Below the pieces are notes generated by a model. It was given only the letters and a program-made list of their open reading frames with translations, made no database searches and was not told the origin of the DNA. Positions 1 through 64,000 of a DNA stretch of 64,000 bases are shown here, piece after piece (the first letter of the stretch is position 1; each line of letters opens with the position of its first letter). The DNA lies in IMG/VR virus record IMGVR_UViG_3300023179_000082, positions 10,220 through 74,219 of that record. One strand, given 5' to 3'. The DNA comes from a virus. Both the position numbers and the translations under genes were made by a program.

Positions 1-3000
1 TGTGTTAGCACCATCCCATGAAGTAATTGTACTGCGATAACTTGTTCTATCTAAACGAATGGTTGTTCTTAATTCACGTGTTGGGCGACTTGTTGTAAAT
101 GCAACAGCACGTGCAGTTTCACCAAATACGTGACCATTACCCACCGCATTGCCATAAATCATCACAGGATCATCGTTATAATTAACATCACCTTGTCTTG
201 CCAATGCTGCTGCCTTATTGTTAAACAAAAATAAACTATTTGATGCTATATTAACACGAACATAATAGTAAGCACCATCTGTCAATCCTAATGGTGGTGT
301 GCTACCTTCTTCAACACGATAACGTACACAATCACCACTTATGAAATTAGTTGCTGCTGTTAAGTTAATACGATTAGTTCCCACACCAAAAGCATTAGCA
401 TTGAAAGTTTCTTCAAAAGCAGGTTGTATAAGGATTTCAGGTTGTTGTGCATAACCTGAACCACTATCATCTACTTGTATACCAATAACACGATCATTTG
501 CCATAATAGGCGTAAGTTGCGCCTCTGTTCTTGGCTCAGGGAATTGTGCTAAATCAATAACCGCATCAATAGTTGGTGGATTAGCATAAGCACGACCTGT
601 TTCAATAATAGTAACAGGGTCAAACGATAATAACACTTCAGTATTAGGATTGTGTGTGGCAATGGTAGTACCGAAACGTGCACGTGATAAACCTGCTAAA
701 CGACCACGATAATAATCAACAAAGTTATAACCTATAATTTCATCATCAATTTGGATGTAACCGATTGCTGGCATACCGTAGGCGTTAGAAACAAATATAC
801 TTGTAGCATCTAAGCTAACAAATCGACGTAATACTGCAATAGAAACATTCTCTGCTTCACTTTGATCAATACTTAAACCATAATTATTATACCAATTAAC
901 ATATTCACTTGTTGTCCATATTGGGTTAGATGGTAAGTATTCATTATCTTGTGCTTGAGTTAGTTCATATACTAAGATTGGACTTTCATAATTAGCCAAT
1001 GATTGTACATAACGTGAAGGTACATCAAAATCAGTAATATCACCCTCAAAGATTTCCGTACCAACATAACGGAAAGAAAAATCTTTAATAACTACATGGT
1101 ATGGTTTTACTTCATTTAAGTAACCACTCAAGAATTCTTGATTGTCACGTTGGAACTTTTCATAAGGAATAAGTTCTCTTATAGTATGTGATACATCAAT
1201 CAAGCTTGTTTTATTCAACCATGGCAAATAATTTTTACGCTGTTGCGCTTCGCTCATGATGTAATTAAACATTAGAACTAATGAACGATTTCTTTCAATT
1301 TGTAAATCACCAATAAAGATTTGTTCATTTATTGCACGAATAACATAACGTATAGGTAATGATACTTCATTTAAGTCAGTATTGGTATATAAGGTTGATG
1401 AAAATTGTATAGTACCATTTTCTATACCAATTAATACCCATTCGTTATTAAGATAGGCATAAAATACTGCATTACCACTTGTTGATGTTACTGATACTCT
1501 AGCAACTAATCCTTCTCTTGCTGTGACTGCTGCTAATTCAGGCACGCTTTGTACTTGAACTTGTGCTTTAGTTGCATTACTATAGCCACTAACCCAATAA
1601 TTCTCATAACTCCAAAAATCAGTAGTATCCCATCCTGTTCCACTTTCATTAAGGAAAGTCATCACACGACTTTCAGTAACAGGGTAATTAATTAATACAT
1701 TGTTAACATAAGTTATATAATTTTCTAATGCTAATGTACGATCTCTGAACATGCTTTGACGATACACATTGCTTGTACCATAACGAACTAATAATGGTAA
1801 ATTAGTATCAGGCACAGGTTGTGCTAAAATATCACGTCCTGCAAAACTATTAATATATTTTAAATATAATCCTTGTGGGTCTTGCTGACCAACTCTACGA
1901 ATATTTGGTATACCATTTAAGAAATCAAATGGATCATTTTGTTTGATTAAATTAAACTCAACATGTTTGTTATCAAAATTAACATTGTTTGAATAACCAA
2001 TGTGTAATGCACTACTATTAGCTCTAATGTATGTGTTAGTATTGTATAGTGCTACAGCATTTGTTCCAATTGGTGCAAGATAAGCAATTCCTGATCCTAT
2101 TGGGTTTAAAATGTATGAAGCAATAGTCGATGTATTTAAAGTTTTACCAATCTTAGTATCAATGATTGGGTTATTTTCTACCCAAAAATAATACAACGAT
2201 ACTAAACTGTTTGTGTTATTATCTTGTACGGTTACTGTGACATAATTGTCAAAGTTACGTGGTGTGCCTGGTCCCGCATAGTTTAGCGGATCCACCGTAC
2301 TTTCTGTCCAACGATAAACAAGTGGTAAACTACCAACAAATGGTTGACCCCAATGTTTTGCATTATATACGCTATATGGTGTAGAAGTTTCGCCATAAAC
2401 ACTTTGATGTGTATCCACCATTCGTATATTACTTGGGTCAAACCATATTCTACCAACCATGTCTTTTGTCCATGCAGGTGAATTTACTCCATATCCTGCA
2501 GGATCTTTCATTGTAATATAATCAATATTACTTTCTAATGCACCAAATAGTTTGCCTTGTATTGGATCAATATAATCTAAATATTCCAAATCAGTATTGT
2601 CAATGGTATCGTATATTGAAATATATTCTAACTTATTGATATTGACAGCAGCAAGAGGCGCACGTATAACGTTCCAAGTTTGCTGATTACTACTTGTAAA
2701 TTGCGTAACACGACCTACATCAGGTGTACCCCACATTGGGCTTGTTACTGTAATCACACTGTCTCTAAAAGCAATGCCACCACTGCCATACATAGGCTGT
2801 AGTCCATAGTTTCCTATGTTGTAAGTTGGGTCATTGGTATATTCTGCGAAGACGTACTTGCCTGGGTTGGTGATGTTTTCATTGGCTGCAGGTAAGTAAT
2901 CATAAACTAATACTTCACCAAATAAAGGCCATTGATCAATAAAGGTAGTTGCTCCCCAATCAAATATAGTGTCATCGTTTAAATAATTGTCGCTAAAATC

Positions 3001-6000
3001 AAACGTAGTGCGATCATGTTTAGTTGCAGTAGGTGCGCCAATGGCAATACTACTTGATTCATTCATGACAACATGATAACCAAATTGTGCTGTATCAGTT
3101 TTGTATGGTTCAAACAATGTTTGTGTCAATGTGTAAGGTGTTAAACCTAAAGCAGTTAATGTTGCCACACTGTTACTACTAATATCTAAGATATTAAGTG
3201 GTGTATCAACTAATAATGGGTCTACAGCAATAGTAAGGGTTGAACCACTAGCAGTTGCTGCAGCAGTACGTCCTGCTCCTGTCAATCCTGCATTAATCTG
3301 TGATACAATACCTGCTAAATTAGCTGCTGCTGTAATAGTAATTATGTCACTATCGATATATAGTGTTCCACTAAATGGATAGGATGCACTAACAACACCA
3401 CTTATAGTACCATAACGTTGTGCTGAACTTGTATAACGATATACTGCACCCTCTACATTGTTTACACCGCTAACAGTTTGTAAATTAAATGGTGCACCTA
3501 CAATAAAATCACTACCATATTGGAAAGTAGACACACTGTGACCGTATAATGCACCTTGATGTGGTGCAGGATTTACAATGGTTTGTTGTAAATTAATTGC
3601 TGAGCCTGTATAATCAAAGCAATATACAACACCTGCTTCAGTAATACCACTAATGGTAGACGTTGGTGCACTTACAAATAATTTATTACCTTGATTGCTA
3701 CATGCTACAGAATACCCAAAGCCTAATACTGCCCCTACACTGCCACTTGCTGATGGTGTTGTAACTGTACTACCTGCTACCCATGAAGCACCTGTGTTGA
3801 TGTATTGATATACATTGTTTGTTGAGCTACTACCAACATAAACAACGGTGCCTGTTGCGCTAGTAGCAATACTTGAACCTGCATTGCTTAAAACTATAGT
3901 TTGTGTTACTGCCGTTGATGGTGCTGTGTATATTCTTAAATTAGTACCACTTACTGTAAAGATGTAATTACCTGCTACAGCAATGTCTGTTACACTAGCT
4001 GATGATGCTAAGTTATATGGTGAACCACTTAATGGGAATACACGAACATAACCTGAATAAGCAATTACTGTACCAATCGTTGCATTATATGCAACTGCAC
4101 CTGTCTGTCCTGTACCTGCTGTGCTTGTTAATGTAGTTAATTGATAAACAGGAATACTTTCATACACTGCCCATTGTGCATCGGGTTGTGGTCCATCCTC
4201 ATCTGCCCAAAGTTTTTTACGAGCAAATTCATTATTTGGTATGGGGAAGTTGCTAGCATTGCTTGGTTGTGTTACACGATGATTTTGAAACTTGAATGAT
4301 ATACCTATACCTTCAATAGTACGTATATTATTTGGTAATAGTTTATTGATTAATACTGAGTTTAATGATACTTTTGTGTTTACAGTGTAATATCCATCAA
4401 TGTTACTATCAAAACCAACAACACTGAAACGTTGATTTTTTGTCAATCCATGTGGGCGATCATAGGTTAATGTACAGGTACCATTTAAATTATTTTGCAT
4501 GAGTACAACAACTGCGCCAACCGAGATTGGTGTACTTACGTTCCATGTGCTTAGATAATCTGCCAACCATATGTAATCACCATAGTACATATTTTGCACT
4601 GTATTGGAATCATCATTCAATCCAAAATAGTTGTATGATGTAGTTTTTACATCATCATAATTAACATAACCTGCAGTTGGAATACCTGCTTGTACTGTGT
4701 AATTATCAACCATAGGTGGCAAGAAATCTGCTGTATATGGTTTTCTATCCCAATTAATTAATTCATCGATATTGGTTGTTTGTTGTGCACCATTAACTGA
4801 AGTAATATTAGCATCAGTAAATCCAATAATTGTTGGATTACTGTTTAAGTCTGCTTCAATAAGTAAGGTTTCAACAAAATTGCTACTATTTACTGCACCA
4901 AATTCGCCACTTTGTATACCCCAATTTTCGTAAATATCATAATCAATTTGCCCTTGTGCAAATTCTGCTCGCTTAAATGCACTAGCAATTATGTTTGTAC
5001 CTTTTTCTTTGATAAAGTTTTTATAGATATTAACTTGGCTAATGGTGCTTAAATCTGCTGCTGCCATATAATTTCTTGGTCTAAAACCAATCAAACTAAA
5101 TGATAATAAATCAGTATCAGGATTAAGTGCGGCTACATTAGTATTGTAGAAGTTTAGTGCTTCAGCAGCTTCAGTACTAGGATTAGCTAATAATCCTTCT
5201 TGTACATCTTGATAATCACTTGCTATCCATTGTTCTTGATTAAAATTAGCGTTAGGTTCAATAATGGTTGCAGCAACCCAATACTTGTCCTTATACTTGA
5301 CAATTTGACCTTTTGTATACTTTATGTTTGATTGCCATTCAACAATGTTGTTTTGATTTAATAAGAAACCTTGTGCATCAACATATCCATCCCACTCAGC
5401 AGTAACATAACCCTTCATCAATATACGTTCTTGGCGTAAACCAATAGATACATTATAGATAACATCATTAAACAATGTTACATTATCAAATACAATGGCA
5501 TGTTCAATATTAGACATATTAAAAATAGAATATGCTAATGTATCGCCAACATTTTTTACTTGTAGCTCAAACAATGTACCATCACGATTGACCAACATAT
5601 TTGTTGGTTTGATAGGCACCATGTTTTGATCGAGTACAAAATTACTTTGTTGTAATGTTAATGGCTGAACAATAAAGTTCTCTCTATTAACAGTAAGTTT
5701 TTGACTGTTTGGGTTAAGGTTAATTAATGAACCTACTGACCATTTTTGTGATTGCCAATATAAGAACTCAGCAACCATTTGTGACCAATTATATTCAATG
5801 CCATCATAGTTATTGATAAACTGCATACCTTGGTTTTTAAGGTGTGCACCATAACGTACTAAAAATTCAGCTACACCTTCTAAACTGTAAAATTCGGTAC
5901 CATATGGCACAAGATAGGTTTCAGTTTTGTTAAATTCTGCGCTTACAGTGACACGGTATTTGTCATAGGAAATGATTTCTTTATAATTGTTGTTAATAGG

Positions 6001-9000
6001 TAAAGCACAACGGAAGAAACTTTGTGTTAAACTATTACCCCATACAGTATAACCATTTGCAGTTTTTTGTACAATTACTGTTGACCATGTGATTTTATCA
6101 GATGGTACATTATCATACAGTAATATGTTATAGCTTTCTGCAGGTATTAACAAACCTGTGTTAGTACTATTTGTGCTTGCTTTTTCAACAAGAAAACTTA
6201 AAAACTTCTTAGCTGTAAATCCACCAACACGATATACCAAACGCACATCTAAATTTTGTATAGCAGTTTGTACATCAGTAGTCGATGATGTACCACGTTG
6301 GTTAAGATAATCAACTACCCAATTAATATAACTGTGTTTAGGTGTACCATCACCATATACTACAATGTCATTTGGGTTGATGTGGTAACGATCATTGTAC
6401 AACCATTGTGCTATTTCAGTGTTAAAACGATATAAATCACGATCAACCATCAAACCAAAGAATTTTGCAGGTTTTGTTAATACAAACAATCTCATTAAGT
6501 CAAATGGGTATGTACTGCTTTTCTCATAACTCGCTTCTGTTGGCGAATCATCCCCAGGTAACCAATCCCTCCTAAAATCTATTGAATTATAAAAACCAAT
6601 CACTACACTTAAAGGTGGTACTAAATTACCTGAACTATCAACAGGAATTATGTTTAACAATTGTGGACGTTGATATTTGGTTAATGTATAACTATTTCCA
6701 TTATTCCATACAAAACCATTGGCTAAATCTGTCCATAACACAGTGTTATCACTAGTATATGGTGCATCGCCATAGTAACTAATCCACCATGAAGGACGTG
6801 CTGCAAAACCAAGCATTTGCCATGGAGTAATATGTGGTGTATCCGTATCATATAACCACTTGTACAAACCACGCCAATATCCTTGTTTAACTAGGCTATT
6901 ATCTATTTCAATAGTGCTACCACGATAGTTGTAAGTAAATGCATTGTCAGCACGATAAAAATTAGTGCGATAATTTAAACGATTCTTCCCAATCCAATTT
7001 AAAAATGATGGGGTTGTAACTTGTAATACTTCTTCATCGCTATATGCAGTGGTGCGGAACTGTCCTGGAACAATATCCGCTGTTACAATAGGAATATCTT
7101 GTGTAACTTTAATATTATTCCATACACGATTTTCAAACTCAAATAAGGCAATATCACGTGGGTCAGTTAAACGACCATTGACATAAGTGCCATATAGTTT
7201 TGTGTAACTGCCATCATGCCCTATAATGAAGTATGTTGGTGTAGTATAACTATTGTCTAATAATACTTGTGGAACAAATGCAGGATACATGCCTAACTTT
7301 GATGGTGTATTAGGACAGAAAGTACCCCATGTTTGGTTATACTCTTTAATTGTTACAACATCACCTGCTAAGAAATCAAAAGTTATGGTTACACTTGGAG
7401 AGGTAGTGCTTGTTACCCAATTAACATTACGCAATAATTGTATTTCACGAGCATATCCATCAATTTGTCGTGTAACATAAATGCCTAAACCATCATAATT
7501 AGCACTAGTAAAATTATAAATTTGACTTAAAGTATAGCTTGCAGTGCTTGCTGAATTTCTAAATGAGTAATTATTGGTGATATAAGCATCACCACTATAA
7601 AACATATCACTCCAAAAGAATGGCACAGTCTCTGCTTTAGCTTGCACCAAACGTTGAACAATTGTATCTAAAATATAAGATGGTGTATCATAAGGTGAAA
7701 AGTCTAACTGATAAGCAGTGTCAACAATTAATTGTTTATAATTTGTATATTCATTGCTATTAAAGGTTAATGCATCTAACACATTATACCCAGGCTTCCT
7801 TAAAAACAACCCTGTTAATAATAAGGGAGCACTGTTTTGTACAATTTTATTACCATATTCACTTAAATTAGGTAAATCACGACTGTTATTATTTCCTACG
7901 AAATTACCTGTTACTAATCCACTATTTTCGCATATACTAATCCAATGATTACGTATGCCACCTAAGTCTAATGTAGTTGGGTTAACATTGAATGGATTGT
8001 TTTCTAAGTTAGTAGGTACAGTAAAATAAGCATTTGAACTAATTTCAGGACTTAATAATTCTACAACAATAGGTAAATCATATTCAACATTAGGTACAGT
8101 AATGATAGTTTCTGTACTAGTCACTGTATAACTAAATTGATTAGATTTTAAATAACGATTATTTAAATATACTTTAACAGGGTTCCATCCTGTATCAGGT
8201 TGTGCAGGAATTTCACATATTACAGTGGTAACATTGTTGGCTGTGTTAAAAGCACTACTAGTAAATGAAAATACTTGATATTGTACGCTTTGTTCTACAG
8301 AATTAACCCAACCAATACGTTTAGTAGGAATGGTAGGAATAATATATTGATTTACATAACCTGTATTAATTAATTCACTTACTGTGGTAGTGCCACTAGT
8401 ATAACTAAATGTATCAGTATTAAAGTTTACAGTAAAGTTAATGTCACTAGTATTTTCAATACTTGTATATTGTATAGGAAAACCTAACACAGGGTCATCA
8501 GGACCGTCAGGGTTAGGTGTATATGAAAATAATTTACTACCTGCAAAAGTAGAAGCAGGATATGAAGATGTATTAGATAAACTTACACCATTTTCATTTA
8601 ACACATCAAACAATGGTGCTTGATTAGTGCCTGTTTTTAATTGTGATTGTTGCCAACCACCTGTACCACTAAACAATTCTAAATCATAGTAAAACGTACG
8701 TCCAACATGATTATAAGAATCATCACCACGTGTAATAATTGCTTGACTTAAATCTTCTACAGCAACATCTGTATCTTGTACAAAACTTGCAACTGTTGTA
8801 CCTGATGTATCAATTTGTACAAAAGTAGCGTAGTAAATTTTATTACGTACACTAGAGTCAGTATCATTACTAACAATTATTCTTGCACCATCAAATACTG
8901 TTTGTCCATCAATAACATAATTACCAAAACTTGCATATGCAGTACCCACGCTAGGTGGTGTATATCCTTGCGTGTCTAATGGTTCAGGTGAACTTATATC

Positions 9001-11295
9001 TGCTACTGAAGATAATTTAAACGTTGTTATACTTGGCGTAGATGTATCAATATCATAGATATAATATAGTTGATTATCTAAATCAAGCCATTCGCTAGGC
9101 CATGTATTAGGAATTTGTAAAACAACTGATTGACCCTCTACTAGCGTAACATTAAGAGCAGGATTTTCTATACCCACTAATTCTGAATTGTTAACTGTTA
9201 CAACTGCTGCACTTGCAGAAGAAAAGTTTGCAATAGTTGGTAAGGTAGGAATAATACCTTCTACGGTAGTAAACAAATCTACGGTAGCAGTATCAATATA
9301 GTCAACATCACCTAATGAGTTAATACCACTAGTAAATAATTTTAAATTAGGTACAAACTCAATAATTGGGCGTTTTGCTCTTGCTGAAGTTGATTCTAAA
9401 TCTTGTAAAGCACGTGCGCTTTTTGTATAATCATAGGTTGCTTGTAACACTTCATAATGAAACCAACGATTACTACGTGACCACGCATTGCGATCACGTG
9501 ATAAACGACTAATAGTGATATAATCTTGACTAATAGGTTGATTTAAAATTACATCATATCCTGTTGTATCATATGGTTCCATATCATATGGTACAAATAT
9601 TGGATCAGTATACAATTCAGGTGTACTTAAGTCTGTAGTAGGTATTAACTCAATTGCAGTGCCAACACCTTCAACATAATATTCACCTTCTTCATAAGCA
9701 ACAGGTATAACATTACCTTCAAACCTAACTTTTAAACCATTCGTGAAAACCACACCATTAGGACTAGTATAAGTTGATTTACCAACAATATCAGTGATAA
9801 AGATAGATGCATCTGCATTGCTATCAATAAGTTCTATAATACCTACACTATTCGGATCATTAGCATTTTGATAATATAATCGATTTAATTGTGCGCTAAG
9901 ATAAGGAATTAACTCAATTTGTCCTGCTAAATTTCTAAAGAATGAACGTGCTTGATATACTGTACCTAAGTTTACTGTAATTTTTTCCAATGTTGGAATA
10001 TTACTTTCTTCAACTAAGCGTATAATGATTGTTTGGTCAAAACCAATCTCTACAGGCGTAGTTACGCTTTGTGCAGGATCAGGATAACTTTCATCATAAC
10101 GTGGGTATGGTGCAGCATTATAACCTACTGTAACCGCAGGTGGAACAGGATAACGCTCATTTTCAAAGGTTAAAGTTGTAGATGTTGTTACGGTAACATT
10201 GTTACTTAAATATACGTTAGAATTAACTACATTTTCTACTACTGTGTTTGATGGTATACCGCTACCTGTCACAACCATACCTGGGTAGATATTTGCAATA
10301 TCATCCACGCCAATGATAGACACACTTGTATAAGTTCCATCAGGAGTGGTTGTTGCTGTTAGTACATTATTTGTATCATATACAATACGATAATATTTTA
10401 CTTGATTGGCAATGCTGTCAGGACCGTAAAACAGTATACTTTTACCATTTAAATCAGTAACTCCATCAATATTATAACCAATCTCAGCTAATGTTTTACC
10501 ATTTAAATCATCATAAGTGCCTGTATAGATGATGTCAACCGCATGGTTACCAGGCAAATCATACTGCGATTGTGCTATTTTAGATGGTACCGTAAATGTT
10601 ACAACACCTGTAGATGCGCCATTGTTCGTAACACCAAGTATATCTCTTGTACTGATATTAGGATAATTAGGCAGTGTTCCTGTTACGCCTGGCACGCCTT
10701 GTATCCAAAATGGATCACTACCACTTGTAACAAAACGATAAGTGCCACCACGTAGCAATGTAATAATTGGGTTTTTCTGTTCAAAACTTGAAATTCTATA
10801 ACCATCACTAGAATCAAGTACGTTATATGTTCTACGATTGTATACAGTATCAGTTGATACTAGCACAGAATCAGGACCAAGCGGTAACCAATAGTATTGC
10901 TGATAGTTCAACAACATGTCATAGTTAATGTATGATTCCCAACTATAACTATCTTGTGTGAATAAATCTTGTGGGTTTAGGGTTAAATTGTTTGGTTGCT
11001 TAAGGGCATCGACAATACCTGGGTAGGAGATAAAGTCCTGTGGCTTTTGTGTATCAGGCTTTAAAAAGATAACCGCAGGTTCAAGCTGATAGTCAGTCCT
11101 GATTTTGTCAGGTTCGACAACATATTTGTCATTGCGATTAATGCCATAGCCAAATTTTTCGCCAATATAGCCTTGAACAGCAGTTACATTCTTTTGCTGA
11201 GTCAATTGCTCTAGCGTAGCAGACAAAAATTGTCTGTTAGTTTCAGTCCTGAATATTTCAGGCAAAAAGTCGATTGTGCGTACCTTGGTTACCAT
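1..11295 (-). CDS. Giant virion structural protein (baseplate-associated), 3' end truncated by the window edge; >3,765 aa; contains FG-GAP-like beta-propeller repeats
   Basis: ATG at 11295 gives MVTKVRTIDFLPEIFRTETNRQFLSATLEQL. The same frame reads as protein at spot checks near 3050 (QFGYHVVMNESSSIAIGAP) and at position 1 (IRLDRTSYRSTITSWDGANT). It is absent from the ORF track, consistent with no stop inside the window. It follows the gp6-like gene and has CTAAATA upstream (11321-11327). Not every codon was checked. Confidence 0.85.
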   Translation of the reverse strand, partial: MVTKVRTIDFLPEIFRTETNRQFLSATLEQLTQQKNVTAVQGYIGEKFGYGINRNDKYVVEPDKIRTDYQLEPAVIFLKPDTQKPQDFISYPGIVDALKQPNNLTLNPQDLFTQDSYSWESYINYDMLLNYQQYYWLPLGPDSVLVSTDTVYNRRTYNVLDSSDGYRISSFEQKNPIITLLRGGTYRFVTSGSDPFWIQGVPGVTGTLPNYPNISTRDILGVTNNGASTGVVTFTVPSKIAQSQYDLPGNHAVDIIYTGTYDDLNGKTLAEIGYNIDGVTDLNGKSILFYGPDSIANQVKYYRIVYDTNNVLTATTTPDGTYTSVSIIGVDDIANIYPGMVVTGSGIPSNTVVENVVNSNVYLSNNVTVTTSTTLTFENERYPVPPAVTVGYNAAPYPRYDESYPDPAQSVTTPVEIGFDQTIIIRLVEESNIPTLEKITVNLGTVYQARSFFRNLAGQIELIPYLSAQLNRLYYQNANDPNSVGIIELIDSNADASIFITDIVGKSTYTSPNGVVFTNGLKVRFEGNVIPVAYEEGEYYVEGVGTAIELIPTTDLSTPELYTDPIFVPYDMEPYDTTGYDVILNQPISQDYITISRLSRDRNAWSRSNRWFHYEVLQATYDYTKSARALQDLESTSARAKRPIIEFVPNLKLFTSGINSLGDVDYIDTATVDLFTTVEGIIPTLPTIANFSSASAAVVTVNNSELVGIENPALNVTLVEGQSVVLQIPNTWPSEWLDLDNQLYYIYDIDTSTPSITTFKLSSVADISSPEPLDTQGYTPPSVGTAYASFGNYVIDGQTVFDGARIIVSNDTDSSVRNKIYYATFVQIDTSGTTVASFVQDTDVAVEDLSQAIITRGDDSYNHVGRTFYYDLELFSGTGGWQQSQLKTGTNQAPLFDVLNENGVSLSNTSSYPASTFAGSKLFSYTPNPDGPDDPVLGFPIQYTSIENTSDINFTVNFNTDTFSYTSGTTTVSELINTGYVNQYIIPTIPTKRIGWVNSVEQSVQYQVFSFTSSAFNTANNVTTVICEIPAQPDTGWNPVKVYLNNRYLKSNQFSYTVTSTETIITVPNVEYDLPIVVELLSPEISSNAYFTVPTNLENNPFNVNPTTLDLGGIRNHWISICENSGLVTGNFVGNNNSRDLPNLSEYGNKIVQNSAPLLLTGLFLRKPGYNVLDALTFNSNEYTNYKQLIVDTAYQLDFSPYDTPSYILDTIVQRLVQAKAETVPFFWSDMFYSGDAYITNNYSFRNSASTASYTLSQIYNFTSANYDGLGIYVTRQIDGYAREIQLLRNVNWVTSTTSPSVTITFDFLAGDVVTIKEYNQTWGTFCPNTPSKLGMYPAFVPQVLLDNSYTTPTYFIIGHDGSYTKLYGTYVNGRLTDPRDIALFEFENRVWNNIKVTQDIPIVTADIVPGQFRTTAYSDEEVLQVTTPSFLNWIGKNRLNYRTNFYRADNAFTYNYRGSTIEIDNSLVKQGYWRGLYKWLYDTDTPHITPWQMLGFAARPSWWISYYGDAPYTSDNTVLWTDLANGFVWNNGNSYTLTKYQRPQLLNIIPVDSSGNLVPPLSVVIGFYNSIDFRRDWLPGDDSPTEASYEKSSTYPFDLMRLFVLTKPAKFFGLMVDRDLYRFNTEIAQWLYNDRYHINPNDIVVYGDGTPKHSYINWVVDYLNQRGTSSTTDVQTAIQNLDVRLVYRVGGFTAKKFLSFLVEKASTNSTNTGLLIPAESYNILLYDNVPSDKITWSTVIVQKTANGYTVWGNSLTQSFFRCALPINNNYKEIISYDKYRVTVSAEFNKTETYLVPYGTEFYSLEGVAEFLVRYGAHLKNQGMQFINNYDGIEYNWSQMVAEFLYWQSQKWSVGSLINLNPNSQKLTVNRENFIVQPLTLQQSNFVLDQNMVPIKPTNMLVNRDGTLFELQVKNVGDTLAYSIFNMSNIEHAIVFDNVTLFNDVIYNVSIGLRQERILMKGYVTAEWDGYVDAQGFLLNQNNIVEWQSNIKYTKGQIVKYKDKYWVAATIIEPNANFNQEQWIASDYQDVQEGLLANPSTEAAEALNFYNTNVAALNPDTDLLSFSLIGFRPRNYMAAADLSTISQVNIYKNFIKEKGTNIIASAFKRAEFAQGQIDYDIYENWGIQSGEFGAVNSSNFVETLLIEADLNSNPTIIGFTDANITSVNGAQQTTNIDELINWDRKPYTADFLPPMVDNYTVQAGIPTAGYVNYDDVKTTSYNYFGLNDDSNTVQNMYYGDYIWLADYLSTWNVSTPISVGAVVVLMQNNLNGTCTLTYDRPHGLTKNQRFSVVGFDSNIDGYYTVNTKVSLNSVLINKLLPNNIRTIEGIGISFKFQNHRVTQPSNASNFPIPNNEFARKKLWADEDGPQPDAQWAVYESIPVYQLTTLTSTAGTGQTGAVAYNATIGTVIAYSGYVRVFPLSGSPYNLASSASVTDIAVAGNYIFTVSGTNLRIYTAPSTAVTQTIVLSNAGSSIATSATGTVVYVGSSSTNNVYQYINTGASWVAGSTVTTPSASGSVGAVLGFGYSVACSNQGNKLFVSAPTSTISGITEAGVVYCFDYTGSAINLQQTIVNPAPHQGALYGHSVSTFQYGSDFIVGAPFNLQTVSGVNNVEGAVYRYTSSAQRYGTISGVVSASYPFSGTLYIDSDIITITAAANLAGIVSQINAGLTGAGRTAAATASGSTLTIAVDPLLVDTPLNILDISSNSVATLTALGLTPYTLTQTLFEPYKTDTAQFGYHVVMNESSSIAIGAPTATKHDRTTFDFSDNYLNDDTIFDWGATTFIDQWPLFGEVLVYDYLPAANENITNPGKYVFAEYTNDPTYNIGNYGLQPMYGSGGIAFRDSVITVTSPMWGTPDVGRVTQFTSSNQQTWNVIRAPLAAVNINKLEYISIYDTIDNTDLEYLDYIDPIQGKLFGALESNIDYITMKDPAGYGVNSPAWTKDMVGRIWFDPSNIRMVDTHQSVYGETSTPYSVYNAKHWGQPFVGSLPLVYRWTESTVDPLNYAGPGTPRNFDNYVTVTVQDNNTNSLVSLYYFWVENNPIIDTKIGKTLNTSTIASYILNPIGSGIAYLAPIGTNAVALYNTNTYIRANSSALHIGYSNNVNFDNKHVEFNLIKQNDPFDFLNGIPNIRRVGQQDPQGLYLKYINSFAGRDILAQPVPDTNLPLLVRYGTSNVYRQSMFRDRTLALENYITYVNNVLINYPVTESRVMTFLNESGTGWDTTDFWSYENYWVSGYSNATKAQVQVQSVPELAAVTAREGLVARVSVTSTSGNAVFYAYLNNEWVLIGIENGTIQFSSTLYTNTDLNEVSLPIRYVIRAINEQIFIGDLQIERNRSLVLMFNYIMSEAQQRKNYLPWLNKTSLIDVSHTIRELIPYEKFQRDNQEFLSGYLNEVKPYHVVIKDFSFRYVGTEIFEGDITDFDVPSRYVQSLANYESPILVYELTQAQDNEYLPSNPIWTTSEYVNWYNNYGLSIDQSEAENVSIAVLRRFVSLDATSIFVSNAYGMPAIGYIQIDDEIIGYNFVDYYRGRLAGLSRARFGTTIATHNPNTEVLLSFDPVTIIETGRAYANPPTIDAVIDLAQFPEPRTEAQLTPIMANDRVIGIQVDDSGSGYAQQPEILIQPAFEETFNANAFGVGTNRINLTAATNFISGDCVRYRVEEGSTPPLGLTDGAYYYVRVNIASNSLFLFNNKAAALARQGDVNYNDDPVMIYGNAVGNGHVFGETARAVAFTTSRPTRELRTTIRLDRTSYRSTITSWDGANT

Positions 11296-11353
11296 ATTTA
11301 AAATATACTAATAATAATATTATTTAGTCGCCGTAATTATCAGCATATTTAGA

Positions 11354-14300
11354 TTATTGTTGTAACACTGTTGGAGTGAGGCTAGCCACGATAACTATAT
11401 CGTTTGCAGTAGCACCATTAACAAAAATTTCATAAGGTGCACAGCGAACTTCGTATAAATCACCAAATTTTTGGTTTGGATCTTGTGGTACGACAACAAC
11501 AGAGTTAATTAAATCACCTAATTCAACATGCAAATAAGCTGTTAATTCACTAAAATAGAAAGTATCACCAAAATTCCATTTATCCAAACTAAAATAGCTG
11601 TTTAGGGCAGTTAATGTAGCACTGCGTATTTGACTATCGCTAGCTGTTGTAAAAGGACTTTTGATTATTTTAATCGTACCACGTAATGCAGGACTTGCTT
11701 TTTGTCCAAATAATGGTTTAAATTGTACACTATTGAGCACTACACTATCACTTAACATTTTGTAATTATCAACATCACCATAAGCTTGAGTTAGTTGATT
11801 GATTGTAGGCACAGGTGGTTCTACCAATACATCAGTTGTATCGTTTAACCAATTAGTATATTCTGTATAATATTGTTGCGTGACCAAATATAAATCAATA
11901 ATATTGGTTGTTGCAGGATCAACACGTGTAGTATTATTACTATTATGTCGATATTGGAAAATAATAGCACCACGTCCTGTTTCCACACTGTATTCATTAG
12001 TTACATCACTTAACGATACAGTATTAGTTACATTGTTAAGCACTGTATCATACCAACCTGCTACTGTTTTAATCGTACCATTAGTAGCAGTTGTACCTGT
12101 TAATGGTGTAGTCAAGCTTGGATCAGTATATAAAGCAAACGTTGTTGATGTATATCCCGTAGTTTTTACATAACGTACACCGTTGTTCGCACCTGCTCCC
12201 GTAATAACCACACGTTGTCCATCAGCAAACGAATGAACCGCAGTGGTAACAACTGCAGGAGTTGCATTAGTAATACTTACTATAGTATAGGATACAGGAT
12301 CATAGTCAGTATAGAAAGTTGTTCCTGCAGGATACAAGTAACGATTGGCAAATACGTCTGCGTAAGTTTCTTGTGCAATCACGATGGCACCGTTGGGTAC
12401 AATTTCTTGACGATATAAACCTAACGCATCGGTAATTGTACGGAAAAATACATACGGATATGGACTTGTTGTTGTATCAGTAATTAATTCAAAGAAATCA
12501 GGATCAATAGGATAGCCTGTATCTGAATCTACACTTGTAATTTCTACAGCGTAATCATCAGTATAACCATCAGTTTGTACAGGTTGCGCTATAATATCCA
12601 AATAATAATCTGTTCCCAATGGTTGAGCAGATTGTAAATTAGAATTAGTGCCTTGAATATTAACAAAATCAGCTATTGTTCTACCACTTTTGTTATCAAA
12701 TACTTTTTCAAATGAATCAAAAAAGAACCTAACTTGCTCTACACTACCAAAATAATACTGTAATGTACGATAACGCACAATGTATACATTATCTGTACTA
12801 TTAAAAGTAAAGCTCATAAAGTAACTTGTTGGTACTACTGAACTTGTTGGTATAGGTTGTATAACTTCCCAACGTTCTAAATTAGAAGTAATACTATTAT
12901 CAAAACTTAAAGCAAAATCTTGATGCAATTGTATTAAATTTAAACATTGACGTATAATAGTGTTACTTAATGAAGTATCAATCGATGGAATAATGCCTGT
13001 TGCTGTGGTTGTTACTGTACCACCACTAGAATAAGCAGTGTAAATGGCTGTATTAACAGGATTTTCTAAAGCAGGATCATTATATAGACCAAATGTTGTT
13101 GCACCATATCCTGATGCTTTGGCATAGTATGTCTTACCATTAATTTCAGTCATACCTACTACACCCGTAATTACTACTTCTTGTCCATCAATTAAATAAT
13201 GTGAGCTGCTAAGGGTAACGACCCCTGGGGTGGCTTGGGTTAATCCCGTTACAGTATAAGTTTCATTCATTGTTTTATCAATGATAGCAGTTTGTGGAAC
13301 ATATTCACTAAGGGTAATCGGTCCGCTACCTGTATCTAAATTACCCACACCATAATTACTACCATCACCAATAACTTCTTCTACCCCAACCCAAATATAT
13401 GTTTTATCACCTATAGTATAGTTTGGTGTGCGTGTAACAATACGATTATTCTTATCAAAGCATTGTGTATCAGGATCAGGGCACACAAACTTAATCAAGG
13501 TACCTTGAGCAATATATTTTAAATCATAACCGTTAAGTGGACCAACTGTTTGAGGATAATCAGCAGTAGTGCTAATATAGAAATATCCTGTTACATTGTC
13601 ACTATTTACTGTGGACAAGTTCCAATATACTTGATAATCACCTGTTACACCTGCAGGAGTGTAATATCCACTATAGCGTGGATAATATTCTAGATAATAT
13701 TGTTGACATTGTGCGCTACTTATAATTTGTTTAAAGTTTTGTGTTAAAAATTCTGTAGCAAAATTAATATTACTTAAACTAAATGTTGTAGCAGATGTTG
13801 GCGCACCTGTTGTTGTATCATCGCCATTTGCTATCCATAATGCACCATCATTAGCAAATACGTTAGTACTACTATATTTTCCTGTTGGGTCAAGCAAGTC
13901 TAAACCACGTGTTACACCAATACTACTGCGATTCAGTGCTTTAGACTTGATAATACTATTATATAAAGTATATGGAAAATTAGTATAATCTTCGCCATTA
14001 ACCATACGATTTTGCGTATAGTATCTTGCAGGAGCACGTTCTTTAATGCTGACTAAACTTTCACGTGTTAATGCTGTGTTAATTGGGTTTTGTAAGCTTA
14101 ATGTAAGGGTTAATGTTTCAACACGGTTAGTACGACTTAGGTACCCAATATTTACTGTAATACCTTGTATTTCATTAGGATCAATGGTATACTTCAACGC
14201 ATTACCACTACGAACATATGCTCTAAATGCACCTACGGGAATTTCAGCGAAAACACCATCACCAAATACGTACGTAACTTGGTCATTAGCACGTGAGGTC

Positions 14301-15289
14301 ACACTGAAAATAGTTCGTAAACTATTTTCAAGCTGTAGTTGAGAATTAGCATAAATGCTTTCTACTTGAGTCCAAATTTGGTCAGTATTGCCTTGTGAGT
14401 CTAATTTAAATAACCATGTATCTGTATTGTTGATACCTTCAATATTAATAAATTGTATATTATTTTCTACTGCATCAGGAAAGTTAAAATCTACATTTTG
14501 CAATACACCTTGTTTAAAATAAACAAACCATCCTGTGTTAGAACTGCCATATCCTAAGCGATCATTTTGATATAATATATTAAATGTACCACTTGGTGCG
14601 GGTGGTATTTCGTATAGATAATCACGATTTAAACTAGTTACACTGACCACTTCGAAGTTCATATCTACACCATCTACTTGTGCAACAAATGGAACAATAG
14701 GCAAATACCCCCCAGGTATACTTAACGTATACTCGTCTGTTTTTGTACCAAGTAGGGTAGCGGAGTTACCCGGTTTGCCTACGTATTGACTACTAATCAG
14801 TGCGCTATTAATAATTGAAGTAAATTGTGTTTGCCAATATGGGTTAGCAGGATCATTCCACTGTATAGGTTGATTGGCTAATGGTGTGCCATTAATATCA
14901 CGTATATCTTCAGTAGTTTGTATGGCAGTAACTTTTAGTGTGCCTTGTGCTGTTACATTACGTTTTGGTGTATAACTAACAAGATTGGCAAGTTTAATAA
15001 CACTGTCACGTCTTTCTGCGGTATCAATAAAATTTTCACGTGCATTAAGGTCACTACGAAAAGCAAGTGCCTGACCCATATATGCCATCACATCTAGCAG
15101 TGCGATAAATTCACTACTTTCTATATAATCATTAAAAGTTTCAGGATAGTAGGTGGTAAGATAATCAATAAAAGTTTTACGTAAGGTTTCGTAATCGTAG
15201 CTAACAAAATCAGCTTCACGATAAGTTTGATATATTTTTTTCCAATCTTGTACACCAAAAAGCGCACTTTGTCTGCTACTAGATGCCAT
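11354..15289 (-). CDS. gp6: Baseplate wedge subunit (T4 gp6-like) with two inserted E1_FCCH-like beta domains
   Basis: N-terminal DFVSYDYETLRKTFIDYL...SSEFIALLDVMAY...ENFIDTAERRDSVIKLANLVSYTP, FGDGVFAEIP and ESLVSIKERAPARYYTQNRMVNGEDY are gp6/baseplate-J type motifs. It is adjacent to the gp25-like gene and has SD AAGGA upstream. Confidence 0.85.
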   Translation of the reverse strand: MASSSRQSALFGVQDWKKIYQTYREADFVSYDYETLRKTFIDYLTTYYPETFNDYIESSEFIALLDVMAYMGQALAFRSDLNARENFIDTAERRDSVIKLANLVSYTPKRNVTAQGTLKVTAIQTTEDIRDINGTPLANQPIQWNDPANPYWQTQFTSIINSALISSQYVGKPGNSATLLGTKTDEYTLSIPGGYLPIVPFVAQVDGVDMNFEVVSVTSLNRDYLYEIPPAPSGTFNILYQNDRLGYGSSNTGWFVYFKQGVLQNVDFNFPDAVENNIQFINIEGINNTDTWLFKLDSQGNTDQIWTQVESIYANSQLQLENSLRTIFSVTSRANDQVTYVFGDGVFAEIPVGAFRAYVRSGNALKYTIDPNEIQGITVNIGYLSRTNRVETLTLTLSLQNPINTALTRESLVSIKERAPARYYTQNRMVNGEDYTNFPYTLYNSIIKSKALNRSSIGVTRGLDLLDPTGKYSSTNVFANDGALWIANGDDTTTGAPTSATTFSLSNINFATEFLTQNFKQIISSAQCQQYYLEYYPRYSGYYTPAGVTGDYQVYWNLSTVNSDNVTGYFYISTTADYPQTVGPLNGYDLKYIAQGTLIKFVCPDPDTQCFDKNNRIVTRTPNYTIGDKTYIWVGVEEVIGDGSNYGVGNLDTGSGPITLSEYVPQTAIIDKTMNETYTVTGLTQATPGVVTLSSSHYLIDGQEVVITGVVGMTEINGKTYYAKASGYGATTFGLYNDPALENPVNTAIYTAYSSGGTVTTTATGIIPSIDTSLSNTIIRQCLNLIQLHQDFALSFDNSITSNLERWEVIQPIPTSSVVPTSYFMSFTFNSTDNVYIVRYRTLQYYFGSVEQVRFFFDSFEKVFDNKSGRTIADFVNIQGTNSNLQSAQPLGTDYYLDIIAQPVQTDGYTDDYAVEITSVDSDTGYPIDPDFFELITDTTTSPYPYVFFRTITDALGLYRQEIVPNGAIVIAQETYADVFANRYLYPAGTTFYTDYDPVSYTIVSITNATPAVVTTAVHSFADGQRVVITGAGANNGVRYVKTTGYTSTTFALYTDPSLTTPLTGTTATNGTIKTVAGWYDTVLNNVTNTVSLSDVTNEYSVETGRGAIIFQYRHNSNNTTRVDPATTNIIDLYLVTQQYYTEYTNWLNDTTDVLVEPPVPTINQLTQAYGDVDNYKMLSDSVVLNSVQFKPLFGQKASPALRGTIKIIKSPFTTASDSQIRSATLTALNSYFSLDKWNFGDTFYFSELTAYLHVELGDLINSVVVVPQDPNQKFGDLYEVRCAPYEIFVNGATANDIVIVASLTPTVLQQ

Positions 15290-15307
15290 ATGTTGTCCTT
15301 ATATTGA

Positions 15308-15315
15308 TATTTATA
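15308..15315 (-). promoter_or_regulatory. T4-type late promoter TATAAATA (gp6-like gene)
   Basis: Exact consensus overlapping the gp25 stop, upstream of the SD and ATG 15289. Confidence 0.6.
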
Positions 15316-15757
15316 CCGTTGTAGCGACCCCTGAATTCCTATCTAAAAGAATTCCCAAATCTAGTGGTGTATTAAATGGTGTAAAAGCAAGTTCTAGCTC
15401 AATCAATACACCATTTTCTTGATTATTCACATAAACAGAATTTAAAATAATTCTTGGATCAGAATTAACAATTCTACGCACTTCATTTTCAATTTGACCT
15501 AATACGGTTAAATTGTTAGGTTCAAAAACAAAATTCCATAACACTGAACCATAAGCAGGTTGACCAACCTTATCACCTTGTTTAATATTAAAAGCATTAA
15601 GTAAGTCACGAACAACTAAATTTTGATCAGTTAACGTAAATTTTTTAGTAATTGGTACAGGTTTAGAAATACCTGCAACGCCACCGTCTTTGCCTGGTTC
15701 GGTGAGGCGTGTAAGTTGTCCAACCTCTTGTGTTGAAAATCCGTAGTATGTAGCCAT
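15311..15757 (-). CDS. gp25: Baseplate wedge / sheath-initiator protein (gp25/GPW family)
   Basis: LVVRDLLNAFNIKQGDKVGQPAYGSVLWNFVFEP...EVRRIVNSDPRI matches the gp25 pattern. Size is 148 aa and it lies between gp5- and gp6-like genes. Confidence 0.85.
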   Translation of the reverse strand: MATYYGFSTQEVGQLTRLTEPGKDGGVAGISKPVPITKKFTLTDQNLVVRDLLNAFNIKQGDKVGQPAYGSVLWNFVFEPNNLTVLGQIENEVRRIVNSDPRIILNSVYVNNQENGVLIELELAFTPFNTPLDLGILLDRNSGVATTV

Positions 15758-15764
15758 AATATAT

Positions 15765-15772
15765 TATTTATA
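15765..15772 (-). promoter_or_regulatory. T4-type late promoter TATAAATA (gp25-like gene)
   Basis: Exact consensus 7 nt before ATG 15757. Confidence 0.65.
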
Positions 15773-15779
15773 ACCTATT

Positions 15780-18700
15780 TTACACAACATTTTGATCACT
15801 TGTCTCACCTGCTTCACCTTTTAACAATGCTGCATATGCTGCTTCAGCCGCTTCTTGACTTTTAAGTCTTGAATCTGCCTTTTCTACCCACAGTTTCAAT
15901 AATCTTAAATAAGCGTCTTTATTAATTTTTCCTTCTTCATAATTCTGACTAATCTTTTGTCTATATAAAAGAAGTTCTTTAGTTTTTGCTGTTTCTTCTT
16001 GTACCTTTTGATATGCTTGCTCTAATGCTGATAATTGCTCATTTGGTTCTTCTTGTTTATTTTCTTCGGGTGTGAATACAGGAGCAGGTATACTTGAATC
16101 ACCTACTAAACTACCTGCTTTTGCAACAATAGCATTATTATTAAACGTACCTGTGGCAATTGTTGGTATTTTAAAAGCACCTGCACTTGTTCCCAATGCT
16201 CCTAATCCTGCGTTAAGTTTTCCTGTTATACCACCTACTGACTTTGTTAAATCACCTTTTACAACATCTAAGCTAATATTAGGAGCAGAAAGTGCGTTTG
16301 GTAATGACGCTAAACCACCTGCTGCTTTTGTCAACGAACCACTTACCGCACCTGATAATGAATTAACTAACCCCGCAGCAGGTGATGAACCTTGTAATAA
16401 TCCACTTAATGAACCTGCTGCACCACCTAACCCAAGTGTTGAACCAATTTGTGCAAGTGGGTTAGCGGTGGCGGTGCCTGGGATAGCGTTTTTCACTGTG
16501 TTTACCATAGCTCCGATGCCGCCTGGGAGGGCGTTAAGACCACTTGTTGCGCTTGTAGCTACTTCTCCTATACCACCTGTAATTTTATTTGCTAATCCTT
16601 GCATATTTTGTGCGTTAATTACACCACCTGCTGCACTTGGTAAACCTGTTGCTGCTCCTGCAACAATACCTTTGGCATCTTTTTCTAATTCTTGATTAGC
16701 TTGTTTTAATTTTTGTAATGCTGCATCCCATGCTGCTTTATTATCATCAGTTTTATCAGCAAAGTAAGTATTCGATGCTTCTTTAACTTCTTTTTCTAAC
16801 TGCGCAATATTGGCAAACTTTTTGACAACATCACTTTGTGGTAATACAGGATTTCCACCACCACCGACATTAGGTATATTTGCTTTGAAACTTGTAAATG
16901 ATGACTCAATACCACGGAATGCTTGTTCAGACAATGACACTAACTGCCCTGCTTTACCTTGAATTGAACCTAACAAACCGCTTACTGCACCACCTATCGC
17001 ACCTGCAGCTCCGCTTAAAGCACCTGCTGCGCCACCTAATGCACCTGTTGCTCCACTTAAAGCACCACCTAATGCACCTGCTACACCACCTAACGCACCT
17101 CCTAGTGCACCAACCGCACCACTAATTGCACTACCTGCAGCAGTTATTGCACCATTAATTGCTCCACCAATACTAGCAGCAACACCTGCGCCACCACTTG
17201 ATAATTTGTCAGCTAAACCACCTGCAAAGTTTCCACTTGCTAAATCATTACCAATTTTAGCAACAGCTTGTGCATTACCACCTAATGCTTGGGTTACAGT
17301 GCTTATACCTTGATTTGCAACAGCCATTGCCATACCTGCCATTTGTGTTGGTGCAAGGTTTGGTGTCAATGCACCCGTTGATTGTAATTGTTGTACACCT
17401 TGATTAACATTTTGTACAAATGCACTAGCTTGCGCTCCAACATTGTTTAATAATTGCTGTGGCGTGGAAGCACCTAATACACCTGTTAATAAATTAGAAC
17501 TGATTGCTTTATCAGGTGGTAATCCTGCTTGTAACGCTCTGTTAACGATAACGTCAGCGCCTGGCTTCATGAGACCTGCGTTCATCATTTGTGTTACGGT
17601 AGATACACCTGCACCAACCACGCCTTGTGCTGTGGCTGCAGCAGTACTTAAACCTGCATTGTTTACTGCATTTTGTGATACCATAGCCAATGTAGTAGGT
17701 GTTGGCAAAGCATTCTTAGATGGTATAGGCACATTAGCATTAGCTGCTGTTACTGATGTTGATACAGGAGTGGTAGGGGCACTAGGCGCAGAATCTAACA
17801 CTGCTTGTGTGGCAGCAGGTGGTTGTGGTGGTGCTAATGGTGCAACTAAATTAGCCTGTACAGGTACCCCACCTGTTGAACCATTGGTCTCTGCCATAGG
17901 ATAGTGTGTTGGAGCACGTGTTACAATACTTTGTAATTTTAGTGGTGAACTAAACCAACCTTTTTCTTGTGAATAAGTTGTATCATTATGATTTTTAGGT
18001 TCATTTTTTGGCACTTCTTCAGGTATAGTTCCTGTAGCACCTGTGTTTAAGTTTATTTTTGGTCCACCATTAATAAAGGTAGTTGCCTTACTTGCAAAAC
18101 TTGCATCACCGCCACTTTGCAAACTCATTGCTCCACCAACAAATGTAGTATGTTTACCACCTGCACTAACCGCATGATCAGTGCCTACACGTTGAGTAAA
18201 TGTTGTATCACTTTCTATACCAATGCTTTCTGCTTTGATTCGTAATTCTTTTTTTGCATTGATATTAATATTTTGATCAGCATGAAAGTTAATATCTCCC
18301 AATGTTCTAACATTAAAACTATTAGTAGAAAATAAATCAATAGCACCTTCACTGTTTAATTCAATCCAACTTTGCCCATTACTATGAATGATAAACAATG
18401 TTTGTCCATCATCACTCATTGTAATTTGATGACCTGCTGCACTACGTAACCTGATTTGCTGATTCTTTCCGTCAATAGTACCATCATCCATGACAAGTGA
18501 ATGACCACCTGTACGACCTATAACTTTAAATTTTTTAGGATTTTTTTCGTTTTGAATAGCTTGTTTGATTGTTCTATTATTAAAACCACCTTCGTAGATT
18601 TCGCCGCCTGGGGTGCTGATGCCAAACACTCTACTTGGTGTTTCACGATATGAACTACTACTAATCACACCACGTGTTGTATCACGTATTAAACCTTGTT

Positions 18701-19289
18701 GCGCCAAAATAGCTGCTTGATAACTATGTACAGGACGTGGTTGATCGTAAAAAGTAGAACTATTATTGACACCATCGTTATTAGTATTGATTTCACTTGT
18801 TGGTAATGCATCTGCTGCACCATAGGCATTAGCCTCTGTAGCATTTGGTATAAACCTCTTGTTCCCAGGCGCCACCGCAGGAACCATATTATGTGATTCT
18901 ATTTTTGGTATACATCCTATATAATAACCTTGATTAATAGAACCATTAACAAATACACAAATTACTTCAGTGCCAATATCAGGTGGTGTAGCCCAAAAAC
19001 CATAACTTTGTGGATTATTTTTAAAATCACCATAAGAATCACCTGCACTGCTACTATCTAATACACCATAAAATGGACTCATATAACGTACAGGAATCCA
19101 ATATGCATTATCTTCGGGGTTATTACTTTGTTGTAATCCTGCTATCCATACTTGAATAATACCACTATGACATGCATCAATGGTTGATTTAACAATGCCA
19201 ATACGTGGTTCTGTAATTAAAAACGCATTACCACGATCAGTTTTAAGTTGGTCAGGTACTCCTGTTGATTTTTGTATATTGTTTGCCAT
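15780..19289 (-). CDS. gp5: Baseplate hub / central spike protein (gp5/VgrG-like OB-fold plus beta-helix) with long Gly/Ala-rich C-terminal extension
   Basis: YGFWATPPDIGTEVICVFVNGSINQGYYIG (OB-fold motif), RTGGHSLVMDDG and RSAAGHQITMSDD followed by beta-helix-like repeats. No lysozyme domain was recognised. Confidence 0.75.
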   Translation of the reverse strand: MANNIQKSTGVPDQLKTDRGNAFLITEPRIGIVKSTIDACHSGIIQVWIAGLQQSNNPEDNAYWIPVRYMSPFYGVLDSSSAGDSYGDFKNNPQSYGFWATPPDIGTEVICVFVNGSINQGYYIGCIPKIESHNMVPAVAPGNKRFIPNATEANAYGAADALPTSEINTNNDGVNNSSTFYDQPRPVHSYQAAILAQQGLIRDTTRGVISSSSYRETPSRVFGISTPGGEIYEGGFNNRTIKQAIQNEKNPKKFKVIGRTGGHSLVMDDGTIDGKNQQIRLRSAAGHQITMSDDGQTLFIIHSNGQSWIELNSEGAIDLFSTNSFNVRTLGDINFHADQNININAKKELRIKAESIGIESDTTFTQRVGTDHAVSAGGKHTTFVGGAMSLQSGGDASFASKATTFINGGPKINLNTGATGTIPEEVPKNEPKNHNDTTYSQEKGWFSSPLKLQSIVTRAPTHYPMAETNGSTGGVPVQANLVAPLAPPQPPAATQAVLDSAPSAPTTPVSTSVTAANANVPIPSKNALPTPTTLAMVSQNAVNNAGLSTAAATAQGVVGAGVSTVTQMMNAGLMKPGADVIVNRALQAGLPPDKAISSNLLTGVLGASTPQQLLNNVGAQASAFVQNVNQGVQQLQSTGALTPNLAPTQMAGMAMAVANQGISTVTQALGGNAQAVAKIGNDLASGNFAGGLADKLSSGGAGVAASIGGAINGAITAAGSAISGAVGALGGALGGVAGALGGALSGATGALGGAAGALSGAAGAIGGAVSGLLGSIQGKAGQLVSLSEQAFRGIESSFTSFKANIPNVGGGGNPVLPQSDVVKKFANIAQLEKEVKEASNTYFADKTDDNKAAWDAALQKLKQANQELEKDAKGIVAGAATGLPSAAGGVINAQNMQGLANKITGGIGEVATSATSGLNALPGGIGAMVNTVKNAIPGTATANPLAQIGSTLGLGGAAGSLSGLLQGSSPAAGLVNSLSGAVSGSLTKAAGGLASLPNALSAPNISLDVVKGDLTKSVGGITGKLNAGLGALGTSAGAFKIPTIATGTFNNNAIVAKAGSLVGDSSIPAPVFTPEENKQEEPNEQLSALEQAYQKVQEETAKTKELLLYRQKISQNYEEGKINKDAYLRLLKLWVEKADSRLKSQEAAEAAYAALLKGEAGETSDQNVV

Positions 19290-19298
19290 AACTTACCT

Positions 19299-21995
19299 CT
19301 AAATTGGTGGAGGTTCCTCTCGTGTACTATCAGGTGGTGGAATTCTTGCTAGTAGTCTTGCATTTTCATTTCTATTATCATTATCATCGTTATTAGTTTG
19401 ATTAATTATAGCAGGTGTATGTTCAGTAGAATCATCATATGGTGGTTGACTGCCACCTTGTGGTGCAACGGTTAAATCACCTGCACGATTGTTTTGATTA
19501 TTTTGCTGAGCAACAGTTGCAGTTTCACGTGGATTTTCTCCACTTTTTTGTCCACCACTTTGTTTTCTTCGGTTGAAGAAGGCACCTGGGTCGATAAGGA
19601 CTCCTGCTAATTCCTGTGTAAAACGTCCACGTGAAAATGAACTAGTCACTGTGGTTAACATATATATAAGTGATTTATTTTCTGCTGCTTCTTCACTGAA
19701 TAATTTTGGGCTATAAAAGCTTACACTTTGATTAATACCTAGTAAACCATTTTCTTCTTTGTAATTAATAACTCTAGTATTTGGGTCAATTGTTGCATTA
19801 TAATCTACAGGTTCTTTAAATGTAATTTCAATAAACACTTCACCACCATTAGGATTAATGGTAAAACCATCATACCCATATATACTAAAAGCTTTATAAA
19901 AATTAGTATTCAGTGTATTCATTCCTACACTTTGTGTAAGATAATCAGGGTCACCTAAAATAGTTGCCTTAAATTGTGCTTGATCTTTTGGACTGTACAA
20001 GAAATTTTGTACTTGAGAGGCTTGTGTACCTGCAATACCTCCACCGCTGCTATCAATCGCTTGTGGCGGTCCACCCACCGCAGCTATAGGTGCATTACCA
20101 TTACCATCAGATACAGTTTTATTATCACCTGAAATTTGAGCAAATAACAAATAATATAATCCATTATAAGTTTGTTCGTAGTTAATAATTTCACTATTTT
20201 GCCCTGTGAACCAATATTCATAACGCTTATGCGGACCAGGATACTCCGCACGTGACCCTACATAAGGTGAACGCAAGTATGGTATTTTATATTGGTGGAC
20301 TTGATACGTTAGTTTATATGCCCAATCTTTACGTTGTTCATCCCAACCATATGGTTCAACAAGTGGATTGATATGATACCAATTTAATTCTTTAGAAGCA
20401 GGTTTAGGATCAGTCTCACCCTCAGGTTCAGCAGGATTATTAACTTGATTCAATGCTGCTAAAACATATTCACTTTGTGCAATAATTTTATCAATAGCTG
20501 ATAATATTGGTTGTGGTGTAATAGGTATATTAGTTTCCGTTGATAATGCTACCGCTTTTGCTGCTTGCTGTGGATTGTTTTGTACGGTGCTTGTTACAGG
20601 TGATGTAACAGTATTGGATTTGTCTTGTTTAGCATTATTTAATTTTGACGTAGGTATGATACTATCTTGTTCAAACTTAATTTCATACTTGTCAGCTAGT
20701 TTATACAAATTACTTTTTACTGTATCTTCTTGTATTTTATTTAATTGTGCAATTAATCCATCATTACCTGTTAGTGCTGCTTGTACATTACCACCTTTAC
20801 ATGTAATTTGAGTTGATACTAAACCACGTTTTGTTCCATATGCTTCAGACATAGGCACAGGTGCTGCTTTAATATTGTATACAGTTGCTTTACCATCTAG
20901 CTTAAACTTGAATTCTGTAATTTTAATTAGGTAATAACGTTTAAAAACAGCATTTGGGTTACCACCCATAGTATCTTTTGATGAAAACTTAGTTGCATCA
21001 ATTAATGTTCCATTTTCATCATATCCATAAAACCTAATGGCTAAAACAAAATGTTGGTCAAGAGGTAATGGTGTTTTCTTTGGGTCACGATTGTTTAAAA
21101 TTTTACTATTCTTGTATAGAGTATTTGCTGCCATGACTAATTGTGTTGCCAAACCAAAGCTATTAGGTTCTATAATTTTAAACTCAAAGTTCATACCGCT
21201 TGCAGGACCGCCTGGGATGCGGAGGGCTGTCTTAAAAGATAAATCATCAATGTAGTAATCAAAATACATACCAGGTGGTCTATACTTTTGATCTCCAACC
21301 CCACCGCTTTGCGCTATAACATATGCTTGTGGTTGACCACCTGCACCTTGTGGCAAAAATGTATTAATATTTGTATAATTAGAATCGTTTAAACTTGAAA
21401 TAGCATCAGGGTTGACCATATACCAAGTAATTTGATAGGTATAACTTGACAATTGTGATAGTGGATTAAACACCCTGCGCCCAGGAATCGTATCATCATT
21501 TGGTTTTTGTGATTTTACAGTAACTGATTCTTTAATCGTTGGGGTATCAGGTGATATACCACCACGCATATCATCTGTTACTTCAGAAGCAGTTTCAGAG
21601 GCAGCAGCAGATTGACTAGTATCATTAGGTGTGTTATCATCTTTTGCGCCTGTATATGTTTCATTTTGTGATTCAGTTTCGTTTGCACTATTAGTTGATG
21701 CTGCAGGTAAAGGTTCTCCTTGAACAGGTTTAGGCTCTGCTGCAGGTGGTTTTTCTTCTTCAGGTTTTTTTTGTAATGCGGAAACAACCTCAGGTATATT
21801 AGCAGCAGTTGCTTCTAATTGATCTTGTACCGCTGATGCTGCAGGAACACCTTTAATACCACCTAAAAAAGAGCTTGGTGTAAATGAATCAATTGATCCA
21901 AGGTCAATACCTGAACCTCTTATTCCACCACCTTTGACAATTACTCTATTGCTAGGTGACAGAAAAAATGTAAAACCGTTTACTGTTATTTCCAT
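19299..21995 (-). CDS. Probable baseplate hub protein (gp27-like)
   Basis: It lies between the LysM-like and gp5-like genes. NPLSQLSSYTYQITWY, ATILGDP and TVTSSFSRGRFTQEL resemble hub proteins. The assignment rests mainly on synteny. Confidence 0.55.
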   Translation of the reverse strand: MEITVNGFTFFLSPSNRVIVKGGGIRGSGIDLGSIDSFTPSSFLGGIKGVPAASAVQDQLEATAANIPEVVSALQKKPEEEKPPAAEPKPVQGEPLPAASTNSANETESQNETYTGAKDDNTPNDTSQSAAASETASEVTDDMRGGISPDTPTIKESVTVKSQKPNDDTIPGRRVFNPLSQLSSYTYQITWYMVNPDAISSLNDSNYTNINTFLPQGAGGQPQAYVIAQSGGVGDQKYRPPGMYFDYYIDDLSFKTALRIPGGPASGMNFEFKIIEPNSFGLATQLVMAANTLYKNSKILNNRDPKKTPLPLDQHFVLAIRFYGYDENGTLIDATKFSSKDTMGGNPNAVFKRYYLIKITEFKFKLDGKATVYNIKAAPVPMSEAYGTKRGLVSTQITCKGGNVQAALTGNDGLIAQLNKIQEDTVKSNLYKLADKYEIKFEQDSIIPTSKLNNAKQDKSNTVTSPVTSTVQNNPQQAAKAVALSTETNIPITPQPILSAIDKIIAQSEYVLAALNQVNNPAEPEGETDPKPASKELNWYHINPLVEPYGWDEQRKDWAYKLTYQVHQYKIPYLRSPYVGSRAEYPGPHKRYEYWFTGQNSEIINYEQTYNGLYYLLFAQISGDNKTVSDGNGNAPIAAVGGPPQAIDSSGGGIAGTQASQVQNFLYSPKDQAQFKATILGDPDYLTQSVGMNTLNTNFYKAFSIYGYDGFTINPNGGEVFIEITFKEPVDYNATIDPNTRVINYKEENGLLGINQSVSFYSPKLFSEEAAENKSLIYMLTTVTSSFSRGRFTQELAGVLIDPGAFFNRRKQSGGQKSGENPRETATVAQQNNQNNRAGDLTVAPQGGSQPPYDDSTEHTPAIINQTNNDDNDNRNENARLLARIPPPDSTREEPPPI

Positions 21996-22294
21996 TATAG
22001 TCCTAACACTGCTTTTAATGTTTCTGCTTTAGGTAGATATATTCTAGTTCCTTGAACAAAATCAAAAAGCGGGTCTACTAAAGTATTTGGGTTACGTTGT
22101 GCAAATACCCACCATAATTTTGATTCATCATATAAATCATATGCTAGTAAATCAGGGCGCAAATGATAAGTTGGCGTAATTTGCCAATATACATCACCTG
22201 TATTAATAGGTATTGGACGATTAGTCATTACGTCCAAGTAAGCACTATTGACCACATTAGTCAAATAGTAAGGACTTGTTGATGGGTATTTCAT
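21995..22294 (-). CDS. Small baseplate wedge protein, LysM/gp53-like
   Basis: YHLRPDLLAYDLYDESKLWWVFAQRNPNTLVDPLFDFVQGTRIYLP is a LysM-like gp53/tail-X motif. Confidence 0.75.
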   Translation of the reverse strand: MKYPSTSPYYLTNVVNSAYLDVMTNRPIPINTGDVYWQITPTYHLRPDLLAYDLYDESKLWWVFAQRNPNTLVDPLFDFVQGTRIYLPKAETLKAVLGL

Positions 22295-24757
22295 TTACCA
22301 TATTCCTCCACCGAAACCTGCATTGGTGCTACCTTGTAATAATTTTCCTGTTGCATAATCACGTAAACTGAATTTATTACTTATCGTTCGACGTGTGACC
22401 ATTGGATGGAAAGTTAGCTGTATTTGTATCTTGGTTGGTATACGTGTTGTTTCACCTGTAATTACTGTTCTAAATTCAGGAGGACGATTTAATGCACCTT
22501 TTTCTAATCTACTGCCAACTAAACGATTAAATTGTGTCAAAAATGGATTAGTTGATGTTGCAGGTGGGCTTAAATTAGGATTATTACTTTGTCTTATTCC
22601 TCCACTAACTGATCCTGCCATAATATAATCAACATCATTAGGTAATGTATAATTAAAACTTGACAACACCATGGGATGATTATCAAATTGATATTCTCCA
22701 TATCCACTCAAATATAATAAAGGTGGTGGTGTACCTGCTTTAGGTGCTTGGTCTTGTCCATAAAACATTTTTGCAGCACTACGGAAAAAATGTATTACTG
22801 CTCGTAAGTAAATTGCTTCAGCTACGTTTTGTGCAGTGAAATCACCTGTAATACCAATATCACTTACTGCGCTACCACGATATGAAAATATTTTATAGTT
22901 ACTATGTGTAGGTTCAGTTGCGTCATAGTTTGCACTATAGGTTAATTGAACCGATGGTAGGTATGGAAATATAACACCATTGGTTGATTGTAATGGAAAT
23001 AATATATCTTTATTACTTATTTTTGGGTCTTTGTATAGATAGGTTGCACTTGGTGCTAAACTAATTCGTACACGCCAATCAGCAGCTTTTTGAAATTTTA
23101 CAGCAGGTGATTGATTACTGTTATTAGAATCACCAACAAATTGATCTTGATTAGGAGCAGCACGAACTCCGATGGTTGCGCCTGGACCGATCTCCTCCCC
23201 TCCTGCGCCATATTCATCTTCAGCAAATGCAGGATCAATACTTGGTGTATCAATTCCTTCCATAGCTGCAAGACCTGCATCACTATTAGGGTCAATGGTT
23301 TCCTGACTACGTGGTATGGGAGCATCATCAAAGTCAACAAAGTTTTCACCACTTGTAGCAGGATCAATCGCAGGTGGTTCATTATATATTTGTCCATTAG
23401 CTTCAAGAAATGCTGCTTCATCTTGTGTCTGTGGAGTAAGTGTAATTGCAGGATCATCCGCAACCACTTGTGGCGTAGGGTTGTTAACACCTGCGGGGGC
23501 TGATTCAGCAGTTTCAGCATTTGCAGTGGAAACATTGATAGCAGTTTGATAATTTTGTATTTCTGATGCTATAGAATTTTGCTCTAAAGCAAGCGTACTA
23601 TTTTGATTATTTAAAGCAGCAAGTTGTTGCTCTGCTTCATTTCTTGCATCAGGTGAAGTATTTGGGTTGGAAATTTGTTCACGTAATTGAACAATTTCTA
23701 AATCATTTTGTACTCGTTGTTGCGTAGTGCTTGCTAACCTTGCCTCAGCTTCAGATTTTTGTTGTTGTGCTTGTAATGCTTGCCCACGCCATTCTGCTGC
23801 AATATCTGAAGATGTAACTTGTGACGGTGTATTTGCTGCCGTATTTGGGTTAGTGTTAGGGTCACTTGCGGGGTCAATAGTTGTATTCGTTGAAGTTACA
23901 GGATTATTGTCTACCGTAACACTTAATCCTGATGGTGTAGTCAATGATGAAGTGCCATTATTGTTATTGACAACTTGTAATCTTAGATTGCCATTAGTTT
24001 GGGTGGTAATTCCTGCTTCAGGTAATGCGCCTGTTATTATTGTTGGTGCAGCGTTTCCTGTATCTGTATTAACCGTTGTAACACGTGTGGTTGTTGTACT
24101 TGGTGTATAAGCAACCGTTGTTTCACCTCTTGTTTGTGCAGCCTGTGCTTGACTTTCTAAAGCAATACCCTGATTTGCTAATTCCGATGCTCGATCAAAA
24201 CGTTGATCAGCAGATAATGATCTAATTTCAACTACTTGCGCTTGGCTAAGTTGTCCATTAGCCACAGCTTGTTGTAGTAATCGTTGACCTTCAGTTGTAT
24301 TGGGATCAACTAAATACAACTCTGATTGTGTTTTAAGTGCATCTGCTTTTGATTGTATTCCTTGACTTGTGGCGTTTGGCGTATCTTTTGCTCTACTAAC
24401 AGTGTAAGTTCCACCACCTGAATCAGTTGCAACTTCTGTAACAGTGGTCGTAGTTTGTGCTTTAATGCTCGATGGTATAGGATTAGCTTCCGTTCCTTTC
24501 GTACCACCTTCAACCCATTTTTCATAATTAAGTTGCTCAGTCTCTGCTTTAAAATAAGAAGTATAGTTATTAATATTAGCAGTGTAATCATTAATTTTTA
24601 CATTGTTCTCATTAATCATACGCTGATATTCAGCAGCAGTATTTGTACTACCATTAGCTAAAGCTTTTGCCTTAAGCTTTTCTAAATTAGCATTACGATT
24701 TTCAAGAACCGTTCTATTAGCTTGCAAATCTGCCTGTGATGGTACTTTTGATGACAT
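22295..24757 (-). CDS. Virion protein; C-terminal domain resembles tail-tube initiator (gp48/gp54-like), long low-complexity N-terminus
   Basis: C-terminal GVIFPYLPSVQLTYSANY...GDFTAQN...PPPLLYLSGYG...FNYTLPNDVDY. It is the first gene of the baseplate operon and has a TAAATA promoter plus SD upstream. Confidence 0.55.
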   Translation of the reverse strand: MSSKVPSQADLQANRTVLENRNANLEKLKAKALANGSTNTAAEYQRMINENNVKINDYTANINNYTSYFKAETEQLNYEKWVEGGTKGTEANPIPSSIKAQTTTTVTEVATDSGGGTYTVSRAKDTPNATSQGIQSKADALKTQSELYLVDPNTTEGQRLLQQAVANGQLSQAQVVEIRSLSADQRFDRASELANQGIALESQAQAAQTRGETTVAYTPSTTTTRVTTVNTDTGNAAPTIITGALPEAGITTQTNGNLRLQVVNNNNGTSSLTTPSGLSVTVDNNPVTSTNTTIDPASDPNTNPNTAANTPSQVTSSDIAAEWRGQALQAQQQKSEAEARLASTTQQRVQNDLEIVQLREQISNPNTSPDARNEAEQQLAALNNQNSTLALEQNSIASEIQNYQTAINVSTANAETAESAPAGVNNPTPQVVADDPAITLTPQTQDEAAFLEANGQIYNEPPAIDPATSGENFVDFDDAPIPRSQETIDPNSDAGLAAMEGIDTPSIDPAFAEDEYGAGGEEIGPGATIGVRAAPNQDQFVGDSNNSNQSPAVKFQKAADWRVRISLAPSATYLYKDPKISNKDILFPLQSTNGVIFPYLPSVQLTYSANYDATEPTHSNYKIFSYRGSAVSDIGITGDFTAQNVAEAIYLRAVIHFFRSAAKMFYGQDQAPKAGTPPPLLYLSGYGEYQFDNHPMVLSSFNYTLPNDVDYIMAGSVSGGIRQSNNPNLSPPATSTNPFLTQFNRLVGSRLEKGALNRPPEFRTVITGETTRIPTKIQIQLTFHPMVTRRTISNKFSLRDYATGKLLQGSTNAGFGGGIW

Positions 24758-24914
24758 AACTCTACCCTTATTCTTATATTTATTATTTTAAAAAGTCGTA
24801 TTTTTATCTATAATAGTCGTAGTAAATAATTCTCTAACTCCTGTATAAATCCAAATTTCTTGATTTTTTGTTGTAACTGTGCAACAATACAGGTATTATA
24901 ACATTTGGAACCCT

Positions 24915-25790
24915 ATGACAGTCATTAAATACCTTAATAATAAGGACATACTCAAAGAAATACATTTAAGCAAGAATACCTACTGCAGTTTTACTGAACC
25001 ACAAGACCATCAATATGATTATATTATTGATTATGAAGAAGGTGTTATACTTGAAGACAGTTTAAAAATTGCGCTTAAGCCTGAAGTCATACAAAAAGCA
25101 AAAGAAAATCGTGCCTATCGTTTAGGCATAGAAAGTGGTACAAAAATTGACCCTACTACAATTGAACACAGTGACCTAGTATTCAGAGTGATGACATGGG
25201 ATCATATTCCACTAGCACCAAAACAATCACGTAAAGTTGACAAGAAGAAATCAGCACGTGAATTATTTGATTTTGAATTTGATGATGAACCACTTTTTGA
25301 TGATTTAGACGATCCAAAATTAAACAAAGAAATGGGCATGAGTGATATGAGTCATGTTCGTGTTAATTTTCCACCCTTCCAACATTTTAAATACGCAGTA
25401 GCAGGTAATCAAATGTACTGTGTTGGTAAATCACATTGGAAAGGAGATATTTACACAGGATATTTTGACAAAGATAAAGGTCAAATTACTAATAAACTAG
25501 CTAAAATGTATCTTATGCTATGCGAAAAGTATGCCATGAGGTTTAATTGGCGTGGATATACCTACAATGATGAAATGCGTGGAGCAGCTATTTTACAATT
25601 GACTTATGTTGGTTTACGCTTTAACGAAGCTAAATCAAGTAATCCATTTGCTTACTATACCGCAGCTATTACTAATTCATTCTGTCGAGTATTGAATACA
25701 GAAAAGAAAAATCAAGGCATACGTGATGATATCCTAGAAGCTAATGGGTTAAACCCAAGTTGGTCACGTCAGTTTGCTGAAGAATCCTAA
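24915..25790 (+). CDS. gp55: Late-transcription sigma factor (T4 gp55-like)
   Basis: YLNNKDILKEI N-terminus and NWRGYTYNDEM...RFNEAKSSNPFAYYTAAITNSFCRVLNTEKK are gp55 motifs. The 55-47-46 order matches T4. ATG 24915 is preferred over GTG 24879. Confidence 0.85.
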   Translation: MTVIKYLNNKDILKEIHLSKNTYCSFTEPQDHQYDYIIDYEEGVILEDSLKIALKPEVIQKAKENRAYRLGIESGTKIDPTTIEHSDLVFRVMTWDHIPLAPKQSRKVDKKKSARELFDFEFDDEPLFDDLDDPKLNKEMGMSDMSHVRVNFPPFQHFKYAVAGNQMYCVGKSHWKGDIYTGYFDKDKGQITNKLAKMYLMLCEKYAMRFNWRGYTYNDEMRGAAILQLTYVGLRFNEAKSSNPFAYYTAAITNSFCRVLNTEKKNQGIRDDILEANGLNPSWSRQFAEES

Positions 25791-25794
25791 TTAG

Positions 25795-25823
25795 TTGACA
25801 CTGTGGCAATCTTTATATAGATT
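25795..25823 (+). promoter_or_regulatory. Sigma70-type promoter (TTGACA-17bp-TAGATT) for gp47/gp46/resolvase
   Basis: Perfect -35 at 25795-25800, a 17-nt spacer, and -10 at 25818-25823, 6 nt before ATG 25830. Confidence 0.6.
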
Positions 25824-25829
25824 GTATTG

Positions 25830-26846
25830 ATGAGTAATTTATTTAAAAAAGCAGCAGTTTTTACAGACATACACTACGGTTTAAAGAACAATAGTATACA
25901 ACATAATGAAGACTGCCTAAAATTTACGGATTGGTTTATCTCCAATGCTAAAAAACATGGGTGTGAAACATGTTTTTTTCTAGGAGACTACCATCACAAT
26001 CGTGCTACTATCAATGTACTTACCCTTAACTATAGCTTAAAAGGGTTAGAAAAACTTAACGAAAGCTTTGAACGGGTGTATTTTATACCTGGAAATCATG
26101 ATTTGTATTACAGAGATAAACGTGATATACAAAGTGTAGAATGGGCACGTTACTTACCTAACGTAGAAATTTGCAATGATTGGGTGGTTCGTGATGATGT
26201 AGTTATTGCACCATGGTTATGCGGTGATGACTACAAACATATACCAAAATTACAAGGCAAATATTTGTTTGGTCATTTTGAACTACCAACTTTTTATATG
26301 AATGCTATGGTAGAAATGCCCGATCATGGCGAAATCAATCGCAATGACTTGCATCATTTTGACCATGTTTTTACAGGACATTTCCATAAACGCCAAACTA
26401 AAGGAAACGTAACATATATTGGAAACGCATTTCCGCATAATTATAGTGATGTAAATGATGATGAGCGTGGTATGATGATTTTAGAATGGGGAGCAAAACC
26501 AATTTTTGAAAGTTGGCCTAATCAACCTAAATTTCGTTCATATACTTTATCGGAAATTTTAGATAAGCCTGATGATTTACTCATACCTAATTCTAATGTA
26601 CGTATTACTATAGACAAAGAAATAAGCTATGAAGAATCAAGTACCATTAAGGAAACAATCATGAATGAATATAAATTACGTGAAATGACTATGATTCCAC
26701 AACGTGTTGATATTGAAACTGACACTACAGAACATGTAAACTTGCAATTTCAATCAGTTGATGCCATTGTATTATCTCAAATAGAACAACTAGATGCAGG
26801 TGCTTATGATAAGCAACTGTTACTTAATATCTACAAAAACTTATGA
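25830..26846 (+). CDS. gp47: Recombination/repair nuclease subunit (gp47 / Mre11-SbcD family metallophosphoesterase)
   Basis: Phosphoesterase motifs FTDIHYG, FLGDYHH, PGNHD, FGHFE and GHFH. Confidence 0.92.
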   Translation: MSNLFKKAAVFTDIHYGLKNNSIQHNEDCLKFTDWFISNAKKHGCETCFFLGDYHHNRATINVLTLNYSLKGLEKLNESFERVYFIPGNHDLYYRDKRDIQSVEWARYLPNVEICNDWVVRDDVVIAPWLCGDDYKHIPKLQGKYLFGHFELPTFYMNAMVEMPDHGEINRNDLHHFDHVFTGHFHKRQTKGNVTYIGNAFPHNYSDVNDDERGMMILEWGAKPIFESWPNQPKFRSYTLSEILDKPDDLLIPNSNVRITIDKEISYEESSTIKETIMNEYKLREMTMIPQRVDIETDTTEHVNLQFQSVDAIVLSQIEQLDAGAYDKQLLLNIYKNL

Positions 26847-29008
26847 TTATTATTAAAGAACTAACAATTAAGAACTTCTTATCTGTTGGCAATGTAACAC
26901 AAAAAATACACTTCAATCGCAGTGACCTTACTCTTATACTAGGCGAAAACCGTGATTTAGGCGGGGATGGTGCACGTAATGGCACAGGAAAATCAACGAT
27001 AGTACAAGCTTTATGCTATGCATTATATGGTACTGTGCTGAATAATATCAAAAAAGATAACCTAATTAACCTAACTAATGGTAAAGGTATGCTTGTTACC
27101 GTTGATTTTGAGGTGAATGGTAGTGAATATCGTATTGAACGTGGTCGTAAACCAAATACACTTAAGTTTTTTGTTGATAATACTGAACAAGAATTTAGTG
27201 AAGATGAAAATGAAAGTCAAGGTGATAGTCGTGAAACACAGCTTACTATTGAGTCTGTTATTGGTATTTCTGCTGAGATGTTTAAGCATATTGTTGCCTT
27301 AAACACTTATAATGAACCATTTCTTGCACTTAAAGCAGCAGACCAACGTGAAATTATTGAACAATTACTTGGTATTACATTGCTTTCTGAAAAAGCAGAA
27401 GGTATCAAAGAACTTAATCGTAACGTAAAAGAACAAATTCAAGCAGAAGAATTTAAAATACGTGGCTTGCAAGATGCTAATACTAAAATTCAAGAACAAA
27501 TTGATAGCCTAAAACGTAGACAAACACTATGGTTGGCTAAGAAAGATGAAGATATTACCACATATACTAATCAATTAATAGAATTGTATAAGATTGATAT
27601 CGATCAAGAAATAGCATCACATCGTTCTTTGGTTACTTATAATGATAACCAAACCAAATTAACCACTGCCAAAACGCACTTAGATAGTGAAATGGCTAAA
27701 CTTAGTAAACGTTATAACGATGCAGTCATTGCCTACAAACGTGAAAAAGACACAATAGTCACACAAATGAACAGTTTGAAAAATATTGATATACATATCG
27801 AAATTTCAAACTTGAAAATTATTTCTGAAATTAGAGAAAAAACAATTACACGTGACAATACTAAGAAATTATTTGATGCTAGTAACGCTACTTGCACACG
27901 CTTAAGCAAAGATATTGCTATTATTAACGCAGAATTAGTTAAATTATACGATCACAAATGCTATGCATGTGGACAAGATTATCATGATGAAACACATAAA
28001 TTTACGCTAAAGAGCAAAGAAAATCAATTAGCTGAACTACAAGCTGATTTAGCTACAGCAGAAAATCAATCGCAAGAATATAATACAATATTAAATGGTA
28101 TTGGTACGATTCCATCCATTCCTGCTGTTCATTATAAAACGTTAGAAGATGCCATCAATCATAAGTCAACAATTGATTCATTAGCTGATAAAACCATAAA
28201 ATTACAGGAAAACTTTAACAAAACCCAAAGTTTGTATGAAAATGATGTGGATGCTTTGAACAAGCAATATGATGATACTGTGCGTGAAATCGGTGAACTT
28301 GGTACAAAACCTGTTACAGTGTATAAAACATTGGAACAAGCATTAAAACATCAAAGTACGGTAGAAAAGTTAGAGCAATCGTTAGAAAGACGTGTAGAAG
28401 AAGTTGACCCATACAGTGATCAAATCAATGATATGGAGAGTAATAGTATTACTGAAATATCTTATACTATGTTAAATCAGTTAACTACTACGTTAAAGCA
28501 TCAAGAATACTTGCTTGATTTGCTCACTAATAAGAAATCCTTTGTTCGTAAGAAAATTATTGAACAAAATCTAAATTATTTGAATAGTCGTTTGACATTA
28601 TATTTGGATAAGATGGGTTTACCGCATCGTGTTAAGTTTCAAAATGATTTATCGGTTGAAATTACTGAACTTGGGCGTGAGTTAAGTTATGGTAATTTTA
28701 GTCGTGGTGAAAGCACAAGGTTAATATTATCCCTATCATTTGCTTTTAGGGATGTATGGGAAAATCTATATCAAGGTATTAATTTATTGTTTGTTGATGA
28801 AATGATAGACAATGGATTAGATAGTGTTGGTGTAGAAAATGCGATTGGATTGTTTAAAGAGCTAGGCAGACGCAGAGATAAGTCAGTGTGGTTAATTTCA
28901 CATCGTGACGATTTAATGAGTCGTGTTGGTAACGTGTTACATGTCATCAAAGAGGGTGGATTTACACGGTATAGTCATATGAATGAAAAAATTGCAGTAG
29001 CAGTATAG
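26843..29008 (+). CDS. gp46: Recombination/repair ATPase subunit (gp46 / Rad50-SbcC family)
   Basis: Walker A NGTGKS, coiled coil with CYAC zinc hook, signature FSRGE, Walker B LLFVDE and ISH motif. ATGA overlap with gp47. Confidence 0.92.
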   Translation: MIIIKELTIKNFLSVGNVTQKIHFNRSDLTLILGENRDLGGDGARNGTGKSTIVQALCYALYGTVLNNIKKDNLINLTNGKGMLVTVDFEVNGSEYRIERGRKPNTLKFFVDNTEQEFSEDENESQGDSRETQLTIESVIGISAEMFKHIVALNTYNEPFLALKAADQREIIEQLLGITLLSEKAEGIKELNRNVKEQIQAEEFKIRGLQDANTKIQEQIDSLKRRQTLWLAKKDEDITTYTNQLIELYKIDIDQEIASHRSLVTYNDNQTKLTTAKTHLDSEMAKLSKRYNDAVIAYKREKDTIVTQMNSLKNIDIHIEISNLKIISEIREKTITRDNTKKLFDASNATCTRLSKDIAIINAELVKLYDHKCYACGQDYHDETHKFTLKSKENQLAELQADLATAENQSQEYNTILNGIGTIPSIPAVHYKTLEDAINHKSTIDSLADKTIKLQENFNKTQSLYENDVDALNKQYDDTVREIGELGTKPVTVYKTLEQALKHQSTVEKLEQSLERRVEEVDPYSDQINDMESNSITEISYTMLNQLTTTLKHQEYLLDLLTNKKSFVRKKIIEQNLNYLNSRLTLYLDKMGLPHRVKFQNDLSVEITELGRELSYGNFSRGESTRLILSLSFAFRDVWENLYQGINLLFVDEMIDNGLDSVGVENAIGLFKELGRRRDKSVWLISHRDDLMSRVGNVLHVIKEGGFTRYSHMNEKIAVAV

Positions 29009-29024
29009 TGTAATAAGTATCGAT

Positions 29025-29534
29025 ATGCCATCAGCAAGTAAAATTAAGGGTAGTACATTTGAGCGAGAAATAGCCAAATATCTATCAGATTTGTATAAAG
29101 AATCCTTTATACGTGTCCCCAATAGTGGCGCATTTATTGGTGGTATAAACACAAGTCGCAAAGAATTTTTGCATGAAGGTCAGGTAAGAAGCTTCAAAGG
29201 TGATATCATCCCAGGCGAATCTTTCAAACTCCTCAACATTGAATGTAAAAACTATGGTGATTTTTCCTTTCATCAATTACTAACTAGTTGCAAAGTATTA
29301 GATAATTGGTTAGACCAATTGATGGAAGTAAGTGATGAGCATGATTTAAATGTACTTTTTATGAAATTCAATCGTAAAGGTCGTTATATTGCTGTACAAT
29401 GGCATCATCAGTGGGAATTAATCAATTACAGTGTTTACAAAAACAATACCCATGGTATATGGGTTATATCAGAATTAGAACATTTTTTTAAATTAAACTC
29501 AGGTCGTTTTAAACTTTTATCTCAACATACTTAG
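29025..29534 (+). CDS. Holliday-junction resolvase-like PD-(D/E)xK nuclease
   Basis: SKIKGSTFEREIAKYL...RVPNSGA...GDII...IECKNY follows the Hjc-type pattern. Confidence 0.75.
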   Translation: MPSASKIKGSTFEREIAKYLSDLYKESFIRVPNSGAFIGGINTSRKEFLHEGQVRSFKGDIIPGESFKLLNIECKNYGDFSFHQLLTSCKVLDNWLDQLMEVSDEHDLNVLFMKFNRKGRYIAVQWHHQWELINYSVYKNNTHGIWVISELEHFFKLNSGRFKLLSQHT

Positions 29535-29578
29535 GTCTCCTTAGGTCTAACATCTTACTTTTACTCCAATTTAGGTCT
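29531..29578 (+). repeat. Three direct repeats of TTAGGTCT at 29531, 29541 and 29571
   Basis: Exact 8-mers spaced 10 and 30 bp apart. Confidence 0.8.
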
Positions 29579-29592
29579 TTATTATAGAACAA

Positions 29593-30043
29593 TAGGTTTG
29601 GTTGCATGACCTGTAACGCAACGTAGGTACACTAATTAAAGTTGGTTAATGCCTTGGCTGAGTTCTACAGCAGCTTCAATAGACTATCCCCAAGACCCAT
29701 GTGGTTGTAAGGACGCTATAAACGGATGCCCATTGGTAGTCACGTTTCTATTGTCGTAATAGTTGAATCTACTGTAAAGTAGGTTAGGGTAAAAAGTATT
29801 TTTTATCAAGTGCTCGATCATAATAATAGTGGAAAAGGGTCGAGACTGTGTTAATAGCTAACTCACTGAGGTTATTAACGTTACAGTGTATGCGGTGTGT
29901 TTCTTGTACAAACAAGTTTTGGGGTGATATAGTCAAACCTACCTGAATAAAATGCACGAAGTGAGCACCTTCTACGAGAGTGGGCGGGGAAGAAGAACCA
30001 AATGTGTGGATTATTGCAACTGTAAAAAGTTACATTTATCCAC
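29593..30043 (+). ncRNA. Candidate large structured non-coding RNA (family unknown)
   Basis: No ORF of 60 aa or more in the track. It contains many helices whose non-Watson-Crick pairs are mostly G-U on the + strand, GNRA tetraloops (GUAA 29774-29777, GAGA 29976-29979) and long-range pairings (29682-29696 with 29916-29934, or 29593-29604 with 29930-29941). Boundaries are approximate. Confidence 0.55.
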
Positions 30044-30134
30044 CTTTTTGCAAAAAAGATAAACGGAAAAATAATAATAAAAAAAAATATGAGTGTACGT
30101 GGCTGAAGCGATAGCGTAAGCTTAGTACACGAAT

Positions 30135-30153
30135 AGATGACCTTTGGTCATCT
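30135..30153. terminator. Perfect hairpin AGATGACC-TTT-GGTCATCT at the point of convergent transcription
   Basis: 8-bp inverted repeat abutting the stop codon of the minus-strand gene 30153..30380. No long U-tract is adjacent, so a terminator role is tentative. Confidence 0.45.
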
Positions 30154-30380
30154 TAAAAGAATGGTAATCCACTTTTCTTAGTAACTTCTAGATTTTCATC
30201 AATTAACTTGTTAATAATATTAGTTTCAGTTGGTGAAAGATTCATAGCATCAACATATGATAATGAACCACGCATATACCATGCTGCTTTTAAAGCATTG
30301 CGTTTAATAATAGTAACTTCTTCTTCGTATCCTTTTACTAGCTTCTCTATATCATCTTGTGATAGATAGAGAAGCCTCAT
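30153..30380 (-). CDS. Small tail/hub assembly chaperone segment (gp51-like or lambda 'T'-like); probably also translated as a -1 frameshift extension of the upstream gene
   Basis: WYMRGSLSYVDAMNLSPTE motif, ATGA overlap with the upstream gene, no obvious SD, and position in the -1 frame right after a slippery heptamer. Confidence 0.7.
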   Translation of the reverse strand: MRLLYLSQDDIEKLVKGYEEEVTIIKRNALKAAWYMRGSLSYVDAMNLSPTETNIINKLIDENLEVTKKSGLPFF

Positions 30381-30389
30381 TCGAAAAAA
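30340..30389 (-). other. Putative programmed -1 ribosomal frameshift signal (U UUU UUC + 6-nt spacer + 10-11 bp hairpin)
   Basis: The minus strand reads GAT TTT TTC GAA TGA. The heptamer is 30389-30383 and the stem GCTTCTCTAT/ATAGAGAAGC spans 30375-30341. Confidence 0.7.
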
Positions 30390-31198
30390 TCGGTAACACT
30401 AAATGTTATAGTTTGATTATATTCGTGTTGGCAACTTACGCATTTAAATCGTAATGGTTTAGATTGACTACTTTCACGCAATTCTATATTGTGATCACGT
30501 ATTGTGTCATACATTTTCTTATCACAGTTTTGTAAAAAATCCAAGATAAAAGGTTGATTTGATACACTAGTTTCAGGTGTTCTAATATATTCTATATTTT
30601 TAGATAGAATTTTTTGTGTTAAGTTGTTCATACGTACTAGCAATTCACTAGCTGCTTTATTCTTAACCTCACCATCCTCATAATTTTCTAATTGTGCTAA
30701 ACCACGTTGTATTTCAAATTGTTCAGCACTAGCATTATTATTATCTTGGTAGGTAGTTGACCTAAACTTGATTGCTAAATCACCTACAACTAATTCAGTA
30801 TTATAGTCACCAACTTGAATAGTGCTTATTAATTTTGAAAGGTTAATACCATAACGATTACTATTTTTACATGCAGGACAATTTGTGTCTACGTCCATTT
30901 CATCACCGTTAGTGGCTATACGAATTGATATTAATACAGTTTCTAAGTCAGCATTAAGTAATAACCATGGATTTTTAATGGTTGGTACACAACTTTGAAT
31001 GATGGAGACTACTGCTGAACCATTATACAAAGCATCAGGTGTACGTGCAGTAATTTCATCATTTGCAGTCATTGGGTATACAGGAAGTTCACCTGTTGGT
31101 GGTAAATCTACGATTTCTGATGAATATTTGTAGTTGCTAGGTAAACGTATATGTATAGCAGGTCTGCGAAAATACTGCTTAAGTGGGTTGTTTTCCAT
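30377..31198 (-). CDS. Baseplate hub / tail assembly chaperone (T4 gp26-like) with two CxxC motifs
   Basis: MENNPLKQYFRRP...LPS...YPMTANDEI...ISIRIATNG...CPAC...CVSC...TDFF resembles gp26-family proteins. Start is ATG 31198 with SD GGAGA. It sits divergent from the tape measure gene. Confidence 0.7.
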   Translation of the reverse strand: MENNPLKQYFRRPAIHIRLPSNYKYSSEIVDLPPTGELPVYPMTANDEITARTPDALYNGSAVVSIIQSCVPTIKNPWLLLNADLETVLISIRIATNGDEMDVDTNCPACKNSNRYGINLSKLISTIQVGDYNTELVVGDLAIKFRSTTYQDNNNASAEQFEIQRGLAQLENYEDGEVKNKAASELLVRMNNLTQKILSKNIEYIRTPETSVSNQPFILDFLQNCDKKMYDTIRDHNIELRESSQSKPLRFKCVSCQHEYNQTITFSVTDFFE

Positions 31199-31267
31199 GG
31201 TGAAGTTAAATCTCCGTATATATAATTTGATAAATATATTTAATCCTAAAAAATTGACATATAAAAA

Positions 31268-34200
31268 ATGGCAGACCAACTTGATCCTGAATTAATGCGT
31301 CAGCTCAATGATAAATTCACTGAGTTATCAAATTCTATTACTACGATTGGCACTATTTCAGCCAAATCAATGAAATCAGTGGAGGACAATACTCAAAAAG
31401 TTGACAAAAATACATCATCTACTGAAGATAATACTAAAGCAACGGATGAAAATACTAGTTCAATCAAGCGTAATACTACTGCAGTAAACAGTCAGTTAAA
31501 GACTACGGAAAAAAATACTCAAGCATCTTCTGATCAAACTGATGTTATTAAAGAAGCTAATAATGCTATAAAAAATCAAGCACAAGCGGTTGGTGCTAGT
31601 AAAAAAACATTTGATGATTTAACAAAAGCCACTAATCAGCAATTTAAATCATATATGGCAACTGAGGTTGCAAAAGAGCAAATAAGTGGTGCATCAGCAA
31701 AAGCTCAGCAAGAATTAAATTCTAGACTAAAACTATCAAGCATTGGAATGGAAGTATTCCAAACAGGCGTAGAGGGTGTTAAGAAAGTTTTTGATGCTGC
31801 GATTGATGCGCAAATGAACTATACTAAAGCTTTGTTGCAGGGTACACGTGGTTTAGGTTTGGAAGCGCAGCGTAGAGAAACTGAAGGCAAAGCTGTAAAC
31901 CAAGTTATACGTGATTTTGGCAACTTAAGTATGTCGATTGGTGGATTGATGGTGGCGTTAGGACCGTTTGGTATAATTGGTCGTATTGTAGGTTTGGTTG
32001 GAGTAGGTGTTGGTATTTTGGCACAGTATGAAGCAAAAGCACGAGATTTTGCTTTGGAAGTGGCTACTATTACTGAACAGTTAAAAGATAAACTGTTTGA
32101 TACTTTCAAAGATTTAAGTAATTCTGCTTTAACTACTGCAGGAGGTATGACCACATTACGTGCTCAAATGAAGAAGTTTGATTTTGCTATGGCTGAAGTT
32201 GGTCAATTTGCAGCCGTAATAAAAGGTGCGGGTAAAGAGTTATCACAAATTGGTGGTTCTACAGTTAAAGGTTTAGAAAACTTTGTTGAAACTGCTGCAG
32301 ATTTGTTTGAAAGTCAACTTGGTAAAGAGTTGCAATACATGGGCTTGGATCGTGAAGAACAAATGAAAGGAACATTAAAGTTCTTAAGTTTACAAGCTAG
32401 ATTAGGTGTTCAACAAGAAAAAGACATTAAAAAGTTATCACAATCAGCAGGAAAATACATATCAGAATTAGACCAATTAGCTACGCTAACAGGTATAACA
32501 CGTCAAGAACAAGAACAAGCACGTGAACAAGTTATGGCAATTGAGGAATTACGTGCTGCTTTAGTGGAAGAAACTGCAAAAGGTGCTGCTGCAGATAAAG
32601 GTCGCTTAAAAGTATTAGAAGATGCCATACAAGTATCTACTGTATTAACTGCAGAAGGCATGAAAGAAGCAGGTGCTTCATTAGCTAGAACAGTTGCTGC
32701 AGGTGGTGTAACAAGGGCTGAAGATGCTAAATTATTACAAACTGCACCACAATTTTTACAGAATATGATGCAAGGTGTGGGTAGTGTAACCGACAATTTA
32801 CAATTATTTGGTAAAGAATCTAAACAAACATTGACACAATTGTCAAGCGCAGTAAAAGTATCAGGTGATATTGGTAAGGAAATAGCAGCAGTTGACTACG
32901 CAAAATTATTTGATTTCATACCAAAAATAGATAAGATTGCAGAATTACAAAAACAATTCCCTGAGAAAACATTACCACAAATCGTAGATGAAATGCGTAA
33001 GGTAACCGATCCCGCTACTAAAGCAGTACAAGATTTAATAAATGCTCAAAGAAAAGACGCAATTGCAAAAGAAGAATCAGGTGGAGGAATAAAAGGGGCA
33101 GCGGATTTACTAAAGTCAGGTGCACAAATATTTGGTATAAATGTTGAAAATTTTGGAAAATATGTACGTCAATTATTAGGAATAAAAGACACTGCTAAGG
33201 TAGAAAAAACTGAAGCAACTAAAAAAGCAGAAGCTAAAGTAGAAGAAAAGAAAAAAATTACTGATATAGCCACTGAAAAAGCAACTGCTGCATCCATGGC
33301 TGAGGATCAAGCTAAGAAAGAATTAGCCGAACTATATAAAAAGGGTGACGTTGCAGGTGTCGAAGCTAAAAAAGTTGAAATACAAAAATTAACTGACGAG
33401 CGTATGAAAGCTGAACAAGAAATGATGGTTGCTTCACGTGATCAATCACAAGCTGCTTTAGAAGCTTCAAACCAACGTAAAAAAGATATACGAGAAGTAA
33501 ACCAACTTGATGATAAAATAAGATTTTATAAAGATTCAATTAATCTTAACAATATGAAAATTGATTCATTATCAAAAGACCAAGTTGAATTAAATATAGA
33601 ACTTAAAAAATCAACGGGATTTGCTAAATTAGAAAATGAAAATCGATTAAAACATCTTACTCGATTAAGAGAATTAGCAGAAAAAGAAGTAAAAGAAGCA
33701 GAAGAAAATATCAAAAAAAGTGAAGAACGTAAAAAAGAACTAGAAAAGAAAACGTCTACCGCTACCCCAACCCCTGCAGCATCTTCACAAGAACGTAAAG
33801 AATTTGTGGACAAAATGTATGCAACATTACTTGAGCAAGCTAAAAAACAAGGTGTTGCAAATCCTGAAGTTGTTGCTAGATTAGGTGTTGCTCAATCTGC
33901 TTTAGAAACAGGGTATGGTAAATCCACTGCAGGTGGTCAAAATTATTTTGGTATTAAAGCAGGTAAAGGTCAGCCTAGTGTCACTGCGGAAACTGAAGAA
34001 TTTGATGCAGCCAAAGGTGTAATGGTCAAACAACAAGCTGCGTTTAAAAAATATAGTAGCATGGAAGAATCTGCTGCTGATTATATTAAATTCTTAAAAG
34101 AAAATCAGCGATATAAGGAAGTATTAGCAGCAAAAACACTTGACGAGGCTATTCTAGCACAAAGTATGTCAGGTTATGCTACTGATCCACGTTATGGACA

Positions 34201-34480
34201 AAAATTAGCAACTATTAACCAAAATATCGCACAAGAGCCAGGAAAAATGTTCGATGGTGGCGTAGTAACTAAACCGTTAACAACCACATTACGTGATGGT
34301 GGACAAGATGAAGCAGTTATTCCATTGAATAAGTTAGCAGATTTAATACCTATAAAGTCATTAGTTGATGCTATAGAACGTCAAACAGCAATGTTAACCC
34401 AAGGTTTTGAGAACATGACTGACAAATTAGCTGAAAATAATAGCATGGTAAGTGACCAATTATTGTACATGCAGAACTAA
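31268..34480 (+). CDS. Tape measure protein with C-terminal GH73 (FlgJ-like glucosaminidase/muramidase) domain
   Basis: Long helical Ala/Lys/Glu/Gln-rich body with a hydrophobic Gly-rich segment. The C-terminus has the GH73 motifs AQSALETGYG, NYFGIKA and GYATDPRY. Confidence 0.8.
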   Translation: MADQLDPELMRQLNDKFTELSNSITTIGTISAKSMKSVEDNTQKVDKNTSSTEDNTKATDENTSSIKRNTTAVNSQLKTTEKNTQASSDQTDVIKEANNAIKNQAQAVGASKKTFDDLTKATNQQFKSYMATEVAKEQISGASAKAQQELNSRLKLSSIGMEVFQTGVEGVKKVFDAAIDAQMNYTKALLQGTRGLGLEAQRRETEGKAVNQVIRDFGNLSMSIGGLMVALGPFGIIGRIVGLVGVGVGILAQYEAKARDFALEVATITEQLKDKLFDTFKDLSNSALTTAGGMTTLRAQMKKFDFAMAEVGQFAAVIKGAGKELSQIGGSTVKGLENFVETAADLFESQLGKELQYMGLDREEQMKGTLKFLSLQARLGVQQEKDIKKLSQSAGKYISELDQLATLTGITRQEQEQAREQVMAIEELRAALVEETAKGAAADKGRLKVLEDAIQVSTVLTAEGMKEAGASLARTVAAGGVTRAEDAKLLQTAPQFLQNMMQGVGSVTDNLQLFGKESKQTLTQLSSAVKVSGDIGKEIAAVDYAKLFDFIPKIDKIAELQKQFPEKTLPQIVDEMRKVTDPATKAVQDLINAQRKDAIAKEESGGGIKGAADLLKSGAQIFGINVENFGKYVRQLLGIKDTAKVEKTEATKKAEAKVEEKKKITDIATEKATAASMAEDQAKKELAELYKKGDVAGVEAKKVEIQKLTDERMKAEQEMMVASRDQSQAALEASNQRKKDIREVNQLDDKIRFYKDSINLNNMKIDSLSKDQVELNIELKKSTGFAKLENENRLKHLTRLRELAEKEVKEAEENIKKSEERKKELEKKTSTATPTPAASSQERKEFVDKMYATLLEQAKKQGVANPEVVARLGVAQSALETGYGKSTAGGQNYFGIKAGKGQPSVTAETEEFDAAKGVMVKQQAAFKKYSSMEESAADYIKFLKENQRYKEVLAAKTLDEAILAQSMSGYATDPRYGQKLATINQNIAQEPGKMFDGGVVTKPLTTTLRDGGQDEAVIPLNKLADLIPIKSLVDAIERQTAMLTQGFENMTDKLAENNSMVSDQLLYMQN

Positions 34481-34482
34481 AT

Positions 34483-34490
34483 TATAAATA
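34483..34490 (+). promoter_or_regulatory. T4-type late promoter TATAAATA (portal gene)
   Basis: Exact T4 late consensus 4 nt before the portal ATG. A gp55-like sigma is encoded in the window. Confidence 0.7.
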
Positions 34491-34494
34491 CAAG

Positions 34495-36252
34495 ATGCCA
34501 TTAAAAAAGAAATTTTCTAATTTTCACGGTTCACTATCTCCTATAAGTGGTGGTAATAGCAATACAGGAGCATGGAATGCAGGTGCGGGACAAGAACCAA
34601 CAGGTGCTTGGAACAATGATTTTGCTTTTCGTAATTACCAAAGTCGCTTACCTGAAGTATATACAGGTCATCCAAATCGTATAGAACGTTATAATCAATA
34701 TGAAATGATGGACGTTGATCCTGAAATTAATGCATGTTTGGACATTCTTAGTGAGTTTAGTACACAGATTAATCAACAAAATAATACACCATTTGAGTTA
34801 ATCTTCAATGATGAGCCTACTGATGTAGAAGTAGATTTGTTAAAAAAACAATTACAGCAATGGTGTAAACTAAACGAATTTGATACTAGAACATTTAAAA
34901 TATTTCGCAATACAGTAAAGTATGGTGATCAAGTTTTTGTGCGTGATCCTGAAAACTTTAAACTGTATTGGATGGACATGACTAAAGTTGTTAAAGTCAT
35001 TGTTAACGAAACTGAGGGTAAAAAACCTGAGCAGTATGTAATAAAAGATATCAACCCAAACTTACAAAATTTAACTATTGCTGAAAAAACAACAACTGAT
35101 TTTCAGGCACAACCACCTACAGCAGGTTATAGTGCGCCATACTCTTATACTGTACCCAATGAACCATATGGTACTACAGGTACACGTTTTAGTTTAGGTA
35201 TTAATGAATTTGCTGTTGATGCTAAGCACATTGTACACCTATCCTTAACTGAAGGATTAGACCGTTATTGGCCTTTTGGACAAAGTATATTAGAAAATAT
35301 CTTTAAAGTATACAAACAGAAAGAATTATTAGAGGATGCGATATTAATTTATCGTGTTCAACGTGCGCCTGAGCGTAGGGTGTTTAAGATTGATGTAGGT
35401 AATATGCCATCACATTTAGCAATGCAGTTTGTTAATCGTATTAAAGATGAGATACATCAACGCAGAATACCTAGTGTGCATGGTGGTAGCAATGTGTTAG
35501 ATGCAACCTATAACCCATTATCAATTAATGAAGATTACTTCTTTCCAACAACTGCTGAGGGACGTGGTAGTAGTGTCGAAGTACTGCCTGGCGGTCAAAA
35601 CCTTGGTGAAATTGATGATTTAAAGTATTTTAACAATCGTTTAGCACGTGGTTTGCGAATACCAAGTTCATACTTACCGACAGGTCCTGATGATCAAACC
35701 ACACCATTGAATGATGGTCGTGTTGGTACAGCAATGATTCAAGAGTTTCGTTTTAACAAATACTGTGAACGTTTACAAGGTTATATTGCAAGAAAGCTAA
35801 ATGAAGAATTTAAGTTATTCTTGCGTTGGCGTGGTTTTAATATTGATAGTGGTTTATTTGATATTAAGTTAAATGAACCACAAAATTTTGCTAGTTATCG
35901 ACAAGCTGAATTAGATACTGCACGTGTTAACACTTTTAATACTATGGCAGCATTGCCATACATGAGTACACGTTTTTGTTTAGAACGTTTCTTAGGATTA
36001 ACACAAGAAGAAATCAAGAAAAATCAAGAATTGTGGCATGAAGAACGTAATAAACCTGATGACATGGAAGCTAAAGGTTCTGACTTACGTAGTGTTGGTA
36101 TATCTACAAGTGATATAGAACAAGATTTAGAATCAGCAGAAACCTTAGATGCTGAAGAAAATATGCCACCTGAAGGAGGTGAAGCTGCTGAAGTTACCGC
36201 ACCTGTGGGTGGACCTGAAACAGCACCTCAACCCCCACCTGCAGGTACTTAG
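34495..36252 (+). CDS. gp20: Portal vertex protein (T4 gp20-like)
   Basis: LLEDAILIYRVQRAPERRVFKIDVGNMP, EDYFFP..EGRGSSVEVLPGGQNLGEIDDLKYF and LRIPSS are gp20 motifs. Confidence 0.95.
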   Translation: MPLKKKFSNFHGSLSPISGGNSNTGAWNAGAGQEPTGAWNNDFAFRNYQSRLPEVYTGHPNRIERYNQYEMMDVDPEINACLDILSEFSTQINQQNNTPFELIFNDEPTDVEVDLLKKQLQQWCKLNEFDTRTFKIFRNTVKYGDQVFVRDPENFKLYWMDMTKVVKVIVNETEGKKPEQYVIKDINPNLQNLTIAEKTTTDFQAQPPTAGYSAPYSYTVPNEPYGTTGTRFSLGINEFAVDAKHIVHLSLTEGLDRYWPFGQSILENIFKVYKQKELLEDAILIYRVQRAPERRVFKIDVGNMPSHLAMQFVNRIKDEIHQRRIPSVHGGSNVLDATYNPLSINEDYFFPTTAEGRGSSVEVLPGGQNLGEIDDLKYFNNRLARGLRIPSSYLPTGPDDQTTPLNDGRVGTAMIQEFRFNKYCERLQGYIARKLNEEFKLFLRWRGFNIDSGLFDIKLNEPQNFASYRQAELDTARVNTFNTMAALPYMSTRFCLERFLGLTQEEIKKNQELWHEERNKPDDMEAKGSDLRSVGISTSDIEQDLESAETLDAEENMPPEGGEAAEVTAPVGGPETAPQPPPAGT

Positions 36253-36265
36253 GATAAATAAATTT

Positions 36266-36490
36266 ATGTACTTAATGGAATTTTACAACGCTGCGCCTAA
36301 AGGAATGCAAGATGTGGAAGATGATCATAGTCAACCACGTTGGGGTGAATCACGTAAAACTAAGGGTTTAACATTAGCAGCAATCAATAAAATTAGGCGT
36401 TTTAAAGAAGTTAGAACATACGAACGTGCTGAAAATTTGAAAAAAATTCGACAACAATATTCACCACCTGCCCCTGAGGGCGGTCTATAA
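36266..36490 (+). CDS. Small basic prohead-region protein (74 aa, gp67/gp68 position)
   Basis: MYLMEFYNAAP...RKTKGLTLAAINKIRR. It starts 5 nt after GATAAATA and lies between the portal and core genes. Confidence 0.7.
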   Translation: MYLMEFYNAAPKGMQDVEDDHSQPRWGESRKTKGLTLAAINKIRRFKEVRTYERAENLKKIRQQYSPPAPEGGL

Positions 36491-36492
36491 TA

Positions 36493-36512
36493 TAGTATAA
36501 AATTTTATACTA
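36493..36512. repeat. Perfect 20-bp AT-rich palindrome TAGTATAAAATTTTATACTA
   Basis: It is its own reverse complement and lies in the intergenic region ahead of the prohead core gene. Confidence 0.6.
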
Positions 36513-36624
36513 ATCCGTATATTTTCTCCAAAAACGTAAAAAAATAGCACTTTTAGCTATGTTTTTTTAGATATAAGGTAAATAAAACTAGCACAAGCCA
36601 TTTACCTAAAGGAGAATACATTAA

Positions 36625-37467
36625 ATGTCTACAGCAAAATTTGAAAAGCTGATTGATCTTATTATCAATGAGGATCAAGAGCGAGCAGAACAATTGTTTC
36701 ACGAGATTGTAGTTGAAAAGTCACGTGAAATTTACGAGAACCTCATGGACGAAGAAGTCAATGAGGATATGTCTACTGATCTATTAGACGAGATCGAGAA
36801 TGAAGAAGCAGGAATGCATGGCATGACTGAGGCAGATGAAGAAACAGATGAAATCGAGGATATGGATTTCGATACTGATACTGCTGATATGGATGCAGAT
36901 GCTGCTGACATGGATGCAGACGCAGCGGATATGGAAATGGATGCTGATGTGGGTGATGATGAAGCACCTGCAACAAAGGGTGACATTCAAGATTTAGAAG
37001 ATAAGCTAGATGAACTCATGGCTGAATTTGAAGCAATGATGGGTGCAGAAGGTGAGGAAGAAGAGGAAGAGGGTGAGGAAGAAGAGGAAGAAGGCGAAAG
37101 CATGGTTGCTGAAGCTATTGCTCTTAAACAAGTTGGTGGAGCTACCTATGACAAGTTTGCCAAGGGTGGTGATCACGGAGCTAACACCAAGAGTCCTGCA
37201 TTGACCAAACCTAAAGTTGTACAAACAGGTGCAGGTCCTGTAAATTTCTCAGGTGGTGGTGATGAGTCAGTCCCAACAAGTCCTAAGGCAAATACAGGAT
37301 ATTTAAAGCATGGTGGTGATTTAATGAGTGGTGCAAAAAATGCCCCAGGCTCAACCTTCAACGAAAAAGGTGAATCCACACCAAAACCTGTAACAAAAGA
37401 TGCAGCATCTGACAAGCGTAGTCCTGTAGCAGAAAGTAAAAAATCTGTTAAAAAAGTAGTGCGCTAA
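36625..37467 (+). CDS. Highly acidic prohead core / scaffold-associated protein
   Basis: Asp/Glu-rich with short 21-nt tandem repeats (DMDADAA, EGEEEEE). It has SD AAGGAG and lies between the portal and protease genes. Confidence 0.7.
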   Translation: MSTAKFEKLIDLIINEDQERAEQLFHEIVVEKSREIYENLMDEEVNEDMSTDLLDEIENEEAGMHGMTEADEETDEIEDMDFDTDTADMDADAADMDADAADMEMDADVGDDEAPATKGDIQDLEDKLDELMAEFEAMMGAEGEEEEEEGEEEEEEGESMVAEAIALKQVGGATYDKFAKGGDHGANTKSPALTKPKVVQTGAGPVNFSGGGDESVPTSPKANTGYLKHGGDLMSGAKNAPGSTFNEKGESTPKPVTKDAASDKRSPVAESKKSVKKVVR

Positions 37468-37480
37468 GGATTAAAGCACC

Positions 37481-38125
37481 ATGGCATATTTGCGTGAACA
37501 CCTTACCTTTGACAGAGCAGGACTAATTGTCGAGTCTGTCAAAGAGGGTGATGAAAAAACCAAAGCACTTTATATGAAGGGTATTTTCATACAAGGTGGT
37601 GTAAAGAATGCTAATGAGCGTGTATATCCTGTTGATGAAATTGAACGTGCAGTAGAAACACTGAATGGACAAATCACAGAGGGATACAGTGTACTAGGTG
37701 AAGTAGATCATCCTGATGATTTAAAAATTAACTTAGACCGTGTGTCCCATATGATTGTCAACATGTGGATGGATGGACCAAATGGTTATGGTAAGTTAAA
37801 AATATTACCAACACCTATGGGAAATTTAGTATCTACTATGTTAGAGAGTGGTGTAAAGTTAGGTGTATCAAGTCGTGGTAGCGGTAATGTCAATGATATG
37901 AATGGTCGTGTAAGCGATTTTGAAATTGTAACGGTTGATATTGTTGCACAGCCAAGTGCGCCTAATGCTTATCCAAAGGCTATCTATGAGGGTCTAATGA
38001 ACATGAAAGGTGGTCATCGTGTGCTAGAAAACTTAAAAGGTAGCAAGTTAGATAAGGATGCACAAGTTCAAAAGTATTTAAAGGAATCAGTTGTTAACCT
38101 AATTAAGGAGTTGAAATTAAAATGA
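37481..38125 (+). CDS. gp21: Prohead core protease (T4 gp21-like)
   Basis: GIFIQGGVKNANERVYP, LGEVDHP, LDRVSH, PTPMG, GVSSRGSG and DIVAQPSAPNA. Confidence 0.93.
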   Translation: MAYLREHLTFDRAGLIVESVKEGDEKTKALYMKGIFIQGGVKNANERVYPVDEIERAVETLNGQITEGYSVLGEVDHPDDLKINLDRVSHMIVNMWMDGPNGYGKLKILPTPMGNLVSTMLESGVKLGVSSRGSGNVNDMNGRVSDFEIVTVDIVAQPSAPNAYPKAIYEGLMNMKGGHRVLENLKGSKLDKDAQVQKYLKESVVNLIKELKLK

Positions 38126-38191
38126 TTTCAACTTTACTAATGCCCGTCAGTTCGGGGTTATACGGACTAACCACTATAGGGGAACATACAA

Positions 38192-39295
38192 ATGTTTGAT
38201 GCTATTAAGCCATTGCTTGATAACGGCATCATCAATGAGGACACAGGTCGTGCAATTAACGAGGCTTGGGAATCTAAATTGATGGAAGCACGTGAGCAAG
38301 TACGTGCTGAATTGCGTGAAGAATATGCAAGAAAGTACGAGCATGATAAAAATGTAATGGTTGAAGCCCTAGATAAGATGGTATCAGAAGGACTCCAAGC
38401 TGAAATTTCGGAATTCCATGAAGAGCGTAAAGCAATGAATGAAGACCGTGTTAAAGCTAAAGTTGCATTGCGTGAAAACGCACGTAAATTTAATGATTTC
38501 ATGGTAACTAAGTTAGCAGAAGAAATTAAAGAATTACGTGCTGATCGTCATGCACAAATGGAAGGTCGTGAAAAATTAGAGCAGTTTGTTGTACATGCAT
38601 TAGCACGTGAAATTAAGGAATTTGCTGAAGATAAAAAAGCTGTTGTCGAAGCCAAAGTGAAGTTAGTAGCAGAGGCACGCACACAGTTAGAAACATTAAA
38701 AGCAAAATTCGTAGCAGAAAGTGCTAAGCGTATCAATGAAAGTGTTACTAAACATCTTAAGGGTGAATTAAGTCAGTTGAAAGAAGACATCAAGGTAGCA
38801 CGTGAGAATACCTTTGGTCGTCGTTTATTTGAAGCATTTGCTACAGAATTTAGTGCAACGCATCTCAATGAGAAAGCAGAAACACGTAAATTATTAGCAC
38901 AATTAACTTCAAAAGATCAACAATTGGCTGAATCCATTGCTGAAGTAAAGAAAGCTAAAACTTTAGTTGAAAGTAAAGAGCGTGAAGTTCGCATTATAAA
39001 AGAAAGTAACCTACGTGAAAAGACCATGGCAGAATTGCTTGGTACATTAAACGAGGAAAAAGCTGTTGTAATGAAGGGCTTGCTCGAAAGTGTGCAGACA
39101 GGAAAGCTAAAATCTGCATATGATAAGTATCTACCTGCAGTACTTAACCAAGGTGCGGATAAACCCGCTACTAAAAAGCAAATGATTGCTGAAAGTGTTG
39201 AAGTAACAGGTGATAAATCTGCCGTTAAGAAAGATGTTGAAGTCGAGGAAGAACGTGATAACGTGATTGCGATCAAACGTTTGGCAGGGCTTTAA
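38192..39295 (+). CDS. gp22: Prohead scaffolding protein (T4 gp22-like)
   Basis: Coiled-coil Glu/Lys/Ala-rich protein between the protease and capsid genes, with many hydrophobic-X-E-S/A sites. Confidence 0.8.
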   Translation: MFDAIKPLLDNGIINEDTGRAINEAWESKLMEAREQVRAELREEYARKYEHDKNVMVEALDKMVSEGLQAEISEFHEERKAMNEDRVKAKVALRENARKFNDFMVTKLAEEIKELRADRHAQMEGREKLEQFVVHALAREIKEFAEDKKAVVEAKVKLVAEARTQLETLKAKFVAESAKRINESVTKHLKGELSQLKEDIKVARENTFGRRLFEAFATEFSATHLNEKAETRKLLAQLTSKDQQLAESIAEVKKAKTLVESKEREVRIIKESNLREKTMAELLGTLNEEKAVVMKGLLESVQTGKLKSAYDKYLPAVLNQGADKPATKKQMIAESVEVTGDKSAVKKDVEVEEERDNVIAIKRLAGL

Positions 39296-39325
39296 TTTGA
39301 CATATATACAGGAGATAAAATAGAA

Positions 39326-40537
39326 ATGTCTAAAGTACTATTAGAAAGCCGTTGGGGTGAGACAAAAGAAGCCCTTCTAGAAGGTCTCAAAGGAACTCGC
39401 CGTTCAACAATGAGTGTTATTTTAGAAAACACTCGCAAACAGTTGCTTCAGGAAAGCAGTGCAGGAACAACTACAGCAGGTAACATTGCTACACTTAACC
39501 GTGTAATTCTACCCGTTATTCGCCGTGTTATGCCAACCGTTATCGCTAACGAGTTAGTTGGTGTACAGCCAATGACAGGTCCTGTTGGTCAAATTCATAC
39601 ACTTCGTGTTCGTTATGCTAATAACATGAACGATACAAGTGCTGCACAAACAAGTACCGTAGCAGGTGAGGAAGCATTATCACCATTCAAGATTGCACAA
39701 GCTTACTCATCAGCAAGTAGCGTAACAGCAGGTGTTGTTAACACAACACAATCACGTTACACAGCCGCTGATACAGCAGTTCTTGAAGGTAGTGGTGGTC
39801 GCCAAATCAGCGTACAAATCTTACGTCAAGCTGTTGAAGCTAAATCACGTAAGTTGCAAGCACGTTGGACTTTTGAGGCAGCACAAGATGCACAGTCACA
39901 GCATGGTATCGATGTTGAAGCTGAAATCATGGCAGCACTTGCACAAGAAATTACTGCTGAAATTGACCAAGAAATTCTCTTGTCATTACGTAGTCTTGCT
40001 GCAACAGAGTTTACATACAACCAAGCTACAGTATCAGGTACAGCTACATTCGTAGGTGATGAGCATGCTGCTCTTGCAGTATTGATCAACCGTGTTGCTA
40101 ACTTGATCGCACAGCGTACACGCCGTGGCGCAGGTAATTGGTGTGTTGTTTCAAGTGAAAGCTTGACAATTCTTCAAAGTGCTACAACTTCTGCTTTTGC
40201 TCGCACAACAGAGGGTACATTTGAAGCACCAACAAATACTAAATTGGTTGGTACATTGAACAACGCTATGCGTGTTTTCGTTGATAGCTATGCTCCAACA
40301 GGTACAGCAGTTCTTGTTGGTTACAAAGGTAGTAGCGAAACAGATGCAGCAGCATTCTATTGCCCATACATTCCATTGATGAGCAGTGGTGTTGTTCTAG
40401 ATCCAACAACGTTCGAACCTGTAGTATCGTTCATGACTCGCTATGGTTATATCGAGTTAACGAACACAGCATCATCTTTTGGTAATGCTGCTGACTACGT
40501 TGGAGAAATCGCTGTTCAGAACGTATCGTTTCAGTAA
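39326..40537 (+). CDS. gp23: Major capsid protein (T4 gp23-like)
   Basis: LVGVQPMTGPVGQIHTLR, EAKSRKLQARWTFEAAQDAQSQHGIDVEAE, FYCPYIPL and FEPVVSFMTRYG. SD AGGAG. Confidence 0.97.
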   Translation: MSKVLLESRWGETKEALLEGLKGTRRSTMSVILENTRKQLLQESSAGTTTAGNIATLNRVILPVIRRVMPTVIANELVGVQPMTGPVGQIHTLRVRYANNMNDTSAAQTSTVAGEEALSPFKIAQAYSSASSVTAGVVNTTQSRYTAADTAVLEGSGGRQISVQILRQAVEAKSRKLQARWTFEAAQDAQSQHGIDVEAEIMAALAQEITAEIDQEILLSLRSLAATEFTYNQATVSGTATFVGDEHAALAVLINRVANLIAQRTRRGAGNWCVVSSESLTILQSATTSAFARTTEGTFEAPTNTKLVGTLNNAMRVFVDSYAPTGTAVLVGYKGSSETDAAAFYCPYIPLMSSGVVLDPTTFEPVVSFMTRYGYIELTNTASSFGNAADYVGEIAVQNVSFQ

Positions 40538-40568
40538 TCATTATTTTCTAATTTTTTTTAGAAATATT

Positions 40569-40593
40569 AAAGGGTACTTCGGTACCCTTTTTT
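40569..40593 (+). terminator. Rho-independent terminator after the major capsid gene
   Basis: AAAGGGTAC-TTCG-GTACCC-TTTTTT: cUUCGg tetraloop plus U tract. Confidence 0.9.
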
Positions 40594-40654
40594 ATTGACA
40601 TAATTTATAAAATAATATAAATACATGTTATATTCAAATGTTATTGGATCTAAT

Positions 40655-42187
40655 ATGAAAGATAAAATTTTAGAAATTATTGCAAACAATCCCAAGCATT
40701 ATGTAAAGATGATAAAGCGTAATGTAGAATTGAATAATTGGGTAATAGAACATTCTAAAGTGCACAGTGATAATGTAGCATTATGTATATATAGTGCAAT
40801 TAATAATGTGTCCAATGTATGTCAGTATGGAAAAGAAAAGAAGTTTGGTGGTTTATCAGTAGGATTGCGCAACTGTGGTACAGCAAAAAATTGTCAATGT
40901 ACACGTGAACAAGTTGCTGAATCAGTAAAACAAACTAAACAAAGTATAACTGATGAAAATAAACAACTTATTAATAAAAAGCGAGAAGCTACTAATTTGC
41001 AAAAATATGGTGTTGCAAATATTGGACAAACCAATTTTGCTAAATTAGCACATACTCAATTTTATTTAAATTCATGTTCTAAAAAACAAATTGAACAAAA
41101 AACAGCTAAACAAGTTGGATATGAAAAATTTTCACATTATGTAGAAGATCGATATAAATTTAAGTTATTAACAAATATTGATGATTATCATGGTATTAGA
41201 CAAAAAGATGCACATGAATATGTTTTTGAATGTATCAATTGTCATACACAAGTGAGCAAAAAGTTTTACCATCGTGTAGGAATAAATTGCGAAAAGTGTA
41301 ATCCATACAAAGCTAGTTATTTAAGTAATGAAGAACAGGAGGTATTTGATTACATCAAAAATGAATTAGGTATCGAAAATGGTGTACAAAGTGATAAAAA
41401 AATAATTGCCCCATATGAATTAGATATGGTTTTTCACGAACAAAAAATTGCCATTGAATATTGTGGACTATATTGGCACAGTGAACTAAGTTCATTAAAG
41501 CATAAAAATTATCATAGAGCAAAGATGAAATTAGTTAATAATGCAGGGTATCGTTTAATAACTATTTTTTCAGATGAATGGTTATCTAAAAAGGAAATTG
41601 TAAAAAGTAGGTTACGTCATATTTTTGGAATTAGTAGTGAACGAGAACAGGCAAGAAAATTAAAAGTAGTTGAAGTGAGTAATAAAGAAGCTAAAGAATT
41701 TTTAGAAAAATATCATATTCAAGGGTTTGCTATTGCTCCTATAAGGTTAGGATTAATTAACAAAGATAAAAAATTACTAGCATTGATGACATTTGCTGCG
41801 GGTAGGAAGTCATTAAATTCAAATGATCAATATGAATTGGTACGATTTGCGAGTTACGGTTCAGTTGTAGGTGGGGCAGGAAAGTTATTAAAACATTTTG
41901 TGGAAAAATACAAACCTACAAAATTAATAACATATGCTGATTTAAGGTGGAGTGATGGCAATTTATATGAACGTTTAGGTTTTAATAAGATTGGTGATGC
42001 AAAGGTGGGATATTGGTATGTTAAAAATTACATGAAACGGGAACATCGTTATAATTATACAAAGCATCGATTGGTTAAAATGGGTAATGATGCAAGTATA
42101 AGTGAGTGGTCTATTATGCAAAGTTTGGGGTATGATCGTATATGGGATTGTGGTCATCAAAAATATGAAATTGTATACTTTTCATAA
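40655..42187 (+). CDS. Free-standing homing-endonuclease-like protein: Zn ribbon + Vsr/Hef-like PD-(D/E)xK nuclease + C-terminal GNAT-like domain
   Basis: CINC/CEKC zinc ribbon; ELDMVFHEQKIAIEYCGLYWH nuclease motif; ELVRFAS..VVGGAGKLLKHF..ITYADLRWSDGNLYERLGF GNAT-like pattern. The start could be 40625 or 40655. Confidence 0.65.
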   Translation: MKDKILEIIANNPKHYVKMIKRNVELNNWVIEHSKVHSDNVALCIYSAINNVSNVCQYGKEKKFGGLSVGLRNCGTAKNCQCTREQVAESVKQTKQSITDENKQLINKKREATNLQKYGVANIGQTNFAKLAHTQFYLNSCSKKQIEQKTAKQVGYEKFSHYVEDRYKFKLLTNIDDYHGIRQKDAHEYVFECINCHTQVSKKFYHRVGINCEKCNPYKASYLSNEEQEVFDYIKNELGIENGVQSDKKIIAPYELDMVFHEQKIAIEYCGLYWHSELSSLKHKNYHRAKMKLVNNAGYRLITIFSDEWLSKKEIVKSRLRHIFGISSEREQARKLKVVEVSNKEAKEFLEKYHIQGFAIAPIRLGLINKDKKLLALMTFAAGRKSLNSNDQYELVRFASYGSVVGGAGKLLKHFVEKYKPTKLITYADLRWSDGNLYERLGFNKIGDAKVGYWYVKNYMKREHRYNYTKHRLVKMGNDASISEWSIMQSLGYDRIWDCGHQKYEIVYFS

Positions 42188-42317
42188 GTAATTATATTAT
42201 TATTGCATCCTTTTTGGTTGTAGTTCTTTAATATAAAAAATATATAACCAAATAAATAGTTAAAACTGTGCCACTTGGTTTAGTTTCTACTTTTTTAGAA
42301 AGAATAAATACTATACT

Positions 42318-45300
42318 ATGCAAATTACTAACGTAACCGCAGGATCTGGGATGGTTATAAATGGATCTCCTAACAATACTGCAGATTCAAATTTTAAAAA
42401 TACAACAATGTTATTATCAGGTATGCCTGAAACATACAATAATTGTTTACAAGATGAAAGTGGATATAATTTTAGTTTAATTTCAGTTGGTGACACTAAA
42501 GTTTCGAGCTTTACCCCGTTTTCATTAGTTAATAGTGTTTATTTTAATGGATCATCAACTCTTACGACAGGTACTAGTTTAACTATTGGAACTAATAATT
42601 TTACTTTTGAGTGTTGGGTTTATGTCGCAACAGGAGCTGCATTAGGTACCATTACTTTATTTTGTAATGATATTGCTACAACAGGTTTGAATATACAAAT
42701 GACTGCATCAACGGTTGGGTTATATACTACTGCCCCAAGTACTTTATTAGAAGCTACGGGACAAACTTTTATACCGAATCAATGGTATCATGTTGCGGTA
42801 TCTAGAGTTGGCACAGGAGCAGGTCAAACAGGAATTTATGTAAATGGTATAAGATTAACGACAGGAACAGTAGCAACTAGTTTTCCTGCAGCAAATTCTA
42901 GACTAGGTTCAAGAAATGGTAATGTAAATTATTTAACGGGATTTATTTACAATGCTCGTTTAGTTAATGGATCAGCAGTTTACGATCCTACAACTACTAC
43001 ACTTTTTAATCCCCCATTATCACCGTTAACAGCGGTAACAAATACAGCTTTACTAACTTGTATATACAACAGATTTAGGGATGGAAGTACAAATAATTCG
43101 ACATTTACTGTATCAGGAACTCCCAACGTACATCTTTTCAATCCTGCATCAATATCTAATAGACAATTTTTTGGACAAACTAGTGGATCAATTTTATTTG
43201 ACGGGACAGGAGACTACATAACGGGACCATCAGGAAGGCTTGCGTTTTCTTTTAGGTCAGCAGATTTTACAATTGAATGTTTTCTATATTTGACAGCATT
43301 AACAGCAGCTGGTGCTATTTGTGGAGTATGGACAGGCACTGCTTCAACTTCACAATGGCTTTTTACTCAAGGTAACACACTTGGTACTGCACTACGTTTT
43401 GGAATGTCTGATGGTACAACAACTACATTTGTCGAAAGCACTGCCGCTTTAGTTATAAATCAATGGATGCATGTTGCGGTGTCAAGACAAAGTGGTACTT
43501 TACGAATGTTTATAAATGGAACACAGGTGTACAGTGCTGCAGGTTCTACTACAATGCTTACTACATCAACAGTTCTGTCAATTTTTTCAGTTTCAGATGG
43601 AACAGTTACGAGTGCAGGGTACCTATCTAATTTACGTATACTAAATGGGACAGCTTTATACACAGGTAATTTTACAGTACCAACCACTCCGTTAACTTGG
43701 ACTCCTACAACTAGCTTATTAACTGCAAAATATTCTTTTGCTCCAAATTCTTATATGATGTACGATCAAAGTGTAAATCAATATAATTTTACAAGAGCGA
43801 ATGTAGTGATGACAAATACATTTACACCATTTGCAACGAATGGATGGAGTAATCGTTTTAATGGCTCATCTGCGTTAACTATAGCATCTAATACGCAACT
43901 TGCTCCTGGTACAGGAAATTTCACAATTGAAGGATGGGTTAGGTTTACAGCTTTTCCTGCAGCATCGGGAACAGCGGGTATATGCCAAAATGAATTAACT
44001 ATAACATCAGCAGCAACAAATGATAAATTTTGGTTTGGATTATATAATAATGCAGGTGCCTATAATTTAGTATTAGGGCGACATACCATTACTTGGAATA
44101 CTACATCATACGTTGCTTGGACACCATCTTTAGGCGTTTGGTATCATGTTGCTGCTGTGATAAATTCAGGTACAACTTTATTGTTTATTGATGGCATTAG
44201 CCAATCCGTAACAAATAATACGTATTTTAATGGAGTTTCATTATCACAAAATGGATTTGCTATTGGAGCTATTTCTAACGCACAATATTTAAATGGTAAT
44301 ATCAGTAATTTTAGATATGTTGTCGGGCAAGCAGTTTATACTTCAAATTTTACTCCTTCAACGGTTCCACTTACTACAACAACTGCAGGTGTTACTTCTA
44401 TTAATACTAGGTTGCTAACAGCTCAGTCATATGGTTTTCTAGATAACAGTGGCGCATGTACTTTTGTTGGAAGTATATCAGCTACTACTTTAACAGTTAC
44501 TTCAATTATTTCAGGACAATTAAAAATAGGATGTGTAATAAGTGGTTTGGGTGTTACTACAAATACAACAATTACTGCTTTGGGAACGGGAACAGGAGGA
44601 GTTGGAACTTATACTGTTGGAACATCACAAACAACAAATTCAGTATTCATGAAAACTAATGGTGCAGCGTTTACTTTTGTAGGAACCCCGATTGTTGATG
44701 CTTTAATGCCATTTACACCATCTACTGCTATTACACCAAATACTCCTGCATATAGTTTAACTTGGGCAGGTGGCAGCTATTATTTTGATGGAACAAACGC
44801 AGGACTTACTGCTTTTACTATAATAAATGGTAATTCAAATACTTTTTTTAATTTTTTACACAACACTTGGGCTAAATTCACCATCGAGGCGTGGATTTAT
44901 CCTACAGCTACAGGAACTTTTCGATATATATGTGGAACTGCAGCAGGAAATGGCACCTCTACGCATGTAGGTGTTGCATTTTACTTAAATACTTCCAATC
45001 AATTATGCCTAGACGTTGACAGGGGTGTCAGTGCAGCTTATGTTTTTCAAAGCAGTGCGGGTGGTACAGTGTTAGCAAATCAATGGACTCATGTTGCGGT
45101 AACATACGATCAATCTTTGACTACTAATAACGCACGATTTTATATTAATGGAATGAATACATTAAGTGGAACAAAAACTGCAAATGCTCCATCGACTTCA
45201 AATTCCACATATAATTTTAGAATAGGAGAAGATGGGGCAGGAGGGGGTGATTGGACAGGTTGGATTACAAACCTAAGAGTTGCTAATGAAGTGTTATACG

Positions 45301-46760
45301 ATAATGTTTTTATGCCACCAACTGCCCCACCTGGCTTGTCTCAATACACAGCATTATTGGCTTTGGGTACAGAGGGAAGTTTTACAGATATAACAGGAAG
45401 AAATAATTTTAGAGCCGTCAGTAATGCCCAAAATAATACTGCTAACCCAAAATGGCAAGGATTATCTTCTATTTTCGTTAATGCGATTAATCAAGAGCAA
45501 GAATATACAACTGCGGGTACGTATACATTTATTGCACCTGGAGGTTTTTCATCAGTAAGTGTAGTTGCTATTGGTGCGGGGGGAAGTTCAGCTATAGCCA
45601 CTGGTGGTGGTGGGGGTGGTGGTTTAGGATATGCAAATGTATCCGTAACAGGTGGTTCACCCTATACGGTAGTTGTTGGTGGGGCAGGTGGTAGAAACAC
45701 AGCTACCGCAGGGGGGCAATCATATTTTTCAGCCACCAATGTTGTTGCAGGTAATGGCGGTGGTGGTTCACCAACTAGAACAGGTGGGGGATTTGTAGGA
45801 AATGGTGGTGGAAGCGGTGGGACTGGATCAAGCGTCAGCGGAAATACAGGAGGTTCAGGTGCGGGTGCTGGGGGATACGCCGGTTCTGGTGGAAATGGAA
45901 ATGCAAGCGCACCTGCAGGTGGAGGTGGTGGTGGCGGTTTTAATGGAAGTAACGGATCAGGTTGGTCAGGTGGCAGTGGTGGTGGCGGGGTAGGAATTTA
46001 TGGTCAGGGGGCAAGCGGTGCGGTAGGTGCTTGGACTACTGCAACCCCCTTTGTTCAAAATACAGGTGGAGGTGGCGGTTCAGGTGGCACACCAGGTGGT
46101 GGTGCAGGATCAACCGCAAGTGCAATGCCTGGTGGTGATGGTGGTTTATATGGTGGTGGCGGCGGTTCGGGGATATTAAATCAGGGAGCTGAAACAGGTG
46201 GTGCTGGAGGTAGAGGCGCAGTAAGGATTGTTTGGGGAACAGGTAAAAATTACCCTTCGACAAACGTTACATCAAATATAATAAGTGGTTATTTGATTTC
46301 AAACAACACAAGTAATTCACTAGCTTTTGGGACGGGTAATTTTACACTTGAATTTTGGATCTACCCTACTATATCAGGATCTTACACACTTATTGATACA
46401 CGTGCAGCATCAACAGCAACACCTTACACAGTATCAATTGATAGTAGTAATTTTCCAAATATATATGATGGAACATCAACATTTACTAGTACAGTAGCAG
46501 TTACGGTAAACACTTGGAATTTTGTTGCATATTCAAGATCATCAGGAACTCTTAATATTTATGTAAACGGCACAAGAGGTTACAGTGCAGCTAATTCTAG
46601 TAATTTTACAGGAGCAGGAACCCTAAATTATATTACCAATAACGTTGGATTAACCTCTTATTTTAACGGATATATCCAAGATTTAAGAGCTACTGTAGGA
46701 GTTGGTCGCTATACAGCAACAACAATGGATGTACCAACTGCTCCATTAACAAGTTTTTAA
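42318..46760 (+). CDS. Tail fibre / receptor-binding protein with five LamG (concanavalin A-like) domains and an inserted Gly-rich module
   Basis: Five copies of the (G)xxFT(I/F/L)ExW/F motif, each followed by a WxHVA/WNFVA-type strand. Gly-rich block near the C-terminus. Confidence 0.8.
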
Positions 46761-46896
46761 AATTAAGGGAAGAAATTGATACGGGTTGTTGTGATCGATA
46801 GGTGTTGACAACTAATGGTAATAGAAATTAAAGTTGTACACAACAAAAGAAGTAGTCTACTATAACGTATAATAGATAAAAGGTAAATACTAGAGC

Positions 46897-47598
46897 ATGA
46901 TTGAAATAATCTATACTCTAGTATCTACTCATATCACAATACTTTGTGTAACCTTATATCTTCATCGTAGTCAAGCACATCGTGGTATAACATTCCATCC
47001 TATTATATCGCATTTTATGCGATTTTGGTTATGGTTAACAACTAGTATGGTTACTAAAGAATGGGTTGCAGTCCATCGTAAACATCATCGTTATACTGAA
47101 AAAATAGGTGACCCACACTCACCACATGTTTTTGGCATACATAATGTTTTATTGCGTGGTGCATGGTTATACAATGTAGCAACAAAAGATAAAAATATGA
47201 TTAATCAATATGGTGTCGGTACACCAAGTGATTGGATTGAAAACAATTTATATAGTAAATACACTGTACATGGCATTTTATTTCTTCTTATTATTAATAC
47301 CCTTATGTTTAATGGTTGGGGCATTGTTATTTGGTTCATCCAAATGGCATGGATTCCTTTTTGGGCTGCTGGTGTTGTTAACGGTCTTGGGCACTACGTG
47401 GGTTATCGTAACAACCATACCAACGATCAATCCAAAAATTTATTCCCAATTGCTATAATTATTGGTGGCGAAGAACTACATAATAATCACCACGATAACC
47501 CATCAAGTATAAAACTCAGCCAAAAATGGTACGAGTTTGATTTAGGATATGCATGGATAAACTTACTCAAGTTTTTAAGGTTAGCAAAATGTAAATAA
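46897..47598 (+). CDS. Membrane fatty-acid desaturase (delta-9 / DesA-DesC type), auxiliary metabolic gene
   Basis: Three His boxes HRSQAH, HRKHH and HNNHH; GDPHSP; hydrophobic segments; WYEFDLG. Confidence 0.9.
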   Translation: MIEIIYTLVSTHITILCVTLYLHRSQAHRGITFHPIISHFMRFWLWLTTSMVTKEWVAVHRKHHRYTEKIGDPHSPHVFGIHNVLLRGAWLYNVATKDKNMINQYGVGTPSDWIENNLYSKYTVHGILFLLIINTLMFNGWGIVIWFIQMAWIPFWAAGVVNGLGHYVGYRNNHTNDQSKNLFPIAIIIGGEELHNNHHDNPSSIKLSQKWYEFDLGYAWINLLKFLRLAKCK

Positions 47599-47607
47599 GG
47601 AGATTAT

Positions 47608-47778
47608 ATGAGTTGGACTAATAAAAAACCACATTCCAAAACACCACCTTGGATCTATAGACAAACATCAAATCGTTATCACGAAGATCCAATCGGGCAA
47701 ATATCCCAAAATTATTCCAACGAATTAGAAAAAAGTAAAAAACAACTTGAAGAATATAAAAATGAACCAACCAAATAA
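47608..47778 (+). CDS. Small hypothetical protein (56 aa, below the ORF-track cutoff)
   Basis: SD AAGGAG then ATG: MSWTNKKPHSKTPPWIYRQ...EEYKNEPTK. GTAAATA lies upstream and a terminator follows. Confidence 0.55.
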   Translation: MSWTNKKPHSKTPPWIYRQTSNRYHEDPIGQISQNYSNELEKSKKQLEEYKNEPTK

Positions 47779-47809
47779 ATACAGTATCTCAATCGGGATG
47801 GGAGCAATT

Positions 47810-47835
47810 AGGGAACCATAATAGGTTCCTTTTTT
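47810..47835 (+). terminator. Rho-independent terminator between convergent genes
   Basis: AGGGAACC-ATAATA-GGTTCCTT followed by a T tract. Confidence 0.75.
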
Positions 47836-47837
47836 GT

Positions 47838-48182
47838 TTACATTGTAATTTGACTAATATCAACTGTTGCATCTACAGTTAACTGAAATTCGTCGTGAGT
47901 TTTTTGTTTTATGGTTTGAATTCTTAATCTATTGCAGTTAGCACAATAAGTTTTGTAACTATCGGATAACTTAACTAAATCTAATTGACAGGTGTGCTCA
48001 GCTTTAAATCCACATATTTCACATACAATATTTTTAATAATTTTTTTACGATATTTTTTACTATCACAACTACTACAGTATTTCCTCCATGTGGTAAATC
48101 CTAGGGCACTTGTCCTACACTTTCTAGCAGGTCTAATGTTGCAATATTGACATATAGGTCTTTTTTTATTTTTTTGCAGCAT
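47838..48182 (-). CDS. Zinc-binding protein resembling a degenerate HNH endonuclease
   Basis: Four CxxC pairs (CQYC, CSSC, CEIC, CANC). ATG 48182 is 5 nt after CATAAATA. Confidence 0.65.
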   Translation of the reverse strand: MLQKNKKRPICQYCNIRPARKCRTSALGFTTWRKYCSSCDSKKYRKKIIKNIVCEICGFKAEHTCQLDLVKLSDSYKTYCANCNRLRIQTIKQKTHDEFQLTVDATVDISQITM

Positions 48183-48264
48183 ATTGTTATTTATGTCTTC
48201 AGTACTACAAAATACGCAAATTAAAAAATAAATAGTTATATCTCTATTATTTTGGATAAGAACA

Positions 48265-51200
48265 ATGGCTCTAGAAATTATTAATATTGGTGTATTACCA
48301 AACGATGGCACAGGTGATCCTGTACGTGTTGCCTTTGAAAAAATTAATTACAATTTTAATCAAGTTCAAAGTGGTAACACATTTAGCTATGTAAGCGGTC
48401 CTGAAGATAGCGTACAATATAAGAAAACAAATGACTTACAAGCAGTTGCGGTAAAAGGTAATATTACGTTAGCTGTCGGATTTCCTGCACGTGCTTACAC
48501 AAGTATTGGTAACCTAGCAACAGCCAATTGGGTTGAACAATCATTACCAACTAACAATAATATAAATGATTTAATTGTTGCAGGAGCTAATTTTTGGGGA
48601 GTTGGGGCAAACGGAACGGTAGTTACTAGTGTTGATGGTGTAACATGGGCAAATGCTATTACCGCTAGTAATGTTAACTTAAATGCGGTAATTTTTGATA
48701 GTGCTAATACATTATTTGTTACAGTAGGTGATAATGGAAAATTATTAACAAGTGGTAATGGTGTAACATGGACAACACGAACTACAGGAACATCGGAAAA
48801 TTTGCATGGTATTGCATTGTCACCAAATGTTGGGTATGTTGCTGTTGGAGCAAATGGTACATTAATCTATAGTTCTAACGCTATAGCATGGACAAGTGGT
48901 AATAGCACAGTTTCAACTACACTGCGTGATATTGTATATAATGGTAATGTTTTTACTGCAGTAGGTGACAGTGGTACAGTAATTAGTAGTTTAAACTTAA
49001 CATCATGGGCAAATCGTACAAGTTCAGCTAATATCAGCGTAAATTTAAACAGTGTATCATATGCAAATATTGCTAATGTATTAACATTAGTAGCAGTTGG
49101 TGCAAACGGGCAAACTTATAAAAGTGTTGATGGTAATGCGGTAACATGGACAAGCATTGTAGATCCATTATCAAGCAATTTAAACAGTATTGTTCGTGGT
49201 GCTAACGCATTTGTTGCAGTTGGTAATACAAGCGCAGTTATTAATTTAGCTGATAGTGCAAATACATGGAGTAATGTTAGTTTACCAACAAGAATGGAAG
49301 GTAATATAAACTTTTTATATGACCAACCTAATGCAAACTTGTTACTTAATGCTAATATTATACCACAAGCAAATGGTAATATTAGATTAGGTACAGCAAA
49401 TAACAGAATAAACACTGCATTTTTTACTACATCAAATTCAAATACTGCTATTGCATCGAACTTATCTGTAACTAATAGTGCTATTGTAGCTAATTTAACT
49501 GCCACTCAAGCAACAATTACAACCTTTAATGTAACAGGTTTATCGAATTTAGGAAACATTTCCAACGTTACTATTTTGGGTGGAAATAATGGTTATTTTC
49601 TACAAACTGATGGTTCAGGTAATTTAACTTGGGCACCTGCAGGTAATGGAGGTGGTGGTAATGGCAGTCCAGGTGGCGCAAACACTCAAGTACAATATAA
49701 TAACGCAGGTGATTTTGGCGGTGATGCGGGATTTACCTATAATGATGTAACAAATACTTTAACTGTCAACACGATTAGTTCATATAATCAGACAGTTAGT
49801 AATAATATATCAACTAATACTGCAACAGTTGTAGGAAATTTAACATCAGGTAATGCAAGCTTAGGGAATTTAGCCACTGCAAACTATATTAATGTAAATT
49901 GGGATGTATCTGCTAATGTAATATATGGTAATTATTTGTATGGAGATGGTTCAAACTTAACAAACTTACCATATTCATCAAATGCAAATTATGCCGCTTA
50001 TGCAGGTGAAGCATTTTTAGTAAGTGGTTCAAATGTTGTTGGTGATGTTGCTAATGCAAATTATGCGAATTTTTCAGGTAACGCATATTCAGTTGACGGA
50101 GCTAATGTTGTTGGTGAAGTTGCTAATGCAAATTATGCTTCATTTGCTAACGTAGCAAACAGTGTAAGTAGTCCTGTTGCTAATGCAAATTATGCGAATT
50201 TTGCAGGAAATGCTTTTTCGGTAGATGGTGCTAATGTTGTTGGTGAAGTTGCTAATGCAAATTATGCAATGCATGTTGATGTTGAACCTGTATTAGATAA
50301 TTTCAGTTATCATGTTGTATTGGTAGCAAATCCTGGCGACAATCATCTTAAGGTCGATGGCGATGATCAACTACAATATAACCCACAATTTGGTATTTTA
50401 ACATCAAATCGTGTTGATGCAAATTTATTTGTAGGTAATGGACATTTTCTCACTGATTTAACAGGTGCTAATGTAACAGGAGAAGTACCATATGCTAACA
50501 TTGCAAACTCTGTTGCTGGTGCAAATGTTACAGGAACCGTAGCAAATGCTAATTATGCAGCATTTGCAGGTAATGCAAATTTTGCATCCAATGTAGCATA
50601 TGCGAATGCTTCTAACACAGCGAATTCCGCTAATACATCTAATGTTGCTATCACGGTAAGTGGTAATGCTCAACCAAATATAACAAGTGTTGGAAACCTG
50701 ACAACATTAAATGTTACAGGAGCATTATTTGCAGCAACGGGTAATTTTTCAGGTAATGGGTCATTTGGTAACTTACAAGTAGTCAATCAAATACGTGTTG
50801 GTTCAAATATAATAGCTAATGTTGGTTCTAATCTTATTGCCTATGGCAATGTTGATTTTTATAATGCAACTGATGTAAACCTTGGTGAAATTACAGAATT
50901 ACATATATCAGGTGGATCGAATGGTTATTTCTTACGTACAGATGGTGCAGGTAACCTAAGTTGGGCAGCAGTTTCTAATGGTGGAAATGCTGTCACCCCA
51001 CCAGGCGGTTCAAACACTCAACTACAATATAATAATGATGGGAATTTTGCAGGAAGTGCAGCATTAGTATTTGACAATACAAGCAATGTATTAACTGTAA
51101 GTGGTCCGCTAGTTGCAACCCAACTTTCTGTTTCAGGTAATATTGGTGGCGCAAATGCTAATTTAGGCAACTTAGTTATTGCAAACTTTTTCCAAGGATC

Positions 51201-53520
51201 AGGTAATAGGTTATCAAATATACAAGGTGCTAATGTTTCAGGTACGGTAGCTAATGCAAATTATGCTGTATCTGCTAATTTTGCTAATACTGCAACCAAT
51301 GCAAACTATGCCAATTATGCAAACATTGCAAGTGTTTCTAACCTTACATTATTTGCAAATACTGCAAATACTGTGGTTGTTAATGCACAACCAAACATTA
51401 CAAGTGTTGGTAATTTAGTTAGTCTTGTAGTAGATGGTAATTTATATTCTAATAATTCCAATGTTGAAGGTAATGGTTCTTATGGAAACCTACAAGTTGT
51501 AAATGAAATTAGGATTGGAAATACTTTTATTGCTAATTTTGGTTCTAACCTTATTGCATATGGTAATGTTGATTTTTATAACGCAACTGATGTAAATCTT
51601 GGTGAAGTTACAGAATTACATATAGCAGGTGGATCTAACGGATATTTTCTACGTACAGATGGTGCAGGTAATTTAAGTTGGGCGGCAGTTAGTAATGGAA
51701 GTAATGCCAATGTTAATGCTGCGGGATCAAACACTCAGGTACAATTTAACGATGGTAATGCGTTTGGTGCAAGTGCAGCATTTGTTTTTAACAAAGCAGC
51801 AAATATATTAACAATTACAGGTGGAATTGTTGCATCATCATTGGGTACTACTGCTAATATTACAGCAGCAAATGCAACGCTTGGTAATTTAGTTGTTGCC
51901 AACTTCTTCCAAGGTTCAGGTAATCGTTTATCTAACATTCAAGGTGCCAACGTAAATGGTGAAGTTGCACTTGCAAATTTTGCCACTTATTCTATTAGTG
52001 CCAATTTAGCAAACACTGCCAATATTGCTAATACTGCGAACAATGCAAATTTTGCTACTTTTTCAACAAATTCAAATGTTGCTATCACAGTAAGTAATAA
52101 TGCTCAACCTAATATAACTAGTGTTGGTAATTTGACAAACCTAGTAGTAACAGGGGGAATTTTTGGAAATACAGGTAATTTTACTGGAAATGGGTCATTC
52201 GGTAATTTACAAGTTATCAATCAAGTAAGAATAGGTTCAAATTTAATAACAAATGCAGGATCTAATCTTATTGCATATGGTAACGTTGATTTCTTCAATG
52301 CAACAGACGTAAACCTCGGTGAAGTGACTGAACTACATATCGCAGGTGGTTCAAATGGATTTTTTCTTCAAACTAATGGATCAGGTAATTTAACATGGGC
52401 ACCTGCTTCGGGCAATGGAGGAGGTTATCCCCCAGGCGGCTCTAATACATATGTTCAATTTAATGATGGTGGAGCTTTTGGTGGAAGTGCAAATTTTTAT
52501 TATAATAAAACGACTAACTTATTAACTGTAAATGGCAATATTAGTGGCAGTAATATTAATAGTTCAGGTAAAATTACTGCAACAGGAAATATTCAAACTA
52601 ATTCATTTTTTGTTGGTAATGGTATTTACATTACAGGGATTAATGCTGAAACAGCCAATTATGTAACTCAACCTGCTCAATCTAATATAACGTCAGTAGG
52701 TAATTTGATATCGTTAGATATAATAGGTGACTTAACAAGCACAGGTAATGCAGCATTTTCAGGTGATATAGGTGCTAGTAACATTAACTTAACCCGAAAT
52801 GTTACGGCAAGTAATGGTACATTTACGGGAACACTGAGAGTTAATTCAGCAGGAACATTAAGAAGTTTAGGTAATGTAGTTTTTGCAGGTTCACCTAATA
52901 TTTCTTTAGGTACTGTAGCTAATATTCGTATTACAGGCGGCACGAATGGATATGTATTATCAACTGATGGATTAGGTAATTTAAGTTGGGTAACGCCTGG
53001 CGGGGGTGGAGGAAATGGCTCACCAGGAGGTTCAAACCGTCAAATTCAATACAATGATAGTGGTGCATTTGGTGGTAGCCCATTCTTTACTTTTGATAGT
53101 TCAGTTAACAATGTTACGATTGGGGGCAATTTAATTGCAAATACCATTACAATTGGTAGTGGCATTTACCAATTTAGTCAATCAAATGTTTATTTTGCAG
53201 CAACAACTAGTAATGCAGCAAACCAAGAAATAATTTCAATTCCCACAGCAAATCTTGCAGGTATTGATTTTACTATTCTTAGTGATGATATTGGTGGAAA
53301 TATTAGAACTCTAACTAAAATTTCGTCCGTGGTATTAGGATCAGTTATTAATTATAATGAAACTAGTAGTTTAGCAGTTAATGGGTATACAGGTGATTAC
53401 GTTGTTCAATATAACCCAGGCAACATCACTCTAGCACCATCTGCACAATTACTTTTTTCTCCTCAATCAGCAAATTATACTACGTTAAAAATGATGATTA
53501 CAACGTATAAAGAACTGTAA
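48265..53520 (+). CDS. Asn-rich fibre protein: baseplate-attachment N-terminus, BNR/Ycf48-like propeller, repeated shaft modules
   Basis: NDGTGDPVRVAFEKINYNF N-terminus (gp9/gp10-like), SxDG/NGxTW repeats, and three copies of NAQPNITSVGNL...YGNVDF(Y/F)NATDVNLGE(I/V)TELHI. Confidence 0.75.
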   Translation: MALEIINIGVLPNDGTGDPVRVAFEKINYNFNQVQSGNTFSYVSGPEDSVQYKKTNDLQAVAVKGNITLAVGFPARAYTSIGNLATANWVEQSLPTNNNINDLIVAGANFWGVGANGTVVTSVDGVTWANAITASNVNLNAVIFDSANTLFVTVGDNGKLLTSGNGVTWTTRTTGTSENLHGIALSPNVGYVAVGANGTLIYSSNAIAWTSGNSTVSTTLRDIVYNGNVFTAVGDSGTVISSLNLTSWANRTSSANISVNLNSVSYANIANVLTLVAVGANGQTYKSVDGNAVTWTSIVDPLSSNLNSIVRGANAFVAVGNTSAVINLADSANTWSNVSLPTRMEGNINFLYDQPNANLLLNANIIPQANGNIRLGTANNRINTAFFTTSNSNTAIASNLSVTNSAIVANLTATQATITTFNVTGLSNLGNISNVTILGGNNGYFLQTDGSGNLTWAPAGNGGGGNGSPGGANTQVQYNNAGDFGGDAGFTYNDVTNTLTVNTISSYNQTVSNNISTNTATVVGNLTSGNASLGNLATANYINVNWDVSANVIYGNYLYGDGSNLTNLPYSSNANYAAYAGEAFLVSGSNVVGDVANANYANFSGNAYSVDGANVVGEVANANYASFANVANSVSSPVANANYANFAGNAFSVDGANVVGEVANANYAMHVDVEPVLDNFSYHVVLVANPGDNHLKVDGDDQLQYNPQFGILTSNRVDANLFVGNGHFLTDLTGANVTGEVPYANIANSVAGANVTGTVANANYAAFAGNANFASNVAYANASNTANSANTSNVAITVSGNAQPNITSVGNLTTLNVTGALFAATGNFSGNGSFGNLQVVNQIRVGSNIIANVGSNLIAYGNVDFYNATDVNLGEITELHISGGSNGYFLRTDGAGNLSWAAVSNGGNAVTPPGGSNTQLQYNNDGNFAGSAALVFDNTSNVLTVSGPLVATQLSVSGNIGGANANLGNLVIANFFQGSGNRLSNIQGANVSGTVANANYAVSANFANTATNANYANYANIASVSNLTLFANTANTVVVNAQPNITSVGNLVSLVVDGNLYSNNSNVEGNGSYGNLQVVNEIRIGNTFIANFGSNLIAYGNVDFYNATDVNLGEVTELHIAGGSNGYFLRTDGAGNLSWAAVSNGSNANVNAAGSNTQVQFNDGNAFGASAAFVFNKAANILTITGGIVASSLGTTANITAANATLGNLVVANFFQGSGNRLSNIQGANVNGEVALANFATYSISANLANTANIANTANNANFATFSTNSNVAITVSNNAQPNITSVGNLTNLVVTGGIFGNTGNFTGNGSFGNLQVINQVRIGSNLITNAGSNLIAYGNVDFFNATDVNLGEVTELHIAGGSNGFFLQTNGSGNLTWAPASGNGGGYPPGGSNTYVQFNDGGAFGGSANFYYNKTTNLLTVNGNISGSNINSSGKITATGNIQTNSFFVGNGIYITGINAETANYVTQPAQSNITSVGNLISLDIIGDLTSTGNAAFSGDIGASNINLTRNVTASNGTFTGTLRVNSAGTLRSLGNVVFAGSPNISLGTVANIRITGGTNGYVLSTDGLGNLSWVTPGGGGGNGSPGGSNRQIQYNDSGAFGGSPFFTFDSSVNNVTIGGNLIANTITIGSGIYQFSQSNVYFAATTSNAANQEIISIPTANLAGIDFTILSDDIGGNIRTLTKISSVVLGSVINYNETSSLAVNGYTGDYVVQYNPGNITLAPSAQLLFSPQSANYTTLKMMITTYKEL

Positions 53521-53543
53521 TTAGGTGGAAATTTGAATAATAT

Positions 53544-53551
53544 TATAAATA
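53544..53551 (+). promoter_or_regulatory. T4-type late promoter TATAAATA
   Basis: Exact consensus in the intergenic gap, followed by SD AGGA and ATG 53572. Confidence 0.65.
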
Positions 53552-53571
53552 TATAAAAGATAGGAAAAAAA

Positions 53572-56103
53572 ATGGCACTTAAACCACTTAATTCAGTCGG
53601 CGGTTTCTCAGTAGGGGAAATTCCATCAAACGTTATTTTAGGTAATGGAGATATTACCACTTCAAATGGTAACTTTAGCTACAGTATAGCTGCAGGAAAT
53701 GTTCTTACAAACAATTTAAAGTATGCTAATGGATCACCATGGGATCTACAAGAAGCAGCAGGTGCTAACAAACAAATCCAATACAATGAAGGTAATGGTA
53801 ATTTTGGTGCTAGTGCAAATTTTGCGTTTGATTTTGCCAACAATACATTAGATCTTAATGGAAATATTCTTTTAGGTGGAACACAACAAAATCAAGTTGT
53901 CAACTTAAGTAATAATGCTTTAGAAATTCGTGGTGGATGGAATGCAAGTAGCGGGTCAGCCGTTAATATTGAGGCAGGTGATTATAGTAACAGTAGTAAT
54001 TGGGGTAAAATAAGCATTCAAGGTAATTTTGCAGGTAATTCAGTGGGTTTTGCTGAAGCCAATGCGTTTATTTTTTCTACACCTGGGTATGGTGCAGGAA
54101 ATATTGTAAAAATAGATACACTTAATATTAATGCAACATCAAATTCAACAGGTGCTGTACAAATTGCAGGTGGCATTGGGATTACGGGAAATGCCTACAT
54201 TGGGGGAAATATTTACGCCAATAATTTATCAGGTAATATTTCAGGTAATGTTACCGCAGGTGGTATTAATACTTCTGTTCAATTTAATGACGCAAATACT
54301 ATTTCAGGTGGAAATTACTTCTTATGGGATAAAGTTTCAAATGTATTGACGGTTACAGGTAATATTAATTCAAACGGTTATATTGTATCACCTAACGATG
54401 CAAACATTAATCTTGAGCCAGGTGGCAACGGATTAGTCGTTATTGCTAACACCGCAGGTGGTGCAACAGCAATTGCTATGGGTGACCCAACACAAGGTAA
54501 TTTAGTAAGTAATGCAGTAACATTAACAAATTCATCATCAGTTTCAAATTCAATTGCACAGTTAAATGAGGTTTTGGGTAAATTAGTTCCTCCTGCTCCC
54601 GCAAATTTCCCACAAGGATCATTATCAATAAGCAGTCTGTCTACTTATCGTATGGCTAATTTTACACAAACTGATAACACGCCTGGGGCGAACAAAAGTG
54701 TTGCAGGTGGTACTACAGTAACAACAGTACGTAGAGCAGCTTCTTATTCAACTAACACGATAGCAAATGTTGGGCCTGGTAATCAAGGGACAATTGCAGT
54801 GTATTTAAATGGTGCTGATGCAGGAAATAGAACATTAACAAATTCTTTAAATGGAAATGGAACTTATAGTAATCTAGTAATTACAAATAATGTAGACTAT
54901 AACAGTGTAAATGCAAATATTCAAGCGGGTTTTTGGTCAGTTTTTTCAGCTTCAGCTTCAGGTACAGTAACTCAAGGGTGGAATGAAGTAAAAATTACAG
55001 ATTCAGCAACAAGTAATACTAATATGCCATCTTGGTATTATGATGCAAGTGCGCCAGGCACACCACAAGTAACAAATACATCAATCACGGCACCTGTGTC
55101 TCCATCTTACACATATTCAAGCACTGTAGCTCATTATAATAATACTAATGCATTTACTATAACTTTTGATGTAAATCGATTAAGTGGTGATATGTATCCA
55201 ACTAGCGATACATTTGTAACAGGTACTTCAGGTGGGGCATTTAGCGCACCTTCAAGCGTAACTTATTCAAGTGCAAGCATAACAACTCCATTGGCACAAA
55301 ATTTATATGTGTCAAGCGGTAATGCATCAATATCAACAACATCATCAATCATTTCAGGGTTTGGTGCATCTAGCGGATCCCCATCAGTATCAGTATTAAA
55401 CAGTTATGCTACGGGTACAGGATCATTTAATCCTAGTGCCAATGTATTATACAAAACAGGAACAGCTTCTACAATGGAAGAAGCTAATATTGTAATCGGT
55501 GGATCAATAGGTAGCGGAGCAGGATTGGCATTTAGAATTCTTAATCCAGGCTCAACCGATACTCCTTCATATAGTGCAAATGCTACTGCTTTTAATAGTC
55601 AATCAAGCACATTACAAACTTATGATGCCACGATTGTAGCAGCTATTATGAAGCATGATCAAACAGATTATTCAACAGGTTATTTGCCAATTGGTCCTGA
55701 CTTAAGCGCAGGGCGAAGCGGATCGCAGTATTTTACATTCAAATTTGTTAGAACTTCTGTATCAAAATTTGATTTTAGATGGACGGGTACAATTGCAGGG
55801 TTATGGGTTGCGTTGCCTGGAAGCGGTATAGATACATCATCTACTTTAAATGGATGGTTAGATGCTTCAATAGCATATGCAGGGGCAGGGCAACCAGGTG
55901 CAGGTACGGGAGGTAATGGTAGTAATGGATGTGCCTTGGGAGGTACTGCACCATTAAATTCTGCGCAAACCAATAAATCAATAACCATAACTTTTGGTAC
56001 TGTAAGCAGTTCAAGTACAGCATCAAATGAAATTTATGTTCGAATTAAATTGACTTCAGGTCAATCAGTAACAGCATTTTCCCTACAACCAGCGAGTAAC
56101 TAA
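53572..56103 (+). CDS. Asn/Ser/Thr-rich virion structural (fibre/appendage) protein
   Basis: It shares the MAxKPLNS N-terminus with 61529 and the GANKQIQYN..GNFGASANF module with its neighbours. Confidence 0.7.
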   Translation: MALKPLNSVGGFSVGEIPSNVILGNGDITTSNGNFSYSIAAGNVLTNNLKYANGSPWDLQEAAGANKQIQYNEGNGNFGASANFAFDFANNTLDLNGNILLGGTQQNQVVNLSNNALEIRGGWNASSGSAVNIEAGDYSNSSNWGKISIQGNFAGNSVGFAEANAFIFSTPGYGAGNIVKIDTLNINATSNSTGAVQIAGGIGITGNAYIGGNIYANNLSGNISGNVTAGGINTSVQFNDANTISGGNYFLWDKVSNVLTVTGNINSNGYIVSPNDANINLEPGGNGLVVIANTAGGATAIAMGDPTQGNLVSNAVTLTNSSSVSNSIAQLNEVLGKLVPPAPANFPQGSLSISSLSTYRMANFTQTDNTPGANKSVAGGTTVTTVRRAASYSTNTIANVGPGNQGTIAVYLNGADAGNRTLTNSLNGNGTYSNLVITNNVDYNSVNANIQAGFWSVFSASASGTVTQGWNEVKITDSATSNTNMPSWYYDASAPGTPQVTNTSITAPVSPSYTYSSTVAHYNNTNAFTITFDVNRLSGDMYPTSDTFVTGTSGGAFSAPSSVTYSSASITTPLAQNLYVSSGNASISTTSSIISGFGASSGSPSVSVLNSYATGTGSFNPSANVLYKTGTASTMEEANIVIGGSIGSGAGLAFRILNPGSTDTPSYSANATAFNSQSSTLQTYDATIVAAIMKHDQTDYSTGYLPIGPDLSAGRSGSQYFTFKFVRTSVSKFDFRWTGTIAGLWVALPGSGIDTSSTLNGWLDASIAYAGAGQPGAGTGGNGSNGCALGGTAPLNSAQTNKSITITFGTVSSSSTASNEIYVRIKLTSGQSVTAFSLQPASN

Positions 56104-56106
56104 AAA

Positions 56107-59100
56107 ATGTCAATAACAATAGCACAACAAGTTGACCTACTATATAAGCAAGCATTCGGTGTTACAAAAACGGATACTGCTAATAATAAAAGTCCTAGTA
56201 ATGAATCAATACCAAGTCCATTATTAATACGTGGTGATACACTGTGGGGACAAGCTGATCAAATCCCCGCAATCGCAGCACCTGTTGCTAATGTTGTTCA
56301 GGCATATACAGGCGCAAGTGCAGTTCAAATGGCTGCAGATACAACAACTGTACCAATTAGTGGCATTTATCCTACGTGGTTAACAAATTTAACCTATTGG
56401 ATACCACAAGAATTCGGCGCAACTTACGTTATTAAAATTTATGTTGATAATCCTGGAGCAGCAAATCCAACGATTACAGGTACACAAATTTTTGCGGCAG
56501 GTAGTGGTGGAACAGGCGAATATTATTATAATTACCAATCAGGTGTATTAAACTTTATTGGTCAGACCATACCTGCAGCGTTAACTTCAGGTAAGGTATT
56601 ATATGCTGTAGGTTATCGCTACATTGGTGATCTCGGTGTGACCAATTTGCCAAGTAACGTTTCTCTTGGTAATTTACGAATTAATGATAATGTAATTGAG
56701 TCAATTAATTCTAATGCTAATATTGTACTTTCACCAAACGGTACAGGTCAGGTTACTACTACAGCATCATTTACGGGTAGTAATATCTTTGCAAATTATG
56801 CATTTTTAGCGAACGATTTAACAGTTAATAATATTACTACTAATGTTAACGTAAGCGTTACAGGAAATGTTTTAGGTAATTTCTTATTAGCTAATGCAAA
56901 TATTATTGGTAATAATTTATATTCAAATAATAATATTGAAGCTAATGGTAACATAACAGGTAATAATTTTACTGCTAATAGCACTTTATTTGTCGGTGGT
57001 AATGCAAATATAGGCAATGGTTTTGCCGTATTTGATTCTACAGGACAAAAATTACTTATTAACGGTAATATTATTCCCGCAAATTCTAATTATTCATTAG
57101 GTAATGCTAGTAATCCATGGAATTCACTGTATGTTGCAGGTGAAACAGTTTATATTGGTAACTCAACAATTCAATCTAACACAACTACCAATACTTTTAC
57201 AATAACAAATTCAGGTGGGGCACAGTTTTTACTTACAGGAAATTCAACAACTGCTACAATAAGTTCATATAACTTTAGCGCAAGTTCTAATGTTTTAGCA
57301 AATTTTGTTAATGTAAATGCAAATGTTTTAGCAAATTATATTAATGCCAATGCAAATGTATTGTCAAACAATGTTACAGTAAATTTAGAACTTGCGGGTA
57401 ATACGGCAAACTTTACAGGTAATGTAATTGCACCTAACTTTTCCGCAAATTCAACAGTTTTCGCAGCTAATGCAAATATCACGGGTACGACAATTACTGA
57501 TTACTTAACAGTAAATCATAGTATTAGTGGTAATACTGCTAACTTTACGGGCAATATTGATAGCGCACTTAATGCTAATTTAGGTAATGTAGCTACTGCA
57601 AATTTTGTAAAAACAAGTACCGTACTTAACGGTAATAGTAATGTTGAAATTGCAGCTAATGGTAATGTTACAGTAAGTTTAACAGGAACAGCTAATGTAG
57701 TTACGTTTAGTAACCTTGGAGTAAATGTAGTTGGTTATGTCTATGCAAATGGTGATGGAACATTTGGTGCAGTAAAAAGCAATAGTGTCACAGCACTAGC
57801 AGGAAATTTACAGCTTTATTCCCAACAATCAGGAAATAGTTACGTTGAGCTAAAACCATTTGGTAATGGAACAGTTGATGTTGCTAATTTTAGAATTACC
57901 TCATTAGCAACACCTAATGCTTCTTCAGATGCTGCGACTAAACAATATGTTGACGATGTGGCACAAGGGTTAAATGTCCACGATCCTTGCTATACTGCAA
58001 CAGGTAATACACTTGCTAACTTAACGGGTGGTGGTACGATTACTTATAATAATGGTACAGGTGGCGTAGGTGCTAATCTTGTTCTATCAGGATCGTATAC
58101 AAAAAGCTTTACTAGCGCAAACTGTTTTGACGGTAATACAACAGCAACAACTTCATCAAGAATTTTAGTTAAAAATGAAACAACTGCTGCATATAACGGT
58201 ATATATGTTGTAACAAGTGGAACCGTATTAACACGTGCTGATGATTATAACACTGTTCCTGAAATTGAAGCAGGAGACTTTGTTTTTGTAACAACAGGTG
58301 ATAATTATGATAACACAGGTTGGGTACAAACATCTATAGTTGCTGTTATTGGAACAGATCCTATTGATTTTGTTCAATTTAGTGGTGCAGGTACTTATCA
58401 AGCAGGTGCAGGTTTAACATTAACAGGTACTGTATTTTCAGTAAATGTCGATAATGTAACCACTGAAATTGGTGGCGGTAATGTTATAGTTAAAGCAAAT
58501 GCGCAATTTACAACACCTAATATTGGAGCAGCTACAGGCACTAGTGTTGATTTAACGGGTAATGTTTTAGCAAATAATTTAAACGCAAACAATAAAGTCA
58601 CAGCAAATAATATAGATGTTACAACCTTACTTACTACAGGGAATATCACAGTAAATGCTGCGATATTAGGAAATACAGCCAATTTTAGCGGTAACGTAAT
58701 CCTACCAAATTTAAATGTAAATAGCGCATTAGTTGGTAATGAGGCTAATTTTAGTGGTAATGTTGTTGCTAATAATTTAACTGTTAATTTAGAACTTTCA
58801 GGTAATACAGCAAACTTTAGTACAAGTGTACAAACACCATTAATCAAAAATGGTAATAGTAACATAAGTATTGCAGCAAATGGAAATATTCAAGTAGCAG
58901 TTAGTGGTGTAGCAAATGTTGTCAATATTTCCAACACAGGTGCTAATTTAACGGGTAACCTATCGGTATCGCAGGAATTAAGTGGCAATACCGCTAATTT
59001 TTCAGGTAATGTTATTGTACCTAACTTAACTGTTAATTTAGCACTTGCAGGAAATACAGCTAACTTTAGTGGTAATTTAGTAGCAGCAAACGGTAATCTT

Positions 59101-61491
59101 GGTAATTTAGTCACGGCAAATTTTGTCGATATAGCTAGTAATTTAATAGCAAATAATGCAAATATAAATTTAGCTTTGTCAGGTAATACAGCTAATTTCA
59201 GTGGTAATTTAACATCAGGTAATGCAAACCTAGGTAATTTAGCTACAGCGAATTTTGTCAATATTGCTAGTAATTTAGTAGCGAATAATGCAAACATTAA
59301 TTTACAATTAAGTGGAAATACTGCAAACTTTACAGGTTTGGTTGATATCTTTAATTTAAATGTTTCTAATACTGCAAACTTGGGAAATATAAGCAATATT
59401 ACAATTACAGGTGGTAGTAATGGTCAGTTTTTACAAACTAATGGATCAGGCGTTGTAACTTGGGCTACTGTTGATACAAGTATTATAGCTAATGGTAATA
59501 GTAATGTTTCAATACCATCTGCTAATGGTAATGTTAATATTAGTTCAGCAGGAAATGCTAATGTAGTTGTTATATCGGGATCAGGCGTTAATATAAGTGG
59601 TTATTTAACTGCTACAGGAAATATAAGTGGTAATGTTGGTAGTTTTAGTGGTAATGTAACTGCTCCAAATTTTTATGCTAATTATACAGTACAAGCTGTT
59701 GGAAATATAACAGGTGGCAATATTATTTCAAATAGTAATGTTGACACAACAAATCTTAATGCAAACTACATATATTCGAATAATACAGCAAATATTGGCG
59801 GTAATTTAAATGCTAATGCTAATGTTAACATTGTAAGTGATTTAAATGCTAACACAGCCAACTTTAGTGGAATTGTTGGATTTACAGGATCTAATGTAAA
59901 TGTTAGTAATTGGTTAACTGTTGCGAATACTGCAAATGTTGGTAATTTGCGTACTGACAACTTGCTTTATTCCAATGGACAGCCTTGGGATTTACAACAA
60001 GCAGCGGGTTCTAATACACAGATTCAATATAATGATGGATCAAATAATTTTGGTGCTAGTGCTAACTTAACTTGGGACTATACAGGTAATGTATTAACCG
60101 TTGGTGGAAATGCCAATGTTACAGGTACCACGAAGACATACCAAGAACAGCTTACTTCATTATTATCAACTCAAATTGTTTATGGTAATGGTAGTTCATT
60201 TTTAGTAGGTTCTAATAACTTTATATTTAATGATTCTACTAATCAATTTACTGTAAATGGTAACGCACAATTTAACAATGCTAATCTAGGTAATTTAGCT
60301 ACAGCAAATTTTGTTGATGTAGCTAGTAATTTAGTAGCCAATAATGCTAACATTAATCTAGCACTATCAGGTAATACTGCCAATTTCAGTGGTAATGTCA
60401 GTGCAGCTAATGCTAATTTAGGTAATTTGGCTACGGCAAATTTTGTTAGTGTATCTAGTAATTTAGTAGCTAATAATGCAAACATTAATTTAGCTTTGTC
60501 AGGTAATACAGCTAATTTCAGTGGTAATTTATCAGCAGCAAATGCCAATCTAGGTAATTTAGCGATAGCAAATTTTGTTAATGTTGCATCAAATGTTGTT
60601 TCAAATAATTTATCAGTTAACCTAGCATTAACAGGAAATACAGCTAATTTTAGCGGAAACTTAGTTTCAGGTAATGCTAATCTTGGTAATTTAGCAGAAG
60701 CAAGTTTTGTTAATGTTGGTGGTACAACACTTACAAATAATCTTACAATAAACTTAGAATTATCAGGTAATACAGCCAACTTTAGTGGCACAGTTGTAGT
60801 ACCAAACTTAACTGTAAATAACAATATTGCGGGTAATACAGCAAACTTCACAGGAAACATAAGTGCTGCTAATGCTAACCTAGGTAATTTAGTAACAGCC
60901 AATTTTGTTAATGTTTCAACTAGTTTAGTTACAAATAATGCTAATATTAATGTAGAACTTGCAGGAAATACCGCAAACTTTACAGGAAATATAAGTGCTG
61001 CTAACGCTAATCTTGGTAATTTAGCTACTGCAAATTTTGTTAACATATCTAGTAACTTGGTTGCAAATAATGCTAATATTAATTTGGCTTTATCAGGTAA
61101 TACAGCTAACTTTAGTGGCAATCTTCTTGCAAATAATATTACTGCAAATTATAAAGTAGATATTGGTAATACTGAAGTAACATGGTCAACAGTAACTACA
61201 TTGTCTGTTACAGCTAATCAAACTATAGCTCAATTTCCAATAAGTAGTGGATTTACAGGAGTTCAATTTTTAGTTAAATCGGTCGATTCTACAGGTTCAA
61301 AATATAGTATAGCTACAGTACAAGCTGTTTGTGATGGTTCATCCGTAGATTATACAATTTTTGGTGGAGTAGGGTTAGGTGGTCAAACAGGTTCATTGGC
61401 AGTAAATATTTCCAATAGTAATATTGCCTTACAAGTTACGCCATCAAGTAGTAATTCAACTGTTTGGACTACTCAGTACAGATTAGTATGA
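56107..61491 (+). CDS. Very Asn-rich fibre protein with 22/44-aa tandem repeats
   Basis: DAATKQYVD fibre motif, RILVKNETTAAYNGIYVV..LTRADD module, and repeats of NANLGNLATANF..NLALSGNTANFSGN. Confidence 0.75.
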   Translation: MSITIAQQVDLLYKQAFGVTKTDTANNKSPSNESIPSPLLIRGDTLWGQADQIPAIAAPVANVVQAYTGASAVQMAADTTTVPISGIYPTWLTNLTYWIPQEFGATYVIKIYVDNPGAANPTITGTQIFAAGSGGTGEYYYNYQSGVLNFIGQTIPAALTSGKVLYAVGYRYIGDLGVTNLPSNVSLGNLRINDNVIESINSNANIVLSPNGTGQVTTTASFTGSNIFANYAFLANDLTVNNITTNVNVSVTGNVLGNFLLANANIIGNNLYSNNNIEANGNITGNNFTANSTLFVGGNANIGNGFAVFDSTGQKLLINGNIIPANSNYSLGNASNPWNSLYVAGETVYIGNSTIQSNTTTNTFTITNSGGAQFLLTGNSTTATISSYNFSASSNVLANFVNVNANVLANYINANANVLSNNVTVNLELAGNTANFTGNVIAPNFSANSTVFAANANITGTTITDYLTVNHSISGNTANFTGNIDSALNANLGNVATANFVKTSTVLNGNSNVEIAANGNVTVSLTGTANVVTFSNLGVNVVGYVYANGDGTFGAVKSNSVTALAGNLQLYSQQSGNSYVELKPFGNGTVDVANFRITSLATPNASSDAATKQYVDDVAQGLNVHDPCYTATGNTLANLTGGGTITYNNGTGGVGANLVLSGSYTKSFTSANCFDGNTTATTSSRILVKNETTAAYNGIYVVTSGTVLTRADDYNTVPEIEAGDFVFVTTGDNYDNTGWVQTSIVAVIGTDPIDFVQFSGAGTYQAGAGLTLTGTVFSVNVDNVTTEIGGGNVIVKANAQFTTPNIGAATGTSVDLTGNVLANNLNANNKVTANNIDVTTLLTTGNITVNAAILGNTANFSGNVILPNLNVNSALVGNEANFSGNVVANNLTVNLELSGNTANFSTSVQTPLIKNGNSNISIAANGNIQVAVSGVANVVNISNTGANLTGNLSVSQELSGNTANFSGNVIVPNLTVNLALAGNTANFSGNLVAANGNLGNLVTANFVDIASNLIANNANINLALSGNTANFSGNLTSGNANLGNLATANFVNIASNLVANNANINLQLSGNTANFTGLVDIFNLNVSNTANLGNISNITITGGSNGQFLQTNGSGVVTWATVDTSIIANGNSNVSIPSANGNVNISSAGNANVVVISGSGVNISGYLTATGNISGNVGSFSGNVTAPNFYANYTVQAVGNITGGNIISNSNVDTTNLNANYIYSNNTANIGGNLNANANVNIVSDLNANTANFSGIVGFTGSNVNVSNWLTVANTANVGNLRTDNLLYSNGQPWDLQQAAGSNTQIQYNDGSNNFGASANLTWDYTGNVLTVGGNANVTGTTKTYQEQLTSLLSTQIVYGNGSSFLVGSNNFIFNDSTNQFTVNGNAQFNNANLGNLATANFVDVASNLVANNANINLALSGNTANFSGNVSAANANLGNLATANFVSVSSNLVANNANINLALSGNTANFSGNLSAANANLGNLAIANFVNVASNVVSNNLSVNLALTGNTANFSGNLVSGNANLGNLAEASFVNVGGTTLTNNLTINLELSGNTANFSGTVVVPNLTVNNNIAGNTANFTGNISAANANLGNLVTANFVNVSTSLVTNNANINVELAGNTANFTGNISAANANLGNLATANFVNISSNLVANNANINLALSGNTANFSGNLLANNITANYKVDIGNTEVTWSTVTTLSVTANQTIAQFPISSGFTGVQFLVKSVDSTGSKYSIATVQAVCDGSSVDYTIFGGVGLGGQTGSLAVNISNSNIALQVTPSSSNSTVWTTQYRLV
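60277..61125 (+). repeat. Intragenic tandem repeat, 132-nt (44-aa) unit built from 66-nt halves
   Basis: Unit starts at 60277, 60409, 60541, 60673, 60871 and 61003 (spacings 132, 132, 132, 198, 132). Similar copies lie near 59090-59340. Confidence 0.85.
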
Positions 61492-61528
61492 TTTATTATG
61501 CTAAATATTTTAGTACTAGTGAGATCCT

Positions 61529-63274
61529 ATGGCAATAAAACCACTCAATTCAATAGTGGGGTATTCGGTTGGTGGTAACACCGTTTCTAATATAATTTTA
61601 GCAAACGGTGATATCACCACAAATAATATTACAGCAACAGGAATAACCAATTTAGGAAATGTTGGCAATGTCGTTATAACAGGTGGCAGCGCAAATTATA
61701 TCCTAAAAACTGATGGAACAGGTAATTTATCATGGACTGCTCCTGCTTCTACTTTAACTGTGTACGAAAGTAACGCTAATGCAGGTAATATTTCTAATAC
61801 CACAGCAAATGTTTCGGGATTATTGTTTGATAAAGATTCAGGATTCTCTGTATCAAATGTTGGAAGTGGTAATGTTTTAATATCATTGGGTAGTACATTT
61901 AAAACATGGGTGGTTACAGGACAGCCAAATCTTGTTGCACAAGCTGAAGATACTGTTCAATTTATCGCAGGTAACAATCTTGTTATAACAACAAGTAATA
62001 CACCTAATCCACCTTCGCAACTTTACAAATATATTCGTTTTGATGCTGATGTACAATATGTAAGTAATGGTAATAGTAACATTGCTATTCCTTCTGCTAA
62101 CGGTAATGTTAATATTTCAGCAGTAGGTAACGCTAACGTTTTAGTTGTTACAGGAACAGGTGTCAATGTTGCAGGTACAGCCAACATATCAGGTAATGCC
62201 AATGTAGGAAATATTGGAGCTACAAATGGTATATTTACCACAGTTGCAGGAACATTGACAACTGCATCACAGCCAAATATTACTTCAGTTGGAACTTTAT
62301 CATCATTATCAGTTAGTGGTAATACAACAAGTGGCAATTTTATAGGAACATTTGCTAACGGAAATAGTAATATTGCAATACCATCTGCAAATGGTAATAT
62401 AAATTTTAGTGCAGCAGGAAATGCTAATGTTTTAGTAATTTCAGGCACAGGGATTAACGTAAATGGTGACAGTTTAATTACGGGAAATTTAACTGTTGAT
62501 GGAAATATTACTTATTTAAACATAGATACATTAGCGGTAGAAGACCCAATAATTCAATTACAAACAGGGGCAAATGGTGCTGCTCCTACTAGTAATTCAG
62601 GAAAAGATGTTGGTACAGGATTAAATTATTATGATACGCAAGCTCGTATTGCTTTTATGGGTTGGGATGTAAGCAATGCAGAATTTGGTATGGCATCCCA
62701 AGCTAGTATATCAAGTGAAATTGTAACATTTAGTACATATGGTAATTTACGTTTAGGTAATTTGATAGGTGCGGTAGCTAATGGCAACAGTAATTTCAAT
62801 ATACCTGCAGCTAATGGGAATATTAATTTAAGCGTAGCAGGTAATTCTAATGTACTAGTAGTTACAGGAACAGGTATTAATGTTTCAGGTACATTAAATG
62901 CAACAGGTAATGCCAATGTAGGTAATATAGGCGTACAACTTGTCACGGCTAATTCACTGATTTCAAATAGATCAAATGTTTCAGTTACAACCAATACCCT
63001 ATTAGATGAGTTCCCCCCTTCCACATATAGAACAGCTAAATATACTATAAGTGCGTCAAGTGATAATGGGTATCAGTCAGTTGAAACACTATTAGTGCAT
63101 GATGGTACGAATTCATATATAACAGTTTATGGAAGTATTTGTAGTAACGTTTCAAGCGACATTCTTGATATCAGTAGTAACATAAATGGCACATCAGGAA
63201 ATGTCACATTGTATGCTACATCAGTTAGTGCAAATACTTTAGTAAAGGTAATAACTATGTATTTAAAAACATAA
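61529..63274 (+). CDS. Asn-rich virion structural protein
   Basis: Three NGNSN(I/F)xIPxANGN(V/I)N repeats, a LAVEDPIIQL motif and a C-terminal YRTAKYTI...LLVHDG domain. Confidence 0.7.
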   Translation: MAIKPLNSIVGYSVGGNTVSNIILANGDITTNNITATGITNLGNVGNVVITGGSANYILKTDGTGNLSWTAPASTLTVYESNANAGNISNTTANVSGLLFDKDSGFSVSNVGSGNVLISLGSTFKTWVVTGQPNLVAQAEDTVQFIAGNNLVITTSNTPNPPSQLYKYIRFDADVQYVSNGNSNIAIPSANGNVNISAVGNANVLVVTGTGVNVAGTANISGNANVGNIGATNGIFTTVAGTLTTASQPNITSVGTLSSLSVSGNTTSGNFIGTFANGNSNIAIPSANGNINFSAAGNANVLVISGTGINVNGDSLITGNLTVDGNITYLNIDTLAVEDPIIQLQTGANGAAPTSNSGKDVGTGLNYYDTQARIAFMGWDVSNAEFGMASQASISSEIVTFSTYGNLRLGNLIGAVANGNSNFNIPAANGNINLSVAGNSNVLVVTGTGINVSGTLNATGNANVGNIGVQLVTANSLISNRSNVSVTTNTLLDEFPPSTYRTAKYTISASSDNGYQSVETLLVHDGTNSYITVYGSICSNVSSDILDISSNINGTSGNVTLYATSVSANTLVKVITMYLKT

Positions 63275-63308
63275 GCACTACAAAGATTAAAACAGGGAAT
63301 ATGGAACT

Positions 63309-64000
63309 GTGGCACTAAAAAACTTTAACGTTAAAAACGGATTAACTACGGGTAATATTACCCTCACTGCAAGCAATAGTAACATTGCAGCACATACTTA
63401 TTTTGGAAATATTGTTGTAAATAGTTCTGCAAATTTAGGTAATGTAGGTAATGTTATCATTACAGGTGGCAGTAATGGACAAGTCCTTTCTACTAATGGT
63501 AGCGGTAATTTAAGTTGGACAACTATTAGCACAAGTTCTATTTCTAATGGAAACAGTAATGTTTCTATACCTGCTGCTAATGGTAATGTTAATATTAGTG
63601 CAGCAGGTAATGCCAATATATTAGTAGTTACAGGTACGGGTGTTAATGTTTCGGGTACATTAAATGTAACAGGTAATGCCAATGTAGGTAATATTGGTAC
63701 AACAGGAATTATCGCTACAGGTGTATCAAATCTTGGAGCAGTTGGTAATGTCATTATCACAGGTGGTAGTAATGGTCAAGTATTAAGCACAAATGGTAGC
63801 GGTAATTTAAGTTGGACAACTATTAGCACAAGTTCTATTTCTAATGGAAACAGCAATGTTGCTATACCTGCTGCAAATGGAAATATTAATTTAAGTGTAG
63901 CAGGTAATGCTAATGTATTAGTTGTTACAGGAACAGGAGTAAATGTTTCGGGTACATTAAATGTAACAGGTAATGCCAATACAGGTAATTTAGGTGTTTC
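63309..64000 (+). CDS. Asn-rich virion structural protein, truncated by the window edge; 99-aa tandem repeat
   Basis: GTG start gives MALKNFNVKNGLTTGNITL, and the frame stays open to 64000. A 297-nt repeat starts at 63444 and 63741. It is absent from the ORF track. Confidence 0.75.
   Translation, partial: MALKNFNVKNGLTTGNITLTASNSNIAAHTYFGNIVVNSSANLGNVGNVIITGGSNGQVLSTNGSGNLSWTTISTSSISNGNSNVSIPAANGNVNISAAGNANILVVTGTGVNVSGTLNVTGNANVGNIGTTGIIATGVSNLGAVGNVIITGGSNGQVLSTNGSGNLSWTTISTSSISNGNSNVAIPAANGNINLSVAGNANVLVVTGTGVNVSGTLNVTGNANTGNLGV

Follow-up and report, generated by a model that had tools for sequence, protein, structure and literature searches.

Which selective force clears a short asymmetric word from a phage genome, and what happens at those copies that the encoded proteins do not allow to be cleared? 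This question is raised by the 64,000 nt of viral DNA analyzed here (the whole stretch is called the window), which are part of a phage contig of 74,219 bp (G000). A preliminary description had reported CCAG, CTGG, and CCGG as nearly absent and CCTG and CAGG as very common, and both statements hold. In the window, 22 CCAG, 39 CTGG, and 2 CCGG were counted vs about 108, 118, and 61 expected from base composition, while CCTG and CAGG together reached 631 vs about 227. Contig-wide figures refer to G000, with synonymous-codon shuffles within genes as null model. There, CCAG and CTGG occurred 69 times vs 382 expected (z −21 to −27), CCGG 2 times vs 49, and CCTG/CAGG were over-represented 1.5 times. 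For the unforced forms CCAGH and DCTGG only 13 sites vs 322 expected were found.

Most of the remaining sites are dictated by the protein sequence. Forced Pro-Gly pairs (CCW-GGN) make up 55 of the 69 CCAG and CTGG sites in G000; no other spelling is open to them than CCS-GGN, which would give CCGG, and CCW-GGN with its one CCAG is preferred. In the window, 49 of the 61 CCAG/CTGG sites lie within CCWGG and all 49 are in-frame CCW-GGN. Pro-Gly is the only forced context, as had been proposed. CCWGG overall is not depleted (56 vs 60 expected, with 55 of the 56 being forced Pro-Gly), so this is no avoidance of Dcm/EcoRII sites, also in line with the preliminary description; outside the Pro-Gly frame it was found once vs 8.8 expected. 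In the three coding-strand frames, CCAG was counted 31/0/0 times vs 134/20/10 expected and CTGG 0/36/2 times vs 8/184/26 expected. The depletion thus affects all three reading frames and both strands, and the selection, rightly described before as strong and directed against an asymmetric short word, acts at the DNA level. The reading as a by-product of a shorter word was ruled out, since CCA/TGG and CAG/CTG are each slightly over-represented.

The way in which the sites were lost became visible by comparison with relatives. At all 1482 orthologous positions where relatives carry an unforced CCAG or CTGG for the same amino acids, the site is lost in G000; the phage has silently cleared nearly every CCAG that synonymous codons allow. 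The losses used whichever synonymous change was available, mainly A<->T transversions (CTGG to CAGG and CCAG to CCTG). Among the replacements were 411 CAGG, 362 CCTG, 223 TTGG, 45 CTAG, and 12 TCAG, and CTGA, which is enriched genome-wide (269 vs 166 expected), was absent. The 45 CTAG and 12 TCAG among 1482 replacements and the missing CTGA speak against a hot spot of 5-methylcytosine deamination. Likewise, the former suggestion that cytosine modification makes the sites costly or mutable is not supported, because the replacements are mainly A<->T exchanges and not C-to-T products. A footprint of Vsr repair would consist of depleted CTAG and enriched CCAG/CTGG, and the opposite was seen, with CCAG depleted and CTAG at 157 vs 144 expected. 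A sequencing or assembly artefact was rejected as well: long open reading frames are intact, changes at conserved positions are synonymous, and relatives assembled from similar data are normal. A loss of Pro-Gly at the amino acid level appeared from pairwise sums (101 vs 28; 2.0 vs 4.6 per conserved gene set), but the column-wise count gave 7 pairs kept, 2 lost, and 2 gained, and such a loss is therefore unsupported.

The purge by synonymous codon choice extends over the whole window (1..64000) and includes, besides CCAG/CTGG, the words CGCG, CCGG, GGCC, CAGCTG, GCAGGC, and partly CGGC/GCCG. In G000, CGCG was found 0 times vs 37 expected, GGCC 5 times vs 35, CAGCTG once vs 34, and GCAGGC once vs 13, while GCGC did not deviate (71 vs 62) and GATC was only slightly depleted (148 vs 187). 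Four of the five GGCC sites are forced by Trp-Pro (TGG-CCN), at 2927..2930, 9098, 26515, and 35270. A single CCRG motif, as formerly assumed, is possible but not needed, since CCGG travels with the ordinary palindromes CGCG, GGCC, and CAGCTG. The purge of CGCG, GGCC, and CAGCTG had not been mentioned in the preliminary description, nor had the strand-specific pattern at retained sites reported below.

The list of unforced sites given there was correct in all its positions and lacked only the TCT-GGG at 42346..42349 (− strand). The other sites are a CCA-GCA (Pro-Ala) at 768..771 (− strand) in a giant − strand open reading frame, in a context that is not C-rich; a GCT-GGT at 43309..43312 (− strand), which overlaps the only CAGCTG of the contig at 43306; GCT-GGT at 47369..47372 (− strand), inside a fatty-acid-desaturase-like gene, and at 50516..50519 (− strand); an ACT-GGA at 52184..52187 (− strand); and a CCA-GCG at 56089..56092 (+ strand), 12 bases ahead of the end of its gene. 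A cluster is located in the Gly-rich module of a LamG-repeat fibre protein (45601..46207, − strand), with five unforced CTGG at 45601, 45823, 45868, 45886, and 46204 and an unforced CCGG at 45880. Here, the strand reading CCAG is C-rich by composition (0.37–0.48 vs a background of 0.18). At 14770, where the other CCGG stands, the codons CCG-GGT leave no choice.

The distribution of the purge among phages points to its source. The window belongs to an uncultured, giant lake phage (about 350 kb) with a T4-type core; the phage or near relatives are present in lake, river, aquaculture, wastewater, and estuary samples from 11 studies. Two sister contigs (G001 and G002) and an unrelated small phage (G003) have the purge in common with it; all four are fragments, 21–61% complete, and total 338 kb. 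In about 100 environmental relatives with capsids 78–90% identical, CCAG occurs at expectation. The median observed/expected ratio of CCAG/CTGG was 1.02 over 107 loci fetched with capsid and fibre proteins, and just three of them, those of G001, G002, and G003, showed the purge. In G003, capsid, portal, and terminase are of its own types, distinct from the giant-phage clade, and what the two have in common is limited to fibre modules (identity of up to 78% over 116 aa) and a single small protein. In the window, modules common to G003 (41–68% identity) are found in the fibre-like proteins encoded at 61529..63998 (+ strand; 581 aa and a 230-aa open end). Nevertheless, G003 shows the same purge of CCAG, CCGG, CGCG, and CAGCTG. 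As the purge is absent from the relatives and common to an unrelated phage with the same fibre modules, the pressure most likely comes from a shared host, and host defence, favored from the beginning, is the best cause. We infer that G003 and the giant clade infect the same host. A cause inside the phage, such as a nuclease of its own for breaking down host DNA at CCAG, or a signal which the phage has to keep rare, would be compatible with a purge that persists in a clade whose third positions diverge by about 36% and with a nuclease-like gene (40625–42187) adjoining the capsid gene. However, G003 has no nuclease-like gene in common despite having the same purge and the same flanking pattern, there is no purge in close relatives that have these core genes as well, and the four co-purged palindromes indicate ordinary host restriction, which makes this cause highly improbable.

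The most informative feature is a strand-specific halo of cytosines around the retained sites. On the CCAG strand, C is enriched 3–7 times at third codon positions from −10 to +17 and more weakly up to +26, with the baseline reached by +29. The halo therefore spans about 35 bases of silent changes to C on one strand, and its edges differ: on the 5′ side it sets in abruptly between −13 and −10, whereas on the 3′ side it tapers off from +17 to +26. In G000, C occupied 183 of 495 third positions vs 50.0 ± 6.2 in 500 shuffles. Where the motif strand allows only A or G, G is depleted 3′ of the site, from about 0.2 to 0.07–0.11. First and second codon positions are not shifted (0.21–0.22 vs 0.226). 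The orientation of the motif and not that of the gene sets the halo, since profiles of CCA-GGN and CCT-GGN are identical once oriented by the motif. When 9-codon windows were ranked by their bias to C or G, 28 of the top 40 coincided with CCAG sites. In non-purging relatives the profile shows no rise at either 506 Pro-Gly CCWGG sites or 1200 other CCAG sites, and no C halo was found at the forced GGCC sites of the purging phage. Slow codons at Pro-Gly as a translational cause were rejected, because it depends on the proline codon whether C or G is favored and because relatives are flat; general GC-rich islands were rejected given that codon positions 1 and 2 are unchanged and the motif strand uses no G.

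For single sites, the halo was scored as the number of C among the nine third codon positions between −10 and +17, with a background of about 0.9 of 9. The forced CCTGG at 2861, with its CCAG on the − strand, has a full halo with C at 8 of 9 positions (2839..2875, − strand). The same score was obtained for the forced CCTGG at 18607 (18585..18621, − strand), and 7 of 9 for that at 19585 (19563..19599, − strand). The forced CCAGG at 18865 is located inside a − strand gene and has a halo of 6 of 9 C on the + strand (18855..18891), where the halo cytosines correspond to G-ending codons of the gene. With C at 5 of 9, the forced CCAGG at 37345 in a + strand gene also has a halo (37335..37371, + strand). 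Genes in 1–24757 reach means of 4–6 of 9. In the fibre-type gene with five LamG domains at 42318..46760 (+ strand), the five forced sites are without halo (mean 0.8 of 9), and adjoining fibre genes are weak in it, with means of 1.8 of 9 at 53572–56103 and 0 at 56107–61491.

Between sister phages the halo is gained and lost along with the site: at 17 Pro-Gly sites that either G000 or G001 has but not both, C made up a fraction of 0.43 in the contig with the site vs 0.17 in the other. Individual halo positions show no extra conservation between these two contigs (0.646 vs 0.637 at other third positions). The latter is what would be seen if the halo, and perhaps also the purge, were a mutational by-product. 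An enzyme of host or phage origin would nick the CCAG strand, about 10 bases to the 5′ side of the site, and C-biased 5′→3′ resynthesis of a short stretch would let silent positions drift to C, with the protein preserved by selection. A sharp 5′ and a graded 3′ edge are what a patch with fixed start and variable end would leave, the strand specificity agrees, and the weaker halo in the fast-changing fibre genes might mean that it grows with the age of the site. Yet codon positions 1 and 2 are not shifted, G changes to A on the motif strand where C is not synonymous, which misincorporation to C does not predict, and a purge proceeding mostly by A<->T transversions has no single mutational direction. 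It also counts against this explanation that we know of no bacterial polymerase with a bias for inserting C. Taken together, we regard such an origin as unlikely.

A halo that consists of cytosines and whose strong part stops at +17 also brings to mind Type IV nucleases. MspJI/LpnPI-type enzymes cut about 12–16 bases 3′ of a modified C. If such a nuclease read a modified C in CCRG on C-modified phage DNA and cut 10–16 bases 3′, CCAG and CCGG would be one target, as the preliminary description had suggested and in agreement with their joint purge in all four genomes. But CCTG, which belongs to the CCDG target of LpnPI, is enriched 1.5 times and not avoided, and a fully C-modified genome would have no need to purge CGCG, GGCC, and CAGCTG. 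Furthermore, the modification would be required in two unrelated phages. No cytosine methylase or dCMP-hydroxymethylase-type gene turned up in the 338 kb of the four purging fragments: a profile search with PF01555, PF00145, PF02086, and PF00303 gave no match to C5-methylase, N4/N6-methylase, Dam-type, or thymidylate-synthase/dCMP-hydroxymethylase families. Accordingly, we consider a Type IV system very unlikely.

The orientation of the sites bears on a classical Type III Mod/Res enzyme, for which the A of CCAG would be the methylation target, on one strand, and which would cut 25–27 bases 3′ after communication of two inverse sites. CCAG suits such an enzyme, having adenine on one strand only and a complement, CTGG, without A; four-base NNAG sites of Type III enzymes are known with GCAG (PMC3036652) and TGAG (PMC3498834). 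These enzymes cut 25–27 bp 3′ of the site, and flanks are said to affect cleavage patterns (PMC2709564; PMC3874151). The halo fades at +26 to +29, shortly ahead of this cut position, which is compatible but maps no cut. Co-orienting all sites would, however, give full immunity, as in phage T7 vs EcoP15I (PMC3874151). One silent change (CCA to CCT) flips a forced site to the other strand, and 13 of the 34 sites shared by G000 and G001 have indeed flipped. Still, orientation is unbiased (29 vs 40, 45 vs 50, 46 vs 30, and 7 vs 7) and many neighboring sites form head-to-head pairs; the missing bias speaks against a Type III enzyme of the classical kind. As avoidance of Type III sites is, in addition, rare in phages (PMC6286503), we judge this enzyme type to be an unlikely cause.

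The explanation that we prefer, and hold to be probable on the whole, is restriction-type selection by the host combined with a shielding of unavoidable sites by their flanks. The host lineage would bear a long-lived defence factor that reads the asymmetric CCAG on duplex DNA at single sites, and the same host would also possess ordinary restriction enzymes for CGCG, CCGG, GGCC, and CAGCTG. The halo may reduce the susceptibility of the unavoidable sites, and its asymmetric shape is a putative imprint, in negative, of the position that the factor takes up on the DNA beside the site or of its action there. The factor is probably a nuclease; it would bind CCAG and act some 15–25 bases 3′ of it. 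About 55 forced sites in 74 kb would be lethal under a fully efficient nuclease, so the benefit must be quantitative. More tentatively, an undescribed defence enzyme working on single CCAG sites could have left its footprint in the halo as an evolutionary negative. Such an enzyme would reach about 10 bases 5′ and 17–26 bases 3′ and be blunted where the C of a flanking G:C pair lies on the CCAG strand; we regard this as possible, though somewhat less likely than not.

Several observations count against the preferred explanation of host selection plus shielding. We know of no enzyme for which a block by C in a single strand of the flanking DNA is documented. A betaproteobacterial-type tmRNA in a sister contig hints at a betaproteobacterial host, and no CCAG purge was found in 401 sampled Burkholderiales genomes (CCAGCSSS vs reversed control; lowest ratio about 0.6), four of which are unpublished (G387, G302, G034, and G213), with the result resting on none in particular. 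The tmRNA gave only partial matches of 73–87%, in 48 of the 401 genomes, with normal CCAG in the flanking DNA. In the phage survey by Rusinov et al. (PMC6286503), avoidance of asymmetric Type III and IIG sites was rare. As a host clue, the fatty-acid-desaturase-like gene (46897–47598) gave homologues of 41–65% identity in many phyla and a purge in 0 of 55 loci. The idea of a cyanophage was dropped; among cultured phages a fibre domain matches only cyanophages, at 40% over about 120 aa, which is too weak to name a host, and no psbA-type gene was found in the G000–G003 fragments.

In summary, an asymmetric four-base word has been purged to 4% of expectation, and its undeletable copies stand in a reproducible, oriented, silent pattern of roughly 35 bases, which is common to two unrelated phages and which, in sister phages, comes and goes together with the site. 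Should the halo be protective, it would represent a new layer of the arms race in synonymous sites and a strong, so far unmodelled constraint on codon choice, and an enzyme footprint could be deduced from metagenomes. If the footprint reading is true, the armouring of the flanks of undeletable sites would be a second, unreported anti-restriction strategy, and the geometry of an enzyme would be readable from phage genomes alone.

That phages defend themselves by deleting restriction sites is textbook knowledge; the process was believed to affect chiefly palindromic Type II sites and to go no further than the encoded proteins permit. The silent, near-complete, and lineage-specific loss described here, beside that of 4- and 6-base palindromes, resembles restriction-site avoidance in virulent dsDNA phages (PMC6286503). 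It differs in that the main word is asymmetric and comprises four bases, while in that survey avoidance was rare for Type III and absent for Type I and IIG sites (PMC6286503), and in that the unavoidable copies bear a strand-specific flank signature; a literature search found no description of such a signature at unavoidable sites. The same or a near four-base specificity does exist in bacteria: CCAG-specific methyltransferases are represented by hp0944 of H. pylori A45, CCAG methylation is described for T. phaeum (PMC10689673), and HP0593 and MmyCI recognize GCAG and TGAG, respectively. These come from unrelated organisms with no link to the host of this phage, and the parts of the sources consulted give neither a nuclease partner nor a cut position for CCAG. 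Unlike phage T5, in which the first-entering DNA is poor in restriction sites, the purge spans all 74 kb and a further 158 kb of a sister contig, late structural genes included. A further parallel is T7 vs EcoP15I (CAGCAG; PMC3874151), where the site is likewise asymmetric and the escape is written into the phage genome. However, T7 keeps its sites, all in one orientation, whereas in the phage studied here the orientation is random though freely choosable, and sites are either deleted or surrounded by a halo of cytosines.

Counts in the window agree with the preliminary description, according to which CCAG, CTGG and CCGG are scarce and CCTG/CAGG abundant: CCAG occurs 22 times, CTGG 39 times and CCGG twice, where ~108, ~118 and ~61 sites, respectively, are expected from base composition, and CCTG and CAGG together occur 631 times (~227 expected). 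For the whole 74,219-bp contig (G000), of which the window makes up bases 10220-74219, 30 genes covering 97% of its length were called and synonymous codons were shuffled per gene, thereby preserving proteins and gene codon usage. These shuffles confirmed the scarcity, with 69 CCAG+CTGG sites against a shuffle mean of 382 (z −21 to −27), 2 CCGG sites against 49, and 13 unforced sites (CCAGH or DCTGG) against 322 (ratio 0.04); CCWGG showed no depletion (56 against 60). All reading frames are purged of both words, since by frame coding-strand CCAG was observed 31/0/0 times (134/20/10 expected) and coding-strand CTGG 0/36/2 times (8/184/26 expected). Because all four CCN-GGN spellings hold CCAG, CTGG or CCGG, Pro-Gly is the sole forced context, as already recognized in the preliminary description, and 55 of the 56 CCWGG sites are in-frame CCW-GGN Pro-Gly pairs; out of that frame, CCWGG occurs once (8.8 expected). 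The earlier list of unforced sites was correct, with one omission at 42346. The surplus of CAGG/CCTG (739 vs 493 expected) mirrors the purge, with NCT-GGN changed to NCA-GGN and CCA-GNN to CCT-GNN.

Several other words, absent from the preliminary account, are also purged, namely CGCG (0 observed, shuffle mean 37), GGCC (5 and 35, with four of the five sites being forced Trp-Pro), CAGCTG (1 and 34), GCAGGC/GCCTGC (1 and 13), and CGGC/GCCG (37 and 109). GCGC is normal (71 and 62) and GATC mildly low (148 and 187). As CCGG belongs to this set of purged palindromes, a single CCRG specificity, though possible, is not required, and the single motif proposed earlier is not supported. Two further depletions were observed within genes of the window (1-64000). 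A strong one concerns TAAATA/TATTTA (53 sites vs 136 in synonymous shuffles) and fits the exclusion of a T4-type late-promoter-like word from coding sequence. The other affects GGAG/CTCC (157 vs 292) and GGAGG/CCTCC (31 vs 88), as though genes were kept free of Shine-Dalgarno-like words.

G000 (GC content 35%; CheckV completeness 21%) encodes a T4-type portal (34495-36252) and a gp23-type major capsid protein (39326-40537), as well as a prohead protease, gp46/gp47-like nucleases, a tape-measure-like lysin protein and several giant structural proteins. The closest cultured phages are PA5oct and Rak2/CBB-type jumbo phages, whose DNA matches parts of the head genes at just 66-70% identity. Identical or close DNA is present in metagenomes of lakes, rivers, aquaculture, wastewater and estuaries (11 studies). 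One unbroken ORF of 6,387 codons occupies 1-11295 (− strand) and continues to G000 base 2354; its counterpart in the sister giant-phage contig G001 has 6,388 codons. Immediately 3′ of the capsid gene, 40625-42187 (+) encodes a 520-aa protein with a weak restriction-endonuclease-like match under the cut-off (PF18741, 25.9 bits), and its metagenome contig cover is ~50x shallower than that of the capsid gene, as expected for a mobile insert. A fatty-acid-desaturase-family gene (46897-47598, +; Pfam PF00487, E 1e-11) lies amid fibre genes and is kept at 84% identity in G001 and a second sister contig, G002; its bacterial homologues (41-65% identity) come from many phyla. In the sole sizeable gap without an ORF (29535-30155), no Rfam match at gathering thresholds, tRNA or tmRNA was found.

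Using the capsid protein, 80 viral contigs with 78-90% amino-acid identity were retrieved, and CCAG is near expectation in all longer ones. The median observed/expected ratio was 1.02 for the 107 loci retrieved with the capsid and fibre proteins, and only three of them were low (0.14-0.18). These three loci belong to G001 (158 kb), G002 (83 kb) and the small phage G003 (22 kb), which were analysed as whole contigs. The capsid of G001/G002 is 98% identical to that of G000 at ~79% DNA identity and 64% identity of third codon positions, and the entire purge profile is common to the three contigs; in G001, unforced CCAG was observed 16 times (558 expected), CGCG 0 times (71) and CAGCTG 0 times (46). 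At orthologous positions with the same amino acids and a site present in other relatives, G000 has lost 1,482 of 1,482 unforced CCAG/CTGG sites. The replacements are any synonymous change on offer, including CTGG to CAGG (411), CCAG to CCTG (362) and CTGG to TTGG (223). Cytosine deamination was rejected as the cause because its replacement spectrum differs, CTAG accounting for just 45 cases. A Vsr repair footprint was rejected as well, as the pattern is opposite (CTAG 157 vs 144 expected).

Forced sites are surrounded by a halo of C-enriched third codon positions, for which we found no description in the literature. For its analysis, forced sites were oriented to read CCAGG and numbered from the first C, so that both coding classes have their third positions at −10, −7, −4, −1, +5, +8, etc. 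For 134 sites from G000, G001 and G003, C on the CCAG strand reaches 3.2-6.4x the level expected from codon usage between −10 and +17 and 1.7-2.3x at +20 to +26, and is near baseline (mostly 0.6-1.5) from −13 outward and from +29 outward; on the 3′ side of the site, G is depleted to 0.3-0.6x. Third positions from −25 to −19 are mildly enriched in G on the CCAG strand (1.5-2.4x), a second, weaker halo element present in the combined set, in G002 and in G003 alone. The halo profile as such is also reproduced by G002 alone and by G003 alone. CCA-GGN sites (CCAG on the coding strand, C-ending codons favoured) and CCT-GGN sites (CCAG on the template strand, G-ending codons favoured) have equal motif-oriented profiles, so the effect tracks motif orientation and not transcription or translation.

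On the motif strand, the C fraction rises in the halo from ~0.2 to 0.6-0.8 at T/C-choice positions and from 0.08 to 0.43-0.51 at fourfold sites, where C replaces both A and T and G drops to 0.01-0.04 3′ of the site. At A/G-only positions 3′ of the site, the G fraction decreases from ~0.2 to 0.07-0.11. No shift is seen at the first two codon positions. The rule is extra G:C pairs with C on the CCAG strand and unchanged proteins. A mutational origin, with a nick and subsequent biased patch repair, would account for a 5′ edge that is sharp and a 3′ edge that is graded, but not for the G-to-A shift at positions that do not allow C. In G000 alone, C occupies 183 of 495 halo third positions, compared to 50.0 ± 6.2 (maximum 74) in 500 shuffles, and 28 of the 40 strongest C- or G-biased 9-codon windows of G000, G001 and G003 are located at a CCAG site, the others being mostly trivial, e.g. 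runs of ATG or TGG codons. Profiles were flat for CCA-X and CCT-X controls in G000 and for non-purging relatives (0.8-1.1 at 506 Pro-Gly CCWGG sites and 1,200 other CCAG sites), and forced GGCC sites have no halo.

Seventeen Pro-Gly sites exist in only one of the genomes G000 and G001, and the C fraction of their halo columns is 0.43 where the site is present, as against 0.17 where it is absent. At 13 of the 34 sites common to both, CCA and CCT are exchanged, and thus the word switches strand freely. Conservation between both genomes shows no excess at halo positions (0.646) over other third positions (0.637); the persisting feature is C density, not individual bases. Genes in the left half of the window have a strong halo in G000 (mean 4-6 C of 9), and three fibre-type genes, at 42318-46760 (0.8), 53572-56103 (1.8) and 56107-61491 (0), have a weak one or none. 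G002 has one weak-halo fibre-type gene (13 sites, mean 1.1), and in G001 nearly all genes have the halo. Since weak-halo genes are mosaic and fast-changing, the halo seems to build up less quickly than the purge. Five of the 13 unforced G000 sites are located in a Gly-rich module (45601-46207), where GGN codons alone make the CCAG strand C-rich (0.37-0.48 vs 0.18). These sites may be tolerated as already shielded, or they may be a recent insertion.

G003, with an estimated size of ~36 kb, is not related to the T4 type in its portal, terminase or major head protein (phrog_1328), but it nevertheless carries the purge (unforced CCAG 5 vs 80, CGCG 0 vs 11, CCGG 1 vs 12, CAGCTG 0 vs 7). All that it has in common with the giant-phage clade is one small protein and modules of its fibre protein (1,748 aa). 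These modules are up to 78% identical over 116 aa with G001/G002 and 41-68% identical with the products of 61529-63998; the sole non-fibre protein common to G001 and G003 is encoded by a 336-aa gene (G001 86949-87956) adjoining a tmRNA. Fibre modules were exchanged between the giant T4-core phage (61529-63998) and the ~36-kb phage with unrelated head genes (L122:4577-9820), and the only cultured-phage matches of this fibre domain are fibre proteins of cyanophages (40% identity). That unrelated phages have receptor-binding modules and purged words in common suggests that the pressure comes from one host population, and we infer the same host for G003 and the giant phages. The host restriction considered at first is supported in kind. 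The alternative of a cytosine-modifying enzyme gained no support from the non-deamination spectrum or from a search of G000-G003, all four fragments, in which no N4/N6, C5 or Dam-type methylase and no thymidylate-synthase/dCMP-hydroxymethylase family member was found. The G001 tmRNA (86594-86961; L113:6594-6961, +) is complete and two-piece (permuted), matches Rfam beta_tmRNA (RF01850; 116 bits, threshold 84) and tmRNA_permuted (RF04321; 121 bits), and has the tag ANDETFALAA. These features suggest that the host is of betaproteobacterial type. No tRNA, tmRNA or Rfam match was found in the window. The 401 sampled Burkholderiales genomes showed no close tmRNA and no CCAG purge; four of them (G387, G302, G034 and G213) are unpublished, and none of the claims depends on these four in particular.

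Forced sites are not co-oriented (29 vs 40 in G000; 45 vs 50, 46 vs 30 and 7 vs 7 in the other contigs), and a host factor working on single sites is therefore favoured. The 3′ reach of the halo would also fit a Type IV modification-dependent reader of CCDG/CCRG, which is contradicted by the CCTG enrichment and by the lack of a modification gene in the four fragmentary contigs. For a classical Type III enzyme targeting CCAG, 4-base NNAG sites are precedented (GCAG for HP0593, PMC3036652; TGAG for MmyCI, PMC3498834), CCAG has adenine on one strand only, and cutting 25-27 bases 3′ of the site, with cleavage patterns said to be influenced by flanks (PMC2709564; PMC3874151), would lie just beyond where the halo fades. 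However, such enzymes need inversely oriented pairs, and G000 retains 19 adjacent head-to-head pairs although the silent CCA/CCT choice would allow co-orientation. In this respect G000 differs from phage T7, which co-orients its sites against EcoP15I. Enzymes with CCAG specificity are known, as PMC10689673 reports a knocked-out CCAG methyltransferase gene in H. pylori A45 and CCAG methylation in T. phaeum. The purge exemplifies a known strategy very cleanly, with an unusual, asymmetric word as its target.

Follow-up and report, generated by a model that had tools for sequence, protein, structure and literature searches.

What does a giant T4-like phage encode in the one large gap between its genes? 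The stretch analysed here (the window) comprises 64,000 nt of the IMG/VR virus record IMGVR_UViG_3300023179_000082 (positions 10,220 to 74,219). The source record, ~74 kb long, is judged ~21% complete, and therefore originates from a giant phage; the genes near the gap are T4-like in character. The initial annotation had singled out this gap as the only large one free of ORFs, and had proposed that it encodes an undescribed structured RNA. The gap is indeed unique: 29535-30152 (618 nt) is the sole stretch of at least 300 nt in the window without an ORF of at least 60 aa, and its GC content is ~0.40, against ~0.30 in its surroundings. The following features delimit this slot:

26843-29008: SbcC/gp46-like gene
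29025-29534, + strand: PDDEXK_15/RusA-like resolvase gene (from the ORF list; Pfam PF24608, 7.4e-25; PHROG 244)
30090-30152, - strand: hairpin pair that follows the stop codon of the 75-aa ORF (-22.1 kcal/mol, z = -5.8)
30153-30380, - strand: 75-aa ORF, convergent on the resolvase gene; downstream neighbour
30377-31279, - strand: T4_baseplate-family hub gene, behind the 75-aa ORF; convergent neighbour

The resolvase gene closes a gp47-gp46-like nuclease operon and directly precedes the RNA described below. The hairpins at 30090-30152 are probably the terminators of the - strand baseplate-hub operon and lie outside the RNA. Comparison of 28000-31279 with two relatives, L003 and L004, reveals a mosaic ancestry. 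The left flank (the gp46 end and the resolvase) is nearest to L003, with 88-90% DNA identity, and the right flank is nearest to L004 (92% for the 75-aa ORF, 83% for the hub gene). As the flanks have different nearest relatives and the RNA lies in between, a recombination break is placed in or near the RNA. A T4 late-promoter word, TATAAATA, is found at 34483-34490, 5 nt upstream of an ORF starting at 34495; with 5 copies against 13 expected, this word is rarer in the window than by chance.

Very probably the gap contains a genuine structured RNA whose family is uncatalogued; we call it type A. Its relatives were reached via the resolvase and hub proteins, in five viral contigs and one metagenome contig (L004/L005, L003, L097, L002 and L085), making six type A sequences with the window. 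A metagenome scan with the resolvase protein returned one further type A sequence only, L097. The gaps of the relatives exhibit 72-86% identity to the window, and their alignments (A1, A3) show invariant blocks alternating with variable hairpins and insertions. No conserved ORF was found within the gap, either in the ORF list or in the type A alignments; a small-protein reading was rejected, the 36-aa ORF at 29952-30062 not being conserved among the relatives. The RNA core is preserved as well as the flanking genes or better, with identities between relatives of 82-90% and 76-92%, respectively. DNA sequencing runs of nine studies contain the type A RNA. No RNA run is listed as containing it; two runs labelled RNA-Seq are probably DNA and leave the RNA uncovered.

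We built by hand a structure model of 124 pairs in 21 helices on the six sequences, in which 94.6% of cells are paired. Covariation among the syntenic homologues, which had been named at the outset as a test of the RNA, is pronounced: 27 pairs have changed on both sides, against 13.1 +/- 2.3 in partner shuffles, with none of 500 shuffles as high, although the six sequences form about two clades, so that many of these events are shared, and the letters behind several long-range helices do not vary. Sliding the partners by 1-3 columns leaves 2-5 doubly changed pairs, against the 27 of the model. The folding energy gives a different picture. The initial annotation had stated that an energy no better than that of shuffles would speak against the RNA, and this is what we obtained. 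Across 29571-30051 the + strand has z = -0.33, 35 of 100 shuffles folding equally well, whereas the - strand has z = -1.25. An earlier z of about -2 was traced to the flanking terminators and to the use of only 20 shuffles. We accept the RNA despite this chance-level energy because the covariation overrides it.

The assignment to the + strand stands as first proposed. The model pairs include 81 G-U cells against 11 A-C cells, and this excess identifies the + strand as the RNA strand. Consensus folding by RNAalifold is more favourable for the + strand (-156 kcal/mol) than for the - strand (-129 kcal/mol), and the loops described as GNRA on the + strand only are just that. Thus the gap encodes a ~480-nt + strand RNA (29571-30051) that is selected for its structure. 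The earlier picture of a multi-domain structured RNA on the + strand, downstream of the recombination cassette, is backed by covariation, strand bias and the RNA's own terminator. Its size was corrected: the structured RNA itself is borne out, and the extent of ~450 nt from 29593 gives way to 29571-30051. The parts of the RNA, all on the + strand, are as follows:

29531-29578: three copies of TTAGGTCT (the relatives carry two YWAGGTC copies; alignments A1, A3)
29571-30051: whole type A RNA, ~480 nt, from the first conserved block to the U-tract of the terminator; conserved blocks in six sequences
29585-29667: 5' domain, helices 100% paired and mostly invariant
29601-05/29618-22: hairpin d, in the 5' domain
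29625-29/29650-54 plus 29631-36/29641-46: two-part hairpin, in the 5' domain
29657-60/29668-71: small hairpin, one doubly changed pair
29677-29753: three-way-junction core, 77 nt, with covariation; common to the F1-F3 RNAs (see below)
29677-81(83)/29747(49)-53: helix e, covarying, stacks on hairpin H
29689-90/29711-12: small CC...GG hairpin of the core, its third arm, covarying
29721-27/29739-46: hairpin H, covarying
29766-85: hairpin f with a GNRA loop (GUAA), 3 doubly changed pairs
29788-807: hairpin g, 3 doubly changed pairs
29813-44: hairpin h, 3 doubly changed pairs
29845-87: hairpin i, 4+2 doubly changed pairs
29862-67/29960-65: loop-tail pseudoknot, CUCACU in the loop of hairpin i with AGUGAG in the 3' tail
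29895-902/29950-57: long-range helix H3, 3 doubly changed pairs
29903-07/29912-16: hairpin enclosed by H3, part of 29895-29957
29971-84: hairpin k with a GNRA-type loop, GAGA (GCAA in L004)
30006-30051: intrinsic terminator, stem 30006-11/30038-43 followed by CUUUUUGC (z = -2.8; -4.9 in L085)

The type A RNA begins 36 nt behind the stop codon of the resolvase gene, on the same strand. A 29-nt insertion (29535-29563) that is absent from all relatives supplies the third TTAGGTCT copy behind this stop. The last copy of the AGGUC repeat (29572-77) is complementary to the loop GACCUG (29608-13) of hairpin d; this pairing is nearly invariant, with 91.7% of cells paired and no change on both sides. 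Within the 5' domain UAGAAC (29585-90) is able to pair with the loop GUUCUA (29662-67). The junction letters of the core, GACUAY and GGAYGCYWUAAA, are invariant. For hairpins f-i (29766-29887), 12 doubly changed pairs are given as the total. The loop-tail pseudoknot has 6 bp in six of six sequences, with C-G replaced by U-A in four. Besides its hairpin, H3 encloses ~33 nearly invariant nucleotides (29917-49), formally left unpaired by the nested hairpins and H3; UAGUC and ACCUA, both inside this stretch, are candidates for the 3' sides of two long-range pairings that are invariant. These candidates, AGGU (29594-97) with ACCU (29937-40) and GACUA with UAGUC (29682-86/29930-34), never vary and could close the molecule. 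The terminator is present in all type A relatives, with changed stems; its loop is longer than 8 nt and hence escapes a simple terminator scan.

Many of the helices listed by the initial annotation reappear in this model. Six hairpins (29766-85, 29788-807, 29813-44, 29845-87, 29971-84 and 30006-43) exhibit compensatory changes in the relatives. A further helix, ATGTGGTTG/TAGTCACGT (29699-29745), had to be abandoned: its 5' arm falls inside a 14-nt insertion confined to the window and L004, which at least three relatives lack, and its 3' arm belongs to a different covarying hairpin. The proposed long-range helix survives in one half, GACUA/UAGUC (5 bp, invariant); the other half, CCCCAAGAC/GTTTTGGGG or CCCCAAGAC/GUUUUGGGG, is lost in three of five relatives and was dropped. 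Similarly, from the competing fold TAGGTTTGGTTG/...CAAACCTA only AGGU/ACCU (4 bp) is conserved, and the supposed alternative fold is more simply accounted for as a closing helix. H3, helix e and the pseudoknot 29862-67/29960-65 were missing from that list.

We compared the RNA with known families. Searches with Rfam 15 at the gathering score gave no match in the window and 17 related loci, and at E <= 10 only noise (window, types D and E, F1-F3, and the PA5oct, Phosso and SCTP-2 loci); the covariance models of GOLLD, ROOL, OLE, raiA, HEARO and all other Rfam 15 families were without a match. The novelty claimed at the outset is thus intact with respect to Rfam 15. ARAGORN identified no tRNA or tmRNA gene in the window; an interrupted-tRNA reading was discarded, the flanks not being tRNA-like. 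Neither the gap nor type E (below) has a blastn match in 50,697 phage records, and we found no description of the type A RNA in the literature consulted.

Part of the type A RNA recurs elsewhere. Exact-pattern scans with blocks of the core identified three further groups of phage contigs, F1 (L201/L194/L189), F2 (L191/L213) and F3 (L200/L214), which have in common with type A the 77-nt three-way-junction core within ~130 alignable nucleotides (29655-29785). The order of elements is the same: CUUCAAUAGACUAYCC, a hairpin, GGAUGCYWUAAA, a hairpin, UUUCYAUUGUCGYAAYRGU and a GNRA hairpin. Alignment A4 of nine sequences exhibits all the traits by which we define this core family, namely the three-way junction, the invariant letters and the GNRA hairpin that follows. 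It also reveals new compensatory changes in helix e, hairpin H and the small hairpin (pair types CG:4, AU:4, UA:1 in hairpin H; AU:6, GC:3 in helix e). The 5' and 3' domains of F1-F3 are unalignable with those of type A, and GAUAUAGUC is absent from them; F1 and F2 retain AGGUU...AACCU. F3 occupies the same slot as type A (PDDEXK gene, RNA, T4_baseplate gene). F1 and F2 have no adjoining resolvase gene. F1 is flanked by an upstream terminator and a sigma70-like promoter (10/12, TG), and by a downstream terminator; having its own promoter and terminator, this RNA is a gene in its own right. The F1 unit, L201:1729-2444 (~690 nt), has a TTGACT-17-TATAGT promoter with TG and a terminator GGGTCTTGTAAAAGACCC plus T-run, and is followed downstream by an N6/N4 DNA methylase gene. 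A scan of 185,579 prokaryote genomes for the core pattern gave no match. A scan with the 18-mer ATAGTCAAACCTACCTGA returned known contigs, the rest being chance coding matches, and four loci from a 19-mer scan (L219-L222) were rejected as family members for the same kind of match.

The slot behind the resolvase is also occupied by other RNAs. Nearly all other relatives of the resolvase (~60% protein identity) keep a gap of ~500 nt there. In this gap more than 80 distinct lake-phage sequences carry an RNA, type D, with very strong covariation. Like type A, it lies behind a PDDEXK gene, convergent with hub genes, on the same strand and with a similar size. However, nhmmer profiles detect no sequence similarity between types A and D in either direction, and the helix layouts differ; the one shared motif, ACGAAGUGA, is found ~390-420 nt behind the stop, near the 3' end. 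No word of 6-8 letters occurs twice within the RNA in the six type A sequences. Type D (L012:4556-5060 and ~80 other loci) exhibits an invariant CCUCCUU, similar to the 3' end of 16S rRNA and paired with GGAG; its two pseudoknots, UUAUCU/AGAUAA and UCCC/GGGA, covary. Seven further contigs have a third RNA, type E, in the slot (L086:5044-5587 and L087:5763-6449, both on the - strand; L178; L180-L183). Type E keeps GUGGCAAGCCGACACUGCCCGUGGAG...CAACAAGUCUCUAAACGC invariant, several of its hairpins show compensatory changes, and it has no Rfam match. At L087:5097-5762 the hub-gene operon and the type E gap are separated by an inserted 221-aa ORF. In PA5oct (75,667-77,855; L186) and Phosso (229,759-230,772; L187), 1-1.5 kb of low-coding DNA lie between the hub and resolvase genes, where all annotated ORFs are tiny and there is neither an Rfam match nor a published ncRNA; the published PA5oct ncRNAs map elsewhere in that genome, outside the slot (PMC7318152).

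What might such an RNA do? We propose that the locus is a gene for a stably folded trans-acting ncRNA of an uncatalogued family, acting in the mode outlined here; taken as a whole, the proposal has about an even chance of being right. No conserved promoter precedes type A in the alignment of the relatives, and the RNA is therefore probably produced by read-through from the gp47-gp46-resolvase operon. The type A transcript would be released near the AGGUC repeats. Its 5' AGGU motifs would then join the 3' ACCU motifs, closing the molecule via the candidate invariant pairings, and the invariant junction letters with the ~33-nt nearly invariant stretch may constitute a partner-binding surface. 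Tentatively, and at less than even chances, our best guess is that it serves a phage protein complex as an RNA scaffold or cofactor. We favour this trans-acting role because of the compact tertiary fold: the invariant junction and stretch, the GNRA loops and the pseudoknots. To our knowledge, large RNAs with many pseudoknots are rare, and nearly all of those that are understood are ribozymes or the cores of RNA-protein machines. A role in starting DNA replication or recombination comes next, and is one that we consider unlikely. Any tie of the RNA to the nuclease operon is weakened because F1 and F2 do not adjoin a resolvase gene.

ColE1 RNA II and the T4 oriF transcript are the models for primer RNAs, and by positional analogy type A might be a replication-origin or primer RNA that controls a persistent RNA-DNA hybrid near the slot. 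T4 oriF lies within uvsY, directly adjoining the baseplate genes 25-26-51, and its transcript is the primer; the type A RNA stands between a recombination nuclease operon and gp26/51-like hub genes, and in the distant cultured relatives PA5oct and Phosso the slot consists of the low-coding DNA mentioned above, bordered in Phosso by an RNase HI gene. This reading is nevertheless doubtful: nothing in the sequence marks an origin, no conserved G-rich/C-rich hybrid tract or unwinding element is seen in the type A alignments, the RNA faces the hub genes while the T4 primer is read in their direction, and F1 and F2 lie in other genomic contexts. The start of the RNA 36 nt past a stop codon, on the same strand and with no conserved promoter, at a site of convergent transcription with terminators on both strands, would also suit a long structured 3' UTR or insulator of the nuclease operon, working only in cis by protecting against exonucleases and separating the convergent transcription. 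However, stabilisation calls for far less than an RNA of ~480 nt that contains pseudoknots, GNRA loops and invariant junctions, and the F1 relative, a stand-alone transcription unit, follows no gene; we find a purely cis-acting element improbable. Likewise we give little credence to the idea that the RNA serves as a decoy or in counter-defence, binding or misleading some host factor. Different, unrelated RNAs fill the same slot in related phages and a mosaic recombination break lies around the RNA, and such slot turnover with a break fits fast-turnover accessory functions, but type A is more conserved than would be expected of an arms-race gene.

Another reading is a group I intron of the T4 td type (IA2), or a free-standing ribozyme descended from such an intron. 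Here an R-like block, CUUCAAUAGACUAUCC, and an S-like block, GUGAUAUAGUC, would build P7 and J8/7. Collinear short matches to the 3' half of T4 td are present (GUUCUACA, GACUAUCCC, UCAAGUG-CUCGA, AACAAGUU..GAUAUAGUC and CUGAAxAxAAUG), the chain alignment to td reaches z = 3.7 (4/400 shuffles) with types D and E and coding controls at chance, and GACUA/UAGUC (29682-86/29930-34) is able to pair in all six sequences without any variation. The score of 3.7 is attained in the chained alignment only; pairwise local alignments to td and nrdB are weak (13/500 and 27/500). Against the intron, the group I model RF00028 has no match at E <= 10 on 29400-30300 or in the whole record, while it recovers T4 td at 40.3 bits and nrdB at 35.7 bits as positive controls, and a covariance model of the 3' module (R1) finds nothing in T4 introns, types D and E or the cultured relatives. 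The R-like block is part of the three-way junction with covarying helix e, and F1-F3 have this block (GACUA) without the S-like block (GAUAUAGUC). In place of the td-like terminal G (29954), L004, L003, L097 and L085 have A and L002 has U, and on inspection the sequence and alignment offer neither a P1 nor an internal guide pairing that includes a U-G pair. Nor are there exons: the resolvase gene is intact, the F3 homologue covers positions 1-159 of the 164 in the profile, and Salicola phage SCTP-2 has no gap behind its resolvase homologue. The promoter and terminator of F1 add to these objections, and we regard a group I origin in this sense as very unlikely. An intron of the resolvase gene in particular was rejected, the ORF ending ahead of the RNA and the 36-aa ORF behind the RNA not being conserved. 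A bolder alternative, distinctly unlikely in our estimation, is that type A and F1-F3 represent a new class of free-standing ribozyme with an active site or ligand pocket, or a structured primer RNA that sets a replication origin in giant T4-like phages; in the ribozyme version the invariant junction and the ~33-nt stretch would form the pocket, possibly with descent from T4-type group I introns.

Selection on its structure maintains type A in giant T4-like phages that live in lakes, rivers and aquaculture water. The recurring core and the unrelated large RNAs in the slot of hundreds of relatives point to an unrecognised RNA function in jumbo phages. For this family there are now predicted ends, a secondary structure that can be put to the test and, in F1, a stand-alone member with a normal bacterial-type promoter.

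Among known systems, the T4 td/nrdB group I (IA2) introns are resembled by type A in motifs similar to the R and S elements, P8 and the td 3' end, but type A exhibits no family-model match, exons, conserved terminal G or P1. A survey of structured RNAs in IMG/VR reported candidates of 29-151 nt, some of them near resolvase and RusA genes (PMC10690425); they come from the same data source and, besides their length, differ from type A in being described as upstream of genes. GOLLD (RF01998) and ROOL (RF03087), large "ornate" RNAs for which cryo-EM has been reported (bioRxiv 10.1101/2024.12.08.627333), differ from type A in architecture, with no match in sequence or structure. Nevertheless, they are likewise multi-domain RNAs of several hundred nucleotides with pseudoknots and GNRA loops and of unknown function, and, often phage-borne, they were likewise discovered by comparative genomics in lake and phage DNA.

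Follow-up and report, generated by a model that had tools for sequence, protein, structure and literature searches.

Our analysis addresses the question of whether a small open reading frame (ORF) at the 3′ end of a T4 gp26-like gene encodes a separate protein, or whether it is translated as a C-terminal extension of the gp26-like protein by way of a programmed -1 frameshift. If the latter holds, then one gene would yield two proteins, and the pair could be an equivalent of the G/GT tail assembly chaperones (TACs) of lambda. The locus lies in a window of 64,000 nucleotides, by which we mean the whole stretch of DNA analysed (positions 10,220 to 74,219 of IMG/VR record IMGVR_UViG_3300023179_000082). 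The source record, 74 kb long, is part of the genome of a giant phage from freshwater that has not been cultured.

Gene arrangement and slip site in the window

The zero-frame gene occupies positions 30,377–31,198 on the minus strand, beginning with an ATG at 31,198 and ending with a TGA at 30,379–30,377, and its translation is 273 aa long. The protein (P0002) matched the Pfam family PF12322 (‘T4_baseplate’) with 62.5 bits (cut-off 24.5; E = 5.8e-17) and phrog_150, ‘baseplate hub’, with E = 5.4e-17 over profile positions 3–232 of 282; it is the equivalent of T4 gp26. Two CxxC motifs, CPAC and CVSC, and the C-terminus DFFE fall in columns that are conserved in the family alignments.

The gene ends with ACC GAT TTT TTC GAA TGA. 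The initial annotation had noted an in-phase T TTT TTC before the GAA TGA, and on the minus strand the reading is correct: the heptamer T_TTT_TTC (30,383–30,389, within GAT TTT TTC) stands in the X XXY YYZ phase that tandem -1 slippage requires. An in-phase T_TTT_TTC (in rare cases TTTTTTT or TTTTTTG) was present in all split relatives examined, which include about 100 loci with protein identities down to 24%. Counted from the heptamer's last base, the -1 frame is open for 76 codons (30,383–30,156, minus strand; RMRLLYLSQDD...GLPFF) up to a TAA stop at 30,153–30,155. A -1 slip had been predicted to lead into the ORF that ends at 30,153 and to give a product of about 348 aa. By translation, the trans-frame product has 348 aa (272 + 76), with D-F-F-R-M-R-L-L-Y at the junction. 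Inside the -1 extension lies the 75-aa ORF, whose own ATG overlaps the zero-frame stop codon (ATGA); as had been remarked before, no Shine-Dalgarno sequence for this ORF was evident in the window sequence.

A heptamer near the end of a gene is not by itself informative. Among the 52 window ORFs with 100 codons or more, 9 had an in-phase XXXYYYZ motif within their last 60 nt. Only in the PF12322 gene did the heptamer lead into a -1 extension of 50 aa or longer (76 aa), while the other heptamer-bearing ORFs had extensions of at most 17 aa. Since heptamers alone are common in the window, the significance of the site rests on its conservation. An assembly error does not account for the arrangement of the frames, because contigs from four independent metagenome runs (aquaculture, wastewater, estuary, and aquatic) cross positions 30,340–30,389 without an indel.

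The gene next to the PF12322 gene (31,268–34,480, plus strand) encodes a tape-measure-like protein of 1070 aa, whose body is coiled-coil and hydrophobic and which has a glucosaminidase domain (PF01832) at residues 867–986. The next genes are those for the portal, prohead protease, and major head proteins, and the record of its counterpart in phage RaK2 notes a similarity to tape measure protein. We infer that this neighbour is the tape measure protein. The pair had been described as transcribed divergently from the tape measure gene; the orientation is correct, and the identity of the tape measure gene is suggested by the features given above.

Conservation of the heptamer and of the -1 frame

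The first sample comprised 23 relatives with 24–90% protein identity, drawn from IMG/VR loci and from the named phages Phosso, PA5oct, 121Q, Serratia BF, RaK2, XacN1, Xoo-sp13, CBB, fHe-Yen9-04, and XbC2. All 23 had an in-phase heptamer at the conserved ..FF motif, followed by a homologous -1 extension of 70–79 aa. The heptamer was T_TTT_TTC, with T_TTT_TTT in two Xanthomonas phages. A profile-guided scan of IMG/VR then gave at least 596 loci. Among the best 80 of these, 74 were split, and TTTTTTCG was found at the junction in 74 out of 74. Over all split loci, automatic scoring detected the in-phase heptamer in 97 out of 98; the sole miss (L087) was an artefact of the end of the tblastn match, and this locus too has TTTTTTCG at its junction. 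The alignment of homologous gene pairs that the initial annotation had proposed as a check has thus shown that the heptamer and the -1 frame relationship are kept.

The pattern of constraint was examined in 75 distinct junctions with the extension motif. The heptamer was TTTTTTC in 74 and TTTTTTT in one. The codon that contributes the first base of the heptamer ended in T in all 75 junctions (GAT, AAT, AGT, ACT, CAT, GCT, or GGT), so that the amino acid at this position was variable (D, N, S, T, H, A, or G) despite the fixed third base. In these junctions the zero-frame stop codon lay 9–36 nt downstream, and the extension had a length of 76–79 aa. With the first sample included, the distance of the stop codon varied between 9 and 39 nt, and 70–79 homologous residues remained open in the -1 frame. 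The same site and extension were found in S-RIM8, P-SSM7, S-PM2, Melnitz, Cr30, Mendera, VH7D, RHph_N34 (with TTTTTTG as its heptamer), LPCS28, and Desulfovibrio phage 7757. The hosts and types covered by these phages include Caulobacter (Cr30), Stenotrophomonas (Mendera), Vibrio (VH7D, KVP40-like), Rhizobium (RHph_N34), and Cronobacter (LPCS28). When the region was compared with phage records by blastn at a distant setting, no match was found. We consider it very likely that a programmed -1 frameshift site is conserved among the split relatives.

If the two reading frames were separate genes, then the 75-aa protein would be made by termination-reinitiation at the ATGA or from a start codon of its own, and no fusion would be formed. 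Such an arrangement is suggested by an ATG that overlaps or adjoins the stop codon in the window, in Phosso, and in locus L006, and by GenBank records that annotate distinct small CDSs (‘gp51’ mini-genes). However, a start codon near the junction is missing in most relatives. Only 6 of the 75 junctions had an ATG, GTG, or TTG within the first three codons of the extension; in 45 the first start codon was at extension codon 11 or later, and in 10 there was none before the conserved WYMRG core. In PA5oct, the 73-codon extension ORF contains no ATG, GTG, or TTG anywhere, and it is unannotated in the record. Moreover, in Serratia BF and in cyanophages (S-RIM8), amino acid conservation in the -1 frame begins at the heptamer, well upstream of the annotated ATG. 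The invariance of the heptamer and of the NNT codon preceding it also speaks against two independent genes, as do the in-frame fused homologues and the copy-number rule described below. Taken together, a separate-gene arrangement appears extremely unlikely. In the window, given the ATG overlapping the stop codon, some free 75-aa product may nevertheless be made by re-initiation, in addition to a frameshift product.

A co-varying hairpin downstream of the heptamer

A stimulatory RNA hairpin is predicted at positions 30,340–30,376 on the minus strand, separated from the heptamer by 6 nt (GAAUGA). The initial annotation had described a 6-nt spacer followed by a 10-bp stem and a G-U pair. We recovered this structure as a base helix of 11 bp, made of the G-U pair and GCUUCUCUAU/AUAGAGAAGC, plus a small inner stem. 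Its minimum free energy was -17.1 kcal/mol (z = -3.84), and none of 200 dinucleotide shuffles was as stable.

Significant hairpins starting 5–7 nt after the heptamer were also found in most of the lake-phage relatives (z of -3 to -5); in loci L008, L009, L011, and L016 the z-score lay between -3.1 and -5.1. The z-scores were -4.5 in locus L018, -3.1 in PA5oct, and about -4.2 in XacN1 and Xoo-sp13. Over the 75 junctions the median z-score was -1.75, and 43% of the values were below -2. Overall, about 60% of the lineages, like the window, have a significant hairpin. Folding and the swap test described below gave weak or no convincing structure in the group of RaK2, CBB, and BF, in the ‘CCCGCCUCC’ lake clade, and in loci L010 and L014. 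Since the RaK2, CBB, and BF group and one lake clade lack a convincing structure, the stimulator is either not universal or takes another form in these phages.

The 5′ arm of the hairpin is anchored in the R-L-L codons of the extension, while the sequence of the 3′ arm, and even its position, differ between clades. Clade-specific arm pairs include GGCUUCU/AGAAGCU, GCCUAAUU/AGUUAGGC, and GGCUAACGA/UCGUUAGCC. Because the position of the 3′ arm is not the same among clades, covariation was evaluated by a swap test, in which the 5′ arm of each of 83 sequences was paired with its own 3′ region or with a foreign one. The mean energy was -14.1 kcal/mol with the own region and -9.4 kcal/mol with a foreign region, and 0 out of 10,000 permutations were as good as the observed pairing. 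The stem had been put forward as a feature whose conservation should be examined through compensatory changes. The arms do co-vary; the hairpin itself, on the other hand, is missing in some clades.

The hairpin also bears on the level at which the slip takes place. The same fusion protein would arise if RNA polymerase added one U within the U6 run, and the homopolymeric run of 6–7 T at the site fits such transcriptional slippage. Comparative protein evidence is blind to the difference between ribosomal and transcriptional slippage, because the protein product is identical. Nevertheless, the runs known to be prone to slippage in bacteria are longer than the run in the window. With a co-varying hairpin that begins 5–7 nt beyond the heptamer on its 3′ side, the site has the layout typical of stimulators of ribosomal frameshifting. 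In RHph_N34 the heptamer is TTTTTTG, and in some clades the run is no more than TTTTC; what is kept is the logic of tRNA re-pairing rather than the length of the run. Finally, the DNA contigs were without length heterogeneity, an observation made on DNA, which cannot report on RNA. On this evidence we regard transcriptional slippage as very unlikely, and a ribosomal -1 frameshift remains our preferred reading.

Natural in-frame fusions of the two reading frames

When 1.84 billion representatives were searched with a profile of the extension, 449 relatives were identified. Of the 150 best, about 20 were single ORFs of 319–351 aa in which the extension is C-terminal of a gp26-like domain. In a joint alignment, these single-ORF homologues were colinear and gap-free with the short form followed by the extension. 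Residue F307, which is read in the zero frame, and residue R308, which is read in the -1 frame, fall on the conserved ‘F-R-x-[KR]-L-[LI]’ of the in-frame homologues. The codon of R308 is CGN, and its C is the Z base of the heptamer. Since the in-frame homologues align without a gap, the shift lies between F and R. The AlphaFold model of one in-frame protein had a pLDDT of 92.8 and a pTM of 0.89, with the extension forming helices at 258–332 as part of one confident model. A locus search starting from the single protein P0096 returned no locus.

Comparative analysis thus lends strong support to a fusion of the gp26-like protein with the 75/76-aa ORF through a conserved -1 frameshift: by the invariant heptamer, the synonymous constraint, the missing start codons, the colinear in-frame homologues, and the co-varying hairpin.

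Herein, we describe how the two forms would be produced. Most ribosomes would read GAU UUU UUC GAA and terminate at the UGA, leaving the 273-aa form. A fraction of the ribosomes would pause over U_UUU_UUC because the hairpin begins 6 nt downstream. In these ribosomes, the two tRNA-Phe would re-pair one base back, on UUU UUU, and reading would resume with CGA AUG AGG. The product of the slip would be a protein of 348 aa with a helical C-terminal extension of 76 aa. By likeness to lambda gpG/gpGT and T4 gp26/gp51, the short form would be an abundant chaperone and the extended form a scarce one. Both forms would act on the complex of hub and tape measure during assembly of the tail and baseplate hub, and neither would be a major virion component. 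It is highly probable that a single PF12322 gene gives rise in this way to a short (273 aa) and a long (348 aa) form, which probably serve as G/GT-like chaperones.

A search of the openly accessible literature found no frameshift described for gp26/gp51, for the phages RaK2, PA5oct, 121Q, GAP32, and Atu_ph07, or for the hub genes of cyanophages.

Relation to T4 gp26 and gp51

T4 gp26 (208 aa) and gp51 (249 aa) are baseplate hub assembly chaperones (Leiman et al. 2010, PMC3004832). Both belong to the same families as the window protein, PF12322 (E = 9e-64 and 4e-52, respectively) and phrog_150, of whose 282 positions gp26 covers 14–235 and gp51 covers 13–280. The two T4 proteins align with each other with E = 2e-6. 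The C-terminal part of T4 gp51 is phrog_634, ‘baseplate hub assembly catalyst’; in other words, gp51 carries its C-terminal extension in frame, and gp26 is a paralogue without the extension. T4 gp26 ends in E-F-F-E-L-L-stop at the position of the slip site, with the codons TTC TTT, and gene 25 comes next. As in the window, the T4 genes lie beside genes of the hub and tape measure; genes 26 and 51 are adjacent, next to the hub and tape-measure cluster. Unlike the window phage, T4 has two divergently transcribed paralogues, without a heptamer and without a frameshift.

The cyanophages provide the connection between the two arrangements. In S-RIM8, gp26 ends in AGT TTT TTC GGA TAG, and the -1 frame continues through 64 codons into the annotated gp51. 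The S-RIM8 extension matched phrog_634 ‘gp51’ with E = 9e-30, and the C-terminus of T4 gp51 aligned with the cyanophage-type extensions. The label of a ‘gp26/gp51-type pair’, which had been given to the window genes, therefore holds: the cyanophage -1 extension is the annotated gp51, and T4 gp51 is a PF12322 protein with the extension in frame.

The extension found in the window is of a more divergent subtype, marked by WYMRG. PHROG and Pfam scans of the window extension detected no significant family. Profiles of the window-type and of the cyanophage/T4 gp51 extensions gave a weak hhalign match that was in register (probability 22%, P = 1e-3). In hhalign comparisons of the extension and full-length profiles with single T4 gp51 or with the S-RIM8 extension, nothing was significant (probability 0.6–11%). 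The T4 gp51 extension is also shorter (about 50 aa) and weakly similar to that of the window. What the two types have in common is the position, the slip site, and the R-x-x-L-L at the start. An early weak match of the extension to residues 32–64 of gp51 was discarded as spurious; the counterpart is the C-terminus of gp51.

The cyanophage arrangement also accounts for an older puzzle. Sullivan et al. (2010, PMC3037559) reported that the gp51 of cyanophages and vibriophages is without its first ~200 residues and has ~20% of the full length; the truncation was left unexplained, and the ‘mini-gp51’ was treated as a separate gene, with no frameshift proposed. Like the window extension, this ‘mini-gp51’ is a small -1 ORF located directly after gp26, behind a T_TTT_TTC. 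Its truncation would be explained by the frameshift, which would supply the missing N-terminal part.

The number of PF12322 copies was determined by a six-frame search. All nine complete genomes with a slip site (S-RIM8, S-PM2, 121Q, PA5oct, Phosso, VH7D, LPCS28, RHph_N34, and Mendera) had one copy, and so did the window's own fragment. T4 had two copies, genes 26 and 51. All IMG/VR contigs with an in-frame long form (5/5) had two adjacent copies, one long and one short; in these tandem pairs, the short copy stops soon after the second CxxC, while the long copy bears the extension. One gene with a slip site, or two genes without one, is what would be expected if the short and long forms are both required. 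T-even phages would reach the same result through two paralogous genes, and some uncultured phages through a tandem pair of a long and a short gene.

We lean towards the view that the PF12322 proteins are the G/GT homologues of the whole T4 superfamily, that the T_TTT_TTC frameshift is ancestral, and that the T-even phages obtained gp26 as ‘G’ and gp51 as ‘GT’ by duplication. The phages spanned by such an ancestral state would be the cyanophages, the KVP40-like phages, Cr30, the RaK2-, PA5oct-, and Atu_ph07-like jumbo phages, and hundreds of uncultured lineages.

Are the two forms equivalents of lambda gpG and gpGT?

A -1 frameshift is conserved in the tail assembly chaperone genes of long-tailed phages (Xu, Hendrix and Duda 2004, as cited in PMC5009743), and a review of recoding describes the G-T frameshift as conserved in long-tailed phages ‘except T4’ (PMC5009743). 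Like lambda gpG/gpGT and P2 gpE/gpE+E′, the window gene is a small assembly gene with an X_XXY_YYZ heptamer close to its 3′ end, at which a -1 slip is predicted. As in lambda gpG/gpGT, the model for the window gives two products with a common N-terminal part, of which the minor one is extended. There are also differences. Proteins of the PF12322 family, to which the window protein belongs, have 230–280 aa, while lambda-type TACs have about 100–140. Unlike these, the PF12322 family has two CxxC motifs, a helical middle part, and an extension of only 56–79 aa.

The N-terminal domain (window residues 1–135) was modelled with a pLDDT of 88.6 and compared with 48,161 PDB chains, of which 23 gave a Z-score of at least 2. 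The best match was YqbN (3klu; Z = 6.0, 83 residues aligned), followed by the HK97 tail assembly chaperone (2ob9; Z = 5.8, 80 of 104 residues aligned) and 3fgx (Z = 5.0); the remaining matches had Z-scores of 3.3 or less. The TAC matches are modest but specific, with Z about 6 (below 8), rmsd values of 4.4–4.7 Å, and 6% identity. Foldseek searches of the PDB with the full-length and N-domain models gave nothing at E <= 0.001. A wide structure search with the full-length model gave only helical-hairpin matches and no PDB match, and a sequence-based profile search of the PDB gave no match. Pfam scans of P0002, P0001, and P0096 detected no TAC family.

Gene order was compared as well. The lambda-type TAC gene adjoins the tape-measure gene, and in the cyanophage-type relatives the genes come as tube, G, T, and tape measure. 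In P-SSM7, RHph_N34, and LPCS28, the tail tube gene is followed by gp26, the extension, and a large tape-measure-like gene; in Cr30, a single small gene separates the pair from an annotated tape measure gene further downstream. The window gene adjoins the tape-measure-like gene too, but it is divergent from it, unlike the lambda-type arrangement.

A further line of evidence comes from virions. Mass spectrometry of CBB virions identified 55 proteins, none of which was the gp26-like homologue, and the gp26-like protein of PA5oct is not flagged as a virion protein. Both observations are as expected for a chaperone. T4 gp51 is likewise required for hub assembly and absent from the particle (PMC3004832).

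The frameshift could be real and the likeness to G/GT merely formal, the two forms being structural or regulatory proteins of the hub. The function of T4 gp26 is indeed disputed between a hub component and a chaperone, although it appears in a list as a hub assembly chaperone (PMC3004832); the structural similarity to TACs is modest; and the window gene is divergent from, rather than upstream of, the tape-measure-like gene. Against such a hub role stand the requirement for a T4 gp51 that is absent from virions, the best structural matches being specifically to TACs, the canonical gene order in other lineages, and the failure to detect the protein in CBB virions. We consider this alternative rather unlikely. 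The equivalence to G/GT claimed at the outset is supported by its two-form logic, by the adjacency to a tape-measure-like gene, and by a modest match to the TAC fold, and does not extend to gene orientation in the window or to membership of a Pfam TAC family. As the best functional reading, the pair probably has a chaperone role of the G/GT type.

These results suggest that T4-type phages also follow a two-product logic, implemented by a frameshift in most lineages and by two paralogues in T4. The textbook ‘except T4’ exception (PMC5009743) to a near-universal frameshift of tail chaperones would then fall. T4 gp26 and gp51, classic genes of unclear function, gain a concrete and testable hypothesis; if PF12322 is the G/GT of the T4 superfamily, then both the ‘catalytic’ requirement for T4 gp51 and the ‘mini-gp51’ genes of marine phages would be explained. 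In phage records, the long product is missing in many cases, and in some the extension ORF is absent altogether. The family also constitutes a large natural series in which one slippery site is combined with diverse, co-varying stimulatory hairpins.

Relatives with a possibly reduced slip site or without a hairpin

In Salmonella phage Mansal (Ackermannviridae; L123:1701-1883) and Vibrio phage K413 (L126:1542-1745), a homologue of the extension (..MPWHL..) lies in the -1 frame behind the gp26-like gene. The junctions of these two phages (GAG ATT TTC ATT TAA or TCA CTT TTC AAG TAA) have no X_XXY_YYZ heptamer and carry only U_UUC. In these lineages, a reduced slip site or some other mechanism may be at work. 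In one clade of lake phages (loci L034, L035, L044, L047, L073 and L092), the heptamer is conserved in full at the junction (...TTTTTTCG.ACCCGCCTCC...), and no hairpin was found in the 75 nt downstream of it (+1 to +75).

Two further arrangements of PF12322 genes were observed. In the IMG/VR contig behind L029 (L111/L115; G005:11717-13198), a single open frame of 678 codons holds both PF12322 matches, and the long and short paralogues may have been joined there as one tandem protein. The PF12322 gene of Campylobacter phage CP21 (L106:1342-2019), which is followed by a gene at L106:2034-2726, has neither slip site nor extension.

Annotation and genomic neighbourhood

The extension ORF is wholly unannotated in the records of PA5oct (L002:3337-3555), RaK2 (L019:2328-2540), VH7D (L122:1725-1895) and LPCS28 (L125:1605-1775); in other records, the annotated extension ORF begins at an internal ATG. 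The gp26-like gene of Yersinia phage fHe-Yen9-04 (L023:1489-2364) is labelled "Lead, cadmium, zinc and mercury transporting ATPase", probably a mis-annotation set off by its CxxC motifs.

Among the neighbours of the gp26-like gene in the window is a tape-measure-like gene on the plus strand (31268-34480), with a glucosaminidase domain (PF01832) at residues 867-986. In cyanophages, the equivalent large genes behind gp51 are annotated "endolysin". Immediately downstream of the extension stop lies a stretch without genes (window 29593-30153), inside which the terminator of the extension may be located.
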